Positions 1-64,000 of a stretch of DNA of 64,000 bases are shown here, piece after piece. Numbering within the stretch: the first letter of the stretch is position 1; every line of letters begins with the position of its first letter. The DNA comes from an uncultured bacterium (lineage in GTDB: Bacteria; Patescibacteriota; Saccharimonadia; UBA4664; SCTI01): contig CAVRJJ010000001.1 of the NCBI GenBank assembly GCA_963721685.1, forward strand, positions 303,950-367,949, in the 5' to 3' direction. The notes below the pieces were generated by a model. That model had not been told where the DNA came from, did no database searches, and saw only the letters and a list, made by a program, of their open reading frames with translations. The position numbers were made by a program, and so were the translations under genes.

Positions 1-1412
1 GGACTGCCATTGAAGCCGGTACCCACCAAGTGGTATTAAAAGCACCTCATTTTGTATTCTATGTCCTTCAACAGCTGCGAAAAGAATATGGCGATACAAC
101 GGTTGAGCAAGGCGGTATCACAGTTACAACGACGCTTGATTACGCCAAACAGCAGGAAGCCGAACGGATCGTCAAGAATCAGGTAAGTAAGCTGGTCCGC
201 CAACGCGCCACTAACGGAGGCTTGGTCTCGCTCGACCCAAAAACCGGCGATATTCTCAGTATGGTCGGAAGCGTAGACTATAATGCGCCCAGCTTTGGCA
301 ACGTCAACGTAACGCTCGCCCAGCTGCAACCGGGATCAAGCTTTAAACCTATCGCCTACGCGGCAGCTTTTACCAAGGGCTGGAGCGGAGCGACGGTAGT
401 GGATGACAAACCGGTGCGTTTTCCCCAAGCCACCGGCGAGGTCTTTATTCCTCAAAACTATGACCTCAAGTTCCGTGGCCAAGTACTCCTTCGGCGCGCC
501 CTGGCAAATTCGTTCAACATTCCGGCAATTGAAGTGCTACAACATGCTGGCATTGAAGAAACGGTAGCGGTAGCCCACAGTCTTGGTATCCGTCCTCCCA
601 GCCTAACCGACAAAAGTAGAAACGGACTGAGCTTAGTGCTGGGCGGGGGAGAAGTGCGGGCGATTGATATGGCGGCGGTGTATGCCACCTTAGCCAATGG
701 GGGTAAAGCGGTCACCACCCATACCGTTTTGAAGGTCAGCGACCGTTCGGGAAACGACATTACCAAACCGCGCCCTACAGCGGAACGCCAGGCAATCGAC
801 CAAAGGATCGCCTATATGGTTACCAATATCCTTAGTGACACCGATGCCCGCAAGGAAATATTTGGCACGCAAAACCCTTTGCAACTCAGTCGCCCCGCGG
901 CAGCCAAGACCGGGACCACTAATGACTACCGAGACAACTGGGCCATCGGCTACACCCCCCAACTGGCTACCGCCGTGTGGGTTGGCAATAACGACCACTC
1001 TCCTATGCTGAATGTTGATGGTATTACCGGTGCCGCGCCAATCTGGCACGACTATATGGAAATGGCGCTAGCGGGAACCGAGGTTGAGCCATTTATAGCA
1101 CCTCCCGGAGTGGTCTTCGCGAAAGTCTGCCCACTGGATGGGGGGCTTGCCTCTGCCAACGACCCGACGGCCGTAAATGAAGTATTTCTGGCCGAAAACC
1201 AGCCGACAAAACAATGCGGCCAAATCCGACCAAGGCCGATACTTGTGCAAACACCGCCTCCCGACCCTGCCGCCCCTGCCGTACCGCCAACTGAAGCTCC
1301 CGGATTGCGTCCACCTTCATCTGGCGTCGGCGGAGGAGATGACGACCCGCCGGATGATGCGCCCAATCCCAACCCGCCCTCTCCGGGTAACCCATTTTCC
1401 TCACCATTTTAG
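1..1412 (+). CDS. Penicillin-binding protein, class A (PBP1A-like), C-terminal transpeptidase part; 5' end lies outside the window. Pro/Gly-rich C-terminal tail.
   Basis: Transpeptidase motifs are present in the translation (SxxK as GSSFKP; KTGTT; PBP C-terminal domain). The ORF is open to the window start. Confidence 0.85.
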   Translation, partial: TAIEAGTHQVVLKAPHFVFYVLQQLRKEYGDTTVEQGGITVTTTLDYAKQQEAERIVKNQVSKLVRQRATNGGLVSLDPKTGDILSMVGSVDYNAPSFGNVNVTLAQLQPGSSFKPIAYAAAFTKGWSGATVVDDKPVRFPQATGEVFIPQNYDLKFRGQVLLRRALANSFNIPAIEVLQHAGIEETVAVAHSLGIRPPSLTDKSRNGLSLVLGGGEVRAIDMAAVYATLANGGKAVTTHTVLKVSDRSGNDITKPRPTAERQAIDQRIAYMVTNILSDTDARKEIFGTQNPLQLSRPAAAKTGTTNDYRDNWAIGYTPQLATAVWVGNNDHSPMLNVDGITGAAPIWHDYMEMALAGTEVEPFIAPPGVVFAKVCPLDGGLASANDPTAVNEVFLAENQPTKQCGQIRPRPILVQTPPPDPAAPAVPPTEAPGLRPPSSGVGGGDDDPPDDAPNPNPPSPGNPFSSPF

Positions 1413-1445
1413 CCTGCATAGCGATTTAAGTTCTTAAAATTATCG

Positions 1446-1474
1446 TTGACACATATCTAGACATGTTTTATAAT
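1446..1474 (+). promoter_or_regulatory. Consensus sigma-70 promoter: TTGACA, 17 nt spacer, TATAAT.
   Basis: TTGACA lies at 1446-1451 and TATAAT at 1469-1474 with an exact 17-nt spacer, about 50 nt upstream of the 1525 start codon in an AT-rich spacer. Confidence 0.6.
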
Positions 1475-1524
1475 TTATTTACCTAACTAGATAACGTGTT
1501 GTAATAAGAATTAAATTCGAGAAG

Positions 1525-2553
1525 ATGTCAGACACTATTGTCCCCCAAACTGCTTTTAATTATGTCCAGACCGCTGAGGCAATCTTAAGCGCGCTTCGCA
1601 ACGAGCGAGACCGTAAAATTGTCGCCCAGCGGTACGGCTTAGGCTTACCGAAGCGCCACACGCTTGAAAAAATTGGCAGCCAGTTTGGTATTACCCGCGA
1701 ACGGGTAAGGCAAATTGAGAAGGCCGCCACCGTTAAGCTACAGCAAACCGCTTCAGCGGAGCTCACCCGTGTCGACAACGCCTTAAAGCAGCATTTAGCC
1801 CGCCAGGGCCAGGTGGATCTGCTGGATAACGTCGCCGCGGCAGTCGGCGCCCATACGCCCGCGCAGCAAGCCTACATTTCTTTCTTAGCAGCGCTGGCCC
1901 CGAGTATTGAAATTATTGAAGACAACGACCATTATCATCCGGCGTTATCCTCGTTGCCCGAGTACCATAAGCAACGAATTGCCGAGATCACCAGCCATCT
2001 TGTTCATCAGCTCAAGCAAAAAGCCAAACCTACCCCAATCGACGCGCTGCATAAAGCGCTCCCATTTGAGATTACCCAGCAAACCGCCGAACAGGTTGCT
2101 AAAGCTTCTAAACGGCTTGCTCACCATGATGGCCATTGGGGATTAAGCCATTGGCCGGAGGTAAACCCTCGTTCTATCCGAGACAAAACCTATTTGGTTC
2201 TGGGCAAACATGGTCGGCCTTTGCACTTTACCGATATTGCCACCAATATTGCCGGGCTTGGCAACCAAAAGCGCAGCGTAACAACCCAGGCGGTGCACAA
2301 CGAGCTTATTAAGGACCCCCGGTTTGTTCTGGTTGGAAGGGGGATTTACGCCCTGAGCGAATGGGGCTATACACCCGGGACCGTCGCCGATATCATTACC
2401 GAGGTATTGCGGGAAGAGTCACCACTCCATAAAGATGAAATCGTGAAGCGCGTACTGCAAAAGCGACAGGTTAAGACCACGACTATCGTGCTTAACCTAC
2501 AAGAAAAAGACCAGTTTGTACGCGTCTCAAAAGCCACGTACGCGCTTAAATAA
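1525..2553 (+). CDS. Sigma-70 region-4-like HTH protein with C-terminal winged-helix (HARE-HTH-like) domains; putative transcription regulator.
   Basis: The N-terminus carries a sigma-70 region-4-like HTH (RNERDRKIVAQRYGL...LEKIGSQFGITRERVRQIEKAATVKL), followed by wHTH-like C-terminal repeats. Confidence 0.55.
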   Translation: MSDTIVPQTAFNYVQTAEAILSALRNERDRKIVAQRYGLGLPKRHTLEKIGSQFGITRERVRQIEKAATVKLQQTASAELTRVDNALKQHLARQGQVDLLDNVAAAVGAHTPAQQAYISFLAALAPSIEIIEDNDHYHPALSSLPEYHKQRIAEITSHLVHQLKQKAKPTPIDALHKALPFEITQQTAEQVAKASKRLAHHDGHWGLSHWPEVNPRSIRDKTYLVLGKHGRPLHFTDIATNIAGLGNQKRSVTTQAVHNELIKDPRFVLVGRGIYALSEWGYTPGTVADIITEVLREESPLHKDEIVKRVLQKRQVKTTTIVLNLQEKDQFVRVSKATYALK

Positions 2554-2608
2554 AGCTAGGCTTATTGTTAGTACAGACAGGGGTAATAGGGTAAAATAAA
2601 GCTATGGG

Positions 2609-5431
2609 GTGCACTATAGAACTGGCCAGTTCCGTTTGGGGAGTTATATGGATATTCTAGGGAATGTCTTAATCGCCGTTATTCAAATTATCGGAACGGT
2701 TTTATTTACCTATTACGGCTGGGTTGTAGTCGTTGGTTTTTTCCTCTTTCTTATCTGGCAAAATCGCCGGCGGGAACAGTGGGTGGGCAAAATCGAACAT
2801 GTCCTTCTCCACATTGAAGTACCAAAGGAGAATGAAAAGAAAGAGCTGTCGGCTGAGCAGATGTTTGCCAGTCTGCATGGGATTTTACGTCCGAAATCAG
2901 ACCTAAGGAAAGAAGGGTCACTCCAAGAACACATCAGCTTTGAAATCGTAACTATCAACGACCAGATCCGGTTCTATGTATGGACACCGCGCCACCTGAA
3001 AAACTTCGTGGAAGGCCAAATTTACGCCCAATACCCGAATGTCCAGATTGAAGAAAGTAGCGCTGATTACGCCACCACCGAGCTGGGTTCAAGGCAGGCT
3101 TACACTACCGTGCTTGGCCTCACCAAAACCGAGGTACTCCCCATAAAAACCTTTCAATCATTTGAGGTTGACCCGCTTGCGGGGATTACCGCGACACTTG
3201 GCAATATGGAAGACGCCGGCGAAGAAATGTGGATTCAAATACTGGCCCGGCCAGTCGACGACGATTGGCATAAAAAAGGATTGGAATACATTGAAGATGT
3301 AAAAGCCGGGAAAACCTACGAACCCTTTGAGCAACGGATTTTTAAAGGCTTGCTCGCGATTCCAAGCTATATTTTCAGCAACTTTCTTGGCGCGTTGTTT
3401 ATCCCTCCCTCGGAAGTAAAGAAGGAGGAGAAAAAAGCCGACGCTATGTCTACCGGCCAGCAAGCCCTAGTGAAAGCGGCCGAAGAAAAAATTAATAAGT
3501 TGGGTTATGAAGTTTATATTCGTATTGTCTATCTGGGCAATGATCCCACGGTGGCACGTATGCGCAACCAAGCTATTATTGGCGGTTTCAAACAGTTTAA
3601 TACCACAAACCTTAATGGTTTCAATGTCGATTCAAGCAAGGAAGGCAGCGGGGGAGTAGACGCCTACCGGGCGCGGCTCTTTACCGATGATGGGGACATT
3701 CTTAATATTGAAGAACTAGCCAGTGTTTATCATTTACCCCATAAAAGCGTGGAAACGCCTAACATGGTATGGACCACCACCAAAACTTCCGAGCCGCCAT
3801 CTAATCTCCCAACTGAAACCAGCGCCGAACCCACTGCCATCAGCTTGTTTGCCGCTACCAATTTCCGCGGCAAGCAGCTTAAGTTCGGCATGAAGCGGAT
3901 AGACCGGGGGCGCCACCTTTACATCATTGGCCAAACCGGCACCGGTAAGTCCAAACTACTCAACCTGTTAACCTTATCCGATATTTATCACGGGGAGGGG
4001 ATGGCTATCATTGACCCCCACGGCGATTTCGCCACCGACATGCTGCAATATGTACCTGAACACCGCCTTCAGGACGTTATTTACTTTAACCCGACCGACC
4101 GGGACTTTCCTATAGCCTTTAACCCCCTAGAAGTTTATGACCAGTCCTTTAAAAACGACATTTCATCGGAAATGATCGGGGTATTGAAACGAATGTTTGA
4201 ATCCTGGGGTCCCAGGCTTGAATACATCCTGCGGTTCACCCTGCTGGCGCTGCTTGATTACCCCGACGCCACAATGCTGGGAATCACCCGCATGCTCACC
4301 GACAAGGAATTCCGAAAGAAGGTTATTAAGGAAATTAAGGATCCGGTGGTAAAAGCCTTCTGGGTTACCGAGTTTGCCTCCTGGAATGATAAGTTTGCCA
4401 ATGAAGCGGTAGCGCCAGTATTGAACAAGGTAGGCGCTTTCACCGCCAACCCGTTAATCCGTAATATCATCGGTCAACCCCGTTCCAGGCTCGATTTGCG
4501 TAAGATTATGGATGAAGGCAAGATTTTAGTGGTAAACCTCTCCCGCGGTCAAATAGGGGAAGATAACGCGAGCATTTTAGGCGCTCTCATGGTGACGAAG
4601 ATCCAGCTCGCGGCCATGTCACGGGCTAATATCCCGCTTGAGCAACGCCGACCCTTTTATTTGTATGTCGATGAGTTCCAGAACTTTGCCACCGAAAGTT
4701 TCGCCACCATCCTAAGTGAAGCCCGCAAATATGCGCTTAACTTAACCGTCGCTAACCAGTACGTCTCACAAATGCCGGAGGAGGTTCGCAGCGCGGTATT
4801 TGGCAACGTCGGTTCGATCGTAAGCTTCCGGGTGGGCGTAGATGACGCGCCGATCATCGCCAAAAACTTCGCGCCGCTGTTTGAGCCTGATGACCTTGGC
4901 AAACTCCATAATCAACATATATTAATAAATATGAGCATTGATGGAGAAAAATCCATCGCCTTTTCCGCTAAGACCCTGCGCATGCCGGACCCCGAAGCCG
5001 ATTTCACCGCCCAGCTCGTTGATTTAACCCGCGAACATTACGCTTCGGATAGGGCCAGCGTGGAACAGGAAATCTCGGAATGGACACTGGGTCAAGCCAC
5101 CACCGAGAAATCATCCGGCGATCAGGACGCTAAATCCGAATCTACGCCGACTGAACAAAAACCGAACACGTTTTTAGGAGGGCTGAAAAACCCTGAACCG
5201 CCACAACCAGCCAAGACCGCTCCCGCACATCAAGGCCAACAGGGAAGCAACAGGAGCAAAAGACGTGGAAAAGGCTCTGGCGGTGGCCAAAACGACCAGA
5301 AGGACAACAGGAGTGGCCAGCGGCAGCCGGTGGGCGCGGGGGCGCCGGTACGCATGGAAACGCAACAATCCCAGCAAGTAGTTCGTCCCGGGGAGAGCGT
5401 AGCAGTGCGGCGCGCAGTTGAGGAACAGTAG
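2609..5431 (+). CDS. Membrane-anchored TraD/TraG/VirD4-family (type IV coupling protein-like, FtsK/HerA superfamily) ATPase with a long Gln/Gly-rich disordered C-terminal tail. An alternative start is at 2654.
   Basis: Two N-terminal TM helices. Walker A is IIGQTGTGKSKLLNLL and Walker B is YLYVDEFQNF. A TraG-D_C-like motif (FGNVGSIVSFRVGVDDAPIIAKNF) is present. The C-terminal roughly 150 aa is low-complexity. Confidence 0.6.
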   Translation: MHYRTGQFRLGSYMDILGNVLIAVIQIIGTVLFTYYGWVVVVGFFLFLIWQNRRREQWVGKIEHVLLHIEVPKENEKKELSAEQMFASLHGILRPKSDLRKEGSLQEHISFEIVTINDQIRFYVWTPRHLKNFVEGQIYAQYPNVQIEESSADYATTELGSRQAYTTVLGLTKTEVLPIKTFQSFEVDPLAGITATLGNMEDAGEEMWIQILARPVDDDWHKKGLEYIEDVKAGKTYEPFEQRIFKGLLAIPSYIFSNFLGALFIPPSEVKKEEKKADAMSTGQQALVKAAEEKINKLGYEVYIRIVYLGNDPTVARMRNQAIIGGFKQFNTTNLNGFNVDSSKEGSGGVDAYRARLFTDDGDILNIEELASVYHLPHKSVETPNMVWTTTKTSEPPSNLPTETSAEPTAISLFAATNFRGKQLKFGMKRIDRGRHLYIIGQTGTGKSKLLNLLTLSDIYHGEGMAIIDPHGDFATDMLQYVPEHRLQDVIYFNPTDRDFPIAFNPLEVYDQSFKNDISSEMIGVLKRMFESWGPRLEYILRFTLLALLDYPDATMLGITRMLTDKEFRKKVIKEIKDPVVKAFWVTEFASWNDKFANEAVAPVLNKVGAFTANPLIRNIIGQPRSRLDLRKIMDEGKILVVNLSRGQIGEDNASILGALMVTKIQLAAMSRANIPLEQRRPFYLYVDEFQNFATESFATILSEARKYALNLTVANQYVSQMPEEVRSAVFGNVGSIVSFRVGVDDAPIIAKNFAPLFEPDDLGKLHNQHILINMSIDGEKSIAFSAKTLRMPDPEADFTAQLVDLTREHYASDRASVEQEISEWTLGQATTEKSSGDQDAKSESTPTEQKPNTFLGGLKNPEPPQPAKTAPAHQGQQGSNRSKRRGKGSGGGQNDQKDNRSGQRQPVGAGAPVRMETQQSQQVVRPGESVAVRRAVEEQ

Positions 5432-5836
5432 CGTTGGGGCTAGAAGTACAAAGCGGGAGGCAGAATCTTAGCCACAGCAGCGTCATGAGATAGTGTCGCA
5501 CAATGTATATTTTGCGACACTCGCATTTATATTTATATCCGGTATGAGTGGAGGGTTGGACTATTGAGCTAAAACCCATTTATACCTTATATAAGCCATA
5601 GTTGCACTCTTTTGTGTATATTGATTACGTTGTTTTCCCTTATTAGGGGTGTTGTAACTTTTGCTTAAACTAGCATACCTATAATCGGCTTAAATAAGGT
5701 TTCCTTACCCCTCTCCCCTCGTGAGCCTATTGCCTGGGGCAACAAAAGATTGTAAACCGTGCAGTGTATTATTATTGCGGCTTGATGTACAAAAACCGAA
5801 CAAAGGGGAGGGCAGAGGAGTAGTGGCTTCTTCCCC

Positions 5837-6655
5837 CTATTTGTAATACGCCTTGTGGGGTATGCGTAAATCAATATACTGGGTAGGTTGCTTCTTCGTT
5901 CTTCGTAATTCCTGCTGCACCTGCCTCAGATCAGCAATCTCCTCCCCCGCCGGGCGAGTGGTATCAAATTTCAAGGTAAGGTTATTGCTGGTTTGAACAT
6001 ACACTTCACTGGTGCTAGCCGGGATGCTTAAGGAATTTACCGGAAATCCTGTTCCCGGAAGCAAACCCACCAATTCCCGACAAAATGCCACAAAGCTGGT
6101 TGTTACTACCCTATCCCCTGTTTTGGCGGGCAGGTTATTGCTGTCGGTAATCGTAGGCAGGTTTGCATACACGCCAGACGTCGGCCCAATAATTGTGCCG
6201 TTGGCATCAAGCAGGAAGACGGCTCCGGCTGTCTTCCAGTTAAGTGAGGGTTGGCGCTCCGTAATGCTGACCATTAACGTGCGGGGCAGCTTACGCGTTA
6301 CCTCCACACTTTTAATGGCAGCCTCATGCTCCGCTAAATAGCTGGCCAAGCCTGAACTATCCATTAGTAATAAATTGCGTCCCAGCCATTGGCGTTGCAA
6401 GCCATCATGCACCAGCTTTTCGAGCTGGGGCTTTGCAATTGCCTGGTAGCCTTCAACATTGATAGTGGCTATCGTGGTAGCCCGCGCTATCAATACCAAA
6501 AGCAGCAAGGTAATTGTCCCCGCCGCGGCTAAACGAATCCAGAACTTGCGAGCCAACCAAGGCAGCTGGGGAAGCTGCGGGCGCCGGCTATAGCTTGAGC
6601 TTTGCCGGGAATACGATGGGCGGGAGCCCATGCGGTTAACGTGGCGGCGGCTCAC
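5837..6655 (-). CDS. ftsQ: Cell division protein FtsQ/DivIB-like (POTRA domain).
   Basis: N-terminal basic region plus a single TM and a POTRA-like segment. Its position right after murG in the dcw cluster supports the call. Confidence 0.6.
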   Translation of the reverse strand: MSRRHVNRMGSRPSYSRQSSSYSRRPQLPQLPWLARKFWIRLAAAGTITLLLLVLIARATTIATINVEGYQAIAKPQLEKLVHDGLQRQWLGRNLLLMDSSGLASYLAEHEAAIKSVEVTRKLPRTLMVSITERQPSLNWKTAGAVFLLDANGTIIGPTSGVYANLPTITDSNNLPAKTGDRVVTTSFVAFCRELVGLLPGTGFPVNSLSIPASTSEVYVQTSNNLTLKFDTTRPAGEEIADLRQVQQELRRTKKQPTQYIDLRIPHKAYYK

Positions 6656-7791
6656 GAGCGCTTCCCCGCATCTAACAGCACATCAGCTAGTTGGTTTGCT
6701 GCCTGCGGCGCGTGGAATTGGGCAATTGCCTTGCTGTAACGGCTTCGGGTTTCAGCGCTTTCCAGCAGGCTAGTTACATGAGTCAAAAGGTCTTGGGCGC
6801 TACCCGTGGCCACCATTGCCGCATCCGCCCGCTGCAGGGCTTGGGCGTTTTGGACCTGATGGGCCGCGGCGGACGTATTGGGCACCAGTACTGTTGGCTT
6901 TTCCAGAGCCGCTAATTCCGCGATGGTTGAAGCCCCCGCCCGGGCTACCACCACATCGGCAACCGCGTACGCGTCTGCCATTTCGCGCGGTTCTAAAAAC
7001 GGTATGGAATGATACACGTGCATGGATTGGGTTCGCCTTAGCTTATCCACGTCCCGCCCTACCCGCTCAGCCTCATGCTTACCCGTAACGTGGAGAATTT
7101 GGGATTTTAGGAGCAATTCGGGCAGACAGGCGACCAATGCGCTATTAAGCTCGCGGGCACCTTGACTTCCTCCCACCACCAACAGGACCGGAACGTTCTC
7201 CTCCAGATGGAAAGTCCGGCGCGCGTTGGCTATGTTGCCTTGCAAGAGTGCTGGTTGAACAGGCATGCCGGTATAAACCAACTTGGGTTGTAGCCGCGAA
7301 GCGTAAAACTCTATGGGAAAACCAGTAGCTATGCTGCGCGCCCAGCGTCCCATCACCCGGGTACCCAGACCCGGACTGACATCTGGTTCATGAAGAACCA
7401 TGGGGACACGCAAAAATAGGGCCGCGATTCCAATTGGGAAGCCGGGAGGGCCACTTTTATTAAATATGACAGCGGGCCGGTAGCGGCCAACAATCCATAG
7501 TGCCTGCACCGTGCCAACCAAAATGGAAATCACATCCCGCGCGTTCCAGGCTATGTACCGCCATCCGCGAAGATTACCCACCACCCCGGCACCCGGTAAA
7601 CGCCGAAGCTTTCCTGCCTGAATACCCTTAAAAGGCAATCCGGCAGCCTTAGCTAAGCCAGCCTCAACCCCGCCCCGCTGACCGACAAAGAGGATGTCGG
7701 GGGGTTCAGCTGTTAAGCGTAACGCGTCGACGGTTGCTAGTACCGGCGAAACGTGGCCGCTGGTTCCCCCGCCGCTGACGATCATCCGCAT
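6652..7791 (-). CDS. murG: UDP-N-acetylglucosamine--N-acetylmuramyl-(pentapeptide) pyrophosphoryl-undecaprenol N-acetylglucosamine transferase MurG.
   Basis: N-terminal MurG motif (SGGGTSGHVSPVLA) in the translation; sits in dcw cluster order. Confidence 0.9.
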   Translation of the reverse strand: MRMIVSGGGTSGHVSPVLATVDALRLTAEPPDILFVGQRGGVEAGLAKAAGLPFKGIQAGKLRRLPGAGVVGNLRGWRYIAWNARDVISILVGTVQALWIVGRYRPAVIFNKSGPPGFPIGIAALFLRVPMVLHEPDVSPGLGTRVMGRWARSIATGFPIEFYASRLQPKLVYTGMPVQPALLQGNIANARRTFHLEENVPVLLVVGGSQGARELNSALVACLPELLLKSQILHVTGKHEAERVGRDVDKLRRTQSMHVYHSIPFLEPREMADAYAVADVVVARAGASTIAELAALEKPTVLVPNTSAAAHQVQNAQALQRADAAMVATGSAQDLLTHVTSLLESAETRSRYSKAIAQFHAPQAANQLADVLLDAGKRS

Positions 7792-8917
7792 GGCTATCCT
7801 TTCTTAGGGTGTACTTAGAAATATTAAACAACAGTGCGGCAGCCACCACCATAATGACCAAACTGGTGCCTCCGTAACTGACAAACGGCAATGGAATTCC
7901 GGTAAGCGGCACCAAAGAGAGCATCGCCGCGATGTTAATGAAGCTTTGAAAGAGAAAAATCAGGGTAATTCCGGCTGCCAACAGCCGGCCAAACAGATCG
8001 GGAGCCCGACGGATAATATCAAAGCCCCGGTAAATCAAGGCGGCGTAGACCGTTAACACAATTAAACTGCCAATTAGCCCAAACTCTTCGCCAATTACCG
8101 CAAAGATAGAGTCGTTGGGCGCCTCCGGCAAGTAGCCGTAAATTTGTACGCTCTGACCCAATCCCTGCCCAAAAAACCCCCCGCTGCCAATGCCAATCAA
8201 CGATTGGCAAATATGGTATCCCCGGCCGCTACAGTCGCTCATAGGATCCAGAAAGGTCATAAACCGGCTTATGCGGTGCGGAAACGCTAAAATCGCCAAA
8301 CCGGCCACCACTACACCGCCGGCCGCCAGTACCCCCAGGTGCTTAAGCCGTATTCCTGCCAGGTAAAACATGCCCATGGTCGACAACGCAATAACCATCA
8401 TCGTACCCATGTCACGTTGCAGCATTGCTATAAAAAGACCGGCTACGCTTAATATCGCGACAAAAGGCAGCACCCCTTTTCTCAGTGAAGTTAGGTCCTT
8501 ATGATGGCGCTCAAACCAAGCAGCCAAATAAACTACCAACGCCAGCTTTAGCAGTTCGGAAGGCTGGAAGGAAACCGGTCCGAGATCCAACCATCGCGAA
8601 GCACCCAAAGCTGAATACCCCAGTGGCGTCAGCACCGCGATTACCGCTGCTATAGCCACTACCAGCAAAGGCAGCGCAAACCGGCGCCACAGCTTATAGT
8701 AAACGCTGCTCACCACCCCCCACGCCACCACGCCAATTCCCACGAAGGTGAGTTGGTTAAGAAAATAACTGGTTTCCGTCCCCTGCTTTTGACTAAGCGC
8801 GGGGTTAATGTTGTACATCATTATCAACCCAAAAGCCAAAAGGATAAATACCGCCAAGCCTAAGACATAGTCTCCGCGATGTCCCCGAACCGGCGCGTTT
8901 TCGCCTCGCGGTTTCAT
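7706..8917 (-). CDS. ftsW: Peptidoglycan glycosyltransferase FtsW (SEDS family).
   Basis: Polytopic SEDS membrane protein. The likely start is the ATG at 8917, forming an ATGA overlap with the mraY stop; the track ORF began at 8983. Confidence 0.85.
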   Translation of the reverse strand: MKPRGENAPVRGHRGDYVLGLAVFILLAFGLIMMYNINPALSQKQGTETSYFLNQLTFVGIGVVAWGVVSSVYYKLWRRFALPLLVVAIAAVIAVLTPLGYSALGASRWLDLGPVSFQPSELLKLALVVYLAAWFERHHKDLTSLRKGVLPFVAILSVAGLFIAMLQRDMGTMMVIALSTMGMFYLAGIRLKHLGVLAAGGVVVAGLAILAFPHRISRFMTFLDPMSDCSGRGYHICQSLIGIGSGGFFGQGLGQSVQIYGYLPEAPNDSIFAVIGEEFGLIGSLIVLTVYAALIYRGFDIIRRAPDLFGRLLAAGITLIFLFQSFINIAAMLSLVPLTGIPLPFVSYGGTSLVIMVVAAALLFNISKYTLRKDSHADDRQRRGNQRPRFAGTSNRRRVTLNS

Positions 8918-9951
8918 AATATCCGGTTCCCCAGCAGGCCAATAGTCAGACCGACCACGCCTAAAACGTGCCCGATAACCCAAAGCCGCATGGTAACTTT
9001 GGTTTCAGGCCAGCCAATTGCTTCAAAATGATGGTGAATCGGCGCCGACAAGAAAATCTTGCGCTTAAACAGTTTTTTCGACATGATTTGCAGCGCGCTG
9101 GATCCCGCTTCAAGCACGAAAACACCGGCGATAATTGGCAGCACCACTACCGCGTTAGTAAGCACCGCCACGACCCCGAGCGTCGTCCCCAAAGCAAATG
9201 AACCGGAATCCCCCATAAAAAACCGCGCCGGATAAATATTAAACCAAGTATAGGTAAGCATCACGCCGACGATGGTGGCGCAAAACCCGGCAATGCCGAA
9301 ACTGCCCTGAAAATAGGCAATCACACCGTACGCGGCGAAGGCCGTTGACAGCAAGCCCCCAGACAAGCCGTCTAAGCCATCACTAATATTTACGGCATTA
9401 GCGGTTGAGACAACTACCGCGATGAACAATGGAATATACAGCCACCCGATTGAAAAGTCCCCCACTGCCGGAATATGAATTAGGTGATACCCAAGCTTAA
9501 AGTAAAAGTAAAGAGCACCGAGCACCGCTATTCCCGTAATAAGCAGGAATTTCAGCCGGCTTTGAAGCCCGGCCACACCAAGCCCATTACCCCGAATATT
9601 TATGTAATCATCAAGCAAACCCACCAGACCCGCCGCCGCCAATACCGCGAGGGGCAAATAGGTTTGGTTGCGGCTTAAATTAAGCAACAGCGTCACCACA
9701 ACAATGCTGACCACAATCACGATTCCGCCCATAGTTGGGATATTACGTTTGTGCTTGGCGGCGTGAAGTTTGTAGAAAATCGGGGCTTTCTCACCTGTAA
9801 CCGCGGTATCGCGCACTTGCTTCCACCATTTGTAGCGGTAAGCTAATTTGGTGTAAATCGGGGTCAGTAACATGGAAAGCGCAAAGCCCACAAAACCCAA
9901 AGTCAGGATTCGTGAGAGGGAAACTATATCGGCTTCATAAACAAATGTCAT
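8914..9951 (-). CDS. mraY: Phospho-N-acetylmuramoyl-pentapeptide transferase MraY.
   Basis: Polytopic membrane protein carrying MraY conserved motifs (DDxxN, HHHFE-like PIHHHFE). Confidence 0.9.
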   Translation of the reverse strand: MTFVYEADIVSLSRILTLGFVGFALSMLLTPIYTKLAYRYKWWKQVRDTAVTGEKAPIFYKLHAAKHKRNIPTMGGIVIVVSIVVVTLLLNLSRNQTYLPLAVLAAAGLVGLLDDYINIRGNGLGVAGLQSRLKFLLITGIAVLGALYFYFKLGYHLIHIPAVGDFSIGWLYIPLFIAVVVSTANAVNISDGLDGLSGGLLSTAFAAYGVIAYFQGSFGIAGFCATIVGVMLTYTWFNIYPARFFMGDSGSFALGTTLGVVAVLTNAVVVLPIIAGVFVLEAGSSALQIMSKKLFKRKIFLSAPIHHHFEAIGWPETKVTMRLWVIGHVLGVVGLTIGLLGNRIL

Positions 9952-10143
9952 TGTGGCTCATTTTACCATGTTTTACAGATAAGCGTAAGCGTGTTGCACC
10001 TGAGATTCGAATCTATTTTGGTTTTGCCACTCAAGGACACCTCCGCACCGTCTTCGCCAACGTTCCGGGTGGCAGGTGCCCCTCCTAATGTGCCACCCAA
10101 ACAGAGGTGGCTGCTCAGGCCAAAAAGTTGATTGCTGGCCCGA

Positions 10144-19661: not shown

Positions 19662-19694
19662 AAACAAAACAACGGCTTTTGGGCCGTTGTTTTG
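19662..19694. terminator. Bidirectional rho-independent-type hairpin immediately after the recO stop.
   Basis: AAACAAAACAACGGC-ttttgg-GCCGTTGTTTTGTTT is a perfect long inverted repeat with T/A-rich flanks. Confidence 0.6.
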
Positions 19695-19695
19695 T

Positions 19696-20415
19696 TTAGT
19701 TTAAGACTTCGGCCGACCGGAACCGCTTCCCAAAAGTGTAGTCATAAAAATCATTACAAACCGGCAAGGTGGCCGAGGCGAGCACATCGGCCTGTTCAAC
19801 CCGACGGATATCTTGAAGGCCGCGGTCAAGCATCAAGCGCCATAGTTTTATTTGGTCGTGGGAAAGCGCGCGGTTGCCCTGCGCGCTACAGCCCTGATCA
19901 ACAATCCCGCCTAGCTCAGTGTTAAAGAAATAGGCGCGGTTTGCGTCGGTGATATTGCAAACAATGCAGCCGCTCAGCTCCGGACGGTACCCCAAACGGT
20001 CCAACAACTGCAGCTTAAACCACAATTCCAGAACGGTATTGGGGTCTGACAATCCAAGGTAGGCCTCTTTCACCAGATCGAACAAGCCAGGATGAGGCTC
20101 TTCGTTGATGCACAGGCGGTTGACCATCTCGGCAAACAAATAGGCCAACCGCATACGTTCATAGTCGTCTGAGGTTGAGGGATGGTGCAGCAGCCGGGCA
20201 CTAGTAATGGTGTCCATACTGCGCCCTTCGGCTAACATGAGCTCGCTATGACAAAACAGTTCTAAGTGACCGGCCAGGCGGCTTTTAATCCGCCGCACCC
20301 CTTTGGCTACCCCACGGATAACCCCCCGTTCGGGCGTGAGCAAGACTATGACCCGATCGGCCTCGCCAAAATTGTGGCGGCCAAGGATAATTGCCTGGGT
20401 TGAATAGGTTGCCAT
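19696..20415 (-). CDS. recO: DNA repair protein RecO.
   Basis: RecO N-terminal OB fold (QAIILGRHNFGEADRVIVLLTPERGVIRGVAKG) and C-terminal region. Confidence 0.85.
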   Translation of the reverse strand: MATYSTQAIILGRHNFGEADRVIVLLTPERGVIRGVAKGVRRIKSRLAGHLELFCHSELMLAEGRSMDTITSARLLHHPSTSDDYERMRLAYLFAEMVNRLCINEEPHPGLFDLVKEAYLGLSDPNTVLELWFKLQLLDRLGYRPELSGCIVCNITDANRAYFFNTELGGIVDQGCSAQGNRALSHDQIKLWRLMLDRGLQDIRRVEQADVLASATLPVCNDFYDYTFGKRFRSAEVLN

Positions 20416-20448
20416 AGTGTTAGTTTACTAGGTTTGGACTGGAATTGG

Positions 20449-20823
20449 TTAAGCTAGCGCCTTCATTACCTTCTCAACCACTTCATCGGGGGTATGATGA
20501 GACTTAATGAGATAATCGTCAACGCCTAAGGCACGGGCCAGCTCCTGGTTCATGTCAACCTCTGCCTCGCCCAAGTTTGTTAACAGAATTACCGGAATAT
20601 TGCGCAGTTTGGGCTGCTTTTTAATTTCCTTTAGCACATGAAAGCCATTGAGCTTCGGCATAAGGATATCCAGCAAAATAATATCAGGTAGGTAACCTTC
20701 AAGCAGGTTTAAGCTTTCCTGGCCATTGTTCGCGACAACTATCTCATGACCTTCCAGCTCAAACTTTGCTTGGTACATCTCCACCAAAATGGCATCATCT
20801 TCTACTAACATTATTTTTGCCAT
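20449..20823 (-). CDS. Single-domain response regulator (CheY-like receiver).
   Basis: Receiver motifs are present (DD, D in ILLDILMP, T, K; 124 aa). Confidence 0.85.
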   Translation of the reverse strand: MAKIMLVEDDAILVEMYQAKFELEGHEIVVANNGQESLNLLEGYLPDIILLDILMPKLNGFHVLKEIKKQPKLRNIPVILLTNLGEAEVDMNQELARALGVDDYLIKSHHTPDEVVEKVMKALA

Positions 20824-20866
20824 GAATGTTTGTTCCCCTGTTTCAAGTTATTATACGCTACTCATT

Positions 20867-23254
20867 TTAATTTAATAAAGGCAGTTGTTTAGCCACAGGG
20901 AGAGAAAAACTAAAACGGCTGCCTTTGCCTTCGCGGCTGGTTACCCATATTCGTCCTCCGTGCGACTCAACCAGATTTTTTACGATATAAAGTCCCAGCC
21001 CGGTACCCCCCGCCTGCATACTCATCGGGTTATAAATGCGGCCGAACCGCTGGAAAAGGCGCTCAATATGGACGGCGGTAATGCCCACGCCCTGATCCTT
21101 AACGCTGGTGACCAACTCATTAGCATGGACCTTAAAATCTATGGTTACTTCGCTTTTCGGCAAAGAATACTTTATCGCGTTATCCACTAAGTTGGTCAGG
21201 ATTTGACGTAAACGGGTTTCATCGGCCAACACCAGCGGTAATTTTTGTTTGCGGCTGACTTTGAGCATAATTTGACGCTCAAACCCCTTTGAAGCCAGCT
21301 CGGAAACTACCTCGTTTATGACCGGCTCCATGGCAAGCGGCCCAACTTTTAAGCGGATCTTCCCGCTTTCAATATGGCTCATATCAAGGAGGTCTTCCAC
21401 CAAGCCAATCATGCGTTGGTTGGTCTGGTAGACCCGGTTCATAAAATGAAACTGCTTTTCGGTTAAAGTGCCGAAGTCTTGCTTGAGCAACATGCTGAGA
21501 AACCCTTTAATAGCGGTCAGCGGCGTGCGCAGTTCATGGGAAACAATTGAAATAAAGTCGCTTTTTACCGCTTCAATTTCCCGTTCTTTTTGAATGTTGC
21601 TGATAAGGGCAATCCCGCTGGTTACAACGTGGTCGTCATTATAAATCGGCGAGTAGCTGACTTCGGTCCAAATGGTTTGGCCGCTTTTTGACTGGATCAG
21701 TTGTTGGCGTTTAGTAACGACGTCCCCCTCATCTAATACCCGGCCGATTGGGGACATTGCAGAAAGGTCAAGGCCTTCCGGGGAAACCGTTTTAACCACA
21801 TCAATAAAACGCTTGCCCATAACTTCGTTCATGGACATACCGGTAATTTTGGCCGCGGCCGGATTAAACCCAACCACCCGGCCCTTGCGGTTAAAGACAA
21901 CAATTCCCTCTTCGGTAAATTTAAACACCGCCTCCCAGCGCTCGCGGCGGGAGTTAACTTCATTATATAGTTCCGCGTTTTCAATGAGCACCGCCAAGCG
22001 GTTCGCCACCAAACCGAGCAGCCGTTGGTCGTGGGCATCGTAAGGCCGCTGGCGGTGACTAACTACGAGGACACCCATAGACTTTGCTAAAAAGGTAACC
22101 GGAACAACTAATATATGCTCCGGGTTCATGTCTGTAGCATCCTTATCGGGAACCTGCATCTGGGCCTTCCGCCGAACAAACGCCTGAGCGATGGGACTCA
22201 CGTCGTCAAGCGGCAAACTTGGCGGGTGCTCATTGAACTCGGTGGAGGTTGCCACCCGCTTAAGACGCTGCTTCTGAGGTTCATGCAGATATATGCTGGC
22301 GTGGTTTGACTGAAGGAGCGAGTTGACCACCGTCAAATATTTTTTATAAATCTTATCAAACCGGAAACCAACAAAGTCACCCAATTCAGCCAGACTGGTA
22401 AGCTCCCGCGAATGTTTACTGGCCAACCGTGCCATTTCATTGGCTTCAATGGTTTTGTTCACCAACGAGGTCACATCCCGGGTGGTAATAATGGTGCCTT
22501 CATCGCCTTCGTTGCTATCAATCGGGCAGGCAACGAGCTGGAGATGCTGAATCCGGTCTTTAAAAGCTATTTCAGCGTAAAAAGTAACTTCACGACCTTT
22601 TTTTACCTGGCGCAGAACGTCAACAATATCCATATCCAGGAGCATTTGCTGGTTTAAGGGTGCTTCCTTGAGCGCGGTAATTATGGAGCGGTCGGTGAGC
22701 GCCTGATTAAGCTGAGGCGATCGCGAACTTATTGAGGTCACAATATTATTGGCATCCAACATAATAACGCCAATGCTATGGCTCTGCTGAACAATCCGCA
22801 TTTTTTCCTGTTCAGCGTAAACCTGTGTCTGGTCATGCAGGCTAATGAGGGTACCAATAATTGACCGGTCGGGGCTATAGTAAGGACCCAGCAAAACCTC
22901 AAGCACTGTTTGTGTGCCTGGGCGAACCAAGCTTACCACCAGCCGGCTCGAATGGCCGTGGAGCGCCTCGCGGTGGGCCGCGGCAGCGTCACCTTCAACA
23001 TGAATCGACGCGTCCGCGTAACCAAAGTCATTGAATTCCTCGATCACCTTCATCAGTGGTTGACCGATCGCTGTTTCGCTCATCCCAATAAGCCCCGACG
23101 CCGCGCTGTTGATGTACTGGATTTGGCCATCCCGGCTAACCAGAATCAACCCGTCTTGCATGCTCTCCCAAATTTGATCTACATCGAGCTTGGCGGCAAC
23201 TGGTGTTGCCATGGCGGCATCATGAAATCTCGGTTTGTGTTGCGCCATGTTCAC
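20867..23254 (-). CDS. Multi-sensor (PAS/GAF) histidine kinase.
   Basis: H-box HELRTPLTAIKGF and an HATPase_c region (N, G1, G2 boxes), with several PAS/GAF-like N-terminal repeats. Confidence 0.85.
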   Translation of the reverse strand: MNMAQHKPRFHDAAMATPVAAKLDVDQIWESMQDGLILVSRDGQIQYINSAASGLIGMSETAIGQPLMKVIEEFNDFGYADASIHVEGDAAAAHREALHGHSSRLVVSLVRPGTQTVLEVLLGPYYSPDRSIIGTLISLHDQTQVYAEQEKMRIVQQSHSIGVIMLDANNIVTSISSRSPQLNQALTDRSIITALKEAPLNQQMLLDMDIVDVLRQVKKGREVTFYAEIAFKDRIQHLQLVACPIDSNEGDEGTIITTRDVTSLVNKTIEANEMARLASKHSRELTSLAELGDFVGFRFDKIYKKYLTVVNSLLQSNHASIYLHEPQKQRLKRVATSTEFNEHPPSLPLDDVSPIAQAFVRRKAQMQVPDKDATDMNPEHILVVPVTFLAKSMGVLVVSHRQRPYDAHDQRLLGLVANRLAVLIENAELYNEVNSRRERWEAVFKFTEEGIVVFNRKGRVVGFNPAAAKITGMSMNEVMGKRFIDVVKTVSPEGLDLSAMSPIGRVLDEGDVVTKRQQLIQSKSGQTIWTEVSYSPIYNDDHVVTSGIALISNIQKEREIEAVKSDFISIVSHELRTPLTAIKGFLSMLLKQDFGTLTEKQFHFMNRVYQTNQRMIGLVEDLLDMSHIESGKIRLKVGPLAMEPVINEVVSELASKGFERQIMLKVSRKQKLPLVLADETRLRQILTNLVDNAIKYSLPKSEVTIDFKVHANELVTSVKDQGVGITAVHIERLFQRFGRIYNPMSMQAGGTGLGLYIVKNLVESHGGRIWVTSREGKGSRFSFSLPVAKQLPLLN

Positions 23255-23311
23255 CCATACTTAGTAGTCCTAAGGTAGCATGTGACCAGATAGCGACTCA
23301 AGCATAAGGGA

Positions 23312-23965
23312 TTAAGGAACTATCTTTGCTGTCTCTAGAATTTTATTAAATTCATTTAGGAAGTTTCGGGTTTCGGTAGAGATAACCAGGGTCTTGTCCC
23401 GAACCGGAAGTACCACCACCACGCCATTGTGCCGCTGCTGGTCAATCGCGCCCTCAAACCACGTTCCCCTAATGCCGGAAACGGTAACCGCTTTTGAGCC
23501 TAATGTTTTATTTTTTATGTTTTTCTCAAACGTCTTACTAACTGCATTCAATGATTGTTTGCGAAGCTGCAAATGAAAGGCATGGGTATTAACCGCACCC
23601 GATCCTTGGTTTACTACAACCACATCCGGATTAGCGGCCAGATCTAACTGAACGGTCGCCGAAACCCCGTTGGCCGTGTATAAACTCCAGTTTTTTGGTA
23701 TTTGAAGCTGAAAGCCTCCGTTTAACGGCTCCGCCACATAGGTACGGTAAGGCTCTTCATTGGCTTTTATATGCGCCAGGTCGTCTGCTTGCTTCTGCTT
23801 CGCGGCCGCCTCAGCCGCCGCCTTAGCGTTAAGCTGGGACAGATTGGTTTTAATGTACGTATTATCGCGGTAAGCGATTACCGCTAAAACTCCAAATAGC
23901 ACCATTCCTACACCTAAAAAGATGGTAAGGACAAGATGAAGATTAATTTCCCCGCGCTGTGTCAT
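23312..23965 (-). CDS. Hypothetical membrane-anchored (N-terminal TM) extracytoplasmic protein.
   Basis: The ORF has an N-terminal TM helix and no recognisable domain. Confidence 0.4.
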   Translation of the reverse strand: MTQRGEINLHLVLTIFLGVGMVLFGVLAVIAYRDNTYIKTNLSQLNAKAAAEAAAKQKQADDLAHIKANEEPYRTYVAEPLNGGFQLQIPKNWSLYTANGVSATVQLDLAANPDVVVVNQGSGAVNTHAFHLQLRKQSLNAVSKTFEKNIKNKTLGSKAVTVSGIRGTWFEGAIDQQRHNGVVVVLPVRDKTLVISTETRNFLNEFNKILETAKIVP

Positions 23966-24193
23966 TATGCTTATGGTTATACCACAAAAGGCACGTGCCG
24001 TGCAAATATAAGATACCTTGGCACGCAGCGATTTTAAGCGCGGCTCTTAAATATGCAGTAATAGTGGCTGTAGGATACTATTATCCGGTTAAATTTATAT
24101 TAAAAGTGCTTAAATATAGTATCCTACGGCTACTATTTCCTAATATGAATGCCTGGATGGGTTGCCAAGCGTGAAGCAGGTTTACCTACACTC

Positions 24194-24679
24194 CTAAGGA
24201 TAGCGGTAGAGCCACGTATTATACGTTTTCGCAACCGGTTTGCGCGGCATTTTAAAAATATAGCTAACAACCTTTGTCGGGCGGGTTAGCTCCGATGTTA
24301 ATTTTGTATCCAAGCGGGCGGTGTACCGGTCAAGTAGGAAGGTGTAGATAACATCAGCCGGCGGCAGCAGAGTTTGCCAATAATCTCTTAAATGAATAGT
24401 AACGTTGTGGCGATACGGCCAGGTACGTATTAATGATACCAAGAATAACAGCGGGTTAATTTCGTAGCCAATGGCATGGGCACCGCGGCGGGCGGCTGCC
24501 AGCAAAATCCTGCCATCTCCTGATCCTAAATCGATAATTGTTTGTCCGGACTTTAGTTTAGCTAAATCCAGGGCCGCCTGAACGTCAGGGTTGCGGATTG
24601 GTAAGTACGGCGCGCCCATAACCGCCCCTAGCCCAAAACAGCCGACGACGGCGGTTATAAGCCAAAACCATTCGTTCAT
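24194..24679 (-). CDS. Class I SAM-dependent methyltransferase (small).
   Basis: Motif I IIDLGSGDGRILLAAARRG is present, with an N-terminal TM/signal. Confidence 0.6.
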   Translation of the reverse strand: MNEWFWLITAVVGCFGLGAVMGAPYLPIRNPDVQAALDLAKLKSGQTIIDLGSGDGRILLAAARRGAHAIGYEINPLLFLVSLIRTWPYRHNVTIHLRDYWQTLLPPADVIYTFLLDRYTARLDTKLTSELTRPTKVVSYIFKMPRKPVAKTYNTWLYRYP

Positions 24680-24930
24680 AATTGCGGCGGCGGCTCAGGA
24701 CTCGTTTCATGGTCGGGGGCTGGCCCGTCAAACTTGGCCCGGATCTTTTGCACCCGGTTCTCAACAACTTGTAGCTGTTGTTTTAGTTCCTCGGTTAGCT
24801 CCATCCCCCGCTCAAACTTCGCTAAGGCCTGGTTTAAATCCACCTCTCCGGATTCAAACCATTCAGTAATTGCCTCAAGCTCTTTGAGTTTGGCGGTAAA
24901 ATCGGAGGAAGGTTTATGTTCTGCGCTCAT
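24676..24930 (-). CDS. xseB: Exodeoxyribonuclease VII small subunit.
   Basis: 84 aa carrying the XseB motif (FEESLAKLEEIVxxLExGELxLEESL-like). Confidence 0.85.
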   Translation of the reverse strand: MSAEHKPSSDFTAKLKELEAITEWFESGEVDLNQALAKFERGMELTEELKQQLQVVENRVQKIRAKFDGPAPDHETSPEPPPQL

Positions 24931-26137
24931 GTTCCACCTTGGTTGTTAGGTTGCCTTCGGCCAATTGTACCATGAGTAAATCACCAGTCGACACTTGCTT
25001 CGCTTCCCGTAAAACTTCGTCATTATGCCTCACAATCGCGTAGCCGCGCTTCAGCGTAGCGGCCGGATTAAAGCTTGCCAGCAGCCGTTCAAGACTTACC
25101 AGCTTGTGCAGAGCTTGCGAAGTTAATAAGTGCTCAGACTGAAGCAGCCGTTGCCGAAGCGTCTGCAAGCGCGCTTGGGGAAGCCGCACAAACCGCTCGA
25201 GCCGGCCGGCATGCCGGTCAAGGACATGATGGCGCAAAGCGATCTGGCTGGTTATCGTTTGGTATAGATGGTTCTGGCGGTGAGTAATATCTTGTAAAAT
25301 CTGGTTGCGGTCGGGCACCACCAACCGCGCAGCGTCGGTGGGGGTAGCTGCCCTCAGGTCGGCGGCAAAATCCGCCAGGCTGACATCTACCTCATGCCCC
25401 ACCCCTACTAGGGTTGGCGTCCGGCTGCCCGCAATTGCCCGTGCGACATCTTCGGTGTTAAACGCCTGGAGATCCTCTAAGCTGCCGCCGCCGCGAATAA
25501 TTACTAGCACGTCCACCGGCGCGGATAGTTGGTTGAAGTGCGTCACCGCGTTCACAATTTGGACAGGGGCGGCCGCGCCTTGCACCTGCACATCAGCCAA
25601 CTGGATATCGAGCCCACCCCACCGGGACTGGATAATTTTAATAAAATCAGCGTAAGCTGCCGACTGGCCGGACGTTACAAGGCCAATCGTTCGAGGGAAC
25701 GCTGGCAGTACGCGTTTACGCTCAGCCGCGAACAGCCCCTCCTTCTCTAGTTTAGCTTTGAGCAGCTGAAAAGCCCGCTTTAGCTCCCCTTCCCCCGCTA
25801 GTGCAATGCTTTTAGCGGTAAAGCTGAATTTCCCCCAGTTGGTGATTTTCGGGACGCCGGTTACCCGCACCTTCATACCATCTTCCAGCGGTACCTTCAG
25901 CTGGTAAAGCGGCATAAAACACGGCAAGGTCGCGTCTTCATCCTTAAGATCAAAGAACACCCACTTGCCTTGGTTCACTTTAAAACTGGAAACCTCCCCT
26001 TCAACAATCACCGACGGAAAAGCAAAGTTCAGGGTTTCATTTAAAACTCCAAGAAAGGCTTTAACGCCTATGATTTGGTCGGTTGGCGGCATAGGTTTAT
26101 TATACGGCACTAAGCTGCTGCCCGGGGTAAGGTACAA
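24914..26137 (-). CDS. xseA: Exodeoxyribonuclease VII large subunit.
   Basis: OB-fold N-terminus plus an XseA catalytic region; overlaps xseB. Confidence 0.85.
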   Translation of the reverse strand: MYLTPGSSLVPYNKPMPPTDQIIGVKAFLGVLNETLNFAFPSVIVEGEVSSFKVNQGKWVFFDLKDEDATLPCFMPLYQLKVPLEDGMKVRVTGVPKITNWGKFSFTAKSIALAGEGELKRAFQLLKAKLEKEGLFAAERKRVLPAFPRTIGLVTSGQSAAYADFIKIIQSRWGGLDIQLADVQVQGAAAPVQIVNAVTHFNQLSAPVDVLVIIRGGGSLEDLQAFNTEDVARAIAGSRTPTLVGVGHEVDVSLADFAADLRAATPTDAARLVVPDRNQILQDITHRQNHLYQTITSQIALRHHVLDRHAGRLERFVRLPQARLQTLRQRLLQSEHLLTSQALHKLVSLERLLASFNPAATLKRGYAIVRHNDEVLREAKQVSTGDLLMVQLAEGNLTTKVEHERRT

Positions 26138-26145
26138 TTAAGCCC

Positions 26146-27273
26146 ATGCATTACTTAGCAATCTTGGGAAGACAGCCGGAGTTTGGCCTGGTTGAGCTTG
26201 AGTCGCTCATAGGGTCCGGAGGGTTAACCCCGTTTGGCAAGGCCGCGGCGGTACTTGACCGCGAACTGGATTTAAACCGGTTGGGCGGCACCCAAAAATT
26301 GGGGCGTGTCCTCTACCGCGGACCGGTACGCGATTTAAATGAAACTCCGCTTTCCCTTGATGACCTGCCTTTACGCACCGCCAAAACCAGTTTTGGCTTG
26401 AGTTATTACGGCTCCGGCTTTACCCAGCGATATGTTATGGCGGCCGGGCTTACGCTAAAAAAACGTTTGCGCTCAAAGGGCTCAATGCGCTTTGTCGTTC
26501 CTCAAGTTGGCACCCACTTAACGGCCGCGCAAGTCAAGTTTAATAGCTTAATTCGTGATGGGTTTGAGCTGATGGTCGCCACCCATAAAGGCGAAATGAT
26601 TATTGCCCAAACCGAGCAAATCCAGGACATCGACTGGTACGCCGTGCGAGACTACCAGCGACCTACCCGCAGCGCCTCAGTTGGCATGCTCCCGCCAAAG
26701 CTGGCCCAAATTTTAGTCAACACCACCACGGCCCCGTTGGTTTATGACCCGTTTGCCGGCACCGGCGTTATCTTACAGGAAGCACTTCTATTAGGGCGGT
26801 CGGCTCGCGGGTCAGACCTTTCACCCGAAATGATTGAGGCCACCAAAGAAAACCTCACGTGGCTCGGAACCCAACGCCCGGATTTGCGCCCGTGGTCGGT
26901 AGAGCTGGCTGACGCCCAGACCCTGGCCCTGCCCGATGAGCCGTTAGCAATCGTCAGCGAAGGTTACTTAGGTCCTAATATGAGCAAGCAGCCGATCCCA
27001 GCCGATATTACCCGTTTGCGCGCTGAGCTCGGGGAACTTTACTTGAAAAGCCTCATCAACTGGGCCAAGCAGCTGCCAAGCGGAGCTGAGGTCAGCATTA
27101 CCGTGCCCATGTGGCGGACACGGGAGGGCTGGCAGAACCTGGATATTATTGACCGTTTACCTGGTTTAGGCTATAATTTGGAAAGTTTCAAGCATGCTGA
27201 TAGCCGAAAGCTCGACTATCACCGCCCCAACCAAATTGTGGGGCGCCAGCTATTAATATTGAGGAAGCAGTAA
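26146..27273 (+). CDS. Putative RNA (N2-guanine/N6-adenine) methyltransferase, UPF0020/THUMP-associated class.
   Basis: DPFAGTGVILQEA is an RlmL/Trm-type motif I-like (DPFCGSGT). Confidence 0.5.
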   Translation: MHYLAILGRQPEFGLVELESLIGSGGLTPFGKAAAVLDRELDLNRLGGTQKLGRVLYRGPVRDLNETPLSLDDLPLRTAKTSFGLSYYGSGFTQRYVMAAGLTLKKRLRSKGSMRFVVPQVGTHLTAAQVKFNSLIRDGFELMVATHKGEMIIAQTEQIQDIDWYAVRDYQRPTRSASVGMLPPKLAQILVNTTTAPLVYDPFAGTGVILQEALLLGRSARGSDLSPEMIEATKENLTWLGTQRPDLRPWSVELADAQTLALPDEPLAIVSEGYLGPNMSKQPIPADITRLRAELGELYLKSLINWAKQLPSGAEVSITVPMWRTREGWQNLDIIDRLPGLGYNLESFKHADSRKLDYHRPNQIVGRQLLILRKQ

Positions 27274-27546
27274 ATGTCGCATACAAAAGCCGGTGGCTCG
27301 TCCAAAAATATTCATGATTCAGCGGGTAAGCGCCTAGGCGTTAAGCTGTTTGGCGGCGAAGAAGTCCGCGGCGGCAACATCATTGTCCGTCAGCGCGGTA
27401 CCCGCATGGAGCCAGGCGCGGGAACAGCCTTAGGCAGCGACCAGACCATTTACGCAACCAAAAGCGGCCACGTTTCGTTCACCCAAAAACAGGTTACCAA
27501 GTTTACCGGCCAAAAAGTCCGCCGGACGTTTGTTACTGTTAAATAA
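27274..27546 (+). CDS. rpmA: 50S ribosomal protein L27.
   Basis: [24 protein letters not shown]...[19 protein letters not shown] is L27. Confidence 0.9.
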
Positions 27547-27564
27547 CAACCTGCCGAATCTCAC

Positions 27565-29185
27565 TCAGCTATTTGCAATAATGGCTTGAATAAATGCCCC
27601 AAATAAGGCGTTTGGTTTGCCCGGCCGTGAAGTAAATTCCGGATGGAACTGACTGGCCACGAAGAAGGGATGATTTTCTAATTCAATAACTTCCACCAGC
27701 TTATTATCCGGCGAAGTACCAACAATTTTGAGGCCAGCCCCGGCTAACTGGTCGCGATACTCGTTATTAAACTCATATCGATGGCGATGGCGCTCGTTAA
27801 TTTCATTGGTGCCGTAAGCGGCGTGGGCTTTTGACCCTTCGACTAGCTTGCAGGGATAATTACCGAGCCGCATGGTTCCACCCTTGTCCACGACTTGGCG
27901 CTGCTCATCCATCAGGGCAATTACCGGGTGCTTAGTGTCGGCATTGATCTCAGTCGTGTTGGCGCTAGAATCATTTAACGCCTCGCGCGCTACCGCGATA
28001 ACCGCCACTTGCATACCTAAGCACAAACCCAGATACGGCACCTTATGCTCGCGCGCCCAGGCAGCCGCCTTAATCTTACCCTCCACGCCCCTTGAGCCAA
28101 AGCCGCCCGGTACAATAATGCCGTCCAGCCCTTCCAGCAAGCCGTTAGGACCGTCCTGTTCAACTTTCTCGGCATCAACCCAAACAATCTCCGGTCCTCG
28201 CCCGTGGGCCCAGGCAGCCGCCTTGATGGCCTCGGTTACGCTCATATAGGTATCCTCATGGTCCATATACTTGGCCACAATGCCAATCCGGACAGGAGGT
28301 TTAGCCGAATCAAAAATGATATCATTGAGTTTTTGCCAGGAGGATATGTCGGCTTTCTCGGTAGTAATGCCAAACCGTTTGCACGCATAATCAGCAATGC
28401 CGCTGGCTTCTAGGGTTAATGGTACTTGGTACACACTTTTAGCGGTGGGCAACGCCACAATTGCTTCTTTATCCAAATCGCAGAACAAGCTAATTTTGGT
28501 TAGCACATGGTCGCTGACCTCGCGCTCGGCCCGGGCAAAAATAATATCGGTCGGAACGCCAGCTGCCCTAAGGTCTCGAACGGTGTTCTGAGCCGGTTTG
28601 GTTTTTAATTCTTTGCTAGCTTCCAAGTAAGGCAAGTACACCACATGGGCGTTTAACACATTTTCAGCGCCCACCCGGCGCCGGAACTGGCGAATCGCGT
28701 CAAGAAAAGCCAGGCTTTCATAGTCACCAACGGTTCCCCCAATCTCCACAATATGCACATCAAAACCCTTACCCGCGGCTTCAATGCGGGCTTGGATGGC
28801 ATCGGTAACATGAGGAATAATTTGAACAGTTTTACCCAGGTACCGTCCGCTGCGTTCATCAGCAATTAATTGAGCGTAAATTTGACCGTTCATAACTGAG
28901 CTGCTGCGAGTTAGTTCAGCGTCCAAAAAGCGTTCATAGTGACCCAGATCTAAATCGGTTTCGGCGCCATCTTTGGTAACGAAAACCTCACCGTGTTCAG
29001 CCGGGTTAAGGGTTCCCGCGTCGGTGTTGAGGTAAGGGTCACATTTCATAATGTTAACCTTTAAGCCCGCGTGCTTTCAGGAGTGAACCAAGTGCCGCTC
29101 CGGTAATGCCTTTACCTAGTCCGGATAATACCCCGCCGGTTACAAACAGGTATTTGGTTGGACTGGTTGTTTGAGGTTCTGCCAC
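27565..29185 (-). CDS. pyrG: CTP synthase PyrG, interrupted by an apparent +1 frameshift near 29054-29062. The N-terminal 43 codons start at a GTG at 29185 with an AAGGAGA RBS; the C-terminal 494 codons follow.
   Basis: The C-terminal ORF begins ...[19 protein letters not shown] when read back in frame. The upstream fragment (V)[42 protein letters not shown] is the PyrG P-loop N-terminus in another frame. Confidence 0.85.
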
Positions 29186-29275
29186 ACCTGTCTCCTTTGG
29201 CCACCATAAGCAGTAATTACTCTATCTATACTACTGTACCAGGTTGAATGCGACAAGCCGGGCTCGCATCAATTA

Positions 29276-29716
29276 CTAGTTTACGCCGGTACTGCCAAAC
29301 CCGCCGCGGCTGGTATTTTCCAGCGAGTCCACTTCTATCACATCAACCTCTTGGGGCAAGCCCACAATAACCAACTGGGCAATGCGGGTACCGCGAGTAA
29401 CCGTTACCGGTACATCCTTGGTATTAAATAGTGCCGCGTGATATTCATCTTCATCGCCTTGGTAGTCATGGTCAATCACCCCAATACCGTTAGCAGGCAT
29501 CAGTCCCTGTTTATGCAGCGAGCTGCGGACCGCCAGCAAGCCCCAGTACCCTTCGGGCAGTTCAATGGCAACATTTAACGGGACCAGCTTAAATCCGCTC
29601 GGAGGGATTTCCGTGTCTACCCGGGCGCAAAGATCATAAGCGGCGGCACCGGCTGTTTTGCGCTCCGGCAAAGGCAGGTCGGGGTCAAAGCGCTTTACTT
29701 TTAAGCTCAGGGACAT
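29276..29716 (-). CDS. dut: dUTP diphosphatase.
   Basis: dUTPase motifs (AAYDL, GIGVIDHDYQGD, RGGFGSTG). Confidence 0.85.
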   Translation of the reverse strand: MSLSLKVKRFDPDLPLPERKTAGAAAYDLCARVDTEIPPSGFKLVPLNVAIELPEGYWGLLAVRSSLHKQGLMPANGIGVIDHDYQGDEDEYHAALFNTKDVPVTVTRGTRIAQLVIVGLPQEVDVIEVDSLENTSRGGFGSTGVN

Positions 29717-29724
29717 AGCCGGGA

Positions 29725-30892
29725 CTACCGCTTTAATTCCTGCAGCGCACGGTCCAACTGTGGATCGCGGCCAGCGCTAAAGTCCTCAGGCGTTTGTTTA
29801 ACTTCAATGTCCGGCTTGATCCCAACCTTATCAATACCCTTGCCGCTGGGAGTAAACCAATGGGCTACGGTAATTTTAACCTGGGCACCGCCATCCAACT
29901 TTATTACTTCTTGGACACTGCCTTTGCCAAAACTCTTTTCGCCAATAAGCTTGGCCTTGATGTTATCACGTAACGCCCCCGCCACAATTTCACTTGCCGA
30001 TGCGCTGCCGCCATTAATTAATACCACTACCGGCAGCCCTTCAAGCGCCCCATTACCGGTACTGGTAAGTTTCGTCTGGCTGCGGCCATTCTTGCGTTCA
30101 TCCACTACCACCTTGCCCGCCGGTACAAACTGGCTTACCACGTCTACCGCCGCCGACAAGTAGCCGCCCGGATCATTTCGGACATCCAATACAATTCCCT
30201 TTACTCCCTGGGCTTTAAGCTCGCTAGCAGCCTTATTCATTTTTTCCGAGGTGTCGTCGCCAAAGGTAGAAATTTTAATATAACCAATACCGCCTTCTTT
30301 CATGCTCCAGGTCACACTTGGTACATCAATAACCTCCCGGGTAATCGTTAAGCTCCAACGGTTGGTTGCTGCCGCGTAGTACCGTTAAGGTTACCTTGGT
30401 ACCGGCCTTGCCCCGGATCTTTGCGACCGCTTCGTCGACGGTGTAGGAGGAAGTATCTTTTTTATTAATTCCGGCAATATAATCCCCGGCACGTAAACCG
30501 GCTTTTTCAGCTGGCGCTCCGGCAATCGGGGAAATTACGGTGAGCTTGTTGTTTCGAATACCGATTTCCGCGCCAATACCCGAAAGGGTGCCGCTTAACT
30601 GGTCCTGCAAATCCTTAGCGTCTGAGGCATCCAAGTAAACCGTGTAGGGGTCCCCGGTGGAGCTTATTAAACCGGCCCGGGCTCCATCCAAGACTTTAGC
30701 GCTATCGATTTTACCGTCATACCGGCGTTGCAACAAATCGTAGGTATCGTTTAAGCTTTCAAAATCCAAAGGCTGATGCCCAATTGACCAGGTATGAGGA
30801 ATGACTTTAGGCGCGGCTTGGCCGCCTACAAAAGCAATACCGGCAACCAGTATCGGCACAATAAGCCCTAATTTACGACCGCGTCGCTCCAA
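29725..30892 (-). CDS. C-terminal processing (S41, Ctp/Prc-like) peptidase. Its PDZ domain (30326-30892) and S41 catalytic domain (29725-30315) are in different frames, a +1 frameshift near 30345-30352.
   Basis: One frame gives PDZ (GIGAEIGIRNNKLTVISPIAGAPAEKAGLRAGDYI). The other gives S41 (IGYIKISTF...VLINGGSASASEIVAGAL...EKSFGKGSVQ). Confidence 0.8.
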
Positions 30893-30915
30893 TGTTCCTC
30901 CTGACTTTGCTTACA

Positions 30916-31965
30916 TTAAAAGTGAATAAACTGCAGCCCGCTCGACGAGATCGTCATTGTGCTGTACTCACCATTGTTACCGAAATTATACTGACTTACA
31001 AAGATTGTGCCATTGCCATTAACCCGCTCCACGTACATGACGTGGCCATACGGGCCGGCCAAAGTTACCGCCACATCACCTACGCGGGGGGTTCCATCAA
31101 CTGGAATACCGGCAGCCCTGGCATTGGCAGGCCATTGGTTAGCATTGCCGCGCCCGCCCCAGTAAGGCATGTAGCGGCCTGAAGCCGCGACCCGGAAAGC
31201 GGTGTAACTTACACACTCACGGTTATACATACCCCAGCTATCAACCGCCGTATCTCGAGGAATATTGCACCATTTCCCAGGATAGCCGCCGCCGCAAGCC
31301 GCCCCCCCGTTAGCGCTACCGCCGAAAGTCGCAGCCAATATCGCGGCCTGCTTGGCCTTAAGCTCCTCGGCTTGTTCGCTATTTGCTTTGGCCATTGAGG
31401 CGTAGCGGGATTCTTCGCCACGTGTTTGCGCCAGTATACTAGCCGCCTCGTTACGCTGAATATTTAGTGATTGCTGTAATTCACCCTGCTGCTTAAGCAA
31501 ATTTTCACCGGCAGCTTTTTGCTTTTCCAGCTCGGCCTTGAGATCCTGAATCGCGGCTGCCGCGTCTTGAATGTGGTCTTTAATTCGATCTAGATACTGT
31601 TGACGGTCGACATAATCACTTAAGCTTTTGCTGGCCGCTAGCATTTCCAATGGTGAAACTTGTGACTGCTGATAAATTTCCCGGACATTTTCATCAAGGA
31701 TTTCTTTTTTCTCTGCCAGTTCAGCTTTAGCGGCTTCAATTTGGACGTTAATGCGTTGCTGCTTTGCCCGGTTAAGGGTAATTTGCGTAGAAAGGGCGGC
31801 CGCTTGGTTGTTTATAGAAGCCAGCTTGTTAGCTAAGCTGTCGCTTTCGGACCTTAGCTGATTGGCTTGGGCCTGGTGGCTATTGGCCTGGCGGGTAAGC
31901 TCAGCAATTTGCTCATCAAGACTGGTAGCTCCCGCGGTTGGCGCTAGAAACAGCAAAGCTACCAT
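30916..31965 (-). CDS. Secreted coiled-coil protein with C-terminal CHAP amidase/peptidase domain (PcsB-like peptidoglycan hydrolase).
   Basis: Signal peptide, about 200 aa of coiled coil, and a CHAP domain (conserved C and H; GPYGHVMYVERV). Confidence 0.75.
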   Translation of the reverse strand: MVALLFLAPTAGATSLDEQIAELTRQANSHQAQANQLRSESDSLANKLASINNQAAALSTQITLNRAKQQRINVQIEAAKAELAEKKEILDENVREIYQQSQVSPLEMLAASKSLSDYVDRQQYLDRIKDHIQDAAAAIQDLKAELEKQKAAGENLLKQQGELQQSLNIQRNEAASILAQTRGEESRYASMAKANSEQAEELKAKQAAILAATFGGSANGGAACGGGYPGKWCNIPRDTAVDSWGMYNRECVSYTAFRVAASGRYMPYWGGRGNANQWPANARAAGIPVDGTPRVGDVAVTLAGPYGHVMYVERVNGNGTIFVSQYNFGNNGEYSTMTISSSGLQFIHF

Positions 31966-32246
31966 AGCGAAGGACGTAAGTTTAGCTACGAATAATTGGT
32001 GTTTGTTTTTGGGTCCCTGGAATCCGATTTGTTTTACCCTCTTAACACTTATGATTATAACTGTTTTCGCTTATGCTAGTCAAGCCAAATACACCTAGTA
32101 AACACAGGCTTGCCGGATAGCACTAAGCATCAATACGTTCTTCCCTTGCCTCCACATATCGACTGATATCATCTGATCTGACGATATCAGAATGCATAGT
32201 AGGCAACTTGAGAAGAAGTATTGGTACGGGCAAAGAAGGTAGATGC

Positions 32247-33182
32247 TTAAAGTTTCAGATAGCGCTTGAGGGCAACTAGGCTGGATAAGGCGCCAATTGC
32301 AACGCCGATAGCAAGTTCGATCAGCGCCACAACAGCCACATGGCTTTTCATATAAGCGATAATGGCATCGATTTCGGGTATATAGCTGCTAATCCGGGGG
32401 GCGCCCGCCAAGACCACGGTATAAAGAAAGATCAAAGCCAATATGGCCGCGATTACACCATAAAGAATTGCTTCAAAAATAAACGGCCCGCGGATAAACC
32501 AACTGGTGGCCCCAACCAGCTTCATAATTTCTATTTCTTCCCGGCGGGTAAAGATTGCCATACGGATAGTATTGAAAATTATTAAGGTCGAAATCACCAC
32601 AAAGATAAGCGACGCGATAATCCCGCTTACCCTTAAGAAATTCGACGTGCTTATAATCTTGTCAATCGTAGCCTTGCGTTCCCCGCTATAGCTTATGGCC
32701 TTTTCCCGGGAACCCTCTTTATCTTTGGCCAGCAATGGTTCAAATTCTTTTAGCTTTGCTACCGTTATAATACCGTCAATTTTATTTGGATCTTCAGCCT
32801 TTATCTGAAAAGAAGCCGGTAAGGGGTTGTCTGTTTCGGTTACCGTGTCTGGCAGTTTGGGATTATCGGGGTTCTTACGGTATTCCTTTAACGCGTCAGC
32901 TTTTGTAAGAAACCGTACCGATTTTACATTTTCCGCGTGCTCAAGCTTCGTCCTAAAAGCTTCGTTTTGTTCTTTAGAATTAGCGTCATCCAGGAAAATC
33001 GAGATATCAATCTTGTTTACCACCCCCTCTATGGCCGAGGTAAGGGCCGCGTTGGCGATGTAGGATACGGCGACCAAGCTGAGCGTTACCGTCATAACCA
33101 CGGTAGCGGCGGTGGAGAGCCAGGCGTTGCGCACAAAGTTACGGATACCGGTTTTAATAATCCGAATAAGCGTAATCAGCAT
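32247..33182 (-). CDS. ftsX: Cell division permease FtsX.
   Basis: FtsX topology (TM1, large extracellular loop, TM2-4) directly downstream of ftsE. Confidence 0.85.
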   Translation of the reverse strand: MLITLIRIIKTGIRNFVRNAWLSTAATVVMTVTLSLVAVSYIANAALTSAIEGVVNKIDISIFLDDANSKEQNEAFRTKLEHAENVKSVRFLTKADALKEYRKNPDNPKLPDTVTETDNPLPASFQIKAEDPNKIDGIITVAKLKEFEPLLAKDKEGSREKAISYSGERKATIDKIISTSNFLRVSGIIASLIFVVISTLIIFNTIRMAIFTRREEIEIMKLVGATSWFIRGPFIFEAILYGVIAAILALIFLYTVVLAGAPRISSYIPEIDAIIAYMKSHVAVVALIELAIGVAIGALSSLVALKRYLKL

Positions 33183-33862
33183 TACAGGGCGTACCTTCCC
33201 TGTTCTTCATCTTTGATAATCCGTCCGCGCTGAATGGTAATCACCCGGCGCTTCAGGGCATTTACAATCTCTTTATTGTGGGTAGTCAGCAAAACCGTTG
33301 TACCAAAGCGGTTAATTTTAAGCAGCAATTCGATAATATCCCAAGAAGTCTTGGGATCAAGGTTACCGGTAGGCTCATCGGCGATCAATATTTTCGGTTG
33401 GCGCACCAACGCCCTGGCTATGGCTACCCGCTGGCGCTCGCCGCCGGAAAGCTCCCGGGGGAAACTGGATTCTTTGCTTTTCAATCCAACTAATTGCAGC
33501 ATCCGGGGCACGCTGCGCTTAATTTCCCGGTTCGAGGCTCCGGCGGCCTCGAGTGCAAAGGAAACATTTTCGAACGTGTTACGGTTTTGTAAAAGCTTAA
33601 AGTCCTGAAAAACCACGCCGATTCGCCGGCGTAAATGCGGAATATTCTTGTATTGGATGGTGTCGTAATCAAGCCCCCCCACAATAATCTTACCGCTTGA
33701 TTGCTCTTCTTCGCGGGTCATCAATTTTATCAATGTCGACTTTCCGGCGCCGCTTGAGCCCACAATTGTCACGAACTCCTTGGGTTGGATATGCAGGTTT
33801 AATCCACTCAAGGCAATTTGCTTGTTGGGGTACATCTTGGTAACGCGATCAAAGAGTATCAC
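33182..33862 (-). CDS. ftsE: Cell division ATP-binding protein FtsE.
   Basis: ABC ATPase motifs (GSSGAGKST, LSGGERQR, ILIADEPTGNLD). Confidence 0.9.
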   Translation of the reverse strand: MILFDRVTKMYPNKQIALSGLNLHIQPKEFVTIVGSSGAGKSTLIKLMTREEEQSSGKIIVGGLDYDTIQYKNIPHLRRRIGVVFQDFKLLQNRNTFENVSFALEAAGASNREIKRSVPRMLQLVGLKSKESSFPRELSGGERQRVAIARALVRQPKILIADEPTGNLDPKTSWDIIELLLKINRFGTTVLLTTHNKEIVNALKRRVITIQRGRIIKDEEQGRYAL

Positions 33863-33930
33863 GAGGCTATCTTACCACTTCTAGCACTTATTGTTGAGTT
33901 TTAAGCTTAACCAGAACCAGCGGTCGGAGA

Positions 33931-34944
33931 TTACCGGCCCTGGGCTAAGTGGCCGTACAGGGTTTCCAGTCCACCGCCATGGTTGATAACCACATGCTCG
34001 CCATATCCGGAGTTATCGGCACCGCTATAACTAACCGTACCGTTTGCCGCCGCGTAAATGGGTGCGCCAAAATAAGCGCCGAGGTCAATGCCCGTATGAA
34101 AACTGTAAGCCGCGGCCCAGTTAGGCTTACCAAACTCCTGGTTGGTGCTATACCCGCTGTCCAGCGGCCAGCGCAGCCGGCTTTGGAAATTACGAGGGTT
34201 TACCGGCGTACCGTTTTGGCGCACTTCAAAATGCAAGTGGGTGCCGGTTGAATAGCCGGTATTGCCCTGGAATCCAATTACCTCACCGGCAGCTACCCTA
34301 TCGCCTGCATGTACCACCCGGCCGCCGTAGCTGGCCAGCTTCTTCTTAAGCTCCGCTCGGGCAGCGTTTATTTGGCCAAGCTGGTTTTCCGCCTGCGCGC
34401 GGGCATAAACGAGACCGTTTTGTTGGGCAGCAAGGTTGGCGGTAAGCTTGTTTAACTCCTGAGCCTTGACTTCATGCTGCTTTTTGGCCGCAAGAATAGT
34501 GTTGACGGTTTCCGAGATCTTGTCGCTGATACTTTGTAAATACTGCTCACGGTCAACAAAGTCAGAAAGATTTTCGGCCCCAACCAGCTCTTCAAGCTTG
34601 GTTTGGTTGGTTGACTGGTACTGAGCACGCACCAGCTCACCTAGTTTGGCTTGTCCAACTGCCATCCGGGCTTTGGCATCAGCAATAGCAGCGTTGGTGT
34701 TGGCAATCTCGCGCTGCGTATGCCTAATTTGCGCTTCAACCGTGGCAATCTGATTATCAACATTATGGATATGGGCTTCGGTTTCAGCCGCGTGGACGTT
34801 GGCGGAATGTAATTGGTTGCGGGTGTCGCTCGCTTCGTTGGCGATTGCCATAGTTGGTGCTAATAGTACTAATAAGACCGTTACTGCCTTCGTCCGCATC
34901 CCCATTTGTTGCCCTCCAGCTAAGTATCCCCACAAACCTCTCAC
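33931..34944 (-). CDS. EnvC-like coiled-coil protein with an M23 (LytM) peptidase domain whose halves are in permuted order.
   Basis: Signal peptide plus coiled coil. Motif order is G.TGYSTGTHLHFE (HxH) before HTGIDL (HxxxD); the C-terminal ...YGHLAQGR is contiguous in normal M23 with VVHAGDRVAAGEVIG, which occurs about 100 aa earlier. Confidence 0.7.
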   Translation of the reverse strand: MRGLWGYLAGGQQMGMRTKAVTVLLVLLAPTMAIANEASDTRNQLHSANVHAAETEAHIHNVDNQIATVEAQIRHTQREIANTNAAIADAKARMAVGQAKLGELVRAQYQSTNQTKLEELVGAENLSDFVDREQYLQSISDKISETVNTILAAKKQHEVKAQELNKLTANLAAQQNGLVYARAQAENQLGQINAARAELKKKLASYGGRVVHAGDRVAAGEVIGFQGNTGYSTGTHLHFEVRQNGTPVNPRNFQSRLRWPLDSGYSTNQEFGKPNWAAAYSFHTGIDLGAYFGAPIYAAANGTVSYSGADNSGYGEHVVINHGGGLETLYGHLAQGR

Positions 34945-35180
34945 AACCAGTATTTACGCATGACAGCGTAAGCAGTGTCAAATGAGTTTTTTAGCTTAAC
35001 AAAAGGGAAAACACTTAACCATAAGAATTTACAAGGGCTTGGGAAAGGTATATTTGGCTTTTGGCGAAAAATCTAAAAAAAATCTCAATCCTCGTTCTGC
35101 TTTTGTGAATTATGCAGAGTCAAGCAGTTTGAGTATTTTGTATGTTATTAGCCTATGCCATACATTTTGTTGCTGCAGAA

Positions 35181-35233
35181 TTGCATCATATTTGCATCAA
35201 ATGTGCATCACTTTTGCCGCAGATCTGCCATCA
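35181..35233. promoter_or_regulatory. Three to four direct repeats of TGCATCA with about 11-bp phasing in the spacer upstream of the M23-ftsEX operon.
   Basis: The motif occurs at about 35182-35188 (tTGCATCA), 35193-35199 (tTGCATCA), 35204-35210 (gTGCATCA) and as a degenerate copy at about 35226-35233 (TGCcATCA), giving helical-phase spacing. Confidence 0.35.
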
Positions 35234-35250
35234 ATCACAAGGATTAAAAG

Positions 35251-36335
35251 TTAGGCACCGATTTGGCTGCTTAAGTAAGCGTCAATAAACGGTTCAAGGT
35301 CGCCATTTAATACCATTTCGGCCTGGGAGGTCTCGTGTTTGGTGCGATGATCCTTCACTTTAGTGTAAGGATGAAGCACATACGAGCGAATCTGGTTCCC
35401 CCACTCGGCGCTCATGACCGGGCCGCGCAGCTTGCTCAACTCTTCTTGTTGCTGCTCGAGCATGAGCGCCGTAAGCCGGGCTTTTAAGATAGCCATCGCC
35501 TTCTCTTTATTTTGTAGCTGCGAGCGTTCGTTTTGGATCGCCACGACGGTACCGGTTGGAACATGCGTGATCCGCACCGCCGAATCAGTGGTATTAACAC
35601 TTTGGCCGCCATGGCCGCCGGAACGGTAGACATCAATCCGCAACTCTTTTTCATCCACCTCAAACTCCTCAGGATGCTCCAACTGCGGCACCACATCCAC
35701 CAACGCAAAGCTGGTTTGGCGTAAGTTATCGGAGTTAAAGGGACTTAGCCGCACCAAACGGTGCACACCTTTTTCACTTTTGAGTTTGCCGTAAGCGTAC
35801 GCGCCGGCCACTTCAACGGTGACACTCTTAAGGCCAGCCTCTTCCCCATCGGAACGATCAATAATATCGGTGTGCCACTTTTGGCGTTCGGCAAAGCGCA
35901 GATACATCCGCAATAGCATCTCCGCCCAGTCTTGGGCGTCAGTCCCCCCGGTACCGGCGTGGATCGACAGGATTGCCGAGCTACGGTCGTGGTTGCCGGA
36001 CAGCTTCAGCTCGAACTCGCGATCGCTGTAAAGTTCCTGTAGGCGCTCAAGGTTTGCCTGCAGATCCGGTTGCATACTGACATCATTCAGCTCGGCCAGC
36101 TCGCGCGCCATAATAATATCCTGATGCAACTGGTTCCAGCCCTCGCTATGGCTTTTGAGCCCGGCCGCCTCCTGGCTGATTTTGGCGGCCGCGGTTGGAT
36201 CATCCCAAAAATTAGGTTCGGCCATCGTTTATCAAGTTCTTTTAAACGCGTTTGTTCAGCGGCTAGACCAAGCCGCTCCATCGCGGTTTCAACCCGCAGC
36301 TGTAAATCATGCAATTGTTTAGCGGTAGCGTCCAT
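35251..36335 (-). CDS. prfB: Peptide chain release factor 2, with a -1 frame discontinuity near 36226-36232 between the N-terminal 37 codons (ORF 36087..36335) and the main ORF.
   Basis: An SPF motif (VRLSPFNSDN) and GGQ are present. N-terminal fragment MDATAKQLHDLQLRVETAMERLGLAAEQTRLKELDKR joins MAEPNFWDDP only by a -1 shift. No CUU-UGA autoregulatory site is present. Confidence 0.8.
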
Positions 36336-36439
36336 AATTTTCCTTTACTATCCGTTGACAATATGCCCTGGGTATCATATTATACACATATCACCACGAT
36401 CGGTTACCTTGCAGTGCGTGTCCTGCAAGCTCATACCGG

Positions 36440-36988
36440 TCATTTTTTATTTTCCACATACTCCAGCTTCTTTTTATTAACTGAAACAAAATCGAAGTAA
36501 GTTGGATATTTATTTAAAAGTTGAGAATAATTTACTTTATTAGGGATAAGAATGGTGCCCAATTTTTCTTTCTCATAGAGGTATTCGTAAAGGCTTAGGA
36601 AGTCTCCGTCACCCGATACAATTACAGCCTTATCGTAATTATCAATTTCTCTGGCAGCAGCGTAGAGCACGAGGTCCGTATCGACGTTTCCCTTGACCTT
36701 CGTCTTGCCTTCCCCGTCTTTGAATGATGTTGTTGGCTTTAGTACAACGACATAACCCGCGCGTTGCAGATAGGCATACAGTCCTTCATTGCCGGGCAAG
36801 TTGCCAATAAATAAAAATGCTTCCTCAACCTTATATTTATCCTTCAAGAAACGACGAAATTTTTCAAAATCAAGCTTCCATCCCGTATAAACTTTTCTTC
36901 CATGTCGAGTAATGTCTTCCCCCACTCCCATATTGAGGTTTTGGCTATCGATGAAGGCATATACCTTTACATGTGCAGTTTTAGACAT
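36440..36988 (-). CDS. NYN/LabA-like (PIN-fold) nuclease domain protein.
   Basis: VYAFIDSQNL...NVDTDLV...IVSGDGDF is a LabA/NYN signature. The gene sits in local AT-rich DNA. Confidence 0.65.
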   Translation of the reverse strand: MSKTAHVKVYAFIDSQNLNMGVGEDITRHGRKVYTGWKLDFEKFRRFLKDKYKVEEAFLFIGNLPGNEGLYAYLQRAGYVVVLKPTTSFKDGEGKTKVKGNVDTDLVLYAAAREIDNYDKAVIVSGDGDFLSLYEYLYEKEKLGTILIPNKVNYSQLLNKYPTYFDFVSVNKKKLEYVENKK

Positions 36989-37024
36989 GGCTTTAATGTA
37001 GCATTAATAGCAATGGCTGGACAC

Positions 37025-37066
37025 GCAGAAAGCCCCGGTCTTCCAAAAGGAAGCGGGGCTTTCTGC
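37025..37066. terminator. Perfect 13-bp inverted repeat hairpin (GCAGAAAGCCCCG...CGGGGCTTTCTGC) following a second GC hairpin (GGGCCCGAGGGCCC) downstream of the LPETG gene.
   Basis: Both inverted repeats are seen directly in sequence between the minus-strand genes. Confidence 0.55.
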
Positions 37067-37142
37067 TACTTACTCGCATAAATGTGAGCAAGCGCCAACT
37101 AGAGTAACGGGCCCGAGGGCCCGCCGCTAGCAACCAAGAATA

Positions 37143-37998
37143 TTATTCTCGGTTAAGCAGTTTATCGGCCAAAGCCTTCTTACTGCGGCGATAGGCTACG
37201 ACGGCGTAACCAAGGGCACCGGTACCGGCCATACCAGCCAAAGCGGCTTCAGGACCAGTCTCAGGAAGAGCAACCGGAGTTACCGGAGTCGCGGGAGGCG
37301 TTACCGGAGGGGTAGGAGGGGTTAGGAGGGGTAACCGGAGGGGTAACCGGAGCACTAACCTTAACTTTAAAGGTCACGTCCGCGATGTAGTGGAAACAGC
37401 CCGGGATTAACCCGTTGAGGCTGTCATAACCAAGCAATGTACCTTTGGTAACATCGCCCAGGATAGCACCGTTAACGGCGCCTTTACTGGCAATACGGGC
37501 AGAGCCAGGAACAACGCTGACTTTTACCTTACCATCGCTGGTAACGTTGGTGTCATCGAAGATGGTTCCGGGAGTAGCGTTCGAAGCCGAAATGTGGCCG
37601 CGAATGTTAGTGGAGCCATTAACTTCACTGGGCATATCTACCTTTAAAGTAGTGTTTTTAGCGTTCAGCTTTTCTGGATCGCTTGTCTGGGCAGGATCGG
37701 CGTTGTTGTGCACATACGCGCGAACTTCATATTCTTGGCCGGCAACTAATTTCACCGAGTCAGAATAAGCACCGCCAACTTGACGAATCGTTAAGAAGTT
37801 ACGTTCATCACCATATTGGGGGGTGTTGGTAAATGAGTTGAACTGGACATGGCCAGGACCACCACAAACACCGGTGATAGAACCACAGTTGAAGGTGGGA
37901 CGATCAGGACCAAAAGCGGCAAATGCCGTCATCGGCACCGCTAAGGTCATGGCAGCTACCGCGCTAACGGCAACTCCCTTTTTAAATTTTGCATTCAT
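37143..37998 (-). CDS. Sortase-anchored surface protein (signal peptide, Ig-like/adhesin body, PT-repeat stalk, LPETG + TM + RRSKK sorting signal). A +1 frameshift sits inside the PT-repeat stalk near 37285-37300.
   Basis: A 245-aa ORF ends ...VTPPVTPPNPSY... and an overlapping 70-aa ORF supplies ...TPPVTPPATPVTPVALPETGPEAALAGMAGTGALGYAVVAYRRSKK. The junction lies in GGTAACCGGAGG tandem repeats. Confidence 0.75.
37261..37345. repeat. Tandem GGTAACCGGAGG(G)-type repeats encoding the Pro/Thr/Val linker of the LPETG protein.
   Basis: The repeats are seen directly: gttaccggaggggtaggaggggttaggaggggtaaccggaggggtaaccggag. Confidence 0.7.
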
Positions 37999-38228
37999 AG
38001 TATCTTTCTCCTTTGCCGTTTAAGGCAAAATTACTTAATCACACGTGTTAGTAAGTTATCGGGTTGGGCCGCGAATTGTGAAAGGACACTCTCTGCATGA
38101 GAGGCCTGACAGCTGGATAGTCATAGATGTTCAAGTCGGACACCCGACCAAGTCTGCTCTTAAGTCCCCGAAGGGTAAAAAGAGTCTTACGACTTGGCCG
38201 GATGGACCCGACTATTGCTGGTTGATGT

Positions 38229-39200
38229 TCACCGTGGCCGGTCGGCGCCCGAGCTCGCCGGGGGATCCCGGTTGAAGACCTTCCGCACGATGCGGAGCTT
38301 CTTCTTCGAGCACTCGAACTTGCCGGTAACCGTCACGGTCTTGTTGCCGTAGGGACGGGCGCCATGTCCACGGAAGTCACCGGCACGAATGACCCACTTG
38401 AAGGGCCTGCCGTACTGAGTGGCTCCGAACTGGCGTCCGTCGACCTTCAGCTTCACCTGCGTCAGGTAGCGGGTTCCCGCTCCCTTCAGACGAAAGGTGA
38501 TGGTTCCGCGCGGGCTCTTGGGAGCCTGATGCGGGGTCCATACGAGCTTCACGGCTCCGCGCCTGTCGACGCACTTCGTCGTCCTCTTCGGCTTCGGCTT
38601 GGCCTTGGCCTTCGGAGTTGGAGTGGTGGTCGTCGGCGGGAGGCCCGGCGGGTGCGCGATGTACGTGTTGCACGAGTTGTTCGTGCAGTAGTTGGTGCAC
38701 GAGTACTTCGTGCAGATCTCGGTGTTGCACGACTGCACCGCGCAGTTGACCTGCGTGTTGCACGAGTCGCCAACGCACTTCACCGTGTCACCCGGAGGGG
38801 GCGGCGGCGGTGGGGGCGGCGGCGGGGGCGGCGGCGGTGGTGGCGGCGGCGGCGGAGTGCCGGGCTGCTTCGCACAGACGAACGCGCCCGCGTTGTACGT
38901 GATGTTGACCTCGGGGAACGAGTAGCTCTTCTCGAAGATGAGCTCCGAGTAGTAGTTGGTCTTCATCTCGTACCGCAGCGTGGTGTTGTACTCGTTGTTC
39001 GGTCCCGGGTACGTCCCCAGCTCGTCGGCCCTCAGAAGGAGGCCGGTGCGGTTGGGGTTGCCGGCATACGTCGGCGCGGGCGACCCGTCGGGACACGTCG
39101 AGGCCATGGCCACGGGTGCCGCGAAGAGCATCATGGCAAGGGCCATGAGCACGATCGCGATCCTCGCGACCGGATTGGTCTTACGGGTACGGCGGGTCAT
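38229..39200 (-). CDS. Secreted protein with signal peptide, a 22-residue poly-proline tract, Cys-rich SCNT/CT(K/N)Y micro-repeats and a Lys-rich segment. It is the cargo of the GC-rich element.
   Basis: ATG at 39200 is preceded by an AGGAGG RBS 7 nt upstream. The N-terminus MTRRTRKTNPVARIAIVLMALAMMLFAAPVAMA is a signal peptide. The track ORF start (39437) is a read-through of the terminal repeat. Confidence 0.65.
   Translation of the reverse strand: MTRRTRKTNPVARIAIVLMALAMMLFAAPVAMASTCPDGSPAPTYAGNPNRTGLLLRADELGTYPGPNNEYNTTLRYEMKTNYYSELIFEKSYSFPEVNITYNAGAFVCAKQPGTPPPPPPPPPPPPPPPPPPPPPGDTVKCVGDSCNTQVNCAVQSCNTEICTKYSCTNYCTNNSCNTYIAHPPGLPPTTTTPTPKAKAKPKPKRTTKCVDRRGAVKLVWTPHQAPKSPRGTITFRLKGAGTRYLTQVKLKVDGRQFGATQYGRPFKWVIRAGDFRGHGARPYGNKTVTVTGKFECSKKKLRIVRKVFNRDPPASSGADRPR
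38795..38858. repeat. GGC/GGG simple-sequence repeat encoding the poly-Pro tract (reverse strand).
   Basis: ggggcggcggcggtgggggcggcggcgggggcggcggcggtggtggcggcggcggcgg. Confidence 0.8.
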
Positions 39201-39646
39201 TCCAGACCTCCTGGTCGGTAAATGGAGCAACGTGGCTCCAGAATCCCCAATGCACTCATGAGAGTACACTAGTCCTGATCGTCCACGTTGCAGGGCGATG
39301 GTCAGGATCCTACCGATGTTGCGTAATTGGCGCAGCAACATGAGCAGAGTCCTGACCATCAAATAACCGATATCCAGAAAACCTGTAGCAATAGTCGGAA
39401 TTGGGTCTTGAAGACCCATGACTATCCAGCTTGTCAAAGTTCCCTATGAAAGACCGGCTGGTTTCCACCTCACCTACGTCTCGCAGAGTAATGACACGTA
39501 ATATATCATGCTTATGCAATTTTGTCAAGGAGTTGATGGTAAAATGTCTATGATTTATGATCAGATTAGGCGATCTGGAGATTATTGCTTATGCAAAATA
39601 CCGAATTATCTATTGGGAATATGCCTAAAAGATAGCGCTTTAGGCG

Positions 39647-40549
39647 TTATGTCTTAAATAGAAAGCTTTGGAGTATCTGATAATACTCCTCTGGCATCGC
39701 GTGAACAGACAGATGCTTGTAGTCGTACTCCGGGTCAGGGAACTCAAAGCGCTCCAGTTCAGGGTAATTACCAGTCCCCCGCGCCATCACCATGGCCTCC
39801 CGGCACTCCTGTATCTCCCCCACGCACTCGAAGGGCTTATGTCCTTCTATTCCGAGTAACTCGCGATAGGTGTGATCCAGATCGGGTTTCTCAAAAAGGT
39901 TTTCGCCATTAAATAGTTCCATCAGATCAACCTTGGGTGCAAACGGAGCAAATATGAGGTACACAAAAGCGCATTTCGGACATTCGCCACACCAGGTAAG
40001 CCCCTCTTTATGACTAAGGCTAAAGTTACGGTTACAGGAGCTAAATGTACCCTGGTACTGCTCAAGCCAGTTGGTGGTAAAAAGCTCGGCAATCCGCAGT
40101 TCACTTAAGGGGCGCAAAAAAGAAAAATAGTGAATATCGGGAGATATGTTTAATCTCACGTACTCCTGAAAATCGCGCTCAAACTCCAGGGTTTTTGAAT
40201 ACTGGTGGTTTACCGATATCTCCTGATAATCCAGGTTGCCTTCACCGGCTGAAGATTCATTGGAGAGGGCTATATGCCGGTTTCCGGTTAAAATGGCGCT
40301 CACCACGGAAGCGAACGCCAGATAGGCCGAGATGGGAACGTGGCCGTTATAGGCACCTTTGGCGTTAAGATCCTTCAGCTTGGAGTCAAGTGTACGTTCA
40401 ACCTGAAGATGCGACTTCCCGATCTGATCAATCTGGGGTTTAAGTTGTTCGGCATGGTTAATGGTCCAGCTGGTGAACTGCTGATTGGAGGATGCCAGGA
40501 TTCCGGCAGTGGTTAACGAGTCCTTACCGCCGCCAATCGGTACTATCAA
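39647..40549 (-). CDS. QueC-family PP-loop ATP pyrophosphatase-like protein with a CGECPKC zinc ribbon and a roughly 80-aa C-terminal extension. It is a lone gene with a TTG or unresolved start.
   Basis: PP-loop GGGKDS is present. Compare GHVPISAYLAFASV with QueC VPGRNLVFLSFA, and SSCNRNF...TWCGECPKC with QueC C...CGECPAC. It lies in AT-rich DNA with no queD/queE/queF nearby. Confidence 0.55.
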   Translation of the reverse strand: MIVPIGGGKDSLTTAGILASSNQQFTSWTINHAEQLKPQIDQIGKSHLQVERTLDSKLKDLNAKGAYNGHVPISAYLAFASVVSAILTGNRHIALSNESSAGEGNLDYQEISVNHQYSKTLEFERDFQEYVRLNISPDIHYFSFLRPLSELRIAELFTTNWLEQYQGTFSSCNRNFSLSHKEGLTWCGECPKCAFVYLIFAPFAPKVDLMELFNGENLFEKPDLDHTYRELLGIEGHKPFECVGEIQECREAMVMARGTGNYPELERFEFPDPEYDYKHLSVHAMPEEYYQILQSFLFKT

Positions 40550-40669
40550 CCCATTGCCATAGGAGGATTGCGGATTGGACTGGATCTTCGGGTCTACTGG
40601 AAAGGAGCAAGCTTATCGGGACTTAGCTGGTTTTTGACTAGAAACTCCCCTAGTCCTTGTCGGTAGAGC

Positions 40670-40945
40670 TTATTGAAGAAACTTGGCTTGCTGCTGGTTC
40701 AATCCCTGGCCCTTAATGATGATCTGGGGCGCCAGATAAGCCTTAAAGTAGGAAATGCCGCCGACCAACCATAACCCGCGTACGGCGTTTTCGAGGACTA
40801 TAGGATTAAGGCCGTAGTAAGGATCCCCGTCAGCTTTAAGTGTTTCCGTAAAGTGCAACTCTCCATCATAGGAGTAGCGTAAATGTAAGGTTTGCTCTGT
40901 CTGGTTAAAGTCGTACCCCTCAAAAATAAAGGCTCTGATAGGTTT
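40670..40945 (-). CDS. Small ORF (about 91 codons) in the same frame as, and immediately after, the murD stop codon. It has no ATG and a possible TTG start at 40858.
   Basis: The frame stays open from the murD TGA onward: KPIRAFIFEGYDFNQTEQTLHLRYSYDGELHFTETLKADGDPYYGLNPIVLENAVRGLWLVGGISYFKAYLAPQIIIKGQGLNQQQAKFLQ*. Confidence 0.25.
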   Translation of the reverse strand, partial: KPIRAFIFEGYDFNQTEQTLHLRYSYDGELHFTETLKADGDPYYGLNPIVLENAVRGLWLVGGISYFKAYLAPQIIIKGQGLNQQQAKFLQ

Positions 40946-42250
40946 TCACGACGTTTTCACAAGGTCGTGGACGGCTGCCTTGAAATGGTCGCCGCGCTCA
41001 CTAAAGTTCTTAAACATATCAAAGCTGGAGGTTCCCGGTGAAAGCAGCACCACGTCACCTGGTTTGGCTTGTTTACGCGCCAGCTTCACGATATCGCTCA
41101 TCTTCGAAGGGCCTAAGCTGTAGTTGCTGTAGTCCGCCTTGTCTAGGGCTTCAGTGATCTGATGCGAAACTGCCCCTATCACGATAACGTTTCGAACGTT
41201 AGCTATGCCTACCTCGCGGGCGATACCATCATAGCTGAGGCCTTTGTCGAATCCTCCTAAAATTAGTACTTTAGGCTCAGTAAAGGCCTGGATAGCGGCG
41301 ATGGTAGCACCAGGACTGGAAGAGTAGGAATCGTTGATGTAGGTGGCTTCATCAATAACCGCCACCTTCTCTAGCCGGTGCTCCAACCCAGCGAAATGCC
41401 TAATAGCCTGCTTTATCGGATGGGGATCCTTAATGATTGGCCAAACCGCGGTGATGGCGGCGCAGACATTATCCCAGTTATGACGGCCAGCCAGGGCAAT
41501 ATCTGTGACTGAGCAGATAGTGGTGTCCCCTATTTTTACCGTATCGCCATCTATAAAGGCGCCATCGGTGGAGTTATAGGCGGTTTGATCAGCCGGGGCG
41601 CCTAAGCCGCTTTGCAGAGAATACAGGTTGCAGGCATTGAACACCGCGCGGTCACCCGGTTTCTGGTGGGTAAAGATCATTTGCTTGGCTCTCAAGTACT
41701 CATGCATATCCGGATGCCAATTCAGATGGTCCGGAGCGATCATCAGCATTACCGCCACGTGGGGGCTGTATCTGATATCAATCAATTGGAAACTTGATAG
41801 CTCCAAAACCACCCAATCTTCTGGTTTAACCTGGTCTAAAAAGTCCAGAGGTGGGTGGCCAATGTTGCCCCCCAGATGGACGGTGCGTCCGGACGCTTCA
41901 AGCATCTTAGCAATCAAGGAGGCGGTAGTGCCCTTACCTTTAGAGCCGGTCACCCCAATTACCTTGGCCGGACAGTTCCCAAGAAACTCATTGGTCCCCG
42001 AGGTAATTTTAGCTGTGTCCAGATTGGGGTTGGCCTGGAGGAGCGCTTGGGGGCGGATACCCGGAGTGCGGACAACCAGATCATATTGATCCAAGCTCTT
42101 GAGATAATCAGCTCCCAAATGGGAGTCGACGTCTTTTGGCAACATTTGCTCAGTGTTTTCATCATGAATGCAGATCTGATGCCCCAGATCGTGCCAATAG
42201 GTGTACGCGGACTTACCTTCCACCCCATAGCCAACAATCGCAACTTTCAT
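40946..42250 (-). CDS. murD: UDP-N-acetylmuramoylalanine--D-glutamate ligase MurD.
   Basis: Mur ligase motifs (GVTGSKGKGTT, DxSSFQL). Confidence 0.9.
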   Translation of the reverse strand: MKVAIVGYGVEGKSAYTYWHDLGHQICIHDENTEQMLPKDVDSHLGADYLKSLDQYDLVVRTPGIRPQALLQANPNLDTAKITSGTNEFLGNCPAKVIGVTGSKGKGTTASLIAKMLEASGRTVHLGGNIGHPPLDFLDQVKPEDWVVLELSSFQLIDIRYSPHVAVMLMIAPDHLNWHPDMHEYLRAKQMIFTHQKPGDRAVFNACNLYSLQSGLGAPADQTAYNSTDGAFIDGDTVKIGDTTICSVTDIALAGRHNWDNVCAAITAVWPIIKDPHPIKQAIRHFAGLEHRLEKVAVIDEATYINDSYSSSPGATIAAIQAFTEPKVLILGGFDKGLSYDGIAREVGIANVRNVIVIGAVSHQITEALDKADYSNYSLGPSKMSDIVKLARKQAKPGDVVLLSPGTSSFDMFKNFSERGDHFKAAVHDLVKTS

Positions 42251-42256
42251 GGGAGG

Positions 42257-44836
42257 TTACCGGCGCTTTCGCTTTTTGGCCCGCCGGGCAGCCCGGTTTT
42301 CACTTGAAGCTGAACCCCCTCCATCTGAGCTGGGGGCGGCCGCCTGGGAGGTGTCGCTGTTAACTTGTGCCAACTGGGCGGCTTTGGTCATGGCTGTTTC
42401 AACCGGCTGTTCTGCTGGAACGTGGCTAATTTGGGCCCGTAAAACGGTACCGGCCACTTCGGCTTCAATCAGCGAAAGCAGGCGCTTAAATAACCGAAAG
42501 CCCTCGCCTTTATACTCAACCAACGGATCGCGCTGTCCAATTGCCCGCAAGCCTATACCTTCGCGTAAGCGGTCCATAGCCTCCAGATGCTCAATCCAGA
42601 GCCGGTCAAGAACCTGCAGGTAAACCATGCGCTCCAGCATGCGCATATGGTCGGGTGAAAATTCTTTCTCACGCTGGTCGTACAGTTGGCTGGCGTAATC
42701 ACTCAGCACCGCGGGCAAGTCGCGCGGATCGGCCGATTGGAGCGCGGTTTTAACTTCCGGACTGAGCGGCATCAGGGTTTCGGTTTGCTCAATAATTTTT
42801 TCAACCTCAACCACCGCGGTCCGCACATCGGTATGGGCGGTCACCAATGCCTTAAACTCGGTAGTAAGCATGGGTTCAATATCTTCACGGAGGTTGGTAG
42901 ACTTTAAAGCTTTGCGGCGCCGGGCATAAATAACCTCACGATGTTTGTTCATAACATCGTCATACTCGACCAACTGTTTACGGATATCAAAGTTATGGCC
43001 TTCAACCTTTTTCTGGGCGCTTTCCAGACTGCGGCTGACCACTGGGCTTTCCAGGGGAGTATTATCATCCAGGCCCAGTGTTTGCATGAGATTGGCTACC
43101 CGCTCGCCGCCAAAAATGCGCATTAAGTCATCTTCAAGTGAAACGTAAAACCGGGTGGAACCGGGATCGCCTTGACGCCCGGAACGTCCACGCAACTGGT
43201 TGTCAATTCGGCGGGACTCGTGGCGCTCGGTACCAACCACATGCAAACCGCCCAGCTTAGCAACGCCGTCACCTAACACAATATCGGTACCACGACCGGC
43301 AATGTTGGTAGCCAGGGTAACCGCCCCTTTTTGGCCAGCCGCCGCGACAATGGCGGCCTCCTTTTCGTTGTTTTTAGCGTTTAACAACTCGTGGGGAACC
43401 TTAGCTTGGTGTAAAAGCTCAGACAGGATTTCATTCTTAGCGATAGAAACCGTACCCAGCAGAACCGGTTGGCCCTTTTGGTTGCGCTCCTTAACGTCTG
43501 CCACGACCGCGTTAAACTTCCCCATTTCGGTGCGGTAGATGCGGTCGGGCTGATCCTGGCGAATCATGGTCTGGTGGGTTGGAATTGTTGTGACTTCCAG
43601 CTGGTAAATTTTACCAAACTCCTCTGCCTCGGTAGCGGCCGTGCCGGTCATACCTGATAGCTTTTCATATAAGCGAAAATAGTTCTGGAAGGTAATGGTA
43701 GCTAAAGTTAACGACTCTTTCCGAATCTCCACCGATTCTTTAGCTTCAATTGCCTGGTGCAGGCCATCACTATAGCGCCGTCCGTGCATCAGGCGGCCGG
43801 TGAATTCATCCACAATAATCACCTCCCCTTCACGCACTACATAATCGCGGTCTTTTTTAAAGAGGGCTTCGGCTTTCAAGCTTTGTTCCACGTGGTGGAC
43901 TTCCTCGATCATGCCGGCTTCATAGATATTTTCTACCCCGAGCGCTTTTTCCAGTTTACGAATACCATCGTCGGTTAAGCTAGCCGCCTTCTGCTTTTCG
44001 TCCAACGTATAGTCATCGGTGATTTTGAGGCCGCGGGCAAGGACGGCAAACTGAATATACTTTTCGGTGCTTTCTTCGGCTGGAGCGGAAATAATCAAGG
44101 GCGTGCGGGCTTCATCAATTAAGATGGAGTCAACTTCGTCGACAATCGCGTAGTGCAGGGGCCGCTGAACCATCTGTTCACTATCGGAAACCATGTTATC
44201 TCGCAGGTAATCAAACCCGAACTCATTGTTGGTTCCATAGGTAATGTCGGCGTTATAAGCTTCTTGGCGGCTCACCGGACGTAAGTGCTTCAGGCGCTCG
44301 TCGTCAGCGGTTTCGTCGAAGTACTCAGGATCATATAAATAGGCGGACACCCCGAAGGTGGCGCTTGGCACAATAATGCCAACCGACATGCCTAAAGCCT
44401 GAAAGACCTGCCCCATCCAGCCGGGATCGCGCCGGGCCAAATAATCGTTAACCGTGACAACATGAACCCCTTTTCCGGTGAGAGCGTTCAAATAGGCAGG
44501 GGCGGTTGCCACCAAGGTTTTACCTTCCCCAGTGCGCATTTCGGCAATTTTGCCATCATGTAAGACACTGCCGCCAATAAACTGCACATCGTAATGGCGC
44601 AACCCGATGGTACGCCGGGAGGCCTCGCGCACGGTGGCAAAGGCTTCCGGAAGGATGTCTTCCAGTGTTTTACCATCCTTTAGCTTGCCGCGAAGCTTTT
44701 CGGTTTGGGCTTTTAGCTTAGCGTCACTCAACCCCTTGAGCTTAGCTTCAAGCGCGTTGGCTTGGTTAACCTTGAGTTGGGCTTTTTTAATTTCCCTCGC
44801 GTCGGGGTCGCCAAAAATGCGTTTTAACAGATTCAT
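42257..44836 (-). CDS. secA: Preprotein translocase ATPase SecA.
   Basis: SecA DEAD motor and PPXD domains over 859 aa, with a basic C-terminal tail. Confidence 0.92.
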   Translation of the reverse strand: MNLLKRIFGDPDAREIKKAQLKVNQANALEAKLKGLSDAKLKAQTEKLRGKLKDGKTLEDILPEAFATVREASRRTIGLRHYDVQFIGGSVLHDGKIAEMRTGEGKTLVATAPAYLNALTGKGVHVVTVNDYLARRDPGWMGQVFQALGMSVGIIVPSATFGVSAYLYDPEYFDETADDERLKHLRPVSRQEAYNADITYGTNNEFGFDYLRDNMVSDSEQMVQRPLHYAIVDEVDSILIDEARTPLIISAPAEESTEKYIQFAVLARGLKITDDYTLDEKQKAASLTDDGIRKLEKALGVENIYEAGMIEEVHHVEQSLKAEALFKKDRDYVVREGEVIIVDEFTGRLMHGRRYSDGLHQAIEAKESVEIRKESLTLATITFQNYFRLYEKLSGMTGTAATEAEEFGKIYQLEVTTIPTHQTMIRQDQPDRIYRTEMGKFNAVVADVKERNQKGQPVLLGTVSIAKNEILSELLHQAKVPHELLNAKNNEKEAAIVAAAGQKGAVTLATNIAGRGTDIVLGDGVAKLGGLHVVGTERHESRRIDNQLRGRSGRQGDPGSTRFYVSLEDDLMRIFGGERVANLMQTLGLDDNTPLESPVVSRSLESAQKKVEGHNFDIRKQLVEYDDVMNKHREVIYARRRKALKSTNLREDIEPMLTTEFKALVTAHTDVRTAVVEVEKIIEQTETLMPLSPEVKTALQSADPRDLPAVLSDYASQLYDQREKEFSPDHMRMLERMVYLQVLDRLWIEHLEAMDRLREGIGLRAIGQRDPLVEYKGEGFRLFKRLLSLIEAEVAGTVLRAQISHVPAEQPVETAMTKAAQLAQVNSDTSQAAAPSSDGGGSASSENRAARRAKKRKRR

Positions 44837-44869
44837 AACCTGATTATTGTAGCACGACTAAGCCGGAAA

Positions 44870-45256
44870 CTAGTCTTCAACCGGCTCCGGAAGCGGTGTT
44901 CGCCCCATTACCTTGGCCATTAAACGTTGGCGGCGATTTTTGGCCGGCTCATGTTTGCTCTTATAGGTAAGGGCTTGGCTTTTAAGTTTTTGCTCACATA
45001 TATCAATGGCGGCGTACATATTAATAGTTGATTCATGAGCCTTAAGCTGCTCACCCTTTACCTCAAACTGCACCTCGCAGATACAGCGCTGGTCTTGCGG
45101 TAAGGCCTCATTGCATTCCAAAATAACGGTACCGGCCAATCCGTCGCGGACATGGCGCGGCAAATACCTATCTAAGCCACCTAATTTTTTATCAATATAC
45201 TCAATGATTTTGTCATCAAGCTCATAATGCCTGCCGGTCGTTTGCAATACAATCAT
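44870..45256 (-). CDS. hpf: Ribosome hibernation promoting factor / RaiA (short form).
   Basis: The 128 aa carry the YfiA/HPF fold signature. Confidence 0.75.
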   Translation of the reverse strand: MIVLQTTGRHYELDDKIIEYIDKKLGGLDRYLPRHVRDGLAGTVILECNEALPQDQRCICEVQFEVKGEQLKAHESTINMYAAIDICEQKLKSQALTYKSKHEPAKNRRQRLMAKVMGRTPLPEPVED

Positions 45257-45298
45257 ACTTCCCTCCTCGCGTGTGTCGTGTACTTAGTGTAGCGACTT

Positions 45299-46603
45299 TT
45301 ACAACTGAGTTCCACCGTAATAGGATTGCAGAACCTCGGGAACTCGAACTTCACCTGCTTCCGTCTGATAATTTTCAATAATCGCGATCAAGGTGCGTCC
45401 CATGGCAAAAGCGGTGGCATCGTTGGTGTGGCCAAGCTCAATTGAACCGGAATCGGTTCGTATTCGGGTTTGTAGGGCACGCGTTTGATAGTCGGAAATG
45501 AAGTCGGCGCTGTGGGTTTCCCGGTACTTGTCCTGGCCCGGCAACCAGGTGTTAATATCCACGCCCCGGGCGTTGGGCTTACCAATATCGGCGGTGCATT
45601 TCATGATTGCCTGATAGGGCAATCCAAGCTGCTGCATCAGATACTCTTGGATGGCGACCATAAACAAGTGCTCATCCAGACCGGCATCGGCGGTGGTAAA
45701 GCTTTCCATCTCCATCTTGTCGAAGTGATGCATTCGAAAAATTCCCTCCATGTCCTTACCATAGGTGCCGGCTTCCCGGCGGAAGCTGGTCGCGTAGCCG
45801 ACGTAACGAATAGGCAGGTCGGCTTCCGCTAAAATTTCATCCTGGTACATCGCGCACAGGCTGTGCTCGGCGCTGCCGTTAAGCCATAGGTCGTCATCTT
45901 CAAGTTTGTAAGTAACCTCAGCCCCGTTTAAGCGTCCAGTAGCCTCATAGACCTCGGTGCGGATCATCGGGGGCGGTAAAACCGGAGTGAAGGGTTTAGT
46001 GCTGACATTCAACCCAGCATCGACGGCGATTTGCTTAAGTTTATCTTCGTCGGTTAAGACACTCAAGCCAAACTGCATTAAGGCAAACTGCAAACGTACC
46101 AAGCTGCCTTTGATATAGGCAAAGCGCGAGCCGCTAACTTTAGCGGCCCGTTCTTTATCGATCCAATCGTGAGCTTCAGCCAGCTGCCAGTGGTTTTTCG
46201 GCTTGAAATCAAAGTGCGACTTTTCACCAACGGTTTTTGCAACCACATTGTCATCTTCGCTTTCCCCTACCGGGACATCATCGGTGGGCAGATTGGGGAT
46301 TTGCTTAAGAATAGCTTGGAACTCGGTATCTACCTTAGCCAAGTCAGCTTCAAGTTTGCCAATCTCATCTTTGAGCTTTTTGCCTTGCTCAATCTGAGCA
46401 GCCTCAGGCTTGGCGGATTTGGTGGTAGCCGCTAGCTCGTTACGCTGCTGGCGGAGCGTATCAACTTGTTCGGTTAGCCCGCGGCGCTGTTGGTCGAGTT
46501 CTATTAAGTGGTCGATGTCCTCCGCGCCCACAGAAGCGTTTTTATTTTTAGCGGCGGCCTTCACGGCTTCCGGATTTTCACGAACCAGTTTTATGTCGAT
46601 CAT
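45299..46603 (-). CDS. serS: Serine--tRNA ligase.
   Basis: N-terminal coiled-coil arm plus class II motifs. Confidence 0.9.
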   Translation of the reverse strand: MIDIKLVRENPEAVKAAAKNKNASVGAEDIDHLIELDQQRRGLTEQVDTLRQQRNELAATTKSAKPEAAQIEQGKKLKDEIGKLEADLAKVDTEFQAILKQIPNLPTDDVPVGESEDDNVVAKTVGEKSHFDFKPKNHWQLAEAHDWIDKERAAKVSGSRFAYIKGSLVRLQFALMQFGLSVLTDEDKLKQIAVDAGLNVSTKPFTPVLPPPMIRTEVYEATGRLNGAEVTYKLEDDDLWLNGSAEHSLCAMYQDEILAEADLPIRYVGYATSFRREAGTYGKDMEGIFRMHHFDKMEMESFTTADAGLDEHLFMVAIQEYLMQQLGLPYQAIMKCTADIGKPNARGVDINTWLPGQDKYRETHSADFISDYQTRALQTRIRTDSGSIELGHTNDATAFAMGRTLIAIIENYQTEAGEVRVPEVLQSYYGGTQL

Positions 46604-46695
46604 AGTGGGCTTATTATAGCAGGTTTAATGAGTCGCCGACCCGAGCAAAGCCTTAAACATGACGAAGCCCCGCGGAGGGGCTCTCGACGGCTTCA

Positions 46696-47926
46696 TCAGC
46701 CGTACTTCGCCATGCCCGCAGGGCATTGTATTTCAGAGCAACCGCACCACATAGATATGCGGGTGGGCCTCCAGCTCTGTGACCAACTCGTCCGGTACGC
46801 GTTCGTTGAGATCGAAGACCGAGTAGGCCAACTCGTCCTTTGAGACGTTCCCCATGTCCTCGATGTTGAGCTCCGTACTTGGCGATGATCGCGGTGAGCT
46901 CGCTCAGTATGCCTTCCGTCGTTGGCGTGGACGATGGTCAGCCGATGCTCGGAAGCCCGCGACAGAACGAGATCGGGCAGGTTGACAGCATTCCTGACGT
47001 TGCCATGTTCGGCGAAATCGATCAACTGTCGCGCAGCCATGACCGAACAGGCCGCTTCCGCCTCGGCGGTGGAACCACCGATGTGCGGCGAGACCACCAC
47101 GCAGGCATGACCCGCTAGTGCCTGCATCCGGTAGGTCGGTGAGATACCTCCCCACCTTGCCAGCATTGAGCGCGTCGATCAGTGGTTCCGTCTGAACCAA
47201 CTGTGCCCGAGCCGTGTTCACGAGCATCACGCCCGTCTTCATGAGCTCGAACTCGCGCGGGCCAATCATGGCGTCGGTCCGCGGTCCGCCAGGTACGTGC
47301 AGCGACACCACGTCGCTGCGGCGAAGCAACTCGCTCGAGGCTGTCAACGAGTTCAACGCCCACGTACTCGAGGAACTCGCGAGCATCAGCGCTGATCCCC
47401 GGGTCGTACCCGAGGACGTTCATACGCAATCCGGCATGAGCTCGAATGGCCACCCATCGCCCGATATTGCCGAGACCGACAACGCCAAGCGTCCGATGGC
47501 GCAGCTCGAAACCGGCAAAACGCTTCTTGTCTTTTTCTGCGCTGGACCGGAAAGCCGTCGTCAGTGCCGTGTTCGGCGACATAGGCGAAGGCTTCGGCGA
47601 GCTTGCGCGCCCCGATCGTAATGAGTCCCAGCGTGTGTTCCACCACTCCGTTGGCGTTAGCGCCGGGGGTGTTTGGACGCCACCACACCTCGCTGGCTCA
47701 AGACAGCGAGAGGGAGGTTGTCGACACCGGTTCCAGCGCGGGCAAGCGCGATGACGCTTGCGGGCACCATCTCCGGCACCTCAAGGTATCCGCGATATGA
47801 GCGCAGCAGGATCAACAGCGGGTTAGGTTCCCGCTGGTCAGGATCGCAGGTGTACCCCGCGTCCCTCAGCAACTGCAAGCCGTCACGACCGATTTCATTG
47901 TGAAGACGTACGATCATTCCCCTCAC
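46696..47926 (-). pseudogene. Decayed D-3-phosphoglycerate dehydrogenase / D-isomer 2-hydroxyacid dehydrogenase (serA-like) gene in at least 5 frame-fragments on GC-rich (about 62%) DNA.
   Basis: Overlapping minus ORFs carry a PGDH N-terminal domain, a GxGxxG NAD site (VGLGNIG), ESDVVSLHVP...LMK...LVNTAR and HIGGSTAEA motifs in different frames. Confidence 0.65.
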
Positions 47927-48021
47927 CTCCGAGGGTCAGGCCACAGAACGTGGCATTTTCCAGAGAACCTTCCTATTTAAGCATAGTACAGAGGTTTGCT
48001 AAAGAGACACTGGGCTAAAGA

Positions 48022-48462
48022 TTATTTCGAAAGATCATAGCGAAACACGGTGGTACCATAAGGCTCAAAGCCGTGTTTTTGGTAGAGCCGCCAGGCAGCT
48101 TCGCGCTTTGGGTTGGACTGTAGTTGAAGCTGATGGGCACCCTTATCTTTAGCGGTGGCTATACTGGCTTCAACCAAGGCGTCCCCTATCCCCTGTCCCC
48201 GGAAATCGGCGTTTACCACCACATCTTCAACGGTTGATTTCAGTTTGCCGTCGATGGCCGGAACGACGACTACCGTAGTCATGCCGGCAATAGCACCGTC
48301 AACGTAAGCAACCAGTAGCGTGTTAGCTTCGTGCGCTAAAAACTGCTCAAGGCTTTCCTGCGTAGGTTTAGGACGGTTAGCGCTCAGCTGGGGCATCAGT
48401 ACTTCAGCCGCGGCCCGCAGCTCCTCGGTAGCCTCCGTTGCAACTTCAACTGTTACTGCCAT
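48022..48462 (-). CDS. GNAT family N-acetyltransferase.
   Basis: Acetyl-CoA motif RGQGIGDALV. Confidence 0.8.
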   Translation of the reverse strand: MAVTVEVATEATEELRAAAEVLMPQLSANRPKPTQESLEQFLAHEANTLLVAYVDGAIAGMTTVVVVPAIDGKLKSTVEDVVVNADFRGQGIGDALVEASIATAKDKGAHQLQLQSNPKREAAWRLYQKHGFEPYGTTVFRYDLSK

Positions 48463-48464
48463 TT

Positions 48465-50018
48465 CTAACCCTCCAACTTTAAACGTTTAACTAACCAATC
48501 CCGGTCGAGGCTTGCTAGGAACCAGCCAGCTTTGGGGCCGTATTCTTTACCTAAGATAACACGATAGAGCGCCGCGAACCCCTCCCGAGGGCCAACTTCC
48601 GCTTTCTCGGCAGCGGCGTAGATGAGCAAATGCATTTCCCGGCCGTTTAGGTCGCCTTCAAAGGTTTGGATTGCGTCGGCTAGCTTTGCGAGAAATGTTT
48701 TTTGGACAGCGCCCAATTCTGCTCGCGGAAGCTTTTCCTGAACACTAAATTTAACCACATCGGGCGCGTAATGCTCCAGCCAGTTATGGACGAACGGCAA
48801 CTCTTGAAGAATAATATCCTTCTCGGTTTTGACAGTATCGCCATAGCCGGTGCGCTCCAGCGTGAGTAAGGTTTGCTCGGGATCACCCTGGGCCGCCTGG
48901 TAGACCTGTACTAAATGCTTAAAGGAAACACTGGATATTACCCGGTCGGTTTTACCGGCCACCGCGAACTCATAGGCGTCCCGGAACGGGTGGGTGGAGT
49001 CGTTCTGAGCCGCCGCGAACTCATCAATGAGGTTGAAGAGGCCTAAGCCTGTAGCAAAAATAAGGAGCTTTTCTGGACGCGAACGAACAATAAAATAGCG
49101 CAAAATTTCAACCGGCATAACCTTAAGCACCTCTTTGGGTGTAATAACATTCCCAGCCGACTTGCTAATTTTTTTAGTTTGACCGGCTTGGTTAATAAAC
49201 TCATACGGGACCGGCATAGGGGCTTGACCGCCAAAAACTTGCTCAACAATCGCCCTTCCGGTGTCATAGGATCCACCTTTTGTGGCGTGATCGCGCCCAA
49301 ATGGCTCAACATTTACGCCCCACATCCACCACCTGGCCGGCCAGTCGATACGCCAGTCCAACTTTACCCTGCCTTCTGCGTAAGAAAGCTCCCCCTCCTT
49401 GCCGTCAAGGGCGCGGTAGGTAACAATTTGCCGTTCTGTATCGTGCCCGCTATAAATCCATTCGTTAAGACGACCGGAATCACTGAGCAGCTGAACCGGT
49501 CCCCAGTCGGCCGACAACTTGCGATGACTAACGGTTTCAATAATCTCGCGGATTTCTTGTGTTTGCTTAAGGACTTTCTCGATAGCGGCGGTGTAACGAT
49601 GTTCTTTCCCGTAGGTGGTAGATGCGCGATATGATTCATCAGGCTCAAAACCGGTTGCTTGCGTGGCCGCGACCAAGTCATTATAAAAATAATCAGCGTA
49701 AGAACTACCGGGCTTAGGACTCTCTGCCAAATAAAGTGGCTTACCCAGTTCCGACTGAATCGTTTCTGGAAGGTCTGCCGGAATCTTACGCAATACATCG
49801 AAATCGTCAACAAAATCAAGATGAGTAGCTTCGCGGCCACGCTCCCGCAGGGCCCACGTTAGGGCGCTAGCAGTGGCAATTTCTCGAATAGTTCCGATGT
49901 GATAAACACCGGAAGGTGAATGTCCACTAGATACCGTAATAGTACCTTCCGGATATTTGGAAACAATATCGTCAGCGGCTAGATCAAGCCAATATTTACT
50001 GCTGGATTCGCTAGTCAT
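48465..50018 (-). CDS. lysK: Lysine--tRNA ligase, class I.
   Basis: HIGH-type motif SGHSPSGVYHIGTIRE and KMSKS-type KISKSAGN. Confidence 0.8.
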   Translation of the reverse strand: MTSESSSKYWLDLAADDIVSKYPEGTITVSSGHSPSGVYHIGTIREIATASALTWALRERGREATHLDFVDDFDVLRKIPADLPETIQSELGKPLYLAESPKPGSSYADYFYNDLVAATQATGFEPDESYRASTTYGKEHRYTAAIEKVLKQTQEIREIIETVSHRKLSADWGPVQLLSDSGRLNEWIYSGHDTERQIVTYRALDGKEGELSYAEGRVKLDWRIDWPARWWMWGVNVEPFGRDHATKGGSYDTGRAIVEQVFGGQAPMPVPYEFINQAGQTKKISKSAGNVITPKEVLKVMPVEILRYFIVRSRPEKLLIFATGLGLFNLIDEFAAAQNDSTHPFRDAYEFAVAGKTDRVISSVSFKHLVQVYQAAQGDPEQTLLTLERTGYGDTVKTEKDIILQELPFVHNWLEHYAPDVVKFSVQEKLPRAELGAVQKTFLAKLADAIQTFEGDLNGREMHLLIYAAAEKAEVGPREGFAALYRVILGKEYGPKAGWFLASLDRDWLVKRLKLEG

Positions 50019-50039
50019 ACCGGGTATTGTACAGCAGTC

Positions 50040-50513
50040 TTATTCGATATGAGAGATTTTGAAGACCATTTCCCCGGAAGGGACTGTGAGCATAATTTCC
50101 TCGCCCTTGCTTTTGCCCATGAGAGCTTGGCCGATGGGCGACTCATTGGATATTTTACCTTCGGTAGGATTTGCTTCAGTTGAACCCACAATGGTATAAA
50201 CCTGTTTACCGTTTTCAATTTCAAGATGGACGGTAGATCCGATGCTGACTTGAGACTTCTTCTTGGGAGCTTCAATAATCACGACGTTTCGCAGGATGTG
50301 TTCTAGCTCGGAGATACGGCCTTCAATAAAAGATTGGTGGTCTTTGGCGGCATCCCATGAGGCGTTTTCGCTGAGGTCGCCAAATTCTTTAGCTTCTTTC
50401 AGCTCTTGAGCTACCTTTAAGCGTTGGTTTTTTACAAGATCCTCCAGCTCGGCCTTAAGCTTTTCCGAGCCTTCTTTGGTAAGATAAAAATCTTTTTTTG
50501 CGGTCGCATCCAT
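50040..50513 (-). CDS. greA: Transcription elongation factor GreA.
   Basis: N-terminal coiled coil with acidic tip, plus the C-terminal FKBP-like domain. Confidence 0.88.
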   Translation of the reverse strand: MDATAKKDFYLTKEGSEKLKAELEDLVKNQRLKVAQELKEAKEFGDLSENASWDAAKDHQSFIEGRISELEHILRNVVIIEAPKKKSQVSIGSTVHLEIENGKQVYTIVGSTEANPTEGKISNESPIGQALMGKSKGEEIMLTVPSGEMVFKISHIE

Positions 50514-50708
50514 TGCAAACCATCCTTTCGCTTCCCACCGCAGCGGGCTGAAAAAAATGCTCGAGCTATCAACCCGAGTCAGCTAAATCTTAGTTTGTTC
50601 GGTAATGAGTTAATAGTAAGTTATGTTTATAGCACGAATCCCATTGTGCACCCGGCGTATACGACGGTCAAGAGTTATTATTGTTAATGCATTTTAACAT
50701 CTACAACG

Positions 50709-52744
50709 CTACTTTACGCAGCCGCCAGGACGGCTGAAACACCACTGCAGTGTTTCGCGGACAGCCGGCGCGGCATATTGGGCGCCTTCGCCAGAATTCT
50801 GGATTAGAACTACCATTTCAATTTGAGGATCATCGTAGGGCGCAAAAGCCGTAAACCACGCGTGTGGCTTACGTTTTCCGTTGGGATCGGTTTCAGCCGT
50901 GCCGGTTTTTGCGGCCACCGCCACTGGCACCGATTCTTCAATTTTGCAGCACGCGGTACCGTAAGGCCGGTTCACCACCTCGCGCATAGCCCGTTTAACA
51001 AGGTTTAAATGGCTGGCCTCAATAAAGTTCTCATCCTGAATTTTTACTTGTGCCGAGCGGGTAACCACACCATTATCGCCAGTCAATTCCTTAAAGAAAT
51101 GCGGCTCGATGACTTTTCCCCCGTTCGCGATCGCGGCCTCAGCAACCGCCATTTGCAGTGGTGAGGCCAGCAAGTCGCCTTGCCCAATCGAAATATTATA
51201 GGTATCACCCACGGTCCAAGGTTCGCCGCTGAACTTTTGTTTCCACTCGGGCGTAGGAATCCGTCCGGCGGTCTTTTCCGGAAGGTCAATGGCGGGCAGC
51301 TTGCCTAAGGCCAAATTTATTGTAGTAGGTGGTTAGCTTGGAGACACCGAGACCGGCAATATTCCCATAACCGCCGCCGACCGTGTAAAAGAAGACATCC
51401 GAACTGACAGCGATGGCTTTTGATAAGTTTACCGCGCCATGCCCGCCCGGATCATACGAACGGTAGGTATATTTAATGGACGGGTCATACTTATTGGTTA
51501 TAACAATTGAACCAGTATCGTTAACGGTGGTATTGGGGCTAATTGCCCGCTCCTGAAGCGCCGCCGAACCAATCAGCGGTTTAATAATCGATCCAACGGG
51601 ATATGCTCCGGCAATGGCTTTGTTGAAAAGTGGTTGCGCGGCATTCTTCACTAGCTTTTGGTAATCTTCCTGCCCAATACCCCGCGCGAACAGGTTGTTA
51701 TCGTACCCCGGCAGGTTAACCACCGCCAATACTTCGCCGTTTTTTGGGTTAAGGGCAACTCCTGAAGCCTGGGACGCGCCGCTGGCCTGCATTTGGGCCT
51801 TAATGGCATCGGTAAGCTTATGCTGCAGCTCCATATCAATAGTTAAGGTTAAATTAGCCCCGGCTTTGGCCGGGCGTGAAGCCAGCAGCTTTATAGGCCG
51901 ACCAGCGGCATCAACTTCGGTCTGTTCAATCCCATTCTGGCCTTTTAGCAAATGCTCATACTGCTTCTCGATCCCCAGTTTTCCAATAAAATCGGTGGAC
52001 TTATAGTTAGGGTCGGCATCAAGGTCAGCCTGGCTCACCCGGCCGGTGTAACCCAGTATGGCCGAAAGCGTATCGTCGTTATACTGGCGGATTGGGTTGG
52101 TATCCAAGCTAAATCCCGGGAGCGAACCTGAGGCCTGGTCAAAGGCTAGCCATCGGTCCCGTTCAACATTACTTGCCACTAGACGCGCCTGAGGGTTCCG
52201 TAAGCAAGCAGCCAGTGCAACTTCAGGCTTTTTACGGCCGGCTATTTCGGCCGCTTGGCACTCTCCTTCTGCCTTAGCCGCTACGTCAGACGCGGGAACC
52301 CCCAGAAAGCCCTCCTACCGTGCTATAGAGCCGCTGCCGGGCCGCAGAATCGGTTTGGGGCAGTAGACTTGGTGTAACGGTAATGTCCACACTGGCTAAG
52401 TTTTCCGCCAAGACTGCTTTGTTACGGTCATAGATTATACCGCGCGGGGCCCGGGTGACCTTTTCGCGCAAGCGGTTGCCGTCCGCCAATCCCAAATTGC
52501 GCTGGCCTTGAACCAGCTGAAGGTGCGCGAGTTGGGCAATCAGAATTAAGGCCCCCAACACAACCAGCACAGCTACTATTACTAGCGGGCGCTTGCTCGT
52601 GGGGGTTTCAATTACACCGGCCGCGGCATCGGCCGGCAATATCGCGTCCGCCCACTGCTCGTGGCCCCCTTGGTCGCGTTTGATAGTAACCCGATCCTTT
52701 TGGGGATGTGCCTCGCCGCCATACCCAAACAACGATTTGCTCAC
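50709..52744 (-). CDS. mrdA: Penicillin-binding protein 2 (elongasome transpeptidase) split into three frame-fragments (52286-52744, 51286-52179, 50709-51314). There are two +1 frameshifts, near 52298-52311 and 51294-51300.
   Basis: Fragments carry the N-terminal TM/pedestal, the middle region (SIIKP = SxxK) and the C-terminus (KTGTAE) in order. The middle fragment's frame is open across the first stop, and the third fragment starts at TTG inside the second. Confidence 0.8.
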
Positions 52745-53244
52745 CGCAGCTCTTCCCGTGCTAGTTTCTGAAGAAGCGGATGCTTGGACTGAATAAGCAA
52801 GCGTAGCCCGTAAACGGCTATAGTCATTACAGAGGTCATGAGGACGTTTACACCTGCACGTTCGGCAATCACCCGGGATACACCGGTTTTGAGCGTTGCC
52901 ACCACCGCCGCATCATACAAAAGGGTAGCAAGTGCTACCAGCGCGAGAGCTGAAATGAATGAGTCGGCCTGCAAGCCTAGCTGCCGCCCGGCAATAATAG
53001 CTAATGAAACAACCACAAAAAAAGCTATCCGCAAGCCAAAATCGCTGCCGCTTGCCATATCAAGAAGGAGCCCGCCGCCAATCGCAGCCGCCAAACTGGA
53101 GGTCGCGGTTCCCCACAAGCTAATCAGAACCACCACTATCACCATGAGGCTAGGCATAACTCCGAAAGGCCGCATCGACCCAAACAGCGATACTTGCAGT
53201 CCAGCGGTGATAATAATAAGCAAAGCCCCCCCCAGGAATTTCAT
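52741..53244 (-). CDS. mreD: Rod shape-determining protein MreD.
   Basis: Small polytopic membrane protein between mreC and mrdA. Confidence 0.65.
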   Translation of the reverse strand: MKFLGGALLIIITAGLQVSLFGSMRPFGVMPSLMVIVVVLISLWGTATSSLAAAIGGGLLLDMASGSDFGLRIAFFVVVSLAIIAGRQLGLQADSFISALALVALATLLYDAAVVATLKTGVSRVIAERAGVNVLMTSVMTIAVYGLRLLIQSKHPLLQKLAREELR

Positions 53245-54047
53245 TCTTGCCTCGCTATGACATATATCACTTCCAGGCGGTTAAACTGTATGTCGGTGGT
53301 AACCTGCGCACTTTGGAAAACACCGTTTGCCTGCTTATCAACGGCTTGGACCCGCCCAACAATTAACCCTTTTTCAATCCCGCCCCCAAGTCCGCTGGTA
53401 ACAATTGTATCTCCGGGCGTAATTGTTTCAGTTTGGGCAATTTTATCCATTATAAGTCCGTTGCCAATTTGGCCGCGAATGGTACCGGTGGGACGGGAGG
53501 AAACATTTTGGTCGAGCGCCGCGACCCGAAAGTTAGGATCAATAATAAGGAATACCTTAGCGGTGCTCGGCCCCACATCTTGCAACCGCCCAATTAATGA
53601 GCCTTGCTGGATGACCGTCATGCCATTTTTTAACCCGTCGCGGCTGCCGCGGCCAATCGTCAAGAACTGGCGGAAGTTGTCCGGCTGGTAGCCAATAACC
53701 TCGGCGGCAATCAGCCGGTCGGGACGGATACTGCCCACCCCAAGCTGCTGCCGCAACTGGTCGTTTTGGGCCTTAATTTCGGTATCCCGGCTAATTTGGC
53801 CGTGCAGGGTTGCGACTTCCGCCCGCAGGCGCTGGTTTTCGTTGCCAAGCTCACGCGCTGAACCAATCACCTGAAGCCACCCTCCAATGTGAGTTCCAGC
53901 CCCGGCTAAACTTCCCTGCAGCGGCTTGAGCGCAGCCCCGGCAATCGAGGTGAGGGGCGATAACAGGCCAATCGCGTTGGCTATCACCAGCACCACCCCT
54001 GCCAGCATCAACCCTAATAACCGTCGGTTAACACTCCGGGTCCGCAT
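53241..54047 (-). CDS. mreC: Rod shape-determining protein MreC.
   Basis: N-terminal TM, coiled coil, and the MreC beta domain. Confidence 0.85.
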   Translation of the reverse strand: MRTRSVNRRLLGLMLAGVVLVIANAIGLLSPLTSIAGAALKPLQGSLAGAGTHIGGWLQVIGSARELGNENQRLRAEVATLHGQISRDTEIKAQNDQLRQQLGVGSIRPDRLIAAEVIGYQPDNFRQFLTIGRGSRDGLKNGMTVIQQGSLIGRLQDVGPSTAKVFLIIDPNFRVAALDQNVSSRPTGTIRGQIGNGLIMDKIAQTETITPGDTIVTSGLGGGIEKGLIVGRVQAVDKQANGVFQSAQVTTDIQFNRLEVIYVIARQE

Positions 54048-55114
54048 TAATACCTCCGGGCGTTGGACTTAGTCTGGTTAGGCAGGAGAATTTCTTTAAG
54101 CGAATCCAAGTCTTCTAAAACCAGCCCTGTCCCTCTGGCCACCGCGGTAAGAGGGTCGGCAGCCACGTGAACCGGCATCCGGCATTCGCGCTGGATGAGG
54201 GTGTCCAAACCTTTAAGCAGCGCTCCTCCTCCGGCTAAGACCATTCCCCGATGCATAATATCGGCTACTAACTCCGGCGGTGTCTCTTCAATCGTTACCT
54301 TGATAGCATCAATAATTTCACGTACGCTCCGGCTCAACGCTTCACGAATCTGGTCAGATGTAACATTAATTTGCTTTGGCAGGCCGGTAACCATGTCGCG
54401 TCCCCGCATTAGCACATTCCGGGGCTGGTCGGTTTGGGCGGTTGGAAACGCCGAGCCAACCGCGATTTTAATCTGCTCCGCGGTACGTTCGCCAATGCTT
54501 AGGCTGAACTCGTCGCGGGCATACTTTACAATATCCTCGCTCAGTTCATCGCCGGCTACCCGGATACTGCGGGCAGCCACAATCCCTCCGAGCGAGATCA
54601 CCGCGACTTCACTGGTTCCGCCGCCAATATCGATTATCATTGAGCCGGCCGCGTCCTGCACCGGCAGGCGTGACCCAATCGCGGCCGCCATCGGTTCTTC
54701 AATTAAAAAGGTTTGGCGGGCGCCCGAGTTACTGGCAGCATCCTCCACGGCCCGGCGTTCTACCTCTGTCACACCAGAAGGGATGCCAATAACTACCCGA
54801 GGCCGCGCCAATAACTTAAAACGCTGCTTGTGTACCTTATTAATGAAATAGCGCAGCATTTGTTCGGTAACTTCGAAGTCACTCACCACCCCATCAACTA
54901 ACGGCCGGGTGGCAACAATGCTAGCTGGGGTTTTACCAACCATGCGTTTGGCCTCTTCGCCAATCGCTAAAATTTGGTTGGTTTTGGTGTTAATCGCCAC
55001 CACGCTGGGCTCATTTATAACAATTCCCTGGCCGCGCACGTACACCAAGGTATTGGCGGTACCTAGATCGATACCGATATCGTGGGAAAACTGTCCCAGC
55101 AACTGATCAAACAC
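54047..55114 (-). CDS. mreB: Rod shape-determining protein MreB (actin homologue).
   Basis: DIGIDLGTANTLVYV phosphate-1 motif and the full actin fold. Confidence 0.92.
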   Translation of the reverse strand: MFDQLLGQFSHDIGIDLGTANTLVYVRGQGIVINEPSVVAINTKTNQILAIGEEAKRMVGKTPASIVATRPLVDGVVSDFEVTEQMLRYFINKVHKQRFKLLARPRVVIGIPSGVTEVERRAVEDAASNSGARQTFLIEEPMAAAIGSRLPVQDAAGSMIIDIGGGTSEVAVISLGGIVAARSIRVAGDELSEDIVKYARDEFSLSIGERTAEQIKIAVGSAFPTAQTDQPRNVLMRGRDMVTGLPKQINVTSDQIREALSRSVREIIDAIKVTIEETPPELVADIMHRGMVLAGGGALLKGLDTLIQRECRMPVHVAADPLTAVARGTGLVLEDLDSLKEILLPNQTKSNARRY

Positions 55115-55425
55115 CTATAACCCTGAGCATTACCATCTTGATCTAGTTTACAGGAGTAGCTGTCCTCCGCCAAGGCCACAATATGTGTTCAGTGCCGCTG
55201 ACGATGGTTATGCCAGATGAGCTGAATAAAGCTTGTGTTCAAAATAATCGCAACGTGGACTGGGCGACTGGAAATTATTGCGGTCGACTCCCGGGCTGAC
55301 TTTAATTTGGAAAAGACGTACAAAATTTACCATAACAAGCCCAAAAAAGATGGTAACTTTTGTACGCAAATCAATATCTATGAGAGTGTACGGAAAATAA
55401 GGGTGGGGTGGCCAGCCCCGGCGCT

Positions 55426-55899
55426 TTAGCGCCGGAGCCAACCGCGGACAGCCTGAACGACAGGGATGATCAACAGCGGCCGCTTCGGAGGCAACAACCA
55501 CAGTTGCCGCTTGAAGTGGCTGGTTGCCGCCCGCTTGTCGCGCCGGATCACGTTGGCCTCCCTCCAAAGGAGGGCAAGGACGGAGAGCGCCCCCAGGTAG
55601 GCCGATAGGAAGTGAGCGAACCGAATACGCCTGCGAAAATGCAGGATGACGCACGCCAGGACGCCAAAGAGTGCTGAGGCAGCAACCTCCCACCACTCAC
55701 CGATCATCTCGATAAGCATGGTCATCAACCCGAACACCGCCCCGAGAAAAAGAGCGACGGCCCTGGAGGGACTCTTGACCAGAGCCAATCCGATCATCGC
55801 CAAGAGCGTCAGAGGGGGCAAGCTGGTCCAGTAGCTCCAACGCCAGTTGATCTGCTCTGGCGTTACCTGACAGCGGACCGAAGGTGACAAAGTAGCCAT
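55426..55899 (-). CDS. Hypothetical polytopic membrane protein encoded on a GC-rich (about 62%) patch.
   Basis: About four predicted TM helices. GC composition is atypical and the surrounding overlapping ORFs look spurious. Confidence 0.35.
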   Translation of the reverse strand: MATLSPSVRCQVTPEQINWRWSYWTSLPPLTLLAMIGLALVKSPSRAVALFLGAVFGLMTMLIEMIGEWWEVAASALFGVLACVILHFRRRIRFAHFLSAYLGALSVLALLWREANVIRRDKRAATSHFKRQLWLLPPKRPLLIIPVVQAVRGWLRR

Positions 55900-55971
55900 G
55901 ACTTGTCCTTCATGTCGAAGTGTTCCCCGGATTAGGGGCTATTCGGTTATATCATAATTGCTTTGTGGCCG

Positions 55972-57210
55972 CTACAGCTGGAGGTTATCGAGCGGCATGA
56001 AGCTGGAATCGGCTTCAGTGCGCTTTTTGAACTCGACCGAGCCTTTTTCAAGTGTTTTGGGGCTAAGCGTTAACCGTATGGGACAACCCATCAGGTCGGC
56101 GTCGGCAAATTTAGCACCGGCCGATTCATCGCGATCATCATAGAGGACTTCGATACCCCGCTTCTGGAGATCGGCATACAGCTTATTGGCGGCAGCCACA
56201 ACCTTTTCGTCAGTACCAATTTGAACTAAGTAAACTTTAGCGGGGGCGATGGCTTCCGGCCACACCATACCCTTTTCGTCAGCATAGCGCTCAACCACCA
56301 CGCCCATCACCCTGGCCGGGCCAATGCCGTAGCTGCCCATCACCACCGGCTTTTGTTTGCCATCCTCATCCTGAAACACCAATCCAAGCGGCTGGCTTTT
56401 GCTGGTCCCCAGGTTGAAAATATTGCCTACCTCGGCGGCTTTGGTTTTTTCCAGTTTTTCTTTATCTAAACCTAAATCAGCAATCAACTTATCACTATAG
56501 ACTTCTTCGTTAATTGCGATTCGCTTATCATGGTCAATATAAACAATATCCTCCCCGGCATCGGTAACGGTTTGAAACTCATGACTGAATTCGGCAAACG
56601 CCCCGCCGGAGGCATAAGTGAGATAGGTCCACTCCCCTAGCCCTAGCCGGTCAAAAATCCTGGTATAGGCCGCCTTGGCCTTTTCATAAAATTCAGCGTG
56701 CTCTTCATCTGACCGGCTAAACGAGTATAGATCCTTCATGATAAATTCCCGAGTGCGCATAATCCCCGATTTTGCCCTGGTTTCATTGCGCAGTTTGGTT
56801 TGGAACTGATAAGCGTAGGCGGGTAAATCACGGTAGCTGGAAATATGCTCGCGCATCAGTTCAGTTAGCGGTTCTTCATGGCTCCAGGCCAGGCCCACAT
56901 CAGTGCCGTTCTTTAATTGGGACTTAAACCACACGTCAACTTGTGCGTCATCCCACCGGTTGGTGCGCTCCCACAGTTCTTTGCGCTGCAAGCTGCTCAT
57001 CGTTAGTTCTTGTCCGCCCAGCGCATTAATCTCTTCACGGATAATACCAATAATTTTATTCAGTACCCGCAATCCCAGCGGCAGAAAAACATACACTCCG
57101 GCTGAATCTTTATGGATAAATCCGGCGCGGATCAGCAGCTGCGCGTTGGTGGCAGCTTCGTCCTTAGGGGCATCGCGGCGGGTTTTTGTGAAAAGTTTTG
57201 ATAGTCGCAT
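55972..57210 (-). CDS. proS: Proline--tRNA ligase (archaeal/eukaryote-like short type).
   Basis: Class II motifs with the ProRS C-terminal Zn-binding-like domain; true start is the ATG at 57210 (MRLSKLF...). Confidence 0.85.
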   Translation of the reverse strand: MRLSKLFTKTRRDAPKDEAATNAQLLIRAGFIHKDSAGVYVFLPLGLRVLNKIIGIIREEINALGGQELTMSSLQRKELWERTNRWDDAQVDVWFKSQLKNGTDVGLAWSHEEPLTELMREHISSYRDLPAYAYQFQTKLRNETRAKSGIMRTREFIMKDLYSFSRSDEEHAEFYEKAKAAYTRIFDRLGLGEWTYLTYASGGAFAEFSHEFQTVTDAGEDIVYIDHDKRIAINEEVYSDKLIADLGLDKEKLEKTKAAEVGNIFNLGTSKSQPLGLVFQDEDGKQKPVVMGSYGIGPARVMGVVVERYADEKGMVWPEAIAPAKVYLVQIGTDEKVVAAANKLYADLQKRGIEVLYDDRDESAGAKFADADLMGCPIRLTLSPKTLEKGSVEFKKRTEADSSFMPLDNLQL

Positions 57211-57211
57211 G

Positions 57212-57932
57212 TTACTTTTGGTTAAGTGCCATGTAGGCAAGATAGTTATTAAGCATATGAATGCCGATGCCAGGGATGGTTGAACCCAACCGGACATACA
57301 AAAAACATAATAGCAGCCCAAGGATGAAGGTGTACACGCTTACATTTAATTGCAGGTGCGCCACCGCGAACAATAAACTTGAAACGACGGCGCCGAGCAC
57401 CACCCCAAAGCGCTTGGCAAAAGCCGGAAACATAAAGCCGCGAAAGACAATCTCTTCGATAATAGGAGGAATAATGACCAGCGCCCACAAGCTAAGCAGG
57501 GAAGGGACTTTTTGTAAACTCATTGGTTTGGGGTTCTGCCGGATCAAATGCCGGATAGATCAGTTTTACCAGTATATCGGCGGCGAAAACCAACAATCCA
57601 AAACTTATAAATAGTAAAAACACATATAAAAGCGCCTTTGCAATTGAAAATGACTTAAGCCCCAGCGCCGAGACGCCCACCTTATATTTGCGCATAAAAT
57701 AGCCAATGATCACCAGCGAACCTACCACATCTACCACCACAAGCGCAAAGGCGGCGAAAGGGCTACCAGCATCAAGCGCATTCAGGAACGTGTTAAGACC
57801 AGGGAAATAGATTGAGGCCGCTCCTATGCCAACCAGCAACAGGACGGGCAACAGCACCCAGGGCACAATAAAGAGGAGCAGCGCCTGGCCCAACGTCCAT
57901 GGAGCTGATCGTATCGCGGCCGAATACGACAC
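57212..57932 (-). CDS. CPBP-family (CAAX) intramembrane metalloprotease in two frame-fragments; +1 frameshift near 57505-57515 (A5 run).
   Basis: The N-fragment holds TM helices. The C-fragment carries EExxxR (IIEEIVFRG) and FxxxH (FAVAHL) motifs, and the fragments overlap by 56 nt. Confidence 0.7.
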
Positions 57933-57933
57933 G

Positions 57934-59013
57934 CTAGCCTAGCCGCCGGATATCGAAAAAGGTAATAACTACCATTAAAAGGATAAGCGCGGCAAAACCG
58001 GCCGCGTGGACCATATTTTCTGTCCTTTGATTAAGTGATTTTCCCGTAAGGCGCTGCACTGCCACCATCGCAAACCGCCCGCCATCCAGCGCTGGCAACG
58101 GAAGAACATTAATGACCGCCAATGAAATTGAGATTGATGCCACGAACAGCAAAACATACGGCACCCCAAGATCGACAATATTTGATAGCAACGCCACAAT
58201 CCCAACCGGACCGGCAACATTGTCGCTTACCTGTCCGCTGGTAAACAGCCCCGCGATCAATCCGGTAAACGCCAGGAATGTAGCGGCGATCAGCTGGAGT
58301 GTTATGCCGCCCGCGGTTATCACGGCGTTAAGGGGGTCATATCGCAATTTATAGGTTTGAAACGGTGTCACTCCCAAAAACCCACTCTTAACGCTGGGCG
58401 GGCGCAGCGTCGGTGCAATCACCTTTGTGGCACCATCATGTGAAATTTTAAGCTCTACGGTCTTTCCGGCGTTTGCCTTGGTAAAACGTTGCAGCTCAAC
58501 TTCGCTCGCGAGCGCTTTCCCGTTGCCGCTTAGAATAAAGTCGCCGCGTTCAAGTCCAGCTTTAGCGGCCGGCGATGCAGGATCAACGGAAACCGCCATT
58601 AATTGTTTGGGTTGAGCATAGGTAGGGTTTCCAGCGCTAAACTGGCCTTTAATAACGGGTGGGAGGCCGGTTAAACAAAGCCACACCATGACCACAAATG
58701 CCAATAAGGCATTCATGGTTACACCCGCTAGCAATATTTTAGTCTTAGCCAGAAAGCTGGCGGCGGCAAAACTTCCCGGCTTATCGCCCTGGACGGATTC
58801 ATCCTTCATTTTAACAAAGCCGCCCAACGGAATCAGGTTAATGGAATATAGTGTTGGGCCGCGCTTTACTCCAAATAGCCGCGGCGGAAAACCAAAACCA
58901 AACTCTTCAACGTCCACTTTATTCCGCCGAGCCATTATAAAGTGGCCAAGCTCGTGCACAAACACCAAAATACCAAAGATTAAAACAACAAGGAGGATAA
59001 TGCCTATGGTCAT
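57934..59013 (-). CDS. rseP: RIP zinc metalloprotease RseP (site-2 protease).
   Basis: HELGHF (HExxH), a PDZ domain, and the C-terminal LDG motif. Confidence 0.88.
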   Translation of the reverse strand: MTIGIILLVVLIFGILVFVHELGHFIMARRNKVDVEEFGFGFPPRLFGVKRGPTLYSINLIPLGGFVKMKDESVQGDKPGSFAAASFLAKTKILLAGVTMNALLAFVVMVWLCLTGLPPVIKGQFSAGNPTYAQPKQLMAVSVDPASPAAKAGLERGDFILSGNGKALASEVELQRFTKANAGKTVELKISHDGATKVIAPTLRPPSVKSGFLGVTPFQTYKLRYDPLNAVITAGGITLQLIAATFLAFTGLIAGLFTSGQVSDNVAGPVGIVALLSNIVDLGVPYVLLFVASISISLAVINVLPLPALDGGRFAMVAVQRLTGKSLNQRTENMVHAAGFAALILLMVVITFFDIRRLG

Positions 59014-59038
59014 AGGATTATTGTACTATACCGGATGG

Positions 59039-64000: not shown

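Follow-up and report, generated by a model that had tools for sequence, protein, structure and literature searches.

The window analysed here, a stretch of 64,000 nucleotides that is part of a 405-kb metagenome-assembled contig of Candidatus Saccharimonadia (TM7), carries conserved genes that are split between reading frames, including genes as essential as pyrG, prfB and mrdA. Are these splits sites of recoding by the ribosome, mutations of the genome, or errors of the assembly? We conclude that they are very probably single-base errors in the consensus of the contig, and not features of the genome or of its translation.

Frame changes in the window

Reading the junctions from three-frame translations and frameshift-aware protein-to-DNA alignments, we found 16 single-base frame changes in nine genes of the window (14 extra bases and two missing ones). 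Seven of them had been listed in the initial annotation, in pyrG, ctp, mrdA (twice), prfB and the genes of a CPBP-family protease and an LPETG protein. All seven junctions are real and lie where they had been placed, but the list was incomplete: nine more occur in a serA-like gene (six) and in a PP-loop-like gene (three). The features are as follows.

27565..29185, minus strand: pyrG (CTP synthase), one extra base within 29055-29068
29725..30892, minus strand: ctp (S41 C-terminal processing protease), one extra base in 30347-30352 (GAG CTT A ACG)
35251..36335, minus strand: prfB (RF2), one base missing at ~36224-36232 (GAT AAA CG_ ATG GCC)
37146..37998, minus strand: LPETG-anchored surface protein, one extra base at ~37318-37334 (CCT CCT A ACC)
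39647..40948, minus strand: conserved PP-loop-like protein, three events: a probable +1 at ~40935-40945 (TAT C AGA; event PPa), a +1 at ~40678-40690 (AAG TTT C TTC) and a -1 at ~40598-40612 (GCT CC_ TTT CCA)
46733..47917, minus strand: serA-like D-3-phosphoglycerate dehydrogenase, six +1 events near 47674, 47556, 47336, 47128, 46920 and 46871
50709..52744, minus strand: mrdA (PBP2), two +1 events, at 52303-52308 (junction 1, GGG CTT T CTG) and 51303-51310 (junction 2, GGC CTT A GGC)
57212..57932, minus strand: CPBP-family intramembrane protease, one extra base in 57501-57508 (AGT CCC T TCC)
62668-63732: RF1, a second release factor

Several junctions allow more than one repair. In pyrG, where the minus strand reads CGGGCTTAAAGG, R-G-L-K is encoded in both the zero and the +1 frames, which leaves 12 equivalent positions for the extra base; the equivalent deletions at ctp span CTTAA. 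The change in prfB had rightly been read as a -1 shift, and the lost base is either the third of a CGN codon or one A of an A run. The LPETG junction adjoins a 9-nt TPP repeat, of which the window has one copy more than the conspecific gene. The indel of the CPBP gene had been assigned to an A5 run, but the zero frame passes through this run intact, and the intact conspecific protein (...EFTKSP/SLLSLW, the slash marking the junction) places the indel in the CCCTT directly 3' of it. The PP-loop-like protein has a GGGKDS motif, no Pfam hit and homologues of ~430-450 aa. The serA-like gene sits in an island of 60-63% GC that was probably acquired, and its best relative is 54% identical.

All 16 events lie between 27.5 and 58 kb, whereas the remaining 33 kb has none and all its genes are of full length; the chance of such confinement is 7e-6 by events and 1e-3 by genes. 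Insertions outnumber deletions 14:2 (p = 0.002 against 1:1). The frameshift-aware alignments revealed neither nonsense codons nor larger deletions in the correct frames of the affected genes. A possible additional frameshift concerns an ECF-S-like ORF at 55.2-55.9 kb, where the Pfam match is weak and the frames are ambiguous.

Comparison with a conspecific assembly and with relatives

The indels exist in the window but neither in an assembly of the same species nor in orthologues. The conspecific reference, i.e., the Logan contigs of run ERR12037361, was compared at the protein level only; its proteins are 99-100% identical to those of the window, with SecA (859 aa), Dut and NYN identical. In these contigs, mrdA is uninterrupted across both junctions (intact protein P0006, 677 aa), as are the genes of the CPBP protease (P0010, 239 aa) and of the LPETG protein (P0012, 281 aa), and prfB, which begins at the same start, stays open for at least 215 codons, whereas the frame in the window closes after 82. 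Five events in four genes are missing from the reference at the protein level. The comparable proteins differ by five frameshifts and about five amino-acid substitutions, a parity that is implausible as natural divergence. Between P0006 and the window there are four amino-acid differences, clustered in residues 402-506, around junction 2 (residue 479).

Searches for a conspecific copy of the serA-like gene, of the PP-loop-like gene and of the pyrG and ctp junctions found none, and these four genes were compared with relatives of 54-90% identity instead. The nearest relatives keep pyrG and ctp uninterrupted and in the same gene order. DNA alignment places exactly one extra base in the pyrG of the window relative to two of them (L085 and L086), and the intact orthologues in the nearest relatives have 538 aa; ctp likewise has one extra base relative to L085, whose orthologue is intact (388 aa). 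Further searches gave more distant matches: among the genome contigs listed, the repaired PyrG matched none but Firmicutes and Chloroflexi (50-54% identity), and the intact MrdA matched only relatives of 32-35% identity among metagenome contigs. A protein search with PyrG, Ctp and PrfB joined together yielded nothing but long fusions of CTP synthase.

The intact copies in the conspecific assembly and in relatives, the essential nature of affected genes and the lack of nonsense codons all argue for an artefact. So do an insertion bias opposite to that of pseudogenes and the confinement of the events to one stretch. The split genes are most likely intact in the organism, and the splits would then have no biological significance.

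In-frame CTT codons and the proposed ribosomal frameshifting

The alternative raised by the initial annotation was that the ribosome slips at CUU. It quoted zero-frame strings at four junctions (GGG-CTT-AAA-GGT-TAA in pyrG, GAG-CTT-AAC-GAT in ctp, GGC-CTT-AGG-CAA and GGG-CTT-TCT-GGG in mrdA); we found all four, together with the stops that follow 3-8 codons past the CTT sites in the old frame. Programmed or tolerated +1 frameshifting at CUU-N, of the prfB/Ty1 type, or decoding by a four-base Leu tRNA, would yield full-length proteins from such genes. The likeness to prfB and Ty1 lies in an old-frame CTT followed by a base to skip, with a single Ty1 heptamer, CUU-AGG-C with its rare AGG (mrdA junction 2), and a single AGGAGG upstream, 1 nt from the CTT-T of mrdA junction 1. 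At ctp, GGAG directly precedes the CTT (0 nt). The upstream element varies among the sites, as pyrG has no more than CGCGGG there and mrdA junction 2 no more than TTTGGC (the 3' end of the 16S rRNA lies outside the window). In the A site, the four junctions have AAA (30 per 1000 codons), AAC (22), AGG (3.1) and TCT (4.6). No stop is among them, unlike in prfB-type shifts, and AAA and AAC are common.

The recurrence of CTT had been presented as four cases out of four and as more than expected by chance. This is not robust, since the denominator is 14: CTT plus a skipped base fits four of the 14 +1 events, and the other ten have no usable in-frame CTT, with none at all at the six serA events. 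A random insertion is readable as CTT plus a skipped base in 2.5-4.5% of cases if the protein must match exactly, and in 6-8% if one residue may differ. We simulated the recurrence of any codon at four or more of 12 events, allowing for free codon choice and before two further +1 events had been found, and obtained p = 0.004-0.04 for exact matches and 0.16-0.37 with a tolerance of one residue. In favour of a link with CTT, eight of the ten junctions in native genes have an in-frame CTT no more than 3-4 codons away, compared with ~14% expected per 8-codon stretch. At the DNA level, CTT occurs within 8 nt on either side of nine of the 16 junctions; of the 12 events outside the first four, 4-5 have such a CTT, which is no significant enrichment over an estimated expectation of ~24%.

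Against recoding, the sites themselves are missing elsewhere, from the conspecific mrdA (both junctions), CPBP, LPETG and prfB genes and from the pyrG and ctp orthologues, and so are not conserved even within the species. Two of the events are -1 shifts. Intact genes of the window contain 137 in-frame CTT-A/T sites, which are not avoided. The prfB of this lineage itself lacks the classical CUU-UGA site of a native programmed frameshift. A Ty1-type shift needs a Leu tRNA with a UAG anticodon that re-pairs on UUA and a scarce AGG tRNA; here the heptamer is absent from the conspecific mrdA, and the window contains no tRNA genes. The CPBP site reads CCC-U, which is a known +1-prone proline context. 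In a broader form of the proposal, the insertions would be real and read through at CUU-N and CCY-N by four-base Leu/Pro tRNAs or by a frameshift-prone ribosome of Saccharimonadia. Were it so, pyrG, mrdA, ctp and other essential genes would stay functional despite frameshift mutations. We regard frameshifting at CUU as extremely improbable and give the broader read-through no more credence. Transcriptional slippage, as at the poly-A tracts of endosymbionts, was also considered and rejected: it needs a tract of ~9 bases or more, and the longest run touching a junction has 5 nt and is itself excluded by homology.

Genome decay, miscalls and strain polymorphism as possible origins

Could the indels be real mutations, products of genome decay or of relaxed selection in an episymbiont, at least in the serA-like gene? 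Saccharimonadia genomes are reduced, the indels avoid long homopolymers, and the serA-like gene, with its high GC content, distant best relative and no conspecific copy found, might be a decaying acquired gene. Genuine pseudogenes usually accumulate fixed nonsense codons and deletions in dispensable genes, and those of bacteria have a deletion bias, whereas here insertions dominate and pyrG, prfB and mrdA are essential. RF1 is no substitute for RF2 at UGA, and TGA stops are used in this genome. The genes are also uninterrupted in a strain whose proteins are 99-100% identical, their correct frames lack nonsense codons and larger deletions, and all events fall within one 30-kb stretch. We therefore consider real mutations unlikely as a general explanation, although the serA-like gene alone could be a genuine pseudogene.

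The initial annotation had taken sequencing or assembly error as the default, and this stands; its homopolymer-length version fits poorly. The affected 30 kb contains 124 runs of at least five bases (30 of them with at least six), and no event needs any of these. Nine of the 14 insertions can be expressed as the extension of a run of 1-3 nt, and both deletions as a contraction (A4 to A3, T4 to T3, or C3 to C2). Under the best-scoring repair, the extension of a run does not explain at least four insertions (PPa, serA3, serA5 and serA6), contrary to the proposal that every site is a T/A homopolymer insertion. The events otherwise resemble the indel errors of long-read (nanopore or PacBio) assemblies and metagenome-assembled genomes: conserved genes are split, essential and non-essential alike, patchily along the contig, and the splits are absent from independent assemblies. 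In textbook cases, such errors fall in long homopolymers and lean towards deletions, as nanopore consensus sequences tend to do, whereas no run of five or more is involved here and insertions prevail. Since long homopolymers are spared, the artefact is of a less usual kind. A methylation-motif error of basecalling (several contexts approximate WAAGSYC on the plus strand) was set aside, as there are too few cases and they are insertions, not substitutions.

Within the artefact explanation, random or homopolymer-length long-read miscalls at low coverage, unrelated to polymorphism, are a possible but lesser candidate. Frameshifting indels are a well-documented problem of nanopore Saccharibacteria genomes (PMC9600527), many of our events can be written as changes in run length, and a local drop in coverage could explain the uneven distribution as well as the concentration of six events in the accessory serA-like gene. 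Such miscalls account poorly for the untouched long runs, for the insertions that extend no run and for an insertion excess that is unusual for nanopore consensus; in mrdA and in the LPETG gene, events also sit at differences between strains.

The origin that we find most likely, at about an even chance within the artefact explanation, is that both alleles of a synonymous polymorphism were written in tandem, or both dropped. Noisy long reads from a mixed population of near-identical strains would have been assembled into the contig. At some polymorphic sites, mostly synonymous third codon positions, the consensus would write both alleles consecutively and gain one nucleotide; at others, it would write neither and lose one. 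The 30-kb stretch is presumably where the co-assembled strains differ. Here we infer, rather than observe, which read technology was used, that strains were mixed and how the consensus went wrong. This origin would account for the excess of insertions, their occurrence outside homopolymers and the confinement of all events to one stretch. It would also explain why a base seems to be skipped after an in-frame codon, a pattern that had been read as slippage at CTT. Under the best-scoring repair, ten of the 14 insertions are readable as tandem synonymous alleles, including all eight in native genes, compared with a random expectation of 39-44% (p = 0.0014 for native genes, 0.014-0.036 for all insertions), which lends moderate statistical support. 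Four of the six serA events are not readable in this way, against a reference that is there only 54% identical. Each of the two deletions can be assigned to the third position of a codon with four-fold degeneracy (CGN in one case, CCN in the other), and mrdA junction 2 falls within the sole group of residues at which the window and the conspecific protein differ.

A precedent exists in long-read haplotype collapse, for which indel errors have been documented at nearby allelic variants and variable repeats (PMC8445201). In the collapsed assembly of Trypanosoma brucei described there, the apparent frameshifts vanish once the alleles are separated; the junctions at the amino-acid differences of mrdA and at the repeat copy-number difference of the LPETG gene recall this pattern. 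That case concerned a diploid eukaryote with the reads in hand, whereas here we infer a mixture of bacterial strains.

If the frame changes are consensus errors, a deposited metagenome-assembled genome of Saccharimonadia has its genes broken by at least 16 errors within 30 kb. Such errors would inflate pseudogene counts and shrink predicted proteins, and could pass for recoding. Their signature (clustered insertions at synonymous sites, outside homopolymers) may help to recognise artefacts of strain collapse that polishing focused on homopolymers misses. Fragments of the split genes are already present in public protein collections.

A run of housekeeping genes with frame changes

The nearest named relatives of the proteins encoded in the window are metagenome-assembled genomes of Candidatus Saccharimonadia/Saccharimonadales, and ORF fragments of the window are recorded in NCBI and ENA from one 405,478-bp contig only. 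Positions 27-58 kb hold a minus-strand run of housekeeping genes, including pyrG, dut, ctp, a CHAP protein, ftsX/E, an M23 peptidase, prfB, an NYN protein, an LPETG protein, murD, secA, hpf, serS, lysK, greA, mrdA, mreDCB, a class II aminoacyl-tRNA synthetase, a CPBP protease and rseP. We traced frame changes by three-frame translation and a purpose-written frameshift-aware protein-to-DNA alignment, and found 16 events, 14 of them insertions of one base (+1) and two deletions (-1), spread over nine genes.

Frame changes in the window (all on the minus strand)
29055-29068: pyrG, +1
30347-30352: ctp, +1
36224-36232: prfB, -1
37318-37334: LPETG protein gene, +1
40935-40945, 40678-40690, 40598-40612: conserved PP-loop-like gene (39.6-40.9 kb), probable +1 at its start, +1 and -1, respectively
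47674, 47556, 47336, 47128, 46920, 46871: serA-like dehydrogenase gene (46.7-47.9 kb), +1 each
52303-52308, 51303-51310: mrdA junctions 1 and 2, +1 each
57501-57508: CPBP protease gene, +1

The initial annotation had listed split genes in this region, and its observation is real but incomplete: all its junctions (pyrG, ctp, mrdA twice, CPBP, LPETG and prfB) were recovered by both methods, and nine events had been missed. The CPBP indel, assigned there to a run of five A, sits instead in CCCTT. Outside 27.5-58 kb no gene was found broken: Pfam coverage and collinearity with two relatives both show full-length genes; prfA (RF1; 62668-63732, plus strand) is intact. At the pyrG junction, CGC GGG CTT AAA G in the zero frame and CGG GGC TTA AAG in the +1 frame both encode R-G-L-K. 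Removal of any one of 12 successive bases restores an identical protein there, so that the protein sequence cannot assign the indel to one position.

Organism or assembly

Exact-sequence look-ups showed that independently assembled Logan contigs of run ERR12037361 belong to the same species; their SecA (859 aa), Dut and NYN proteins are identical to those of the window. In this conspecific, MrdA is uninterrupted across both junctions (677 aa), as are the CPBP protease (239 aa) and the LPETG protein (281 aa), and prfB has at least 215 open codons from the same ATG start codon, against 82 before the first ORF stops in the window. We looked for conspecific copies of pyrG and ctp and found none; in the nearest relatives, which share the gene order, both are contiguous (85-90% and about 75% protein identity, respectively), and DNA alignments give the window exactly one extra base in each. 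Among comparable conspecific proteins, frameshifts (5) are about as numerous as amino-acid substitutions (about 5), a pattern unlike natural divergence. Moreover, pyrG, prfB and mrdA are essential genes, and frameshift-aware alignments revealed no nonsense codons in the correct frames of the split genes. Given these intact counterparts, the ratio of frameshifts to substitutions, the essential genes and the lack of nonsense codons, the frame changes are in all likelihood errors of this assembly, and real pseudogenisation of the native genes (those other than the serA-like gene) is unlikely.

Pseudogenisation is possible for the serA-like gene alone, which carries six of the 16 frame errors. This D-3-phosphoglycerate dehydrogenase gene (46733-47917, minus strand) lies in an island of 60-63% GC, against a background of about 51%. 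Its closest homologue reaches no more than 54% identity, the next ones are at about 42-45% (several of them labelled Gammaproteobacteria), and a search for a conspecific copy found none. It was probably acquired horizontally. To our knowledge, Saccharimonadia generally lack amino-acid biosynthesis, which makes such a gene unusual in the group.

CTT codons and the signature of the indels

The initial annotation had noted that four insertions follow in-frame CTT codons and speculated on +1 slippage at CUU. The four strings are present as quoted. Among the intact genes of the window, CTT has a frequency of 19 per 1000 codons. If the repair has to restore exactly the same protein, 2.5-4.5% of random insertions allow a reading as an in-frame CTT with one base skipped; tolerating one altered residue brings this to 6-8%. 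The observed 4 of 14 is therefore nominally enriched, but the codon was picked post hoc: with 12 random events, some codon or other recurs four or more times with a probability of 0.004-0.04 when the protein must match exactly and of 0.16-0.37 with one-residue tolerance. If an in-frame CTT anywhere within 3-4 codons of the junction is accepted, the pattern takes in 8 of the 10 junctions in native genes and none of the six in the serA-like gene; both -1 events are among the eight, and a +1 slip offers no explanation for those. Further points against a translational mechanism are the 137 in-frame CTT-A/T sites within intact genes, the common A-site codons AAA and AAC, a Shine-Dalgarno-like context that varies from site to site, and the lack of conservation of the sites even inside the species. 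The classical gene for CUU-type +1 frameshifting is prfB; in this lineage (35251-36335, minus strand) it has no classical CUU-UGA programmed frameshift, and the N-terminal part of the organism's own gene reads without a break past the position where that site usually lies. We consider programmed or tolerated +1 frameshifting extremely improbable. The slippage interpretation is not supported, and the split genes are most likely an assembly artefact of low biological interest.

The type of error is less ordinary. Sequencing error, the default of the initial annotation, is supported as to error, but homopolymer-length miscalls fit poorly: the affected 30 kb contain 124 runs of at least five bases (30 of at least six), and no run of five or more is required by any of the 16 events. 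In the best-scoring repair, at least four insertions do not lengthen a run; insertions outnumber deletions 14:2 (p = 0.002), and all events are confined to one stretch. Ordinary low-coverage or homopolymer errors are a possible mechanism, and the feature would be an artefact all the same. A better fit, as we infer from the sequence, is that both alleles of a strain SNP were written in series. Each insertion could be read in this way, mostly at a synonymous third-codon position.

Insertions read as tandem alleles (alleles; window)
pyrG: AA[A/G] GTT; AAAGGTT
ctp: CT[T/A] ACG; CTTAACG
mrdA junction 2: CT[T/A] GGC; CTTAGGC
mrdA junction 1: CTT [T/C]TG; CTTTCTG
CPBP: CC[C/T] TCC; CCCTTCC
LPETG: CC[T/A] ACC; CCTAACC
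PP-loop-like gene, start: TA[T/C] AGA; TATCAGA
PP-loop-like gene, 40.68 kb: TT[T/C] TTC; TTTCTTC
serA-like gene: TC[C/A] AAC; TCCAAAC
serA-like gene: GG[A/G] CTC; GGAGCTC

We scored all single-base repairs against reference proteins, with simulated random insertions as the baseline. The top repair permits the tandem-allele reading at 10 of 14 insertions (p = 0.014-0.036) and at all eight in native genes (p = 0.0014), where 39-44% are expected. For both deletions, the missing base can be taken as the third one of a codon with four-fold degeneracy (CG_ ATG in prfB, CC_ TTT in the PP-loop-like gene). Amino-acid differences between MrdA and its conspecific counterpart form only one cluster (residues 402-506), with junction 2 inside it, and the LPETG junction adjoins a difference in 9-nt repeat copy number. 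Strain SNPs would mostly affect the third base of degenerate codons (Leu CTN, for example), which would account for the pattern seen in the initial annotation, an extra base after an in-frame codon. A consensus engine could write both alleles in series if it breaks a mismatch down into an insertion and a deletion. Indel errors at nearby allelic variants and variable repeats have been described when long-read assembly collapses alleles (PMC8445201), and frameshifting indels are a known problem of nanopore Saccharibacteria genomes (PMC9600527). In all likelihood the feature is an assembly artefact with an unusual signature, which probably reflects strain polymorphism.

Other observations in the window

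The Pro/Thr-rich stalk of the LPETG protein (37300-37360, minus strand) has one 9-nt TPP unit more than the conspecific copy, which reflects either polymorphism in the number of repeats or an artefact of collapse. An ECF-transporter S-component-like ORF (55426-55899) matches Pfam weakly (profile positions 29-113 of 169). No coding frame stands out in the roughly 300 nt that come after it, and this region (55100-55960, minus strand) may hold either a truncated gene or a 17th frame error. The M23 peptidase gene (33931-34944, minus strand) has a permuted catalytic domain, the C-terminal half (HLHFE motif) preceding the N-terminal half (HTGIDL motif). Its ORF ends mid-domain (…YGHLAQGR*), and joining this end to the earlier RVVHAGDRV…HLHFEV segment would give a canonical domain; the permutation is either a real circular one or a local rearrangement or misassembly. 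An island of 58-65% GC (38229-39437), with long ORFs open on both strands, encodes a putative secreted protein with no Pfam match. The protein starts with a sequence resembling a signal peptide and has about 21 prolines in a row, a segment rich in Cys, Asn and Thr, and a basic C-terminal domain. Two further genes appear intact: a HerA/TrwB-like ATPase of 943 aa (2600-5431, plus strand) and a class I lysyl-tRNA synthetase (PF01921; 48465-50018, minus strand), the usual enzyme in bacteria being of class II.

Follow-up and report, generated by a model that had tools for sequence, protein, structure and literature searches.

The window analysed here is a 64-kb stretch of DNA (51% GC) from a Saccharimonadales (Saccharibacteria) chromosome. 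An interval of about 4.5 kb separates prfB from murD in this window, and the following genes and features were found in and around it, all on the minus strand.

35251..36335, minus strand: prfB (release factor 2), 1085 nt, lacking 1 nt for an open reading frame, which breaks at about 36228-36232
36440..36988, minus strand: gene for an NYN/LabA-family predicted nuclease (182 aa, 38.8% GC; Pfam PF01936)
37025-37066 and about 37106-37125, minus strand: two GC-rich terminator-like hairpins 3' of surf (inverted repeat I7; RNA fold)
37143..37998, minus strand: surf, encoding a sortase-substrate surface protein with a Pro/Thr stalk, LPETG, a hydrophobic stretch and an RRSKK tail; frame broken by a 10-nt tandem duplication at 37313-37332
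38111..38219, minus strand: 3' arm of a long-range inverted repeat, with A1' at 38111-38148, A2' at 38208-38219 and a GC hairpin between them (inverted repeat and comparison)
38229..39200, minus strand: GC3-rich gene for a secreted Cys/Pro-rich protein of 323 aa, with an AGGAGG ribosome-binding site and a signal peptide
39297..39360, minus strand: leader hairpin H2 in the 5' untranslated region, stem of about 26-29 bp (inverted repeat I2)
39386..39437, minus strand: 5' arm of the long-range inverted repeat (A1, local hairpin h5, then A2), nearly invariant in the seven genomes with both arms
39500..39528, minus strand: strong sigma-70-type promoter (TTGACA-17-TATATT, extended -10 element), conserved in relatives
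39647..40949, minus strand: murL, with a GTG start at 40949 overlapping the murD stop codon and three 1-nt indels
40946..42250, minus strand: murD, the partner ligase of murL (TIGR01087, 344.6 bits)

Computed gene by gene, GC content was 38.8% in the NYN gene, 49% in surf and 65.6% in the GC-rich ORF, compared with 51% for the window, which bears out the mixed composition reported for this interval in a preliminary description of the sequence. Loci from relatives are designated below by their handles (L001 and so on).

The murL gene and its coupling to murD

The ORF at 39647-40549 had been taken for an AT-rich gene of the QueC family. Its GC content is 48.7%, and its product matched the NCBIfam model NF041275 (MurL), a curated model built around the characterised protein XOO_1319, with 260 bits (E = 2.9e-77). 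The reconstructed full-length protein (39647-40949) scored 331 bits (E = 7.6e-99; model positions 8-392 of 447), and MurL of the relative L002 scored 390 bits, for an equivalog cut-off of 700 bits. MurL was the only NCBIfam match of this product, there were no PDB matches, and neither the reconstructed protein nor that of L002 matched QueC in Pfam, even at E ≤ 10. We therefore rejected the QueC assignment of this ORF, which lies next to murD. The reconstructed protein could be aligned end to end with MurL of L002, with one gap and 55% identity, beside 60% identity for MurD. The neighbours of the gene are murD, secA and the surface module; no queD, queE, queF, dpd or qatABD genes were found beside it.

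Among the loci compared, murL was present directly 3' of murD in 48 of the 55 Saccharibacteria-type loci and in none of the 26 Clostridia-type loci. Adjacency of murD and murL is thus the norm in the Saccharibacteria loci examined. In seven of them (L041, L042, L044, L045, L049, L052 and L079), murL was directly followed by prfB-ftsE-ftsX, and the ancestral gene order would be secA-murD-murL-prfB-ftsE-ftsX. Replacement and loss were also observed: murI occupied the position of murL in L001 and L091, and murL was absent from L087.

In the MurD2/MurL route of Xanthomonas oryzae, L-Glu is ligated on and then epimerised in an ATP-dependent reaction (Feng et al.; reviewed in PMC8788868). The taxa listed with this route are Xanthomonadales, a few Alphaproteobacteria and rare actinomycetes, and the phylum Saccharibacteria is not among them (PMC8788868). 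As in Xanthomonas, the MurL homolog of the window is encoded immediately downstream of a murD-type ligase gene, which it overlaps, and no glutamate racemase gene (MurI-like sequence) was found within the 64-kb window. The two systems differ in that the window MurL scores below the equivalog cut-off and that its gene carries three indels in the assembly. They also differ in the ligase: the specificity of X. oryzae MurD2 for L-Glu is set by E197 and R358 (PMC8788868), whereas the window MurD, aligned to E. coli MurD, carries D and K at the equivalents of D182 and K348. The same positions are occupied by D and R in L002, and by E and R in L008. Because D and K stand where Xanthomonas MurD2 needs E and R, we infer the activities of MurD and MurL, and the L-Glu route itself, conditionally: the two proteins would make the D-Glu position of the peptidoglycan stem peptide by the Xanthomonas route.

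The surface module, its leader and the long-range inverted repeat

The surf product carries MNAKFKKGVAVSAVAAMTLAVPMTAFA at its N terminus and LPETGPEAALAGMAGTGALGYAVVAYRRSKK at its C terminus, and it combines a signal peptide with the C-terminal LPXTG motif, hydrophobic stretch and basic tail of sortase substrates. In the window, the gene is split over two frames inside the Pro/Thr repeat, as had been described earlier together with the LPETG motif and RRSKK tail; only in P0241, the intact allele, does the reading frame continue into the C-terminal part. Two full-length homologs, P0122 and P0123, showed 66-69% identity. With its signal peptide, Pro/Thr stalk, LPETG, hydrophobic segment and basic tail, the protein resembles LPXTG proteins of the DUF11/TIGR01451 type, and more distant homologs do carry PF01345. 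It differs from that type in having no Pfam match of its own and in always being paired, within the clade, with the secreted-protein gene upstream. Orthologs of surf adjoin prfB in nine loci (L001, L002, L081, L086, L087, L089, L091, L098 and L099). On its 3' side, between surf and the NYN gene, two strong hairpins look like terminators, in agreement with the paired terminators noted previously; the stretch 37025..37125 folded as RNA at -75.8 kcal/mol (z = -6.4) and was conserved in L001, L002 and L081.

Upstream of surf, the gene at 38229..39200 has a GC3 of 0.87, compared with about 0.57 in neighbouring genes. Saccharibacteria live on Actinobacteria, and such a bias could reflect recent import from an actinobacterium or another high-GC host. 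This origin is very unlikely. A search of 5.8 billion proteins returned no homolog of the product, actinobacterial or other, and the genes in the same slot in L081, L087, L089 and L091 likewise have a high GC3 (0.73-0.86) and domains in common with the window gene, so that the GC bias appears as an old property of the locus. The C-terminal domain of the product is 47% identical to that of L087, and the similarity of the N-terminal domain also reaches L087. Judged by these sequence comparisons, the gene is a mosaic homolog of the same-slot genes in relatives. The lack of matches in protein databases is explained in part by gene callers, which often pick the antisense ORF.

As a side observation, this fast-evolving gene is frequently annotated on the wrong strand by gene callers; between L089 and L090, an apparent strand flip corresponds to a difference in gene calling on identical DNA.

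An imperfect inverted repeat of 38 nt (38111-38148 and 39394-39431; 76% complementarity) encloses the GC-rich ORF. In L001 and L002, the arms measure 25-40 nt, with 78-88% complementarity. Seven further genomes carry the inverted repeats, together with their promoter and leader, at the orthologous position; both arms were seen in six of them and only the 3' arm in L086. The complete series of promoter, leader, 5' arm, gene, 3' arm and LPXTG gene was present in L081, L001, L002, L087, L089 and L091, and parts of the module were seen in L086, L098 and L099. Each locus holds a single repeat pair, whose orientation relative to surf and prfB is identical in all eight genomes. Each arm of each locus holds a single copy of the repeat core, TGGATAGTCATGG, and no further copy was found in the module-bearing loci or in the window.

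Pairing was conserved by compensatory changes in both the leader hairpin and the long-range helix. In H2, 16 of the 29 pairs showed compensatory changes and 96% were paired, values that none of 500 shuffles reached. Helix A1 comprises 25 pairs, with 88.6% of cells paired, including 11 G.U cells. Between the arms, AAGCTGG/CCAGCTT alternated with AAGTTGG/CCAACTT, and further compensatory changes gave TGAATAG/CTATTCA in L087 and GCGAC/GTCGC in L089. G.U pairs were enriched on the sense strand in both H2 and A1; the duplex energies of the long-range repeat showed no consistent difference between sense and antisense. Rfam 15 (E ≤ 1) gave no match in positions 35000-42000 of the window or in L001, L002, L081 and L091, and no tRNA was found with ARAGORN.

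Repeats of this kind might act in DNA, either as the ends of a non-autonomous mobile cassette or as recombination sites that invert and switch the secreted-protein gene. Imperfect inverted repeats of 38-50 nt do bracket exactly one gene here, a gene that is mosaic and differs between genomes, and the near invariance of the arm sequence is what a protein-binding site would show; the similar sense and antisense duplex energies are also compatible with a role in DNA. Against this, all eight genomes hold a single pair per locus, at one orthologous site and in one orientation, and G.U pairs are enriched on the sense strand. Moreover, no transposase or recombinase was recognisable, by inspection, among the window ORFs of at least 120 aa, the repeat ends showed no target-site duplication, and no copies were found in viral contigs. 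The opposite orientation, expected for an invertible segment, was found neither in the eight genomes nor in the same-sample Logan contig, and the strand flip of L089/L090 is one of gene calling. We consider an action in DNA somewhat unlikely. A mobile cassette bounded by terminal inverted repeats had been proposed for this unit: the 38-nt terminal repeats are present, but as one resident pair at the same site in relatives, and a transposon was rejected on the same grounds.

An action of the conserved two-part repeat of about 40 nt in the mRNA is the reading that we prefer. The clade-specific, two-gene surface module sits inserted between murL and prfB. Its strong promoter drives a leader of about 300 nt, followed by the fast-evolving, mosaic, GC3-rich gene for the secreted Cys/Pro-rich protein and, last, by the gene for the sortase-anchored LPXTG protein. 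Pairing of the 5' and 3' untranslated regions would give a stem in two parts, of about 25 bp and about 12 bp, around the coding region; this stem, possibly with a role for RNase III, would determine how the two cistrons are processed or how stable they are.

Long-range stems flank the bacterial 16S and 23S rRNAs as processing stalks and are substrates of RNase III. Like them, the arms of this repeat are conserved and complementary, lie 1.3-1.8 kb apart and could draw the RNA between them into a loop closed by a stem of about 25 bp, whose pairing is kept by compensatory changes; unlike them, the stem would enclose a protein-coding cistron and has no Rfam match. The architecture of leader and long-range repeat is undescribed. 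Tentatively, we propose as one possibility that the promoter, the covarying hairpin and the two-part arms form a cis-acting RNA element of a new kind, an mRNA "processing stalk" around a hypervariable GC3-rich cistron, which would control the processing of this cistron as compared with that for the sortase-anchored protein downstream. The clade of Saccharimonadales concerned would be one that relies, in its way of life, on contact of its surface with host bacteria.

Frame breaks, the NYN gene and the nature of the interval

One frame break lies in surf, three lie in murL and one lies in prfB, an essential gene. Those of murL are 1-nt indels in short base runs (40922-40926, 40679-40681 and 40599-40603), and that of surf, judged against the intact allele, is the 10-nt duplication. 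At least four further housekeeping genes are split in the window, including ctpA-like and mrdA-like genes. A programmed +1 frameshift in prfB was considered and rejected, the window gene being 1 nt short and the prfB genes of relatives being single ORFs of 1086-1098 nt without CTTTGA.

An independent assembly of the same sample (run ERR12037361) contains an intact surf of 281 aa (P0241), and prfB, read from the same ATG, stays open over 215 codons in a Logan contig of this run. Because of these intact versions, the frameshifts in surf, prfB and murL are most likely consensus errors of the assembly. The alternative is a biological origin, in which surf would be a contingency locus subject to phase variation and murL a gene recently inactivated in a lineage that is changing over to murI. 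The repeats of surf had indeed been read as a candidate phase-variation switch. As in simple-sequence contingency loci, the repeat tract coincides with the frameshift. Intact and frameshifted alleles of surf do come from one sample, but the two assemblies disagree over prfB in the same way, which suggests an error of assembly. The tandem units of surf measure 9, 12 and 21 nt, and one further reading of the tract has a period of 10 nt. Units of 9, 12 and 21 nt, being multiples of 3 nt, cannot shift the frame by a change in unit number, and the lesion itself is a single 10-nt duplication without flanking microhomology that would favour slippage. Essential genes are also hit, unlike in contingency loci: prfB is frameshifted in the window and open in the independent assembly. 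Phase variation is thus unsupported, since prfB and other housekeeping genes are frameshifted as well and intact versions occur in the same-sample assembly. For murL, the clustering of the three indels in the first 350 nt or so, together with the repeated replacement or loss of the gene in the clade (L001, L091 and L087), leaves room for a real, recent pseudogene; the rest of the gene shows no decay relative to MurD when both are compared with L002. Overall, a biological origin of the frameshifts appears unlikely.

The domain call made earlier for the NYN/LabA gene was correct, as was its AT richness: PF01936 matched the ORF at 36440-36988 with 52.6 bits (gathering cut-off 24.2; E = 9e-14). 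The protein resembles single-domain LabA/NYN predicted ribonucleases in this match and in its acidic motifs (FIDSQN, NVDTD and SGDGDF). Searches returned 7961 homologs, the best with 65-80% identity, and those that were named belonged to Saccharibacteria. No NYN gene was present near murD in any of the 80 murD-centred loci, and its context differed in all four loci checked (L083, L084, L096 and L097). In two relatives, it is translationally coupled to a variable upstream gene, a partner that is missing in the window, where the NYN gene stands alone. The family is strongly conserved in Saccharibacteria but variable in position, and the window gene fills a small variable spot between surf and prfB.

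An NYN nuclease and a lone QueC-type 7-deazaguanine enzyme might cooperate in phage defence in the manner of Dpd or QatABCD systems, and the mix of nuclease, 7-deazaguanine-type enzyme and surface variation in the interval had been called typical of defence, modification or host-interaction islands. The NYN domain is real, and PADLOC gave a single, weak and partial match of this protein to PDLC01154 (LabA-like NYN nuclease; E = 1.3e-4, 19 bits). In L086, moreover, the slot adjacent to prfB holds a HicB antitoxin gene, which indicates that small selfish genes do land there. The supposed QueC, however, is MurL, with no QueC match in Pfam, and it is coupled to murD across the phylum; PADLOC gave no match for MurL, the secreted-protein gene product or the surface protein; and the NYN and murL genes are separated by the conserved surface module and the terminator-like hairpins. 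Synteny largely refutes a joint role in defence, which we regard as extremely improbable.

As an accessory island, the interval holds up in part. It does contain non-core, surface-exposed and fast-evolving genes, but murL is core, and the boundary therefore moves inward to murL. Comparison with related genomes likewise gave a divided result: the slot between surf and prfB varies between genomes, whereas the surface module is resident and found at the same place in relatives. The interval is thus probably a composite of three unrelated parts, murL, a clade-specific two-gene surface module and a free-standing NYN gene, in which the frameshifts are most likely consensus errors of the assembly, and not a defence or DNA-modification island.

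Significance for Saccharibacteria

With this reading, a false defence-island call is removed, and MurL becomes the proper annotation for PP-loop "QueC-like" ORFs that adjoin murD in Saccharibacteria. The window is also an example of a metagenome-assembled genome in which indels of the consensus can pass for pseudogenes and phase variation. Should MurD and MurL function as they do in Xanthomonas, an entire phylum of epibiotic bacteria would use the alternative route to D-Glu as a rule, and the relatives that carry murI in place of murL at the same position would provide a natural experiment on the evolution of MurD stereospecificity. Finally, the conserved leader and long-range repeat are candidates for an element that regulates host-interaction genes in Saccharibacteria.

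Gene order around murD and the QueC-like ORF

Every gene between 32 kb and 45 kb of the window was located on the minus strand, and murD-centred loci from 80 species placed the window in the Saccharimonadales, with the closest MurD proteins being 60-62% identical to its own. The genes were arranged as follows:

(-) ftsX, ftsE, an M23 peptidase gene, then prfB (35251-36335)
36440-36988 (-) NYN-domain gene
37143-37998 (-) LPETG surface-protein gene
39200-38229 (-) GC-rich ORF; its real start is ATG 39200, preceded by an AGGAGG site, and it ends with a stop at 38229
39647-40549 (-) "QueC-like" ORF, plus upstream pieces
40946-42250 (-) murD, then secA

The preliminary description considered the DNA between prfB and murD to be a defence or modification island. 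The underlying observation is right in part; its interpretation in terms of defence and 7-deazaguanine is incorrect. The supposed lone QueC-like enzyme is, judged by its sequence, MurL. A small ORF upstream of the 39647-40549 ORF matched the N-terminal part of the same MurL model and, when all three frames were read, murL formed one gene, with a GTG start (40949) overlapping the murD stop codon and with three 1-nt indels, all in short base runs. The reconstructed protein scored 331 bits (E = 7.6e-99) against the NCBIfam model, which is below its equivalog cut-off of 700, and aligned from end to end, with one gap, with the intact MurL of the related locus L002 (55% identity). A search against Pfam at E ≤ 10 returned no QueC match. 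No PDB relative or PADLOC match was found for MurL, and the reconstructed intact protein was absent from the protein collection, as determined by exact look-up.

Of the 55 Saccharibacteria-type loci, 48 had murL directly 3' of murD; this arrangement was seen in none of the 26 Clostridia-type loci. Moreover, the order secA-murD-murL-prfB-ftsE-ftsX was observed in seven more distant Saccharibacteria, so murL is core. Non-ancestral DNA is thus confined to about 36336-39646, to which the proposed island shrinks.

In two related loci, murI, encoding glutamate racemase, directly followed murD in the murL position (L001, 4540-5346; L091, 4156-4959); the L001 gene matched TIGR00067 with 195.7 bits. 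In a third, L087 (5352-5536), murD was followed by neither gene. It looks as if murL was repeatedly replaced or lost within one clade. The activity of MurI from Ca. Saccharimonas aalborgensis is the subject of a 2024 paper cited in PMC11974145.

Xanthomonas MurD2 requires E and R at the positions of E. coli D182 and K348 to accept L-Glu (PMC8788868), whereas the window MurD aligned with D and K at these positions. Among the MurL-linked MurD proteins of Saccharibacteria, D/K, D/R and E/R were all observed (MurD alignment A3; window 40946-42250 versus L002, L008 and L001). As these residues vary, the Xanthomonas rule for L-Glu specificity is not simply transferable. Saccharibacteria are not among the MurD2/MurL hosts named in the pathway review (PMC8788868), and our literature search found no paper on MurL in Saccharibacteria or Patescibacteria.

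Frame interruptions in the assembly

The surface-protein gene had been proposed as a phase switch. Its stalk is built from tandem units of 9, 12 and 21 nt, so a change in copy number is unable to shift the frame. An intact 281-aa homologue (P0241), from the Logan assembly of run ERR12037361, belonged to the same protein cluster as the truncated window product, and the sole difference between the two was a 10-nt tandem duplication at 37313-37332 in the window. The prfB gene was also affected: its frame reached a stop after 82 codons, with a break near 36228-36232, and its length (1085 nt) was one short of the uninterrupted 1086-1098 nt of relatives. In the ERR12037361 contig, the NYN gene was identical and the next ORF, beginning at the prfB ATG, stayed open for 215 codons; since this independent assembly is open across the break, the essential prfB carries an assembly-specific indel. 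A classical programmed +1 frameshift in prfB was considered and rejected, as there is no CTTTGA, the ORF of relatives is uninterrupted, and a nucleotide is missing instead. On these grounds, an artefact is the most likely origin of the proposed phase switch.

Four other housekeeping genes were each broken into a pair of neighbouring ORFs that differ in frame:

29725-30892 S41/CtpA-like peptidase
50709-52179 PBP2-like transpeptidase
55208-55899 membrane protein
57212-57932 CPBP protease

These split genes suggest that an indel occurs roughly every 5 kb of this assembly, and consensus error is the simplest reading of the frameshifts. In the case of murL, a real pseudogene is a less likely alternative, in line with the replacement of this gene by murI (L001 and L091) and its loss next to murD (L087). 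The second GC-rich patch of the window (46696-47582; 61% GC) contained a serA-like or 2-hydroxyacid dehydrogenase gene that switches between three frames four or five times; either an acquired gene has decayed here or errors are dense in this stretch.

The NYN gene and its insertion site

The NYN domain had been correctly recognized. Our search returned 7961 homologues, the best being 65-80% identical and those with a named source belonging to Saccharibacteria, and the family was conserved more strongly than MurD. The gene was AT-rich compared with its own genome in relatives too; low GC is therefore characteristic of this family. As for the presumed defence content, PADLOC gave one weak partial match, to the NYN protein (E = 1.3e-4), and none for the other proteins.

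The genomic context of the NYN gene differed in each of the four cases examined. In two of them, it overlapped the gene upstream, which encodes 196 or 240 aa (L083, 7411-8001; L084, 7292-8014); the two upstream products resembled each other only in a motif, about 38 aa long, at the C terminus (FPFPL...LP..L...DARRI..FIE). This partner was absent from the window. The two genes may constitute a module of which the first half is missing here.

The short spacer that separates the surface gene from prfB acts like a minor hot spot for insertions, with the following contents:

empty in L001, L087, L089, L091, L098 and L099
HicB-like antitoxin gene in L086 (2339-2563)
169-aa ORF, unrelated to the L086 gene, in L081 (4141-4650)
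NYN gene in the window

Neither the NYN partner proteins nor the L081 ORF had a match in Pfam. Just outside the ends of the NYN gene (36415-36426 and 37016-37027), an inverted repeat of 12 nt was observed, TGCGTGTCCTGC / GCTGGACACGCA, which has one mismatch and may be due to chance.

The conserved surface module

A surface module occupied the same place in relatives, complete in L081, L001, L002, L087, L089 and L091 and partial in L086, L098 and L099. It consisted of four parts, in the following order, with prfB next:

strong promoter TTGACA-17-TATATT (window 39528-39500)
leader of about 300 nt
secreted Cys/Pro-rich protein gene (the GC-rich ORF of the window)
LPXTG gene orthologous to that of the window

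The following structural elements were distinguished:

39386-39437 5' arm of a long-range inverted repeat, AAGYTGGATAGTCATGGGTCNTCAAGACCC..CCGACTAYT
39297-39360 leader hairpin H2, about 29 bp
38208-38219 and 38111-38148 3' arm, the reverse complement of the 5' arm, past the stop codon and split by a GC hairpin

This repeat, previously taken for the ends of a mobile cassette, belongs to the surface module. At each locus, either arm held a single copy of its core, with no further copies in the window or the other loci, and its orientation was the same in 8 of 8 genomes. As module, place and orientation are shared with relatives, the supposed cassette is an expression slot that is resident and conserved. 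An inversion between L089 and L090, whose gene strands differ, was rejected: their DNA is 100% identical, so the flip is a mere gene-calling difference. The 5' arm was almost invariant, with 86-90% DNA identity versus about 70% for the flanking genes. A pattern scan did not find the arm in viral contigs, and a metagenome scan yielded one further Saccharibacteria contig, L081.

The two arms covaried (AAGCTGG/CCAGCTT versus AAGTTGG/CCAACTT), as they did in L087 (TGAATAG/CTATTCA) and L089 (GCGAC/GTCGC). The long-range helix comprised 25 pairs; 88.6% of its cells were paired, three pairs showed compensatory changes, and 11 cells were G.U. The seven complete loci all adopted the same four-way arrangement on co-folding. 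For hairpin H2, compensatory changes affected 16 pairs and 96% of cells were paired, values reached by none of 500 shuffles. Because H2 is rich in G.U pairs, a structure in the sense RNA is favoured. Sense and antisense duplex energies, compared to separate RNA from DNA function, did not differ consistently. Our proposal is that the architecture of leader and long-range repeat acts in RNA.

An Rfam search of the leader/arm region of the window and relatives gave no match. A tRNA-like reading of the 5' arm, in which the GGGTCTTCAAGACCC hairpin resembles an anticodon arm (anticodon UCA), was rejected, as neither ARAGORN nor Rfam reported a tRNA. Four matches to the H2 loop pattern in viral contigs all lacked the hairpin and were attributed to chance.

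The secreted protein had no homologues in a large protein search, and the proteins of this slot had no match in Pfam. The C-terminal domain of the window protein recurred in L087 (47% identity) and, with weaker similarity, in L091, and its N-terminal domain in L087; the L001, L002 and L089 proteins share other domains among themselves, making the family mosaic. GC3 ranged from 0.73 to 0.86 in L081, L087, L089 and L091 (genomes of 50-56% GC) and was 0.87 for the window ORF from ATG 39200. The locus has therefore had its GC bias for a long time, and a recent import of the gene is rejected; a possible, speculative, cause of the bias would be frequent recombination. A long antisense ORF was often called instead (L087, 5809-6873 (-); L090, 2268-3194 (-); window, 38364-39221 (+)), and so the real protein is missing from protein databases; the window ORF was likewise absent from the protein collection. 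The empty homologue search is explained by divergence together with these antisense calls. AlphaFold without an alignment gave an unusable model (mean pLDDT 41).

Short-read contigs broke within this gene (L086, L098, L099 and Logan contigs of ERR12037361), which may be due to poor coverage of GC-rich DNA or to heterogeneity of the gene within the population. In three relatives, a conserved peptide (..APVFGASF.. or APAFGANL) preceded the signal-peptide Met (L001, 5791-5880; L002, 9354-9445; L081, 6977-6900); the window instead had a 20-codon upstream ORF (39197-39259), its stop overlapping the main ATG. These may represent a leader peptide or an alternative start.

Two points are still of interest: the phylum-wide pairing of MurD and MurL, with natural murI replacements, and the undescribed architecture of leader and long-range repeat around a fast-evolving secreted protein.

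Follow-up and report, generated by a model that had tools for sequence, protein, structure and literature searches.

Complementary elements, probably in the 5' and 3' untranslated regions, frame a hypervariable secreted-protein gene at a fixed site in Saccharibacteria and may pair to close its mRNA

In the 64,000-nucleotide stretch of an uncultured Saccharibacteria genome analyzed here (the window), a single GC-rich gene lies between the gene for MurL upstream (39647..40858) and the gene for an LPXTG cell-wall-anchored protein downstream (37143..37998), both on the minus strand, which carries all the features described below. Each of the two neighbors is split between two frames in the window (in the case of the LPXTG protein, ORFs of 245 and 70 amino acids). 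The upstream neighbor, described in a preliminary account of this DNA as AT-rich and QueC-like, is MurL, its orthologue matching the Pfam families MurL_N/MurL_epimerase_C (PF26299/PF26298), and is not AT-rich (GC 0.487). The enclosed, or ‘cargo’, ORF (38229..39200) encodes a protein of 323 amino acids that belongs to no Pfam family and consists of a signal peptide, a beta-rich N-terminal domain, 21 prolines (rather than the 22 originally counted), Cys-rich SCNT/CTxY repeats, a KAKAKPKPKR stretch and a beta-rich C-terminal domain. The Shine-Dalgarno sequence AGGAGG, a reading of the sequence, is located 6 nt 5' of the ATG (39207..39212); this site, the signal-peptide-like N-terminus, the Cys repeats and the KAKAKPKPKR stretch had all been recognized previously and were found again. 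The AlphaFold model of the cargo protein is too poor for a fold search (pLDDT 52.8), and fold identification was abandoned.

The composition of the cargo ORF is aberrant (GC 0.656, GC3 0.867): it is the sole GC3 outlier among the 63 ORFs of the window, at 0.87 vs 0.39–0.65 for the other 62. The GC-rich segment of the preliminary description is borne out, with a GC content of 0.60–0.69 inside vs ~0.50 outside; the GC-rich stretch coincides with the ORF and not with the whole segment bounded by the repeats described below. Codon bias of highly expressed genes does not underlie this composition, given that GC3 is 0.51–0.55 in the rpsB, tsf and frr genes of the window. A search of 1.84 billion representative sequences yielded a single true homologue of the cargo protein, P0121 (E = 1.3e-35), which is 38% identical over the full length, comes from the same locus on another Saccharibacteria contig and is equally GC-rich; the foreign, high-GC origin proposed earlier is accordingly unproven. 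Outside this locus, the same search returned poly-proline matches only and no homologue, and donation of the gene by an actinobacterial host was rejected. Comparison of the cargo protein with a plasmid collection and of the segment DNA with a phage collection gave no match. An assembly chimera, that is, the contaminant join considered at the outset, was also rejected: untranslated elements of the host type run on both sides of the ORF, and a homologous GC-rich ORF occupies the same frame in another locus (L107).

The cargo gene is flanked by inverted copies of one sequence, element A upstream (39387-39433) and element B downstream (38109-38219), which the repeat search places above chance. Two pairs of arms were detected in that search, one of 38 nt with 76% complementarity (38111-38148 / 39394-39431) and one with 12/12 complementary positions (38208-38219 / 39387-39398). 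The sequence AGCTGGATAGTCAT occurs exactly twice in the 64 kb, in opposite orientations, and three times when up to two mismatches are allowed, compared with 0.27 matches expected; CCGACTATTGCT likewise occurs exactly twice. Among the 63 ORFs of the window, the cargo gene alone has an exact complementarity of more than 12 nt between its upstream and downstream flanks. The inverted terminal copies reported in the preliminary description are therefore borne out by both the core matches and the complementarity of the arms, although their ends lie 2–6 nt further out (TGACA) than originally drawn.

On the sense strand, element A begins with the A5' arm (39407..39433, CAAGCUGGAUAGUCAUGGGUCUUCAAG), which is complementary to the B3' arm of the downstream element (38109..38135, CUUGAACAUCUAUGACUAUCCAGCUGU), and ends with the A3' arm (39387..39398, CCGACUAUUGCU), which is complementary at 12/12 positions to the B5' arm (38208..38219, AGCAAUAGUCGG). 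Hereafter, the predicted duplex A5':B3' is denoted helix 1, and A3':B5', helix 2. The B5' arm begins 10 nt past the stop codon of the cargo ORF. The top of element A is a local palindrome, GGGTC-TTGAA-GACCC (39403..39417), which overlaps the A5' arm and could form an alternative local hairpin; this is the perfect palindrome GGGTCTTGAAGACCC nested inside ATAGTC/GACTAT that had been noticed before. In other loci, this palindrome varies from C to U in its 3' strand only, which yields G·U pairs on the sense strand. The extra insert of about 70 nt noted earlier in the left copy is the top of element B, a G+C-rich hairpin of 72 nt (38136..38207) that is present in every locus but differs in sequence between loci; in the window, its local fold on the sense strand has an energy of -45.7 kcal/mol (z = -4.4).

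A near-consensus sigma-70-type promoter, TTGACA-17 nt-TATATT with TG before the -10 box (39500..39528; 11/12 in the consensus scan), is located outside the repeat pair, ~75–85 nt upstream of A. The cargo promoter is among the strongest in the region. A second promoter at the TTGACA that abuts A was dismissed for lack of a -10 box at 16–18 nt. The predicted 5' leader (39434..39493), with the transcription start placed from the promoter position, contains a conserved ACTCTG...GGTGAGGTGG box and a small variable hairpin, as judged from alignments of 5 and 9 loci. Between A and the Shine-Dalgarno sequence lies a second conserved 5'-UTR element, a long, bipartite hairpin with covarying pairs, H2 (39288..39365), the apical loop of which is GUGCCGCCCAC in 9 loci, the window having UGCGCCAAUUAC instead. 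Compensatory changes occur at 18 of the 27 predicted pairs of H2; the covariance model built from it (R1) matches the minus strand of the window with 65.6 bits and nothing else in 1.18 Mb, and in the other loci, it scores the sense strand ~45 bits above the antisense strand. These patterns suggest that H2 is an independent sign of selection at the RNA level. The predicted 3' end of the transcript is a terminator-like hairpin, CTCTC-ATGCA-GAGAG followed by TGTCCTTTCA (38079..38103), which came from a consensus scan as a weak match, the regional count of such sites being no higher than in shuffled sequences.

None of these elements belongs to a known RNA family: at the gathering threshold, no Rfam family matches the window, nor does any match up to E <= 10 fall within 37950-39700, and the locus L089 gave noise only. 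The UTR scaffold, composed of two co-varying long-range helices and a covarying hairpin, is thus absent from Rfam. Two further candidate identities of the repeats were set aside. A tRNA- or tmRNA-derived attachment site is not detected by ARAGORN, and the likeness of A to a D-arm and an anticodon arm is visual only. In a small ORF (SWIVM...) that runs across the repeat, the third codon positions are conserved too, on both arms, and therefore, this ORF is not coding.

Eleven other Saccharibacteria contigs carry the repeat pair as well, each at the syntenic position SecA/MurL - X - LPXTG - prfB and without any change of orientation. The full loci number 12 (the window, L001, L061, L084/L096/L097, L086, L089, L095, L100, L101, L103, L105/L106 and L107), and in all 12 the promoter, A, the ORF, B and the LPXTG gene follow in the same order and orientation, even though the MurL proteins of these genomes are only 42–62% identical. 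In 11 loci, the sequence TTGACA-N17-TAtatT is found 75–85 nt upstream of A with much of its spacer conserved, and L061 has its own related version of the promoter (TTGACA-17-TAAACT). Element B starts 0–12 nt past the stop codon across the loci, and the LPXTG orthologues are intact and always follow B. The ORFs between the same two repeats are, in contrast to this constancy, unrelated or mosaic from genome to genome; for example, the cargo proteins of L084 and L089 are 88% identical over 313 amino acids and unrelated thereafter. In this respect, the earlier notion of a cargo holds, in that the content is exchangeable and the segment behaves like a slot. The repeats, however, are not the boundary of the variable DNA because the homologous 5' UTR, with H2, continues inside the segment that they bound. 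Within the neighborhood, the cargo gene varies most; it lies beside the gene for the cell-wall-anchored LPXTG protein. Different genes that replace one another at one site by homologous recombination are familiar from replacement islands, such as the ‘minimal mobile elements’ of Neisseria and capsule-type loci. These islands resemble the present locus in having different genes between conserved flanks but possess neither a conserved structured UTR frame nor complementarity between the 5' and 3' ends.

Across the loci, the complementarity of the two elements is kept by compensatory changes in both long-range helices. In helix 1, 93.3% of the 253 cells (23 pairs) are paired, and 8 of the 23 pairs have changed on both sides; none of 500 shuffles reached this level of co-variation, and controls in which the strands were slid against each other pair at 29–44%. 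In helix 2 (13 pairs, 9 loci), 87.2% of the cells are paired and 8 of the 13 pairs have changed on both sides, again reached by 0 of 500 shuffles; the structures of both helices were derived from the same sequences that were used in these tests. The local basal stem that A could form instead has no pairs compensated on both sides and is broken in two loci. The co-variation tests alone cannot separate RNA pairing from gene conversion because inverted DNA repeats homogenized by recombination co-vary by construction. Two further observations bear on this distinction. In every genome, the two elements have unlike hairpin tops between their arms, and these are never homogenized, so that the pattern is not the one expected of gene conversion between DNA repeats. 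Furthermore, the one-sided differences comprise, on the sense strand, 11 G·U cells vs 1 A·C cell (binomial p = 0.003), although these represent few independent events, the bias counted by columns being 6 vs 1 (p = 0.06).

Folding of the predicted RNAs is compatible with these helices. When the whole 1414-nt window transcript is folded, both the MFE and the centroid structure include the two long-range helices; MFE folds of the RNA from A to B contain both of them in 10 loci and also in L061; folds of whole transcripts close the mRNA by helices 1 and 2 in 11 of 11 loci; and in every fold, 22–26 nt of A5' base-pair with the 3' end, with the caveat that MFE folding of kilobase-sized RNAs always favors a perfect duplex of 25 bp and ignores co-transcriptional kinetics and ribosomes. 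The top of B appears as a separate arm in all whole-transcript folds. The predicted duplex of helix 1, 17 + 6 bp with a 3-nt internal loop, has the form of an RNase III processing stem, in which the sequences flanking an RNA make a nearly or fully uninterrupted helix of ~20 bp or more. The ribosome-binding site would not be masked by end pairing: the Shine-Dalgarno sequence lies ~175 nt downstream of A, outside both helices. Extension of the panhandle to the extreme 5' end was rejected, the duplex energies of the leader and the sequence past B being no better than those of shuffled sequences (z from -1.8 to +0.8).

Taken at sequence level, these data make it fairly probable that the repeats are matching parts of the 5' and 3' UTRs of one mRNA that pair to close the transcript into a loop. 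The best reading of the locus is, then, a conserved mRNA end-pairing frame at a fixed site around a hypervariable, mosaic gene for a secreted protein. Both arms should share one mRNA because the promoter lies upstream of the upstream repeat and the downstream repeat follows the stop codon. In the minus-strand mRNA that would start from the promoter at 39528-39500, A (39387-39433) would serve as a 5'-UTR element and B (38109-38219) as a 3'-UTR element, each consisting of two arms parted by an unrelated hairpin top. Pairing of A5' with B3' (17 + 6 bp around a 3-nt internal loop) and of A3' with B5' (~12 bp) would close the finished transcript as a panhandle or a three-way junction, with the entire ORF and the remainder of the 5' UTR inside. 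This frame, together with the second 5'-UTR hairpin, is a fixed chromosomal feature of a Saccharimonadales lineage and in every case lies between SecA (with or without MurD-MurL) and the LPXTG protein gene. The framed ORF encodes a secreted Pro/Cys-rich protein and is hypervariable, with domains reshuffled and whole ORFs differing between genomes, a variability most simply attributed to homologous recombination in the conserved flanks and in low-complexity linkers. The end-to-end duplex of ~25 bp would control the fate of the mRNA whichever ORF it carries, and could act as an RNase III-type processing site, as a stem that protects the ends or as a fold-back that holds the full-length RNA in one state. 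The anatomy of the sequence, its synteny, the co-variation, the strand-biased wobble spectrum and the thermodynamic prediction are direct results of the analysis; from these, we infer that both arms are transcribed on one RNA, that the duplex forms in vivo and that it affects processing, stability or translation. The end-pairing model explains neither why the leader 5' of A is conserved nor why the loop of H2 is invariant, and it does not account for the GC3 excess of the cargo ORF.

A more ambitious version of the end-pairing reading, which seems rather unlikely, regards the frame as a dedicated, lineage-wide expression slot. The UTR scaffold (the end-pairing helices plus the invariant GUGCCGCCCAC hairpin) would be read by a specific factor that processes, localizes or licenses whichever ORF has recombined into the slot; the slot would be a recombination hot spot, in which biased conversion or repeated import from a circulating high-GC pool holds the GC3 of the cargo at 0.77–0.91 vs 0.50–0.66 for the genomes. 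If true, epibiotic CPR bacteria would possess, framed by RNA and confined to a single site, an equivalent of antigen-variation or integron-like systems.

Exchange at the DNA level offers a different account, in which A and B are the recognition sites of a recombinase that is encoded elsewhere and swaps ORFs at a fixed expression site, comparable to the inverted pdif sites that surround Xer modules or to a one-slot integron. Such an origin would accommodate the different or unrelated ORFs between the same repeats, the nucleotide-level conservation of the arms in both copies, the GC3 values far above those of the respective genomes in the window ORF and four others, and four incomplete loci (L098, L099, L102 and L104) whose contigs begin within the cargo or within B, as expected of polymorphic populations. 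The homology between loci, however, runs on inside the repeats, through the 5' UTR and H2, and breaks within ORFs, as in L084 and L089; therefore, A and B are not the exchange junctions. In addition, no recombinase is found among the 54 Pfam-scanned ORFs of the window or the called genes of related loci, the mismatch spectrum is strand-biased and the site has no further copies in the 64 kb. The comparison with integron cassettes, which have a single attC 3' of the ORF, in direct orientation in arrays, and an integrase with attI, was negative in the window: here, an inverted copy stands at either side of the ORF, with no RYYYAAC/GTTRRRY core and no integrase. Taken together, cassette exchange appears improbable.

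To the same low degree, A and B could be two independent local hairpins of common origin that make no contact with each other, A being a 5'-UTR stem-loop (for instance, a protein-binding or stabilizing one) and B a terminator or a 3' stabilizer. Each element indeed folds locally, B with the energy and z-score given above, the top of A is kept through G·U-compatible changes, and a run of U follows B3' in some loci. Mutual complementarity of A and B is not required by such hairpins, and yet, the changes in the two elements are matched at 16 pair positions, including those in L103, L105, L107 and L061, four loci with a weakened local basal stem.

Phase variation by inversion of the segment is an even less probable explanation. 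The repeats would be the crossover sites of an invertase and, with the promoter outside, inversion would switch the gene off. The inverted repeats of 25 + 12 bp do flank a gene for a surface or secreted protein, the promoter is just outside, and concerted evolution of the arms would also be expected from repeated inversion. However, a single orientation is seen in the assemblies of the 12 full and 3 readable partial loci (L098, L099 and L102), and neither the 64 kb of the window nor the flanking regions of related loci yielded an invertase. Moreover, the tops that separate the two homologous blocks have in no case been homogenized, G·U exceeds A·C by 11 to 1 and the local hairpin of A varies by sense-strand G·U only.

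Miniature inverted-repeat elements (MITEs) and mobile insertion cassettes, such as MIC231 of Bacillus cereus, consist of inverted repeats that bound a passenger gene without a transposase. The preliminary description favored a non-autonomous element of this kind, and the terminal inverted repeats (38 nt, 76% and 12 nt, 100% complementary), the single passenger gene, its atypical composition and the absence of a transposase from the window, which was rightly noted, do fit; nevertheless, this origin is contradicted by the data and very improbable, given that there is no target-site duplication (the flanks ...GAGAGGCC|TGACAGCTGG and CCAGCTTGTCA|AAGTTCCC contain no direct repeat), no copy in the 64 kb beyond the two arms, no dispersal and no cognate IS, that the scan of viral contigs was empty and nothing in the phage and plasmid collections matched, that 12 divergent genomes carry the segment at one and the same position and orientation, and that the promoter and leader outside the element are conserved together with it. 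An autonomous IS with matching ends was found neither in the window and related loci nor among the viral contigs and the phage and plasmid collections. Neither further copies nor empty sites appeared: a metagenome-wide scan for the core gave the same syntenic locus only, plus chance matches, and all 12 full loci are occupied.

Returning to the end-pairing reading, one structural parallel is provided by rRNA operons, in which long inverted repeats flanking 16S and 23S rRNA form RNase III helices of at least 20 bp that co-vary between species. As in the present model, long inverted repeats surround a kilobase-sized RNA and form a co-varying helix; unlike the rRNA stems, which flank non-coding RNA, the frame described here encloses a protein-coding RNA, the cleavage of which would be only a conjecture.

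Pairing between the 5' and 3' ends of bacterial mRNAs has precedents in icaR (PMC3868564), hok (PMC9841398) and aapA1 (PMC5416894). In hok, with its fbi/tac pairing, and in aapA1 of Helicobacter, the full-length mRNA is closed by 5'/3' pairing, as proposed here; compensatory changes conserve that pairing, which determines the state of the RNA up to its processing (PMC9841398, PMC5416894). The mRNAs in question, however, are a few hundred nucleotides long and encode small toxins, compared with an RNA of 1.3–2 kb and a secreted protein of 320–550 amino acids, and the pairing, coupled to an antisense RNA, governs how accessible the ribosome-binding region is, whereas here the Shine-Dalgarno sequence lies outside the helices and no antisense partner is seen. 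In the Staphylococcus aureus icaR mRNA, pairing of the 5' UTR with the 3' UTR makes a substrate for RNase III (PMC3868564); that interaction is short, involves the Shine-Dalgarno region and is specific to one regulator gene, unlike the two helices (~23 + 12 bp) far from the Shine-Dalgarno sequence that are conserved throughout a lineage around a changing ORF. Because the helices, in contrast to those of hok, aapA1 and icaR, exclude the Shine-Dalgarno sequence, no translational mechanism is evident.

If end pairing is real, the locus would represent a conserved, kilobase-spanning panhandle of a bacterial mRNA that is independent of the enclosed ORF, and would be a clean system for the study of communication between mRNA ends and of RNase III processing. 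Saccharibacteria are ultrasmall epibionts in which host attachment and host choice are poorly understood and, to our knowledge, almost nothing has been learned about regulation at the RNA level. Under the same premise, the frame would mark candidate host-interaction genes in uncultivated genomes. The GC3 excess poses a separate question, that of recombination or biased conversion at the site; it is confined to the ORF, recurs in 5 of 9 loci and places the window ORF and four other cargo ORFs far above their own genomes.

The segment at 38105–39440 is bounded by real and non-random inverted repeats, as the preliminary description had it. A repeat search aligns 38111–38148 with 39394–39431 in inverted orientation (38 nt, 76%), and a second inverted arm pair, 38208–38219 and 39387–39398, matches at 12 of 12 positions. 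When the whole 64 kb was searched for further copies, the 14-mer AGCTGGATAGTCAT and the 12-mer CCGACTATTGCT were each found exactly twice, in opposite orientation. The extra insert in the left copy is a 72-nt hairpin, and the palindrome GGGTCTTGAAGACCC in the right copy is confirmed. The segment has a single ORF, the cargo (38229–39200, minus strand, 323 aa); of the window's 63 ORFs, it is the only one whose upstream and downstream flanks are exactly complementary over more than 12 nt.

A single mRNA of about 1.4 kb is predicted to carry both repeats, with a promoter upstream of the right repeat (element A, 39387–39433) and a terminator-like hairpin after the left one (element B, 38109–38219). 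The promoter (39528–39500, minus strand; TTGACA-17-TATATT with TG) is near-consensus, scores 11/12, lies 75–85 nt upstream of A and keeps its spacer across 11 loci; the hairpin at 38103–38089 is a weak match. Promoter-like sequences of the cargo type, including the spacer (TTGACAAAA..CATAA...), also occur in other Saccharibacteria loci without an A element (L017 857 and L027 3831, both minus strand); such promoters may be a strong type that is common in the phylum. In several loci (L084, L095, L100 and L102), the octamer ACATTAAC or a close variant is found where the leader is predicted to begin (its 5' end) and again 8–10 nt after the B3' arm; it is absent from the window.

Each element consists of two arms with a hairpin top between them, and the arms of A are complementary to those of B: A5' (39407–39433; CAAGCUGGAUAGUCAUGG...UUCAAG) to B3' (38109–38135), forming helix 1, and A3' (39387–39398; CCGACUAYUGC) to B5' (38208–38219), forming helix 2. 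Among the related Saccharibacteria and Patescibacteria contigs compared (L numbers), changes in the arms are paralleled in A and B of each genome. Both arms carry AGC to AGU in L001 and L095, GCUGGAUAG to GCCGAAUAG in L107, GUC to GUU in L103 and GCUGG to AUUAG in L061, and a matched change turns CCGACUAC into GCGUYUAC in L103 and into CCGAUUAC in L105. In helix 1 (23 pairs compared in 11 loci), pairing reaches 93.3%, and both sides have changed in 8 pairs; none of 500 shuffles was as good, and slid registers were paired at 29–44%. Helix 2 (13 pairs, 9 loci) is 87.2% paired, again with 8 pairs changed on both sides and 0 of 500 shuffles as good. The local basal stem of A has no compensated pairs and is broken in two loci.

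Inverted repeats in DNA can co-vary by gene conversion, so three further points were checked. On the sense strand, transition differences in the arms leave 11 cells with G·U and one with A·C (p = 0.003 by cells; 6 vs 1, p = 0.06, by columns); by our own reading of the locus comparison, four of the five transition differences in helix 2 point the same way, and so does the top of A (GGGUC/GAUCC, GGGUC/GACUC). The tops of A and B are unrelated in every genome and are still so today, a difference that gene-conversion tracts would have wiped out. Finally, both long-range helices, with the top of B as a side arm, appear in the MFE and centroid folds of the 1414-nt predicted window transcript, and the RNA from A to B folds in this way in ten loci and in L061 too. 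MFE folding does, however, have a bias for such duplexes in long RNAs. Together with the unique flank complementarity of the cargo, the G·U bias, the unlike tops and the folding favour a panhandle of the mRNA, which remains a prediction. The best-supported mechanism is pairing of the mRNA ends across a kilobase distance in two co-varying helices; this pairing most plausibly provides a stem for RNase III-type processing or for stabilisation, or a fold-back by which the transcript's state is set. The proposed end pairing would be analogous to that in hok/aapA1 (PMC9841398, PMC5416894), in icaR (PMC3868564) and in rRNA processing stems, but differs from all of these in size, in leaving the ribosome-binding site free and in its independence of the enclosed ORF. 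Processes at the DNA level, namely site-specific exchange at the repeats or inversion of the segment, are possible, each with a low probability.

On the minus strand, the gene order around the repeats is SerS, HPF, SecA, MurD, MurL, the segment, an LPXTG gene, an NYN-domain gene and prfB, followed by FtsE/FtsX, CHAP and an S41 protease. The neighbour previously taken for QueC-like is MurL: its best relatives, in Candidatus Saccharimonadales MAGs, reach 62% identity at most, and its orthologue on a related contig carries the Pfam domains MurL_N and MurL_epimerase_C. In the nearest genome locus, L001, the repeat motifs of the segment flank, in inverted orientation, a different secreted Cys-rich gene of 450–480 aa at the same site between MurL and the LPXTG gene; its product is unrelated to the window cargo by BLASTP. 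Scanning metagenomes with TGGATAGTCATRGNNNWTCAAG gave 14 contigs, of which three (L084, L086, L089) have an inverted pair 1.5–1.7 kb apart around one gene and 11 are single chance matches; the viral collection gave no match to TGGATAGTCATRGNNNWTCAAG. Walking from homologues of the LPXTG neighbour added full loci (L095, L096/L097, L100, L101, L103, L105/L106), and the more distant Patescibacteria MAG L061 (42% GC, MurL 42% identical) has the same arrangement with altered arms. In all loci, the order is promoter, A with a short top, 5' UTR, ORF, B with a long G+C-rich top and LPXTG gene, the orientation is identical, and B lies directly 3' of the cargo stop codon. Given this fixed order and orientation, and no target duplication at the segment ends, the MITE-like element originally proposed is rejected; as had been stated, no transposase is present, nor any integrase or invertase domain, in the 54 window ORFs scanned. 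In a Saccharimonadales lineage, this is a fixed expression locus with a hypervariable ORF; the repeats are its conserved 5' and 3' elements and not transposon ends.

Homology between loci runs past A into the 5' UTR, which contains a second, long bipartite hairpin, H2 (window 39288–39365 and L084 1529–1606, both minus strand; L001 9222–9299; L103 5500–5577). Compensatory changes are found in 18 of the 27 predicted pairs of H2, and its apical loop, GUGCCGCCCAC, is unchanged in 9 loci; the window loop is UGCGCCAAUUAC. Within 1.18 Mb, matches of an H2 covariance model are confined to this locus, with the sense strand about 45 bits above the antisense. Rfam has no match to any part of the locus, H2 included. 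In some loci, a leader box GGUGGGC could pair with GCCCAC in the H2 loop; this is not so in the window or L001.

Most of the described features of the cargo gene hold: AGGAGG 6 nt upstream of the ATG, a signal-peptide-like start, Cys micro-repeats and KAKAKPKPKR; the proline run is 21 residues, not 22. The cargo ORFs of the loci share an architecture of signal peptide, N-domain, basic Lys-rich stretch, Cys-rich repeats, proline run and beta-rich C-domain, and their sequences are mosaic: the L084 and L089 proteins are 88% identical for 313 aa and unrelated beyond; there, L084 has a C-domain matching that of L001 (33%), and L089 one matching that of L086 (29%). One C-domain family stands behind different N-parts (L001, L095, L100, L105), and the breakpoints fall in Pro/Cys-rich linkers. 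Four independent metagenome contigs from the LPXTG walk start in the cargo ORF or B (L098 1–17, L099 1–54, L102 1–973, L104 1–204); such breaks in the assemblies would be expected if a population holds several cargo alleles side by side. The window cargo has no Pfam family and no match in a word-indexed protein search, and its AlphaFold model is unreliable (pLDDT 52.8). Among 1.84 billion protein representatives, its only true relative is P0121 (E = 1.3e-35, 38% identity over the full length), the remaining matches being proline runs. P0121 is encoded on L107 in the same frame of SecA, promoter, A, H2, ORF, B, LPXTG and prfB; identity to the window is 71–72% for SecA and PrfB, 58% for the LPXTG protein and 32–38% for the cargo.

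The segment is GC-rich inside, as described (up to 0.60–0.69), but at fine scale the rich stretch coincides with the cargo ORF, and the 190 nt from the start codon to the right repeat are of ordinary composition. With a GC3 of 0.867, the cargo is the sole outlier of the 63 window ORFs (others 0.39–0.65). An excess of +0.2 to +0.35, confined to the ORF, is seen in five of nine loci: the window (host genes 0.50–0.63), L107 (0.907; host 0.55–0.66), L105 (0.887; host 0.57–0.66), L103 (0.773; host 0.50–0.59) and L061 (0.65 in a genome of 42% GC). Host values are those of conserved flanking genes, small neighbour ORFs in L103 and L105 reaching 0.67–0.74. The other four loci (L001, L095, L096, L100) show no excess, with cargo values of 0.62–0.69 at about host level (0.54–0.72). 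Two causes are possible: genes imported repeatedly from a high-GC pool, or conversion biased towards GC at a hot spot of recombination. A single recent import awaiting amelioration is inadequate because the window and L107 diverged long ago (SecA 72%) and both cargoes are still extreme; the foreign high-GC origin initially suggested found no donor outside the locus among the 1.84 billion representatives or in plasmid and phage collections. The highly expressed rpsB, tsf and frr of the window have a GC3 of 0.51–0.55, and expression-linked codon bias is therefore ruled out.

Four window genes with intact orthologues are split over two or three frames: MurL (39647–40549, 40670–40858), the LPXTG protein (37261–37998, 37143–37355), the S41 C-terminal protease (29725–30315, 30326–30892) and a PBP2-type transpeptidase (50709–51314, 51286–52179, 52286–52744). 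Behind these splits could be true pseudogenes or indel errors from long-read assembly; the cargo ORF, unlike these genes, is intact. The NYN-domain gene between the LPXTG gene and prfB (36440–36988, minus strand; GC and GC3 both 0.39) has a very low GC and occupies a second variable slot adjoining that of the cargo; in related loci this second slot is empty or holds other, unassigned genes of 285–487 aa. A second GC-rich stretch (46650–47900, 0.59–0.64), which contains a 160-aa D-2-hydroxyacid dehydrogenase fragment (NAD-binding domain only) and an unassigned 102-aa ORF on the other strand, has the look of a gene that differs in composition and has been truncated or frameshifted. On the edge of the dcw (cell-division) gene cluster, a gene whose product has sigma-70 region 4 and HARE-HTH domains (1525–2553, plus strand) adjoins that for a 940-aa HerA/TrwB-like ATPase (2609–5431, plus strand), a pair that may be the remnant of a DNA-translocation or conjugation-type module.

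Follow-up and report, generated by a model that had tools for sequence, protein, structure and literature searches.

A QueC-like open reading frame as the 3' two-thirds of a Saccharibacteria-type murL gene that is broken as assembled, most likely by consensus errors

What is the function of a QueC-like open reading frame (ORF) that lies, with no que genes beside it, in the 64-kb stretch of DNA analysed here (the window)? In the ORF listing of the window it spans 39647..40549 on the minus strand, encodes 300 aa from a TTG start, begins with MIVPIGGGKDS and also contains VPISAYLAFAS and WCGECPKC (39971..39994). The initial annotation had pointed to the motifs GGGKDS, VPISAYLAFAS and CGECPKC, all of which are present, and had read the ORF as a stand-alone QueC paralogue recruited to DNA modification or anti-phage defence rather than to queuosine synthesis. 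Judged by its sequence, the ORF is real gene sequence, far beyond chance. A database search returned more than 8000 homologues, the best non-self match having an E-value of 1.8e-129; this nearest relative shares only 65% identity with the ORF product, and the product's cluster has a single member. Nearly all of the 8000+ matches are 425-440 aa long, and their hosts are mainly Saccharibacteria and other Patescibacteria; JGI names some of them MurL. The public names of the homologues disagree (P0018, P0112, P0098): NCBI uses "endonuclease domain-containing protein", JGI also assigns "7-cyano-7-deazaguanine synthase", and the majority of the rest are labelled "hypothetical".

The sole family match of the ORF in NCBIfam was NF041275 (E 2.9e-77, profile positions 141-392 of 447), which describes MurL, the UDP-N-acetyl-alpha-D-muramoyl-L-alanyl-L-glutamate epimerase. 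A 62-aa ORF further upstream (40670..40858) matched positions 55-97 of the same model, and when the stretch following murD was translated in the reading frame that the 300-aa ORF uses, with two in-frame TAA codons read through, one continuous match was obtained (positions 7-392 of 447, E 4.3e-91). The score of 305 bits is far below the equivalog cut-off of this Xanthomonadales model (700 bits), and equivalence of function therefore rests on context and not on the curated threshold. The Pfam scan of the ORF gave a chance match to ApoO and nothing relevant, and the two MurL Pfam entries listed for the homologues, PF26298 and PF26299, were absent from it. The QueC models PF06508 and TIGR00364 had no match at E-values up to 1 in Pfam and NCBIfam, which agrees with the earlier view that queuosine synthesis is not involved. 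A PDB sequence search with the repaired MurL gave no match at E-values up to 10. The gene belongs to the known MurL family, as a Saccharibacteria-type member that is broken as assembled; in our judgement the likely account is that the ORF makes up the 3' two-thirds of murL, with three breaks introduced as consensus errors of the assembly.

The front of the gene was located by a frame map and by tblastn with three homologues (P0002, P0003 and P0007). The features are as follows.

39647..40949, minus strand: the whole murL gene, matched by NF041275 and covered over residues 1-430 by tblastn with the three homologues.
40938..40949, minus strand: the start piece, GTG AAA ACC TAT (MKTY), its GTG overlapping the murD stop (GTGA).
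40679..40936, minus strand: the N-terminal segment RAFIFEGYDF...QQQAKF, in the same frame as the 300-aa ORF.
40600..40677, minus strand: the segment FNKLYRQGLGEFLVKNQLSPDKLAPF (FNKLYRQ...KLAPF), which comes after one extra base near 40678 and is found in the +1 frame only, with two TAA stops in the main frame.
40600 down to 39647, minus strand: PVDPK...GGGKDS with the remainder of the 300-aa ORF, after one missing base near 40600.
39647..40549, minus strand: the 300-aa ORF, comprising the PP-loop core and the C-terminal helical part of MurL (residues ~134-433).

By the frame map and tblastn, murL has no uninterrupted reading frame as assembled: in addition to the breaks near 40678 and 40600 there is an extra base near 40937, and all three breaks, each a 1-nt indel, lie within the first ~350 nt of the gene. 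The N-terminal ~133 residues of MurL, which the 300-aa ORF lacks, are encoded in the upstream 400 nt across three frames; the ORF looks stand-alone, and about 300 aa long, only because three single-base errors, most likely of the assembly, break the front of murL. MurL homologues start with MKTY(K/R)(E/Q)F in the tblastn alignments, and on this sequence evidence the true start of murL is the GTG at 40949..40947, which overlaps the murD TGA. The TTG encodes an internal Leu, within the strand preceding the PP-loop; the start that had been left unresolved earlier is explained by the GTG. No ribosome-binding site was seen before the TTG on reading the sequence, and the 300-aa fragment alone, without the N-terminal domain and without an evident ribosome-binding site, would be inactive.

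The pieces of the broken front retain the features of the family. The segment at 40679..40936 holds the conserved residues F9, Y25, D28, F33, G64, S66, Y67 and K69, and the peptide FFNKLYRQGLGEFLVKNQLSPDKLAPF in the other frame formed a second tblastn HSP in which 29 of 50 aligned positions were identical to P0003. Because this conserved peptide sits in the other frame, both TAA codons result from the shift in frame and are neither nonsense mutations nor recoding; stop-codon reassignment in murL was ruled out on the same ground. The repaired MurL keeps all 65 of the residues conserved at 95% or more among 116 homologues, the shifted segment included, and it deviates at 9 of the 80%-conserved columns, compared with a median of 8 for the homologues. 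The C-terminal stretch of roughly 80 aa that had been regarded as an extra extension turned out to be a conserved part of the family, with at least 95% conservation at G348, L357, G366, K371, P372, C375, G377, E378, E381, A385 and P419. In the organism itself, MurL is probably a normal protein of 433 aa.

The gene neighbourhood is that of a cell-wall gene, and two further features are needed here.

40946..42250, minus strand: a murD-type ligase gene directly upstream of murL (TIGR01087, 344.6 bits).
37143..39437, minus strand: genes for the Pro-rich protein and the LPXTG-type (secreted) protein.

The gene order secA-murD-murL matches that of Saccharibacteria relatives, in which MurL is encoded by one intact ORF of 425-470 aa, and the closest relative (L001) shows this order with the same 4-nt stop/start overlap between murD and murL. 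Among 80 related loci, MurL was contained in a single ORF except in two that are cut by contig ends, and it was always located beside a MurD homologue or fused with one. L003 encodes a MurD-MurL fusion of 899 aa, and L052, L070 and L075 encode MurL-MurD fusions; such fusions provide independent support for functional coupling. In all, fusion ORFs of 700-900 aa, in either order, were seen in L003, L045, L052, L053, L070 and L075, and the fusion-bearing loci come from several Patescibacteria and proteobacterial MAGs.

Downstream of murL lie the genes for the Pro-rich protein, the LPXTG-type surface protein and an NYN-domain protein (36440..36988). The Pro-rich protein has 402 aa with a 22-residue poly-Pro run; its DNA has a GC content of 0.61 and carries a 285-aa antisense ORF. 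Neither it nor the LPXTG-type protein had a match in Pfam or PADLOC. The tRNA and Rfam scans detected no tRNA gene and no Rfam family in the whole window; in most Saccharibacteria relatives (L007-L046) a tRNA-Lys(CTT) gene is found ~1-3 kb downstream of murL, and its position in the window is taken by the GC-rich surface-protein genes and the NYN-domain gene. The ORF had been described as lying on AT-rich DNA next to a mobile cassette. The GC content of the 39-41 kb region, however, is 0.51 and 0.49, against a window mean of about 0.51, and the neighbours are murD and the three downstream genes just named, with no transposase or integrase identified among those tested. The immediate neighbours that were tested also included no Qat, Dpd or CBASS partner, and PADLOC gave no relevant match for the ORF or the repaired protein, contrary to what a DpdC- or QatC-type paralogue would have led one to expect.

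That the ORF product is a PP-loop protein which belongs structurally to the QueC clade, with a Cys cluster resembling that of QueC, was borne out by structure prediction and profile alignment. Two motifs are central.

40517..40534, minus strand: the PP-loop motif GGGKDS (ATP pyrophosphatase signature), which aligns to QueC SGGQDS.
39971..40036, minus strand: the Cys cluster C172...C187-x2-C190-x2-C193 (SSCNRNF...WCGECPKC), a putative Zn site resembling that of QueC.

The AF2 model of the 300-aa ORF had a pLDDT of 95.2, and that of the full-length homologue P0003 a pLDDT of 96.5 and a pTM of 0.94. In a Foldseek search against the PDB, QueC ranked first (2pg3, E 6e-7; 3bl5, TM 0.66), and the fold neighbours of the ORF include QueC, Cap9 and YcfA. 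Alignment of the family profile with E. coli QueC by hhalign (probability 51%, E 1.6e-4) paired GGGKDS with SGGQDS and SSC...WCGECPKC with TCY...CGHCAAC. G-G-K-D-S is invariant in 114 sequences, as are C190 and C193, and C172 and C187 are conserved in at least 90% of them; the invariant residues of the N-terminal domain include Y25, G64, S66, Y67, F90 and G98. The core of MurL is a QueC/Cap9-type PP-loop domain, with both the PP-loop and the Cys cluster of the QueC fold in place.

MurL requires one ATP, forms AMP and acts in the L-to-D direction only; it has been said to "lack known conserved domains", and adenylation of the Glu alpha-carboxylate has been proposed (PMC8788868). In the alternative D-glutamate route of peptidoglycan synthesis MurL acts second, inverting the terminal L-Glu of the cell-wall precursor to D-Glu at the expense of one ATP converted to AMP. 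The enzyme comprises an N-terminal domain of ~130 residues and a PP-loop domain of the QueC type, in which four Cys residues probably form a zinc site. The analogy with QueC makes adenylation of the Glu alpha-carboxylate the most likely role of the PP-loop domain; this step would render the C-alpha proton more acidic, which could then be exchanged by direct deprotonation or through an oxazolone, and the D-epimer would be freed when the adenylate is hydrolysed. QueC activates a carboxylate with ATP, and for this reason the QueC-like fold supports adenylation as the first step of MurL, the QueC/Cap9-type core thereby lending support to the proposed mechanism. A literature search for a link between MurL and the PP-loop or QueC yielded nothing relevant.

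The partner ligase has an unusual feature. Xanthomonas MurD2 carries E197 and R358 where E. coli MurD has D182 and K348, and the E197D/R358K double mutant of the Xanthomonas enzyme becomes a D-Glu ligase (PMC8788868). At the positions aligned with E. coli D182 and K348, the MurD of the window carries D (IAPDHL) and K (GGFDKGLS), and the E/R pair of the L-Glu-specific MurD2 is absent, which is a feature of the partner and not of MurL itself. Among 66 MurL-linked MurDs of the related loci, E was found in 54, R in 61 and the D+K combination in none. The D/K pair may be neutral in this lineage or may reflect a relaxed or changed stereospecificity; if the ligase used D-Glu, MurL would be dispensable.

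Breaks of the same kind occur elsewhere in the window. About 14 were found in the 64 kb, of which 12 consist of one extra base and 2 of one missing base; three are in murL, two in the PBP2 gene, one in the Ctp gene, six in the PGDH-like gene, one in the LPXTG protein gene and one in prfB. Outside murL, the affected genes are as follows.

50712..52912, minus strand: PBP2/MrdA, in three ORFs, with single extra bases near 52308 and 51309.
46736..47917, minus strand: a PGDH-like dehydrogenase gene, read in frames 0-1-2-0-1-2-0.
37143..37998, minus strand: the LPXTG surface protein, with one +1 break and the LPETG sorting signal in another frame.
35251..36335, minus strand: prfB (RF2), in two frames, the change lying between ...KELDKR and MAEPNFWDD at about 36228.
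29728..30910, minus strand: a Ctp/Prc S41 C-terminal processing peptidase, in two pieces, with an extra base near 30349.

When the pieces were stitched, PBP2 matched TIGR03423 with 530 bits over positions 3-591 of 593, passing the cut-off of 455, with its SxxK and KTG motifs intact; Ctp matched TIGR00225 with 344 bits (cut-off 218.6); and the PGDH-like protein gave one continuous profile match (positions 84-408 of 410). The frame sequence of the PGDH-like gene implies six +1 shifts in 1.2 kb, in a GC-rich segment (0.61) of which every piece is still well conserved. The frame change in prfB looks like one missing base, and the canonical CTTTGAC recoding site is absent there. Ten further genes of the window, including those for YvcK, LysRS, GreA, ProRS and RseP, are intact or without a family match, and murD, secA, serS, lysS, proS and others are free of breaks. 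Most break junctions lie outside runs of three or more bases, and homopolymer slippage was ruled out as the cause of the indels on this basis. A link of the indels to AGCT sites, through possible methylation-related miscalls, was also considered and dropped: 4 of 7 junctions were within 16 nt of an AGCT, a weak result by a rough estimate (nominal p ~0.02), and the positions are imprecise.

We regard consensus or assembly error as the best explanation of the breaks, and as a probable one. Consensus errors are the most likely cause because the ~14 breaks, nearly all of which consist of a single extra base, fall in genes whose conservation is otherwise perfect. The predominance of insertions (12:2), the presence of breaks in essential and otherwise pristine genes and the lack of substitution-level decay all point to an artefact. 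The clustering of the breaks, with three within 340 nt of murL and six in the PGDH-like gene, counts against it, since real pseudogenes show such clustering within genes, whereas errors scattered uniformly at random would not be expected to do so; the D/K pair of the adjacent MurD also points away from an artefact.

The alternative that survives best, although we consider it unlikely, is that murL is a real and very recent pseudogene, with the D/K-bearing MurD now ligating D-Glu directly or with D-Glu supplied by a host, so that the epimerase would have become superfluous and would be decaying. The D+K pair is unique to the window MurD among 67 MurL-linked MurDs (the 66 relatives and the window), and the residues concerned are those whose exchange turned Xanthomonas MurD2 into a D-Glu ligase (PMC8788868). 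Moreover, murL carries three lesions next to clean neighbours, and the window copy is exceptional in that MurL is intact in all 78 relatives not cut by a contig end. However, none of the 65 invariant residues is changed, whereas a gene old enough to have acquired three indels should show roughly 2-3 changes, and PBP2, Ctp, prfB and other genes carry the same kind of single-base break. Bacterial mutation has a deletion bias, and the 12:2 insertion excess runs in the opposite direction. In addition, D alone (L001, L003, L033 and L064) or K alone (L010 and L034) occurs alongside an intact MurL. The more specific proposal that the three murL lesions are real and that the ligase beside it has gone back from the L-Glu specificity of MurD2 to the use of D-Glu, as its unique D/K pair would suggest, strikes us as improbable. 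If it were true, the locus would represent a natural abandonment of the MurD2/MurL bypass in a host-dependent Saccharibacterium that obtains D-Glu from elsewhere.

Programmed frameshifting, in which the ribosome would shift +1, +1 and -1 to make a full-length MurL, would account for the recovery of a perfectly conserved protein by three shifts, but we think it very improbable. The junctions have no slippery motif in common. In Ctp and PBP2 the stop of the zero frame comes 7-8 codons after the junction, so that a stop-triggered shift would delete conserved residues. Moreover, none of the 78 relatives with a MurL not cut by a contig end needs such shifts, and it is implausible that a single PGDH-like gene would be read with six +1 shifts in succession. 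The weakest reading, to which we give almost no credence, is that of a stand-alone QueC paralogue with a DpdC-like role in DNA modification or a QatC/Cap9-like role in anti-phage defence, for which the fold neighbours QueC, Cap9 and YcfA could be cited, against which stand the strong MurL match with an N-terminal domain encoded upstream, the conserved murD linkage with gene fusions in relatives, and the negative QueC-model, PADLOC and partner-gene results given above.

The locus matters mainly as a correction: the QueC-like "orphan", which resembled a gene for defence or DNA modification, is a fragment of a housekeeping gene for the cell wall. The assembly around murL contains many single-base frame errors on this reading, which will mislead gene calls. 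The MurD2/MurL route appears to be usual in Saccharibacteria and many other Patescibacteria, groups that are absent from the list of MurL hosts in a review (PMC8788868). A literature search for MurD2 together with Saccharibacteria or Patescibacteria returned no mention of MurD2 in any of the top-ranked matches.

Among known systems, the closest is the epimerase MurL (XOO_1319) of Xanthomonas oryzae (Feng et al. 2017, reviewed in PMC8788868). The window protein shares with it full-length collinear homology (profile positions 7-392 of 447, E 4.3e-91) and the linkage to a MurD-type ligase, and its PP-loop fits the ATP-to-AMP requirement. It differs in scoring 305 bits against the Xanthomonadales equivalog cut-off of 700, in being broken as assembled and in having a partner MurD with D/K and not E/R; its host is also of the Saccharibacteria type, which is not among the MurL hosts of the review (PMC8788868). 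In Devosia murL precedes murD2, whereas in the window murD precedes murL. QueC (7-cyano-7-deazaguanine synthase; PDB 3bl5 and 2pg3) shares only 15-20% identity with the window MurL, which has in addition the N-terminal domain of ~130 residues and a C-terminal helical part of ~100 residues, has UDP-muramyl dipeptide as its substrate and has no que genes nearby. Cap9 of CBASS (PDB 9nto) and QatC-type proteins have PADLOC profiles and defence partner genes that have no counterpart at this locus; unlike them, the window gene is found in a housekeeping cell-wall context that is kept across hundreds of genomes.

Follow-up and report, generated by a model that had tools for sequence, protein, structure and literature searches.

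A SerA-type dehydrogenase gene interrupted by six net +1 frameshifts, in a variable slot between lysS and serS of a Candidatus Saccharibacteria genome

The stretch of DNA analyzed here (the window; 64,000 nt) belongs to a Candidatus Saccharibacteria (Saccharimonadales) genome of ~51% GC. Between a GNAT acetyltransferase gene and serS, three-frame translation revealed six overlapping minus-strand ORFs of 40 to 160 aa each (47657-47926, 47386-47688, 47115-47582, 46904-47386, 46696-47166, and 46733-46855), which are successive pieces of one dehydrogenase. Once six bases are removed, the gene comprises ~392 codons, running from an ATG at 47917-47915 to a TGA at 46735-46733. A preliminary description of this locus had distributed the protein over five ORFs and counted at least 4 frameshifts; it was right that a single SerA-like gene is fragmented, but the ORFs number six and frameshift-aware mapping yields six frame changes, all net +1. 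A Shine-Dalgarno-like sequence precedes the start codon and a terminator-like hairpin follows the stop codon (Table 1); the hairpin should be read as suggestive, because the count of such sites in the sequence is not above shuffle expectation.

Table 1. Genes, signals, and frame changes at the dehydrogenase locus and elsewhere in the window
Feature	Position	Strand	Description	Basis
SerA-like D-2-hydroxyacid/D-3-phosphoglycerate dehydrogenase gene	46733..47917	-	six net +1 frame changes	translation, alignment, Pfam, PDB
Frame change 1	47671..47681 (about 47674)	-	net +1; ...RGVVAS / NTPGANANGV; context GCGTCC[A]AACACC	frame-aware alignment
Frame change 2	47541..47577	-	net +1; ...AFAYVAEHGTD / ...SSAEKDKKRFAG	frame-aware alignment
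Frame change 3	47327..47337	-	net +1; ...VELVDSL / ELLRRSDVV; context CTCGAG[C]GAGTTG	frame-aware alignment
Frame change 4	47115..47129	-	net +1; ...RYLTDLP / QALAGHACVVVSPHIGGST	frame-aware alignment
Frame change 5	46910..46920	-	net +1; ...RLTIVHAN / EGILSELTAIIAK	frame-aware alignment
Frame change 6	46868..46882	-	net +1; ...AIIAKY / LNIEDMGNVSKD; context TACG[G]AGCTCAAC	frame-aware alignment
Shine-Dalgarno-like sequence	47919..47930	-	GGAGGTGAGGGG; GGAGG core ends 8 nt before ATG	read from sequence
Terminator-like GC hairpin	46665..46683	-	GAGCCCC-TCCGC-GGGGCTT, then T-rich stretch; 3' of dehydrogenase stop	
Native serS upstream region	46604..46635	-	TATAAT at 46613-46618; serS-side end of inserted segment	
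AT-richer spacer	47960..48021	-	GC 0.42; from GNAT stop to GC-rich segment; other segment boundary	
GNAT acetyltransferase	48022..48462	-	intact; host-like composition (GC3 0.53)	
serS	45299..46603	-	intact; anchor for syntenic loci	
GreA	50040-50513	-		
Class-I LysS	48465-50018	-		
HPF	44870-45256	-		
SecA	42257-44836	-		
Shift in CTP synthase (pyrG)	~29068		net +1; AAA[G]GTT	
Shift in S41 Ctp protease	~30355-30373		net +1; TTG[G]AGC	
First shift in PBP2	~52303		net +1; G4 to G5	
Second shift in PBP2	~51309		net +1	
Shift in CPBP/Rce1-like protease	~57518		net +1; A4 to A5	
Shift in release factor	~36228		net -1; AAA CG. ATG GCC	

The protein stitched together by removing the six extra bases matches Pfam families PF02826 (2-Hacid_dh_C; 126.8 bits versus a cut-off of 25.1) and PF00389 (2-Hacid_dh; 50.7 bits versus 24.6), and its GLGNIG...VLGYD, NTARA (Arg), and SPHIGGST (catalytic His) motifs align with invariant columns of 120 homologues. 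These domain scores and motifs place it in the D-isomer-specific 2-hydroxyacid dehydrogenase superfamily. The Pfam ACT score of 21.4 bits is under the gathering score of 27; the ACT-like tail nonetheless aligns with E. coli SerA to residue ~406, and with the tails of the homologues as well. In PDB it comes closest to D-3-phosphoglycerate dehydrogenases, among them E. coli SerA (1psd), aligned over residues 54-390. Among NCBIfam families the two phosphoglycerate dehydrogenase equivalogs score highest, TIGR01327 at 229.7 bits (under its equivalog cut-off of 454) and NF008759 at 179.7 bits (under 404); since both scores fall far below the cut-off, the substrate assignment is inferential. Judged from its predicted sequence, the protein is best placed, as a putative and divergent member, with the D-3-phosphoglycerate dehydrogenases of the ACT-tailed E. 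coli type. Matches in Pfam, NCBIfam, and PDB therefore agree with the preliminary identification of a SerA-like D-2-hydroxyacid dehydrogenase with an ACT-like tail beside serS, the ACT match itself being sub-threshold.

The gene stands out from its surroundings by composition. GC content is 0.60-0.63 over 46800-47800, compared with ~0.51 in the flanks, close to the ~62% and ~52% given in the preliminary description. For the stitched coding sequence, GC is 0.613 and GC3 is 0.743, versus 0.45-0.54 and 0.48-0.58, respectively, for neighboring genes. GC steps at ~46640 and ~47960 bound the GC-rich segment. At the first of these, GC drops from 0.62 to 0.42 towards serS, and the segment directly adjoins the serS promoter-proximal region, in which GCTATAATRAGCCCACTATG is kept in a relative with an 82% identical SerS (L162). 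We found no flanking direct repeats or target-site duplication around the dehydrogenase gene, and searching the window for repeats of the flanks gave only chance matches of ≤12 nt; the island-family motifs that the flanks had been said to carry are not borne out.

Across Saccharibacteria, the gene order GreA-LysS-[slot]-SerS-HPF-SecA is retained. The window SerS is 55-70% identical to the SerS of many Saccharibacteria metagenome-assembled genomes, and 82% identical to that of L162, which, apart from a 100% match (P0121) on the 405-kb source contig, is the best match outside the GTDB species representatives, which reached ≤70%; a second genome of the same species was not found among them. The lysS-serS slot ranges from 0.7 to 7 kb and holds differing genes in differing relatives, an inositol monophosphatase in the case of L162. 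None of 80 related loci, nor L162, has a homologue of the dehydrogenase in the slot, and the GNAT acetyltransferase is likewise missing from the slot in relatives. A candidate GC island in the slot of another relative (L003) was rejected because its whole locus is ~60% GC. Horizontal acquisition of the dehydrogenase gene into a variable slot, as the preliminary description proposed, is well supported by its foreign composition, its position by serS, and its absence at the locus in relatives.

That description had also called for a search for the donor. Among 5.8 billion proteins, only one homologue exceeds 44% identity: P0001, at 54%, a 392-aa protein of assembly GCA_030150485.1 (contig JASLFZ010000007.1; contig GC, 56.5%). 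No homologue above 44% identity was present on JGI metagenome contigs. The remaining homologues are 38-44% identical "phosphoglycerate dehydrogenases" of 387-395 aa, mostly from Pseudomonadota where a source is named. A literature search on the accession GCA_030150485.1 returned no match. The P0001 contig encodes an MFS transporter that is 61-66% identical to Saccharibacteria/Patescibacteria proteins; P0001 therefore probably sits in another Saccharibacteria genome. Because close relatives of the window genome span 41 to 60% GC, a GC-richer Saccharibacteria lineage is a plausible donor.

We mapped the frame changes by frameshift-aware alignment of four homologues (P0001, P0002, P0003, and P0005) to the DNA. 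The alignments place the changes at ~47674, 47547-47577, 47333-47336, 47125-47128, ~46920, and 46871-46880. Each of the six is net +1 nt, and a one-base insertion fits the alignment lengths better than a two-base deletion. The restored path contains no stop codon. As to which base is extra, family HMM scores of the candidates lie ≤2 bits apart at each site; at the third site the best-fitting extra base is not within a base run and is not a run extension.

Mapping relatives' proteins onto the window, followed by frame-aware alignment, identified six further shifts in other genes (Table 1). The affected genes (pyrG and the genes for PBP2, the Ctp protease, the CPBP protease, and the release factor) are each one uninterrupted ORF in relatives; by a Pfam census, the rest of the window's ORFs are full-length. 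Since essential genes carry 1-nt shifts though intact in relatives, the record contains either indel noise or very recent indels. The release-factor shift is not the canonical prfB programmed +1 site, because it is net -1, lacks CTTTGAC, and is unshifted in relatives, whose genes carry no programmed-frameshift site. An M23 peptidase ORF (33931-34944) was considered as a further case and left uncounted, as it has no continuation in another frame. The twelve shift sites share no significant k-mers, 7-mers being common to them at chance level. One 10-mer, GGAGCTYAAC, occurs in the whole window only at 46874 and 30356, both of them shift sites, in differing codon phases.

Shift density is 5.05/kb in the dehydrogenase gene (six in 1.19 kb) versus 0.126/kb elsewhere in the window (six over 47.7 kb of assessable coding sequence), a 40-fold excess (Poisson P=1.4e-8). 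The statement that density here far exceeds that of neighboring genes holds up, with the amendment that the window's other genes are not free of shifts. All six shifts in the dehydrogenase gene are in the +1 direction (p=0.031), as are 11 of the 12 window-wide (p=0.006). This bias suggests a single process behind the shifts, and the 40-fold local excess does need a local cause. GC content was rejected as that cause: an ORF of 62.6% GC at 38229-39437, which includes a 23-proline tract, is unbroken.

The restored protein was compared with P0001 in an alignment with 120 homologues, in which a column was taken as conserved at ≥90% of the family. It is full length (392 aa, like P0001). At these columns it has 25 mismatches and the intact P0001 has 23, most of them common to both; once residues up to 2 positions from a stitched junction are set aside, the window copy and P0001 each have 6 lineage-specific changes. 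Changes specific to the window copy fall on 6 of 86 at-risk highly conserved columns, whereas among moderately conserved columns they fall on 25 of 58 (Fisher p=5.5e-7); such avoidance of conserved columns is characteristic of purifying selection, not drift. Its branch is somewhat longer than that of P0001 (31 versus 17 changes; chi2=4.1), with the excess wholly in weakly conserved columns. The absent stop codon is weakly informative by itself, the probability of no stop after 60 random substitutions being 0.25. The signature of relaxed selection, that is, stops and excess substitutions at conserved sites, is not seen in the gene, and its disablement load, 15 per 1000 residues, lies in otherwise pristine sequence. 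In bacteria the ratio of substitutions to indels is usually nearer 10:1, and indel spectra are biased towards deletions. Had drift yielded six indels at ~10:1, about ten extra hits at conserved columns would be expected; none were seen.

We lean toward the view that the six frame breaks are single-base insertion errors of the consensus, locally concentrated. We favor consensus error because the breaks match in kind and direction those in essential genes and because the gene is otherwise pristine; the ribosome-binding site (8 nt before the ATG) and the hairpin downstream of the gene are intact as well. The preliminary description had preferred genuine erosion over sequence error, a preference that the shifts in essential genes, the prevailing +1 direction, and the lack of decay at the substitution level do not support. 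If consensus error is correct, a complete, divergent SerA-type dehydrogenase gene would have reached the variable lysS-serS slot of a Candidatus Saccharibacteria genome by horizontal transfer, the probable donor being another Saccharibacteria lineage of higher GC, and would have been kept under purifying selection for essentially all its history. The +1 breaks would be consensus insertion errors produced by the same indel process as those in the window's essential genes, and their clustering in the dehydrogenase gene would stem from a poor local consensus, for example in a strain-variable low-depth island or in a segment missed by short-read polishing. Errors of long-read assemblies are mainly short indels that fragment genes, and insertion errors are tied to runs of length 2 and 5 and to certain contexts, for example TCCA with an extra A after it (PMC12007338). 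The first site of the dehydrogenase gene reads TCCA[A]A, matching the published context. The contiguity of the 405-kb contig, from a metagenome-derived genome, would fit long-read assembly.

Some observations run against consensus error. GC content does not account for the 40-fold density, and that density falls precisely on a foreign gene that is probably dispensable, as true pseudogenisation predicts. The window copy also has the somewhat longer branch of the two, and the extra base at the third site does not extend a run.

A true, very recent pseudogene, the result of a failed horizontal transfer, is possible, though in our judgment distinctly less probable; the shifts in housekeeping genes would then be unrelated assembly errors. 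To our knowledge, Saccharibacteria lack amino-acid biosynthesis, and a lone serA would be useless to them. In an epibiont auxotrophic for amino acids, where the enzyme would find no partners of its pathway, selection on the gene would have been lost and six real 1-nt insertions would have followed. A recent pseudogene would explain why the enrichment is restricted to a probably dispensable gene of foreign composition, and it accords with the lack of the dehydrogenase at the syntenic position in every relative examined, with the mildly longer branch of the window copy, and with the over-representation of horizontally transferred genes among prokaryotic pseudogenes (PMC522871). It would, however, need six independent indels with no stop, no larger deletion, and no excess of substitutions at conserved columns, which implies at most roughly three substitutions per indel. 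Even if indels were symmetric, six of six being net +1 has p=0.03, and that this direction equals the bias of the supposed errors elsewhere requires a coincidence. Moreover, in surveyed genomes the pseudogenes with many disablements are old, divergent ones (PMC522871), whereas the dehydrogenase is otherwise pristine.

It is very unlikely that the lineage has a real mutational regime biased to +1 insertions, for example, through loss of mismatch repair or proofreading, such that all twelve shifts are real and are tolerated as polymorphisms captured in the consensus or rescued by slippage or systematic +1 recoding. The net +1 sign of 11 of the 12 shifts would follow from it, and the background shifts can be read as short-run extensions (G to GG, G4 to G5, A4 to A5), a typical slippage signature. 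Broken pyrG, PBP2, and release factor genes are hardly compatible with viability, however; one shift, that in the release factor, is -1; orthologues in relatives are unshifted, so that nothing is conserved; and the shift sites have no motif in common and coincide with neither stop codons nor slippery heptamers. The differing codon phases of GGAGCTYAAC at its two sites likewise argue against a ribosomal signal.

Equally improbable is that DNA of another organism was joined into the contig as the GC-rich segment, by chimeric insertion or misassembly, and that its poor read support produced the shifts. The GC steps are sharp, and the shifts are concentrated exactly within the segment, as a chimera would have it, but the segment corresponds to precisely one gene, which brings its own ribosome-binding site and terminator and is set between two intact native genes, and the adjoining native serS promoter region is conserved with a relative. 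The slot carries differing cargo in other Saccharibacteria, and the contig that carries the nearest homologue is probably of Saccharibacteria as well. Assembly chimeras, furthermore, seldom insert 1.3 kb and then resume perfect synteny.

Scarcely credible is that all twelve shifts are real in a lineage that tolerates or decodes +1, by transcriptional slippage, +1 ribosomal frameshifting, or quadruplet decoding, so that the dehydrogenase, pyrG, PBP2, and the Ctp protease are all still made as full-length proteins; the sites lack the shared, phase-fixed, conserved motif expected of programmed +1 frameshifting or recoding.

Compared with known enzymes, the dehydrogenase has in common with E. coli-type SerA (type II, ACT-domain; PDB 1psd/1yba; NF008759) a three-part architecture of substrate-binding domain, Rossmann NAD domain (GLGNIG...D), and C-terminal ACT-like domain. 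Its setting is unlike that of E. coli-type SerA in that no serC or serB lies nearby, a Pfam scan of ORFs across the 64-kb window having turned up neither, and we know of no serine synthesis in the host phylum. With the ~387-395-aa phosphoglycerate dehydrogenase family common in Pseudomonadota it aligns end to end, yet at only 38-44% identity and with its frame broken six times. P0001 is closer: it is 54% identical over the full length, is the same length, is encoded by a gene of GC 0.60, and shares many departures from the wider family consensus, including D66, V92, E180, L261, A301, and H329. It differs in being an uninterrupted ORF and in its neighborhood (PAS, DinB-like, MarR, MFS), which has nothing else in common with the window.

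The broken frame has precedents of two kinds. Like the failed-transfer pseudogenes of Liu et al. 2004 (PMC522871), the dehydrogenase gene is anomalous in GC and in codon-position composition, is missing from relatives, and has a broken reading frame; it thus shows the foreign composition and patchy distribution of such genes. Unlike them, it has no stops, truncation, or relaxed-constraint substitutions, and its lesions are of one kind and in one direction. In the Kastor study of long-read indel errors (PMC12007338), single-base indels split intact genes, including core genes, as here; the difference is that those errors are typically scattered, whereas here they show a 40-fold concentration in one gene. 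The case therefore calls for caution, since a frameshift cluster in a foreign gene resembles a textbook failed transfer, yet the record carries one-directional shifts in essential genes. Either outcome is ordinary, failed transfer and long-read indel artefact both being known categories, and neither alters current understanding. A truly dead gene would be an ordinary failed acquisition. If the gene is intact, the episymbiont would have a rare, divergent SerA-type enzyme that it shares with just one further genome, probably also of Saccharibacteria; this would slightly extend the accessory metabolism of a phylum believed to be without amino-acid synthesis. What is mildly new is a rare dehydrogenase lineage in two probable Saccharibacteria genomes, and a lysS-serS slot that is a variable cargo site in the clade.

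Several housekeeping genes in the window carry frame changes relative to the unshifted reading frames of relatives (a net +1 being one extra base and a net −1 one missing base). The frame of the penicillin-binding protein gene PBP2 is broken twice, both times by a net +1, at ∼52303 (within a G5 run) and at ∼51309; its orthologue in the related locus L003 is one 694-aa ORF. In pyrG, the initial ∼35 residues sit in a different frame, the net +1 lying at ∼29068 (AAA[G]GTTAAC). The S41 protease gene, a single ∼410-aa ORF in twelve relatives, is interrupted by a net +1 at ∼30355-30373, and comparison with only one distant relative (score 184) places a net +1 near 57518, in an A5 run, in the CPBP/Rce1-like gene. 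The release factor has a net −1 at ∼36228, which leaves ∼37 N-terminal residues (MDATAKQLHDLQ...LKELDKR) in another frame; the ORF of relatives is unshifted. The position does not match the canonical prfB CTT TGA C site.

Only two copies of the 10-mer GGAGCTYAAC are present in the 64 kb, at 46874 and 30356 on the minus strand. Both fall exactly on net +1 sites, one being the sixth frame change of the SerA-like dehydrogenase gene and the other that of the S41 protease gene (ctp), with differing codon phases; these two shifts may be a context-specific consensus error.

Features of the window and an example from a relative
Feature	Location	Strand	Remarks
HerA/TrwB-like ATPase (DUF87, type IV coupling protein-like)	2609-5431	+	940 aa
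DNA methylase-like ORF	26146-27273	+	N6_N4_Mtase match, C-terminal part only
CTP synthase (pyrG)	27565-∼29170	−	N-terminal part out of frame
S41 C-terminal processing protease (PDZ + Peptidase_S41)	29725-30892	−	two ORFs
M23 peptidase ORF	33931-34944	−	ends at profile position 54/96
Peptide-chain release factor	35251-∼36340	−	N-terminus out of frame
Secreted Cys-rich protein	38229-39437	−	intact ORF; 62.6% GC, GC3 0.80
PBP2 (PBP_dimer + transpeptidase)	50709-52744	−	three ORFs
CPBP/Rce1-like intramembrane protease	57212-57932	−	split gene
∼260-aa protein upstream of serS (example)	L022:8211-8996		

No other frame was found to continue the M23 peptidase ORF. The ORF may represent a LytM domain that is truncated or degenerate by nature, or it may mark a larger lesion. 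The gene for the Cys-rich protein makes up the window's second GC-rich spot. Pfam gave no match to its product, which contains a 23-proline tract; the gene may be one more surface gene that is foreign or evolves fast. The HerA/TrwB-like ATPase and methylase-like ORFs are among the window's few plus-strand genes.

The lysS-serS interval holds differing cargo (0.7-7 kb) across relatives. Immediately 5′ of serS, many Saccharibacteria (L005, L013, L022, L023, and L026) encode a conserved ∼260-aa protein with the motif PGQ..YK.SRSKIELF..C.RCFWL..RLKI.RPSGPPFNINK, which is absent from this interval in the window, L003, and L162. The only close intact homologue of the dehydrogenase, P0001, is encoded on L001 (GCA_030150485.1, JASLFZ010000007.1; 56.5% GC), beside MFS, MarR, DinB-like, and PAS genes. 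Since every named relative of that MFS transporter is from Saccharibacteria or Patescibacteria, the dehydrogenase lineage may circulate within the phylum.
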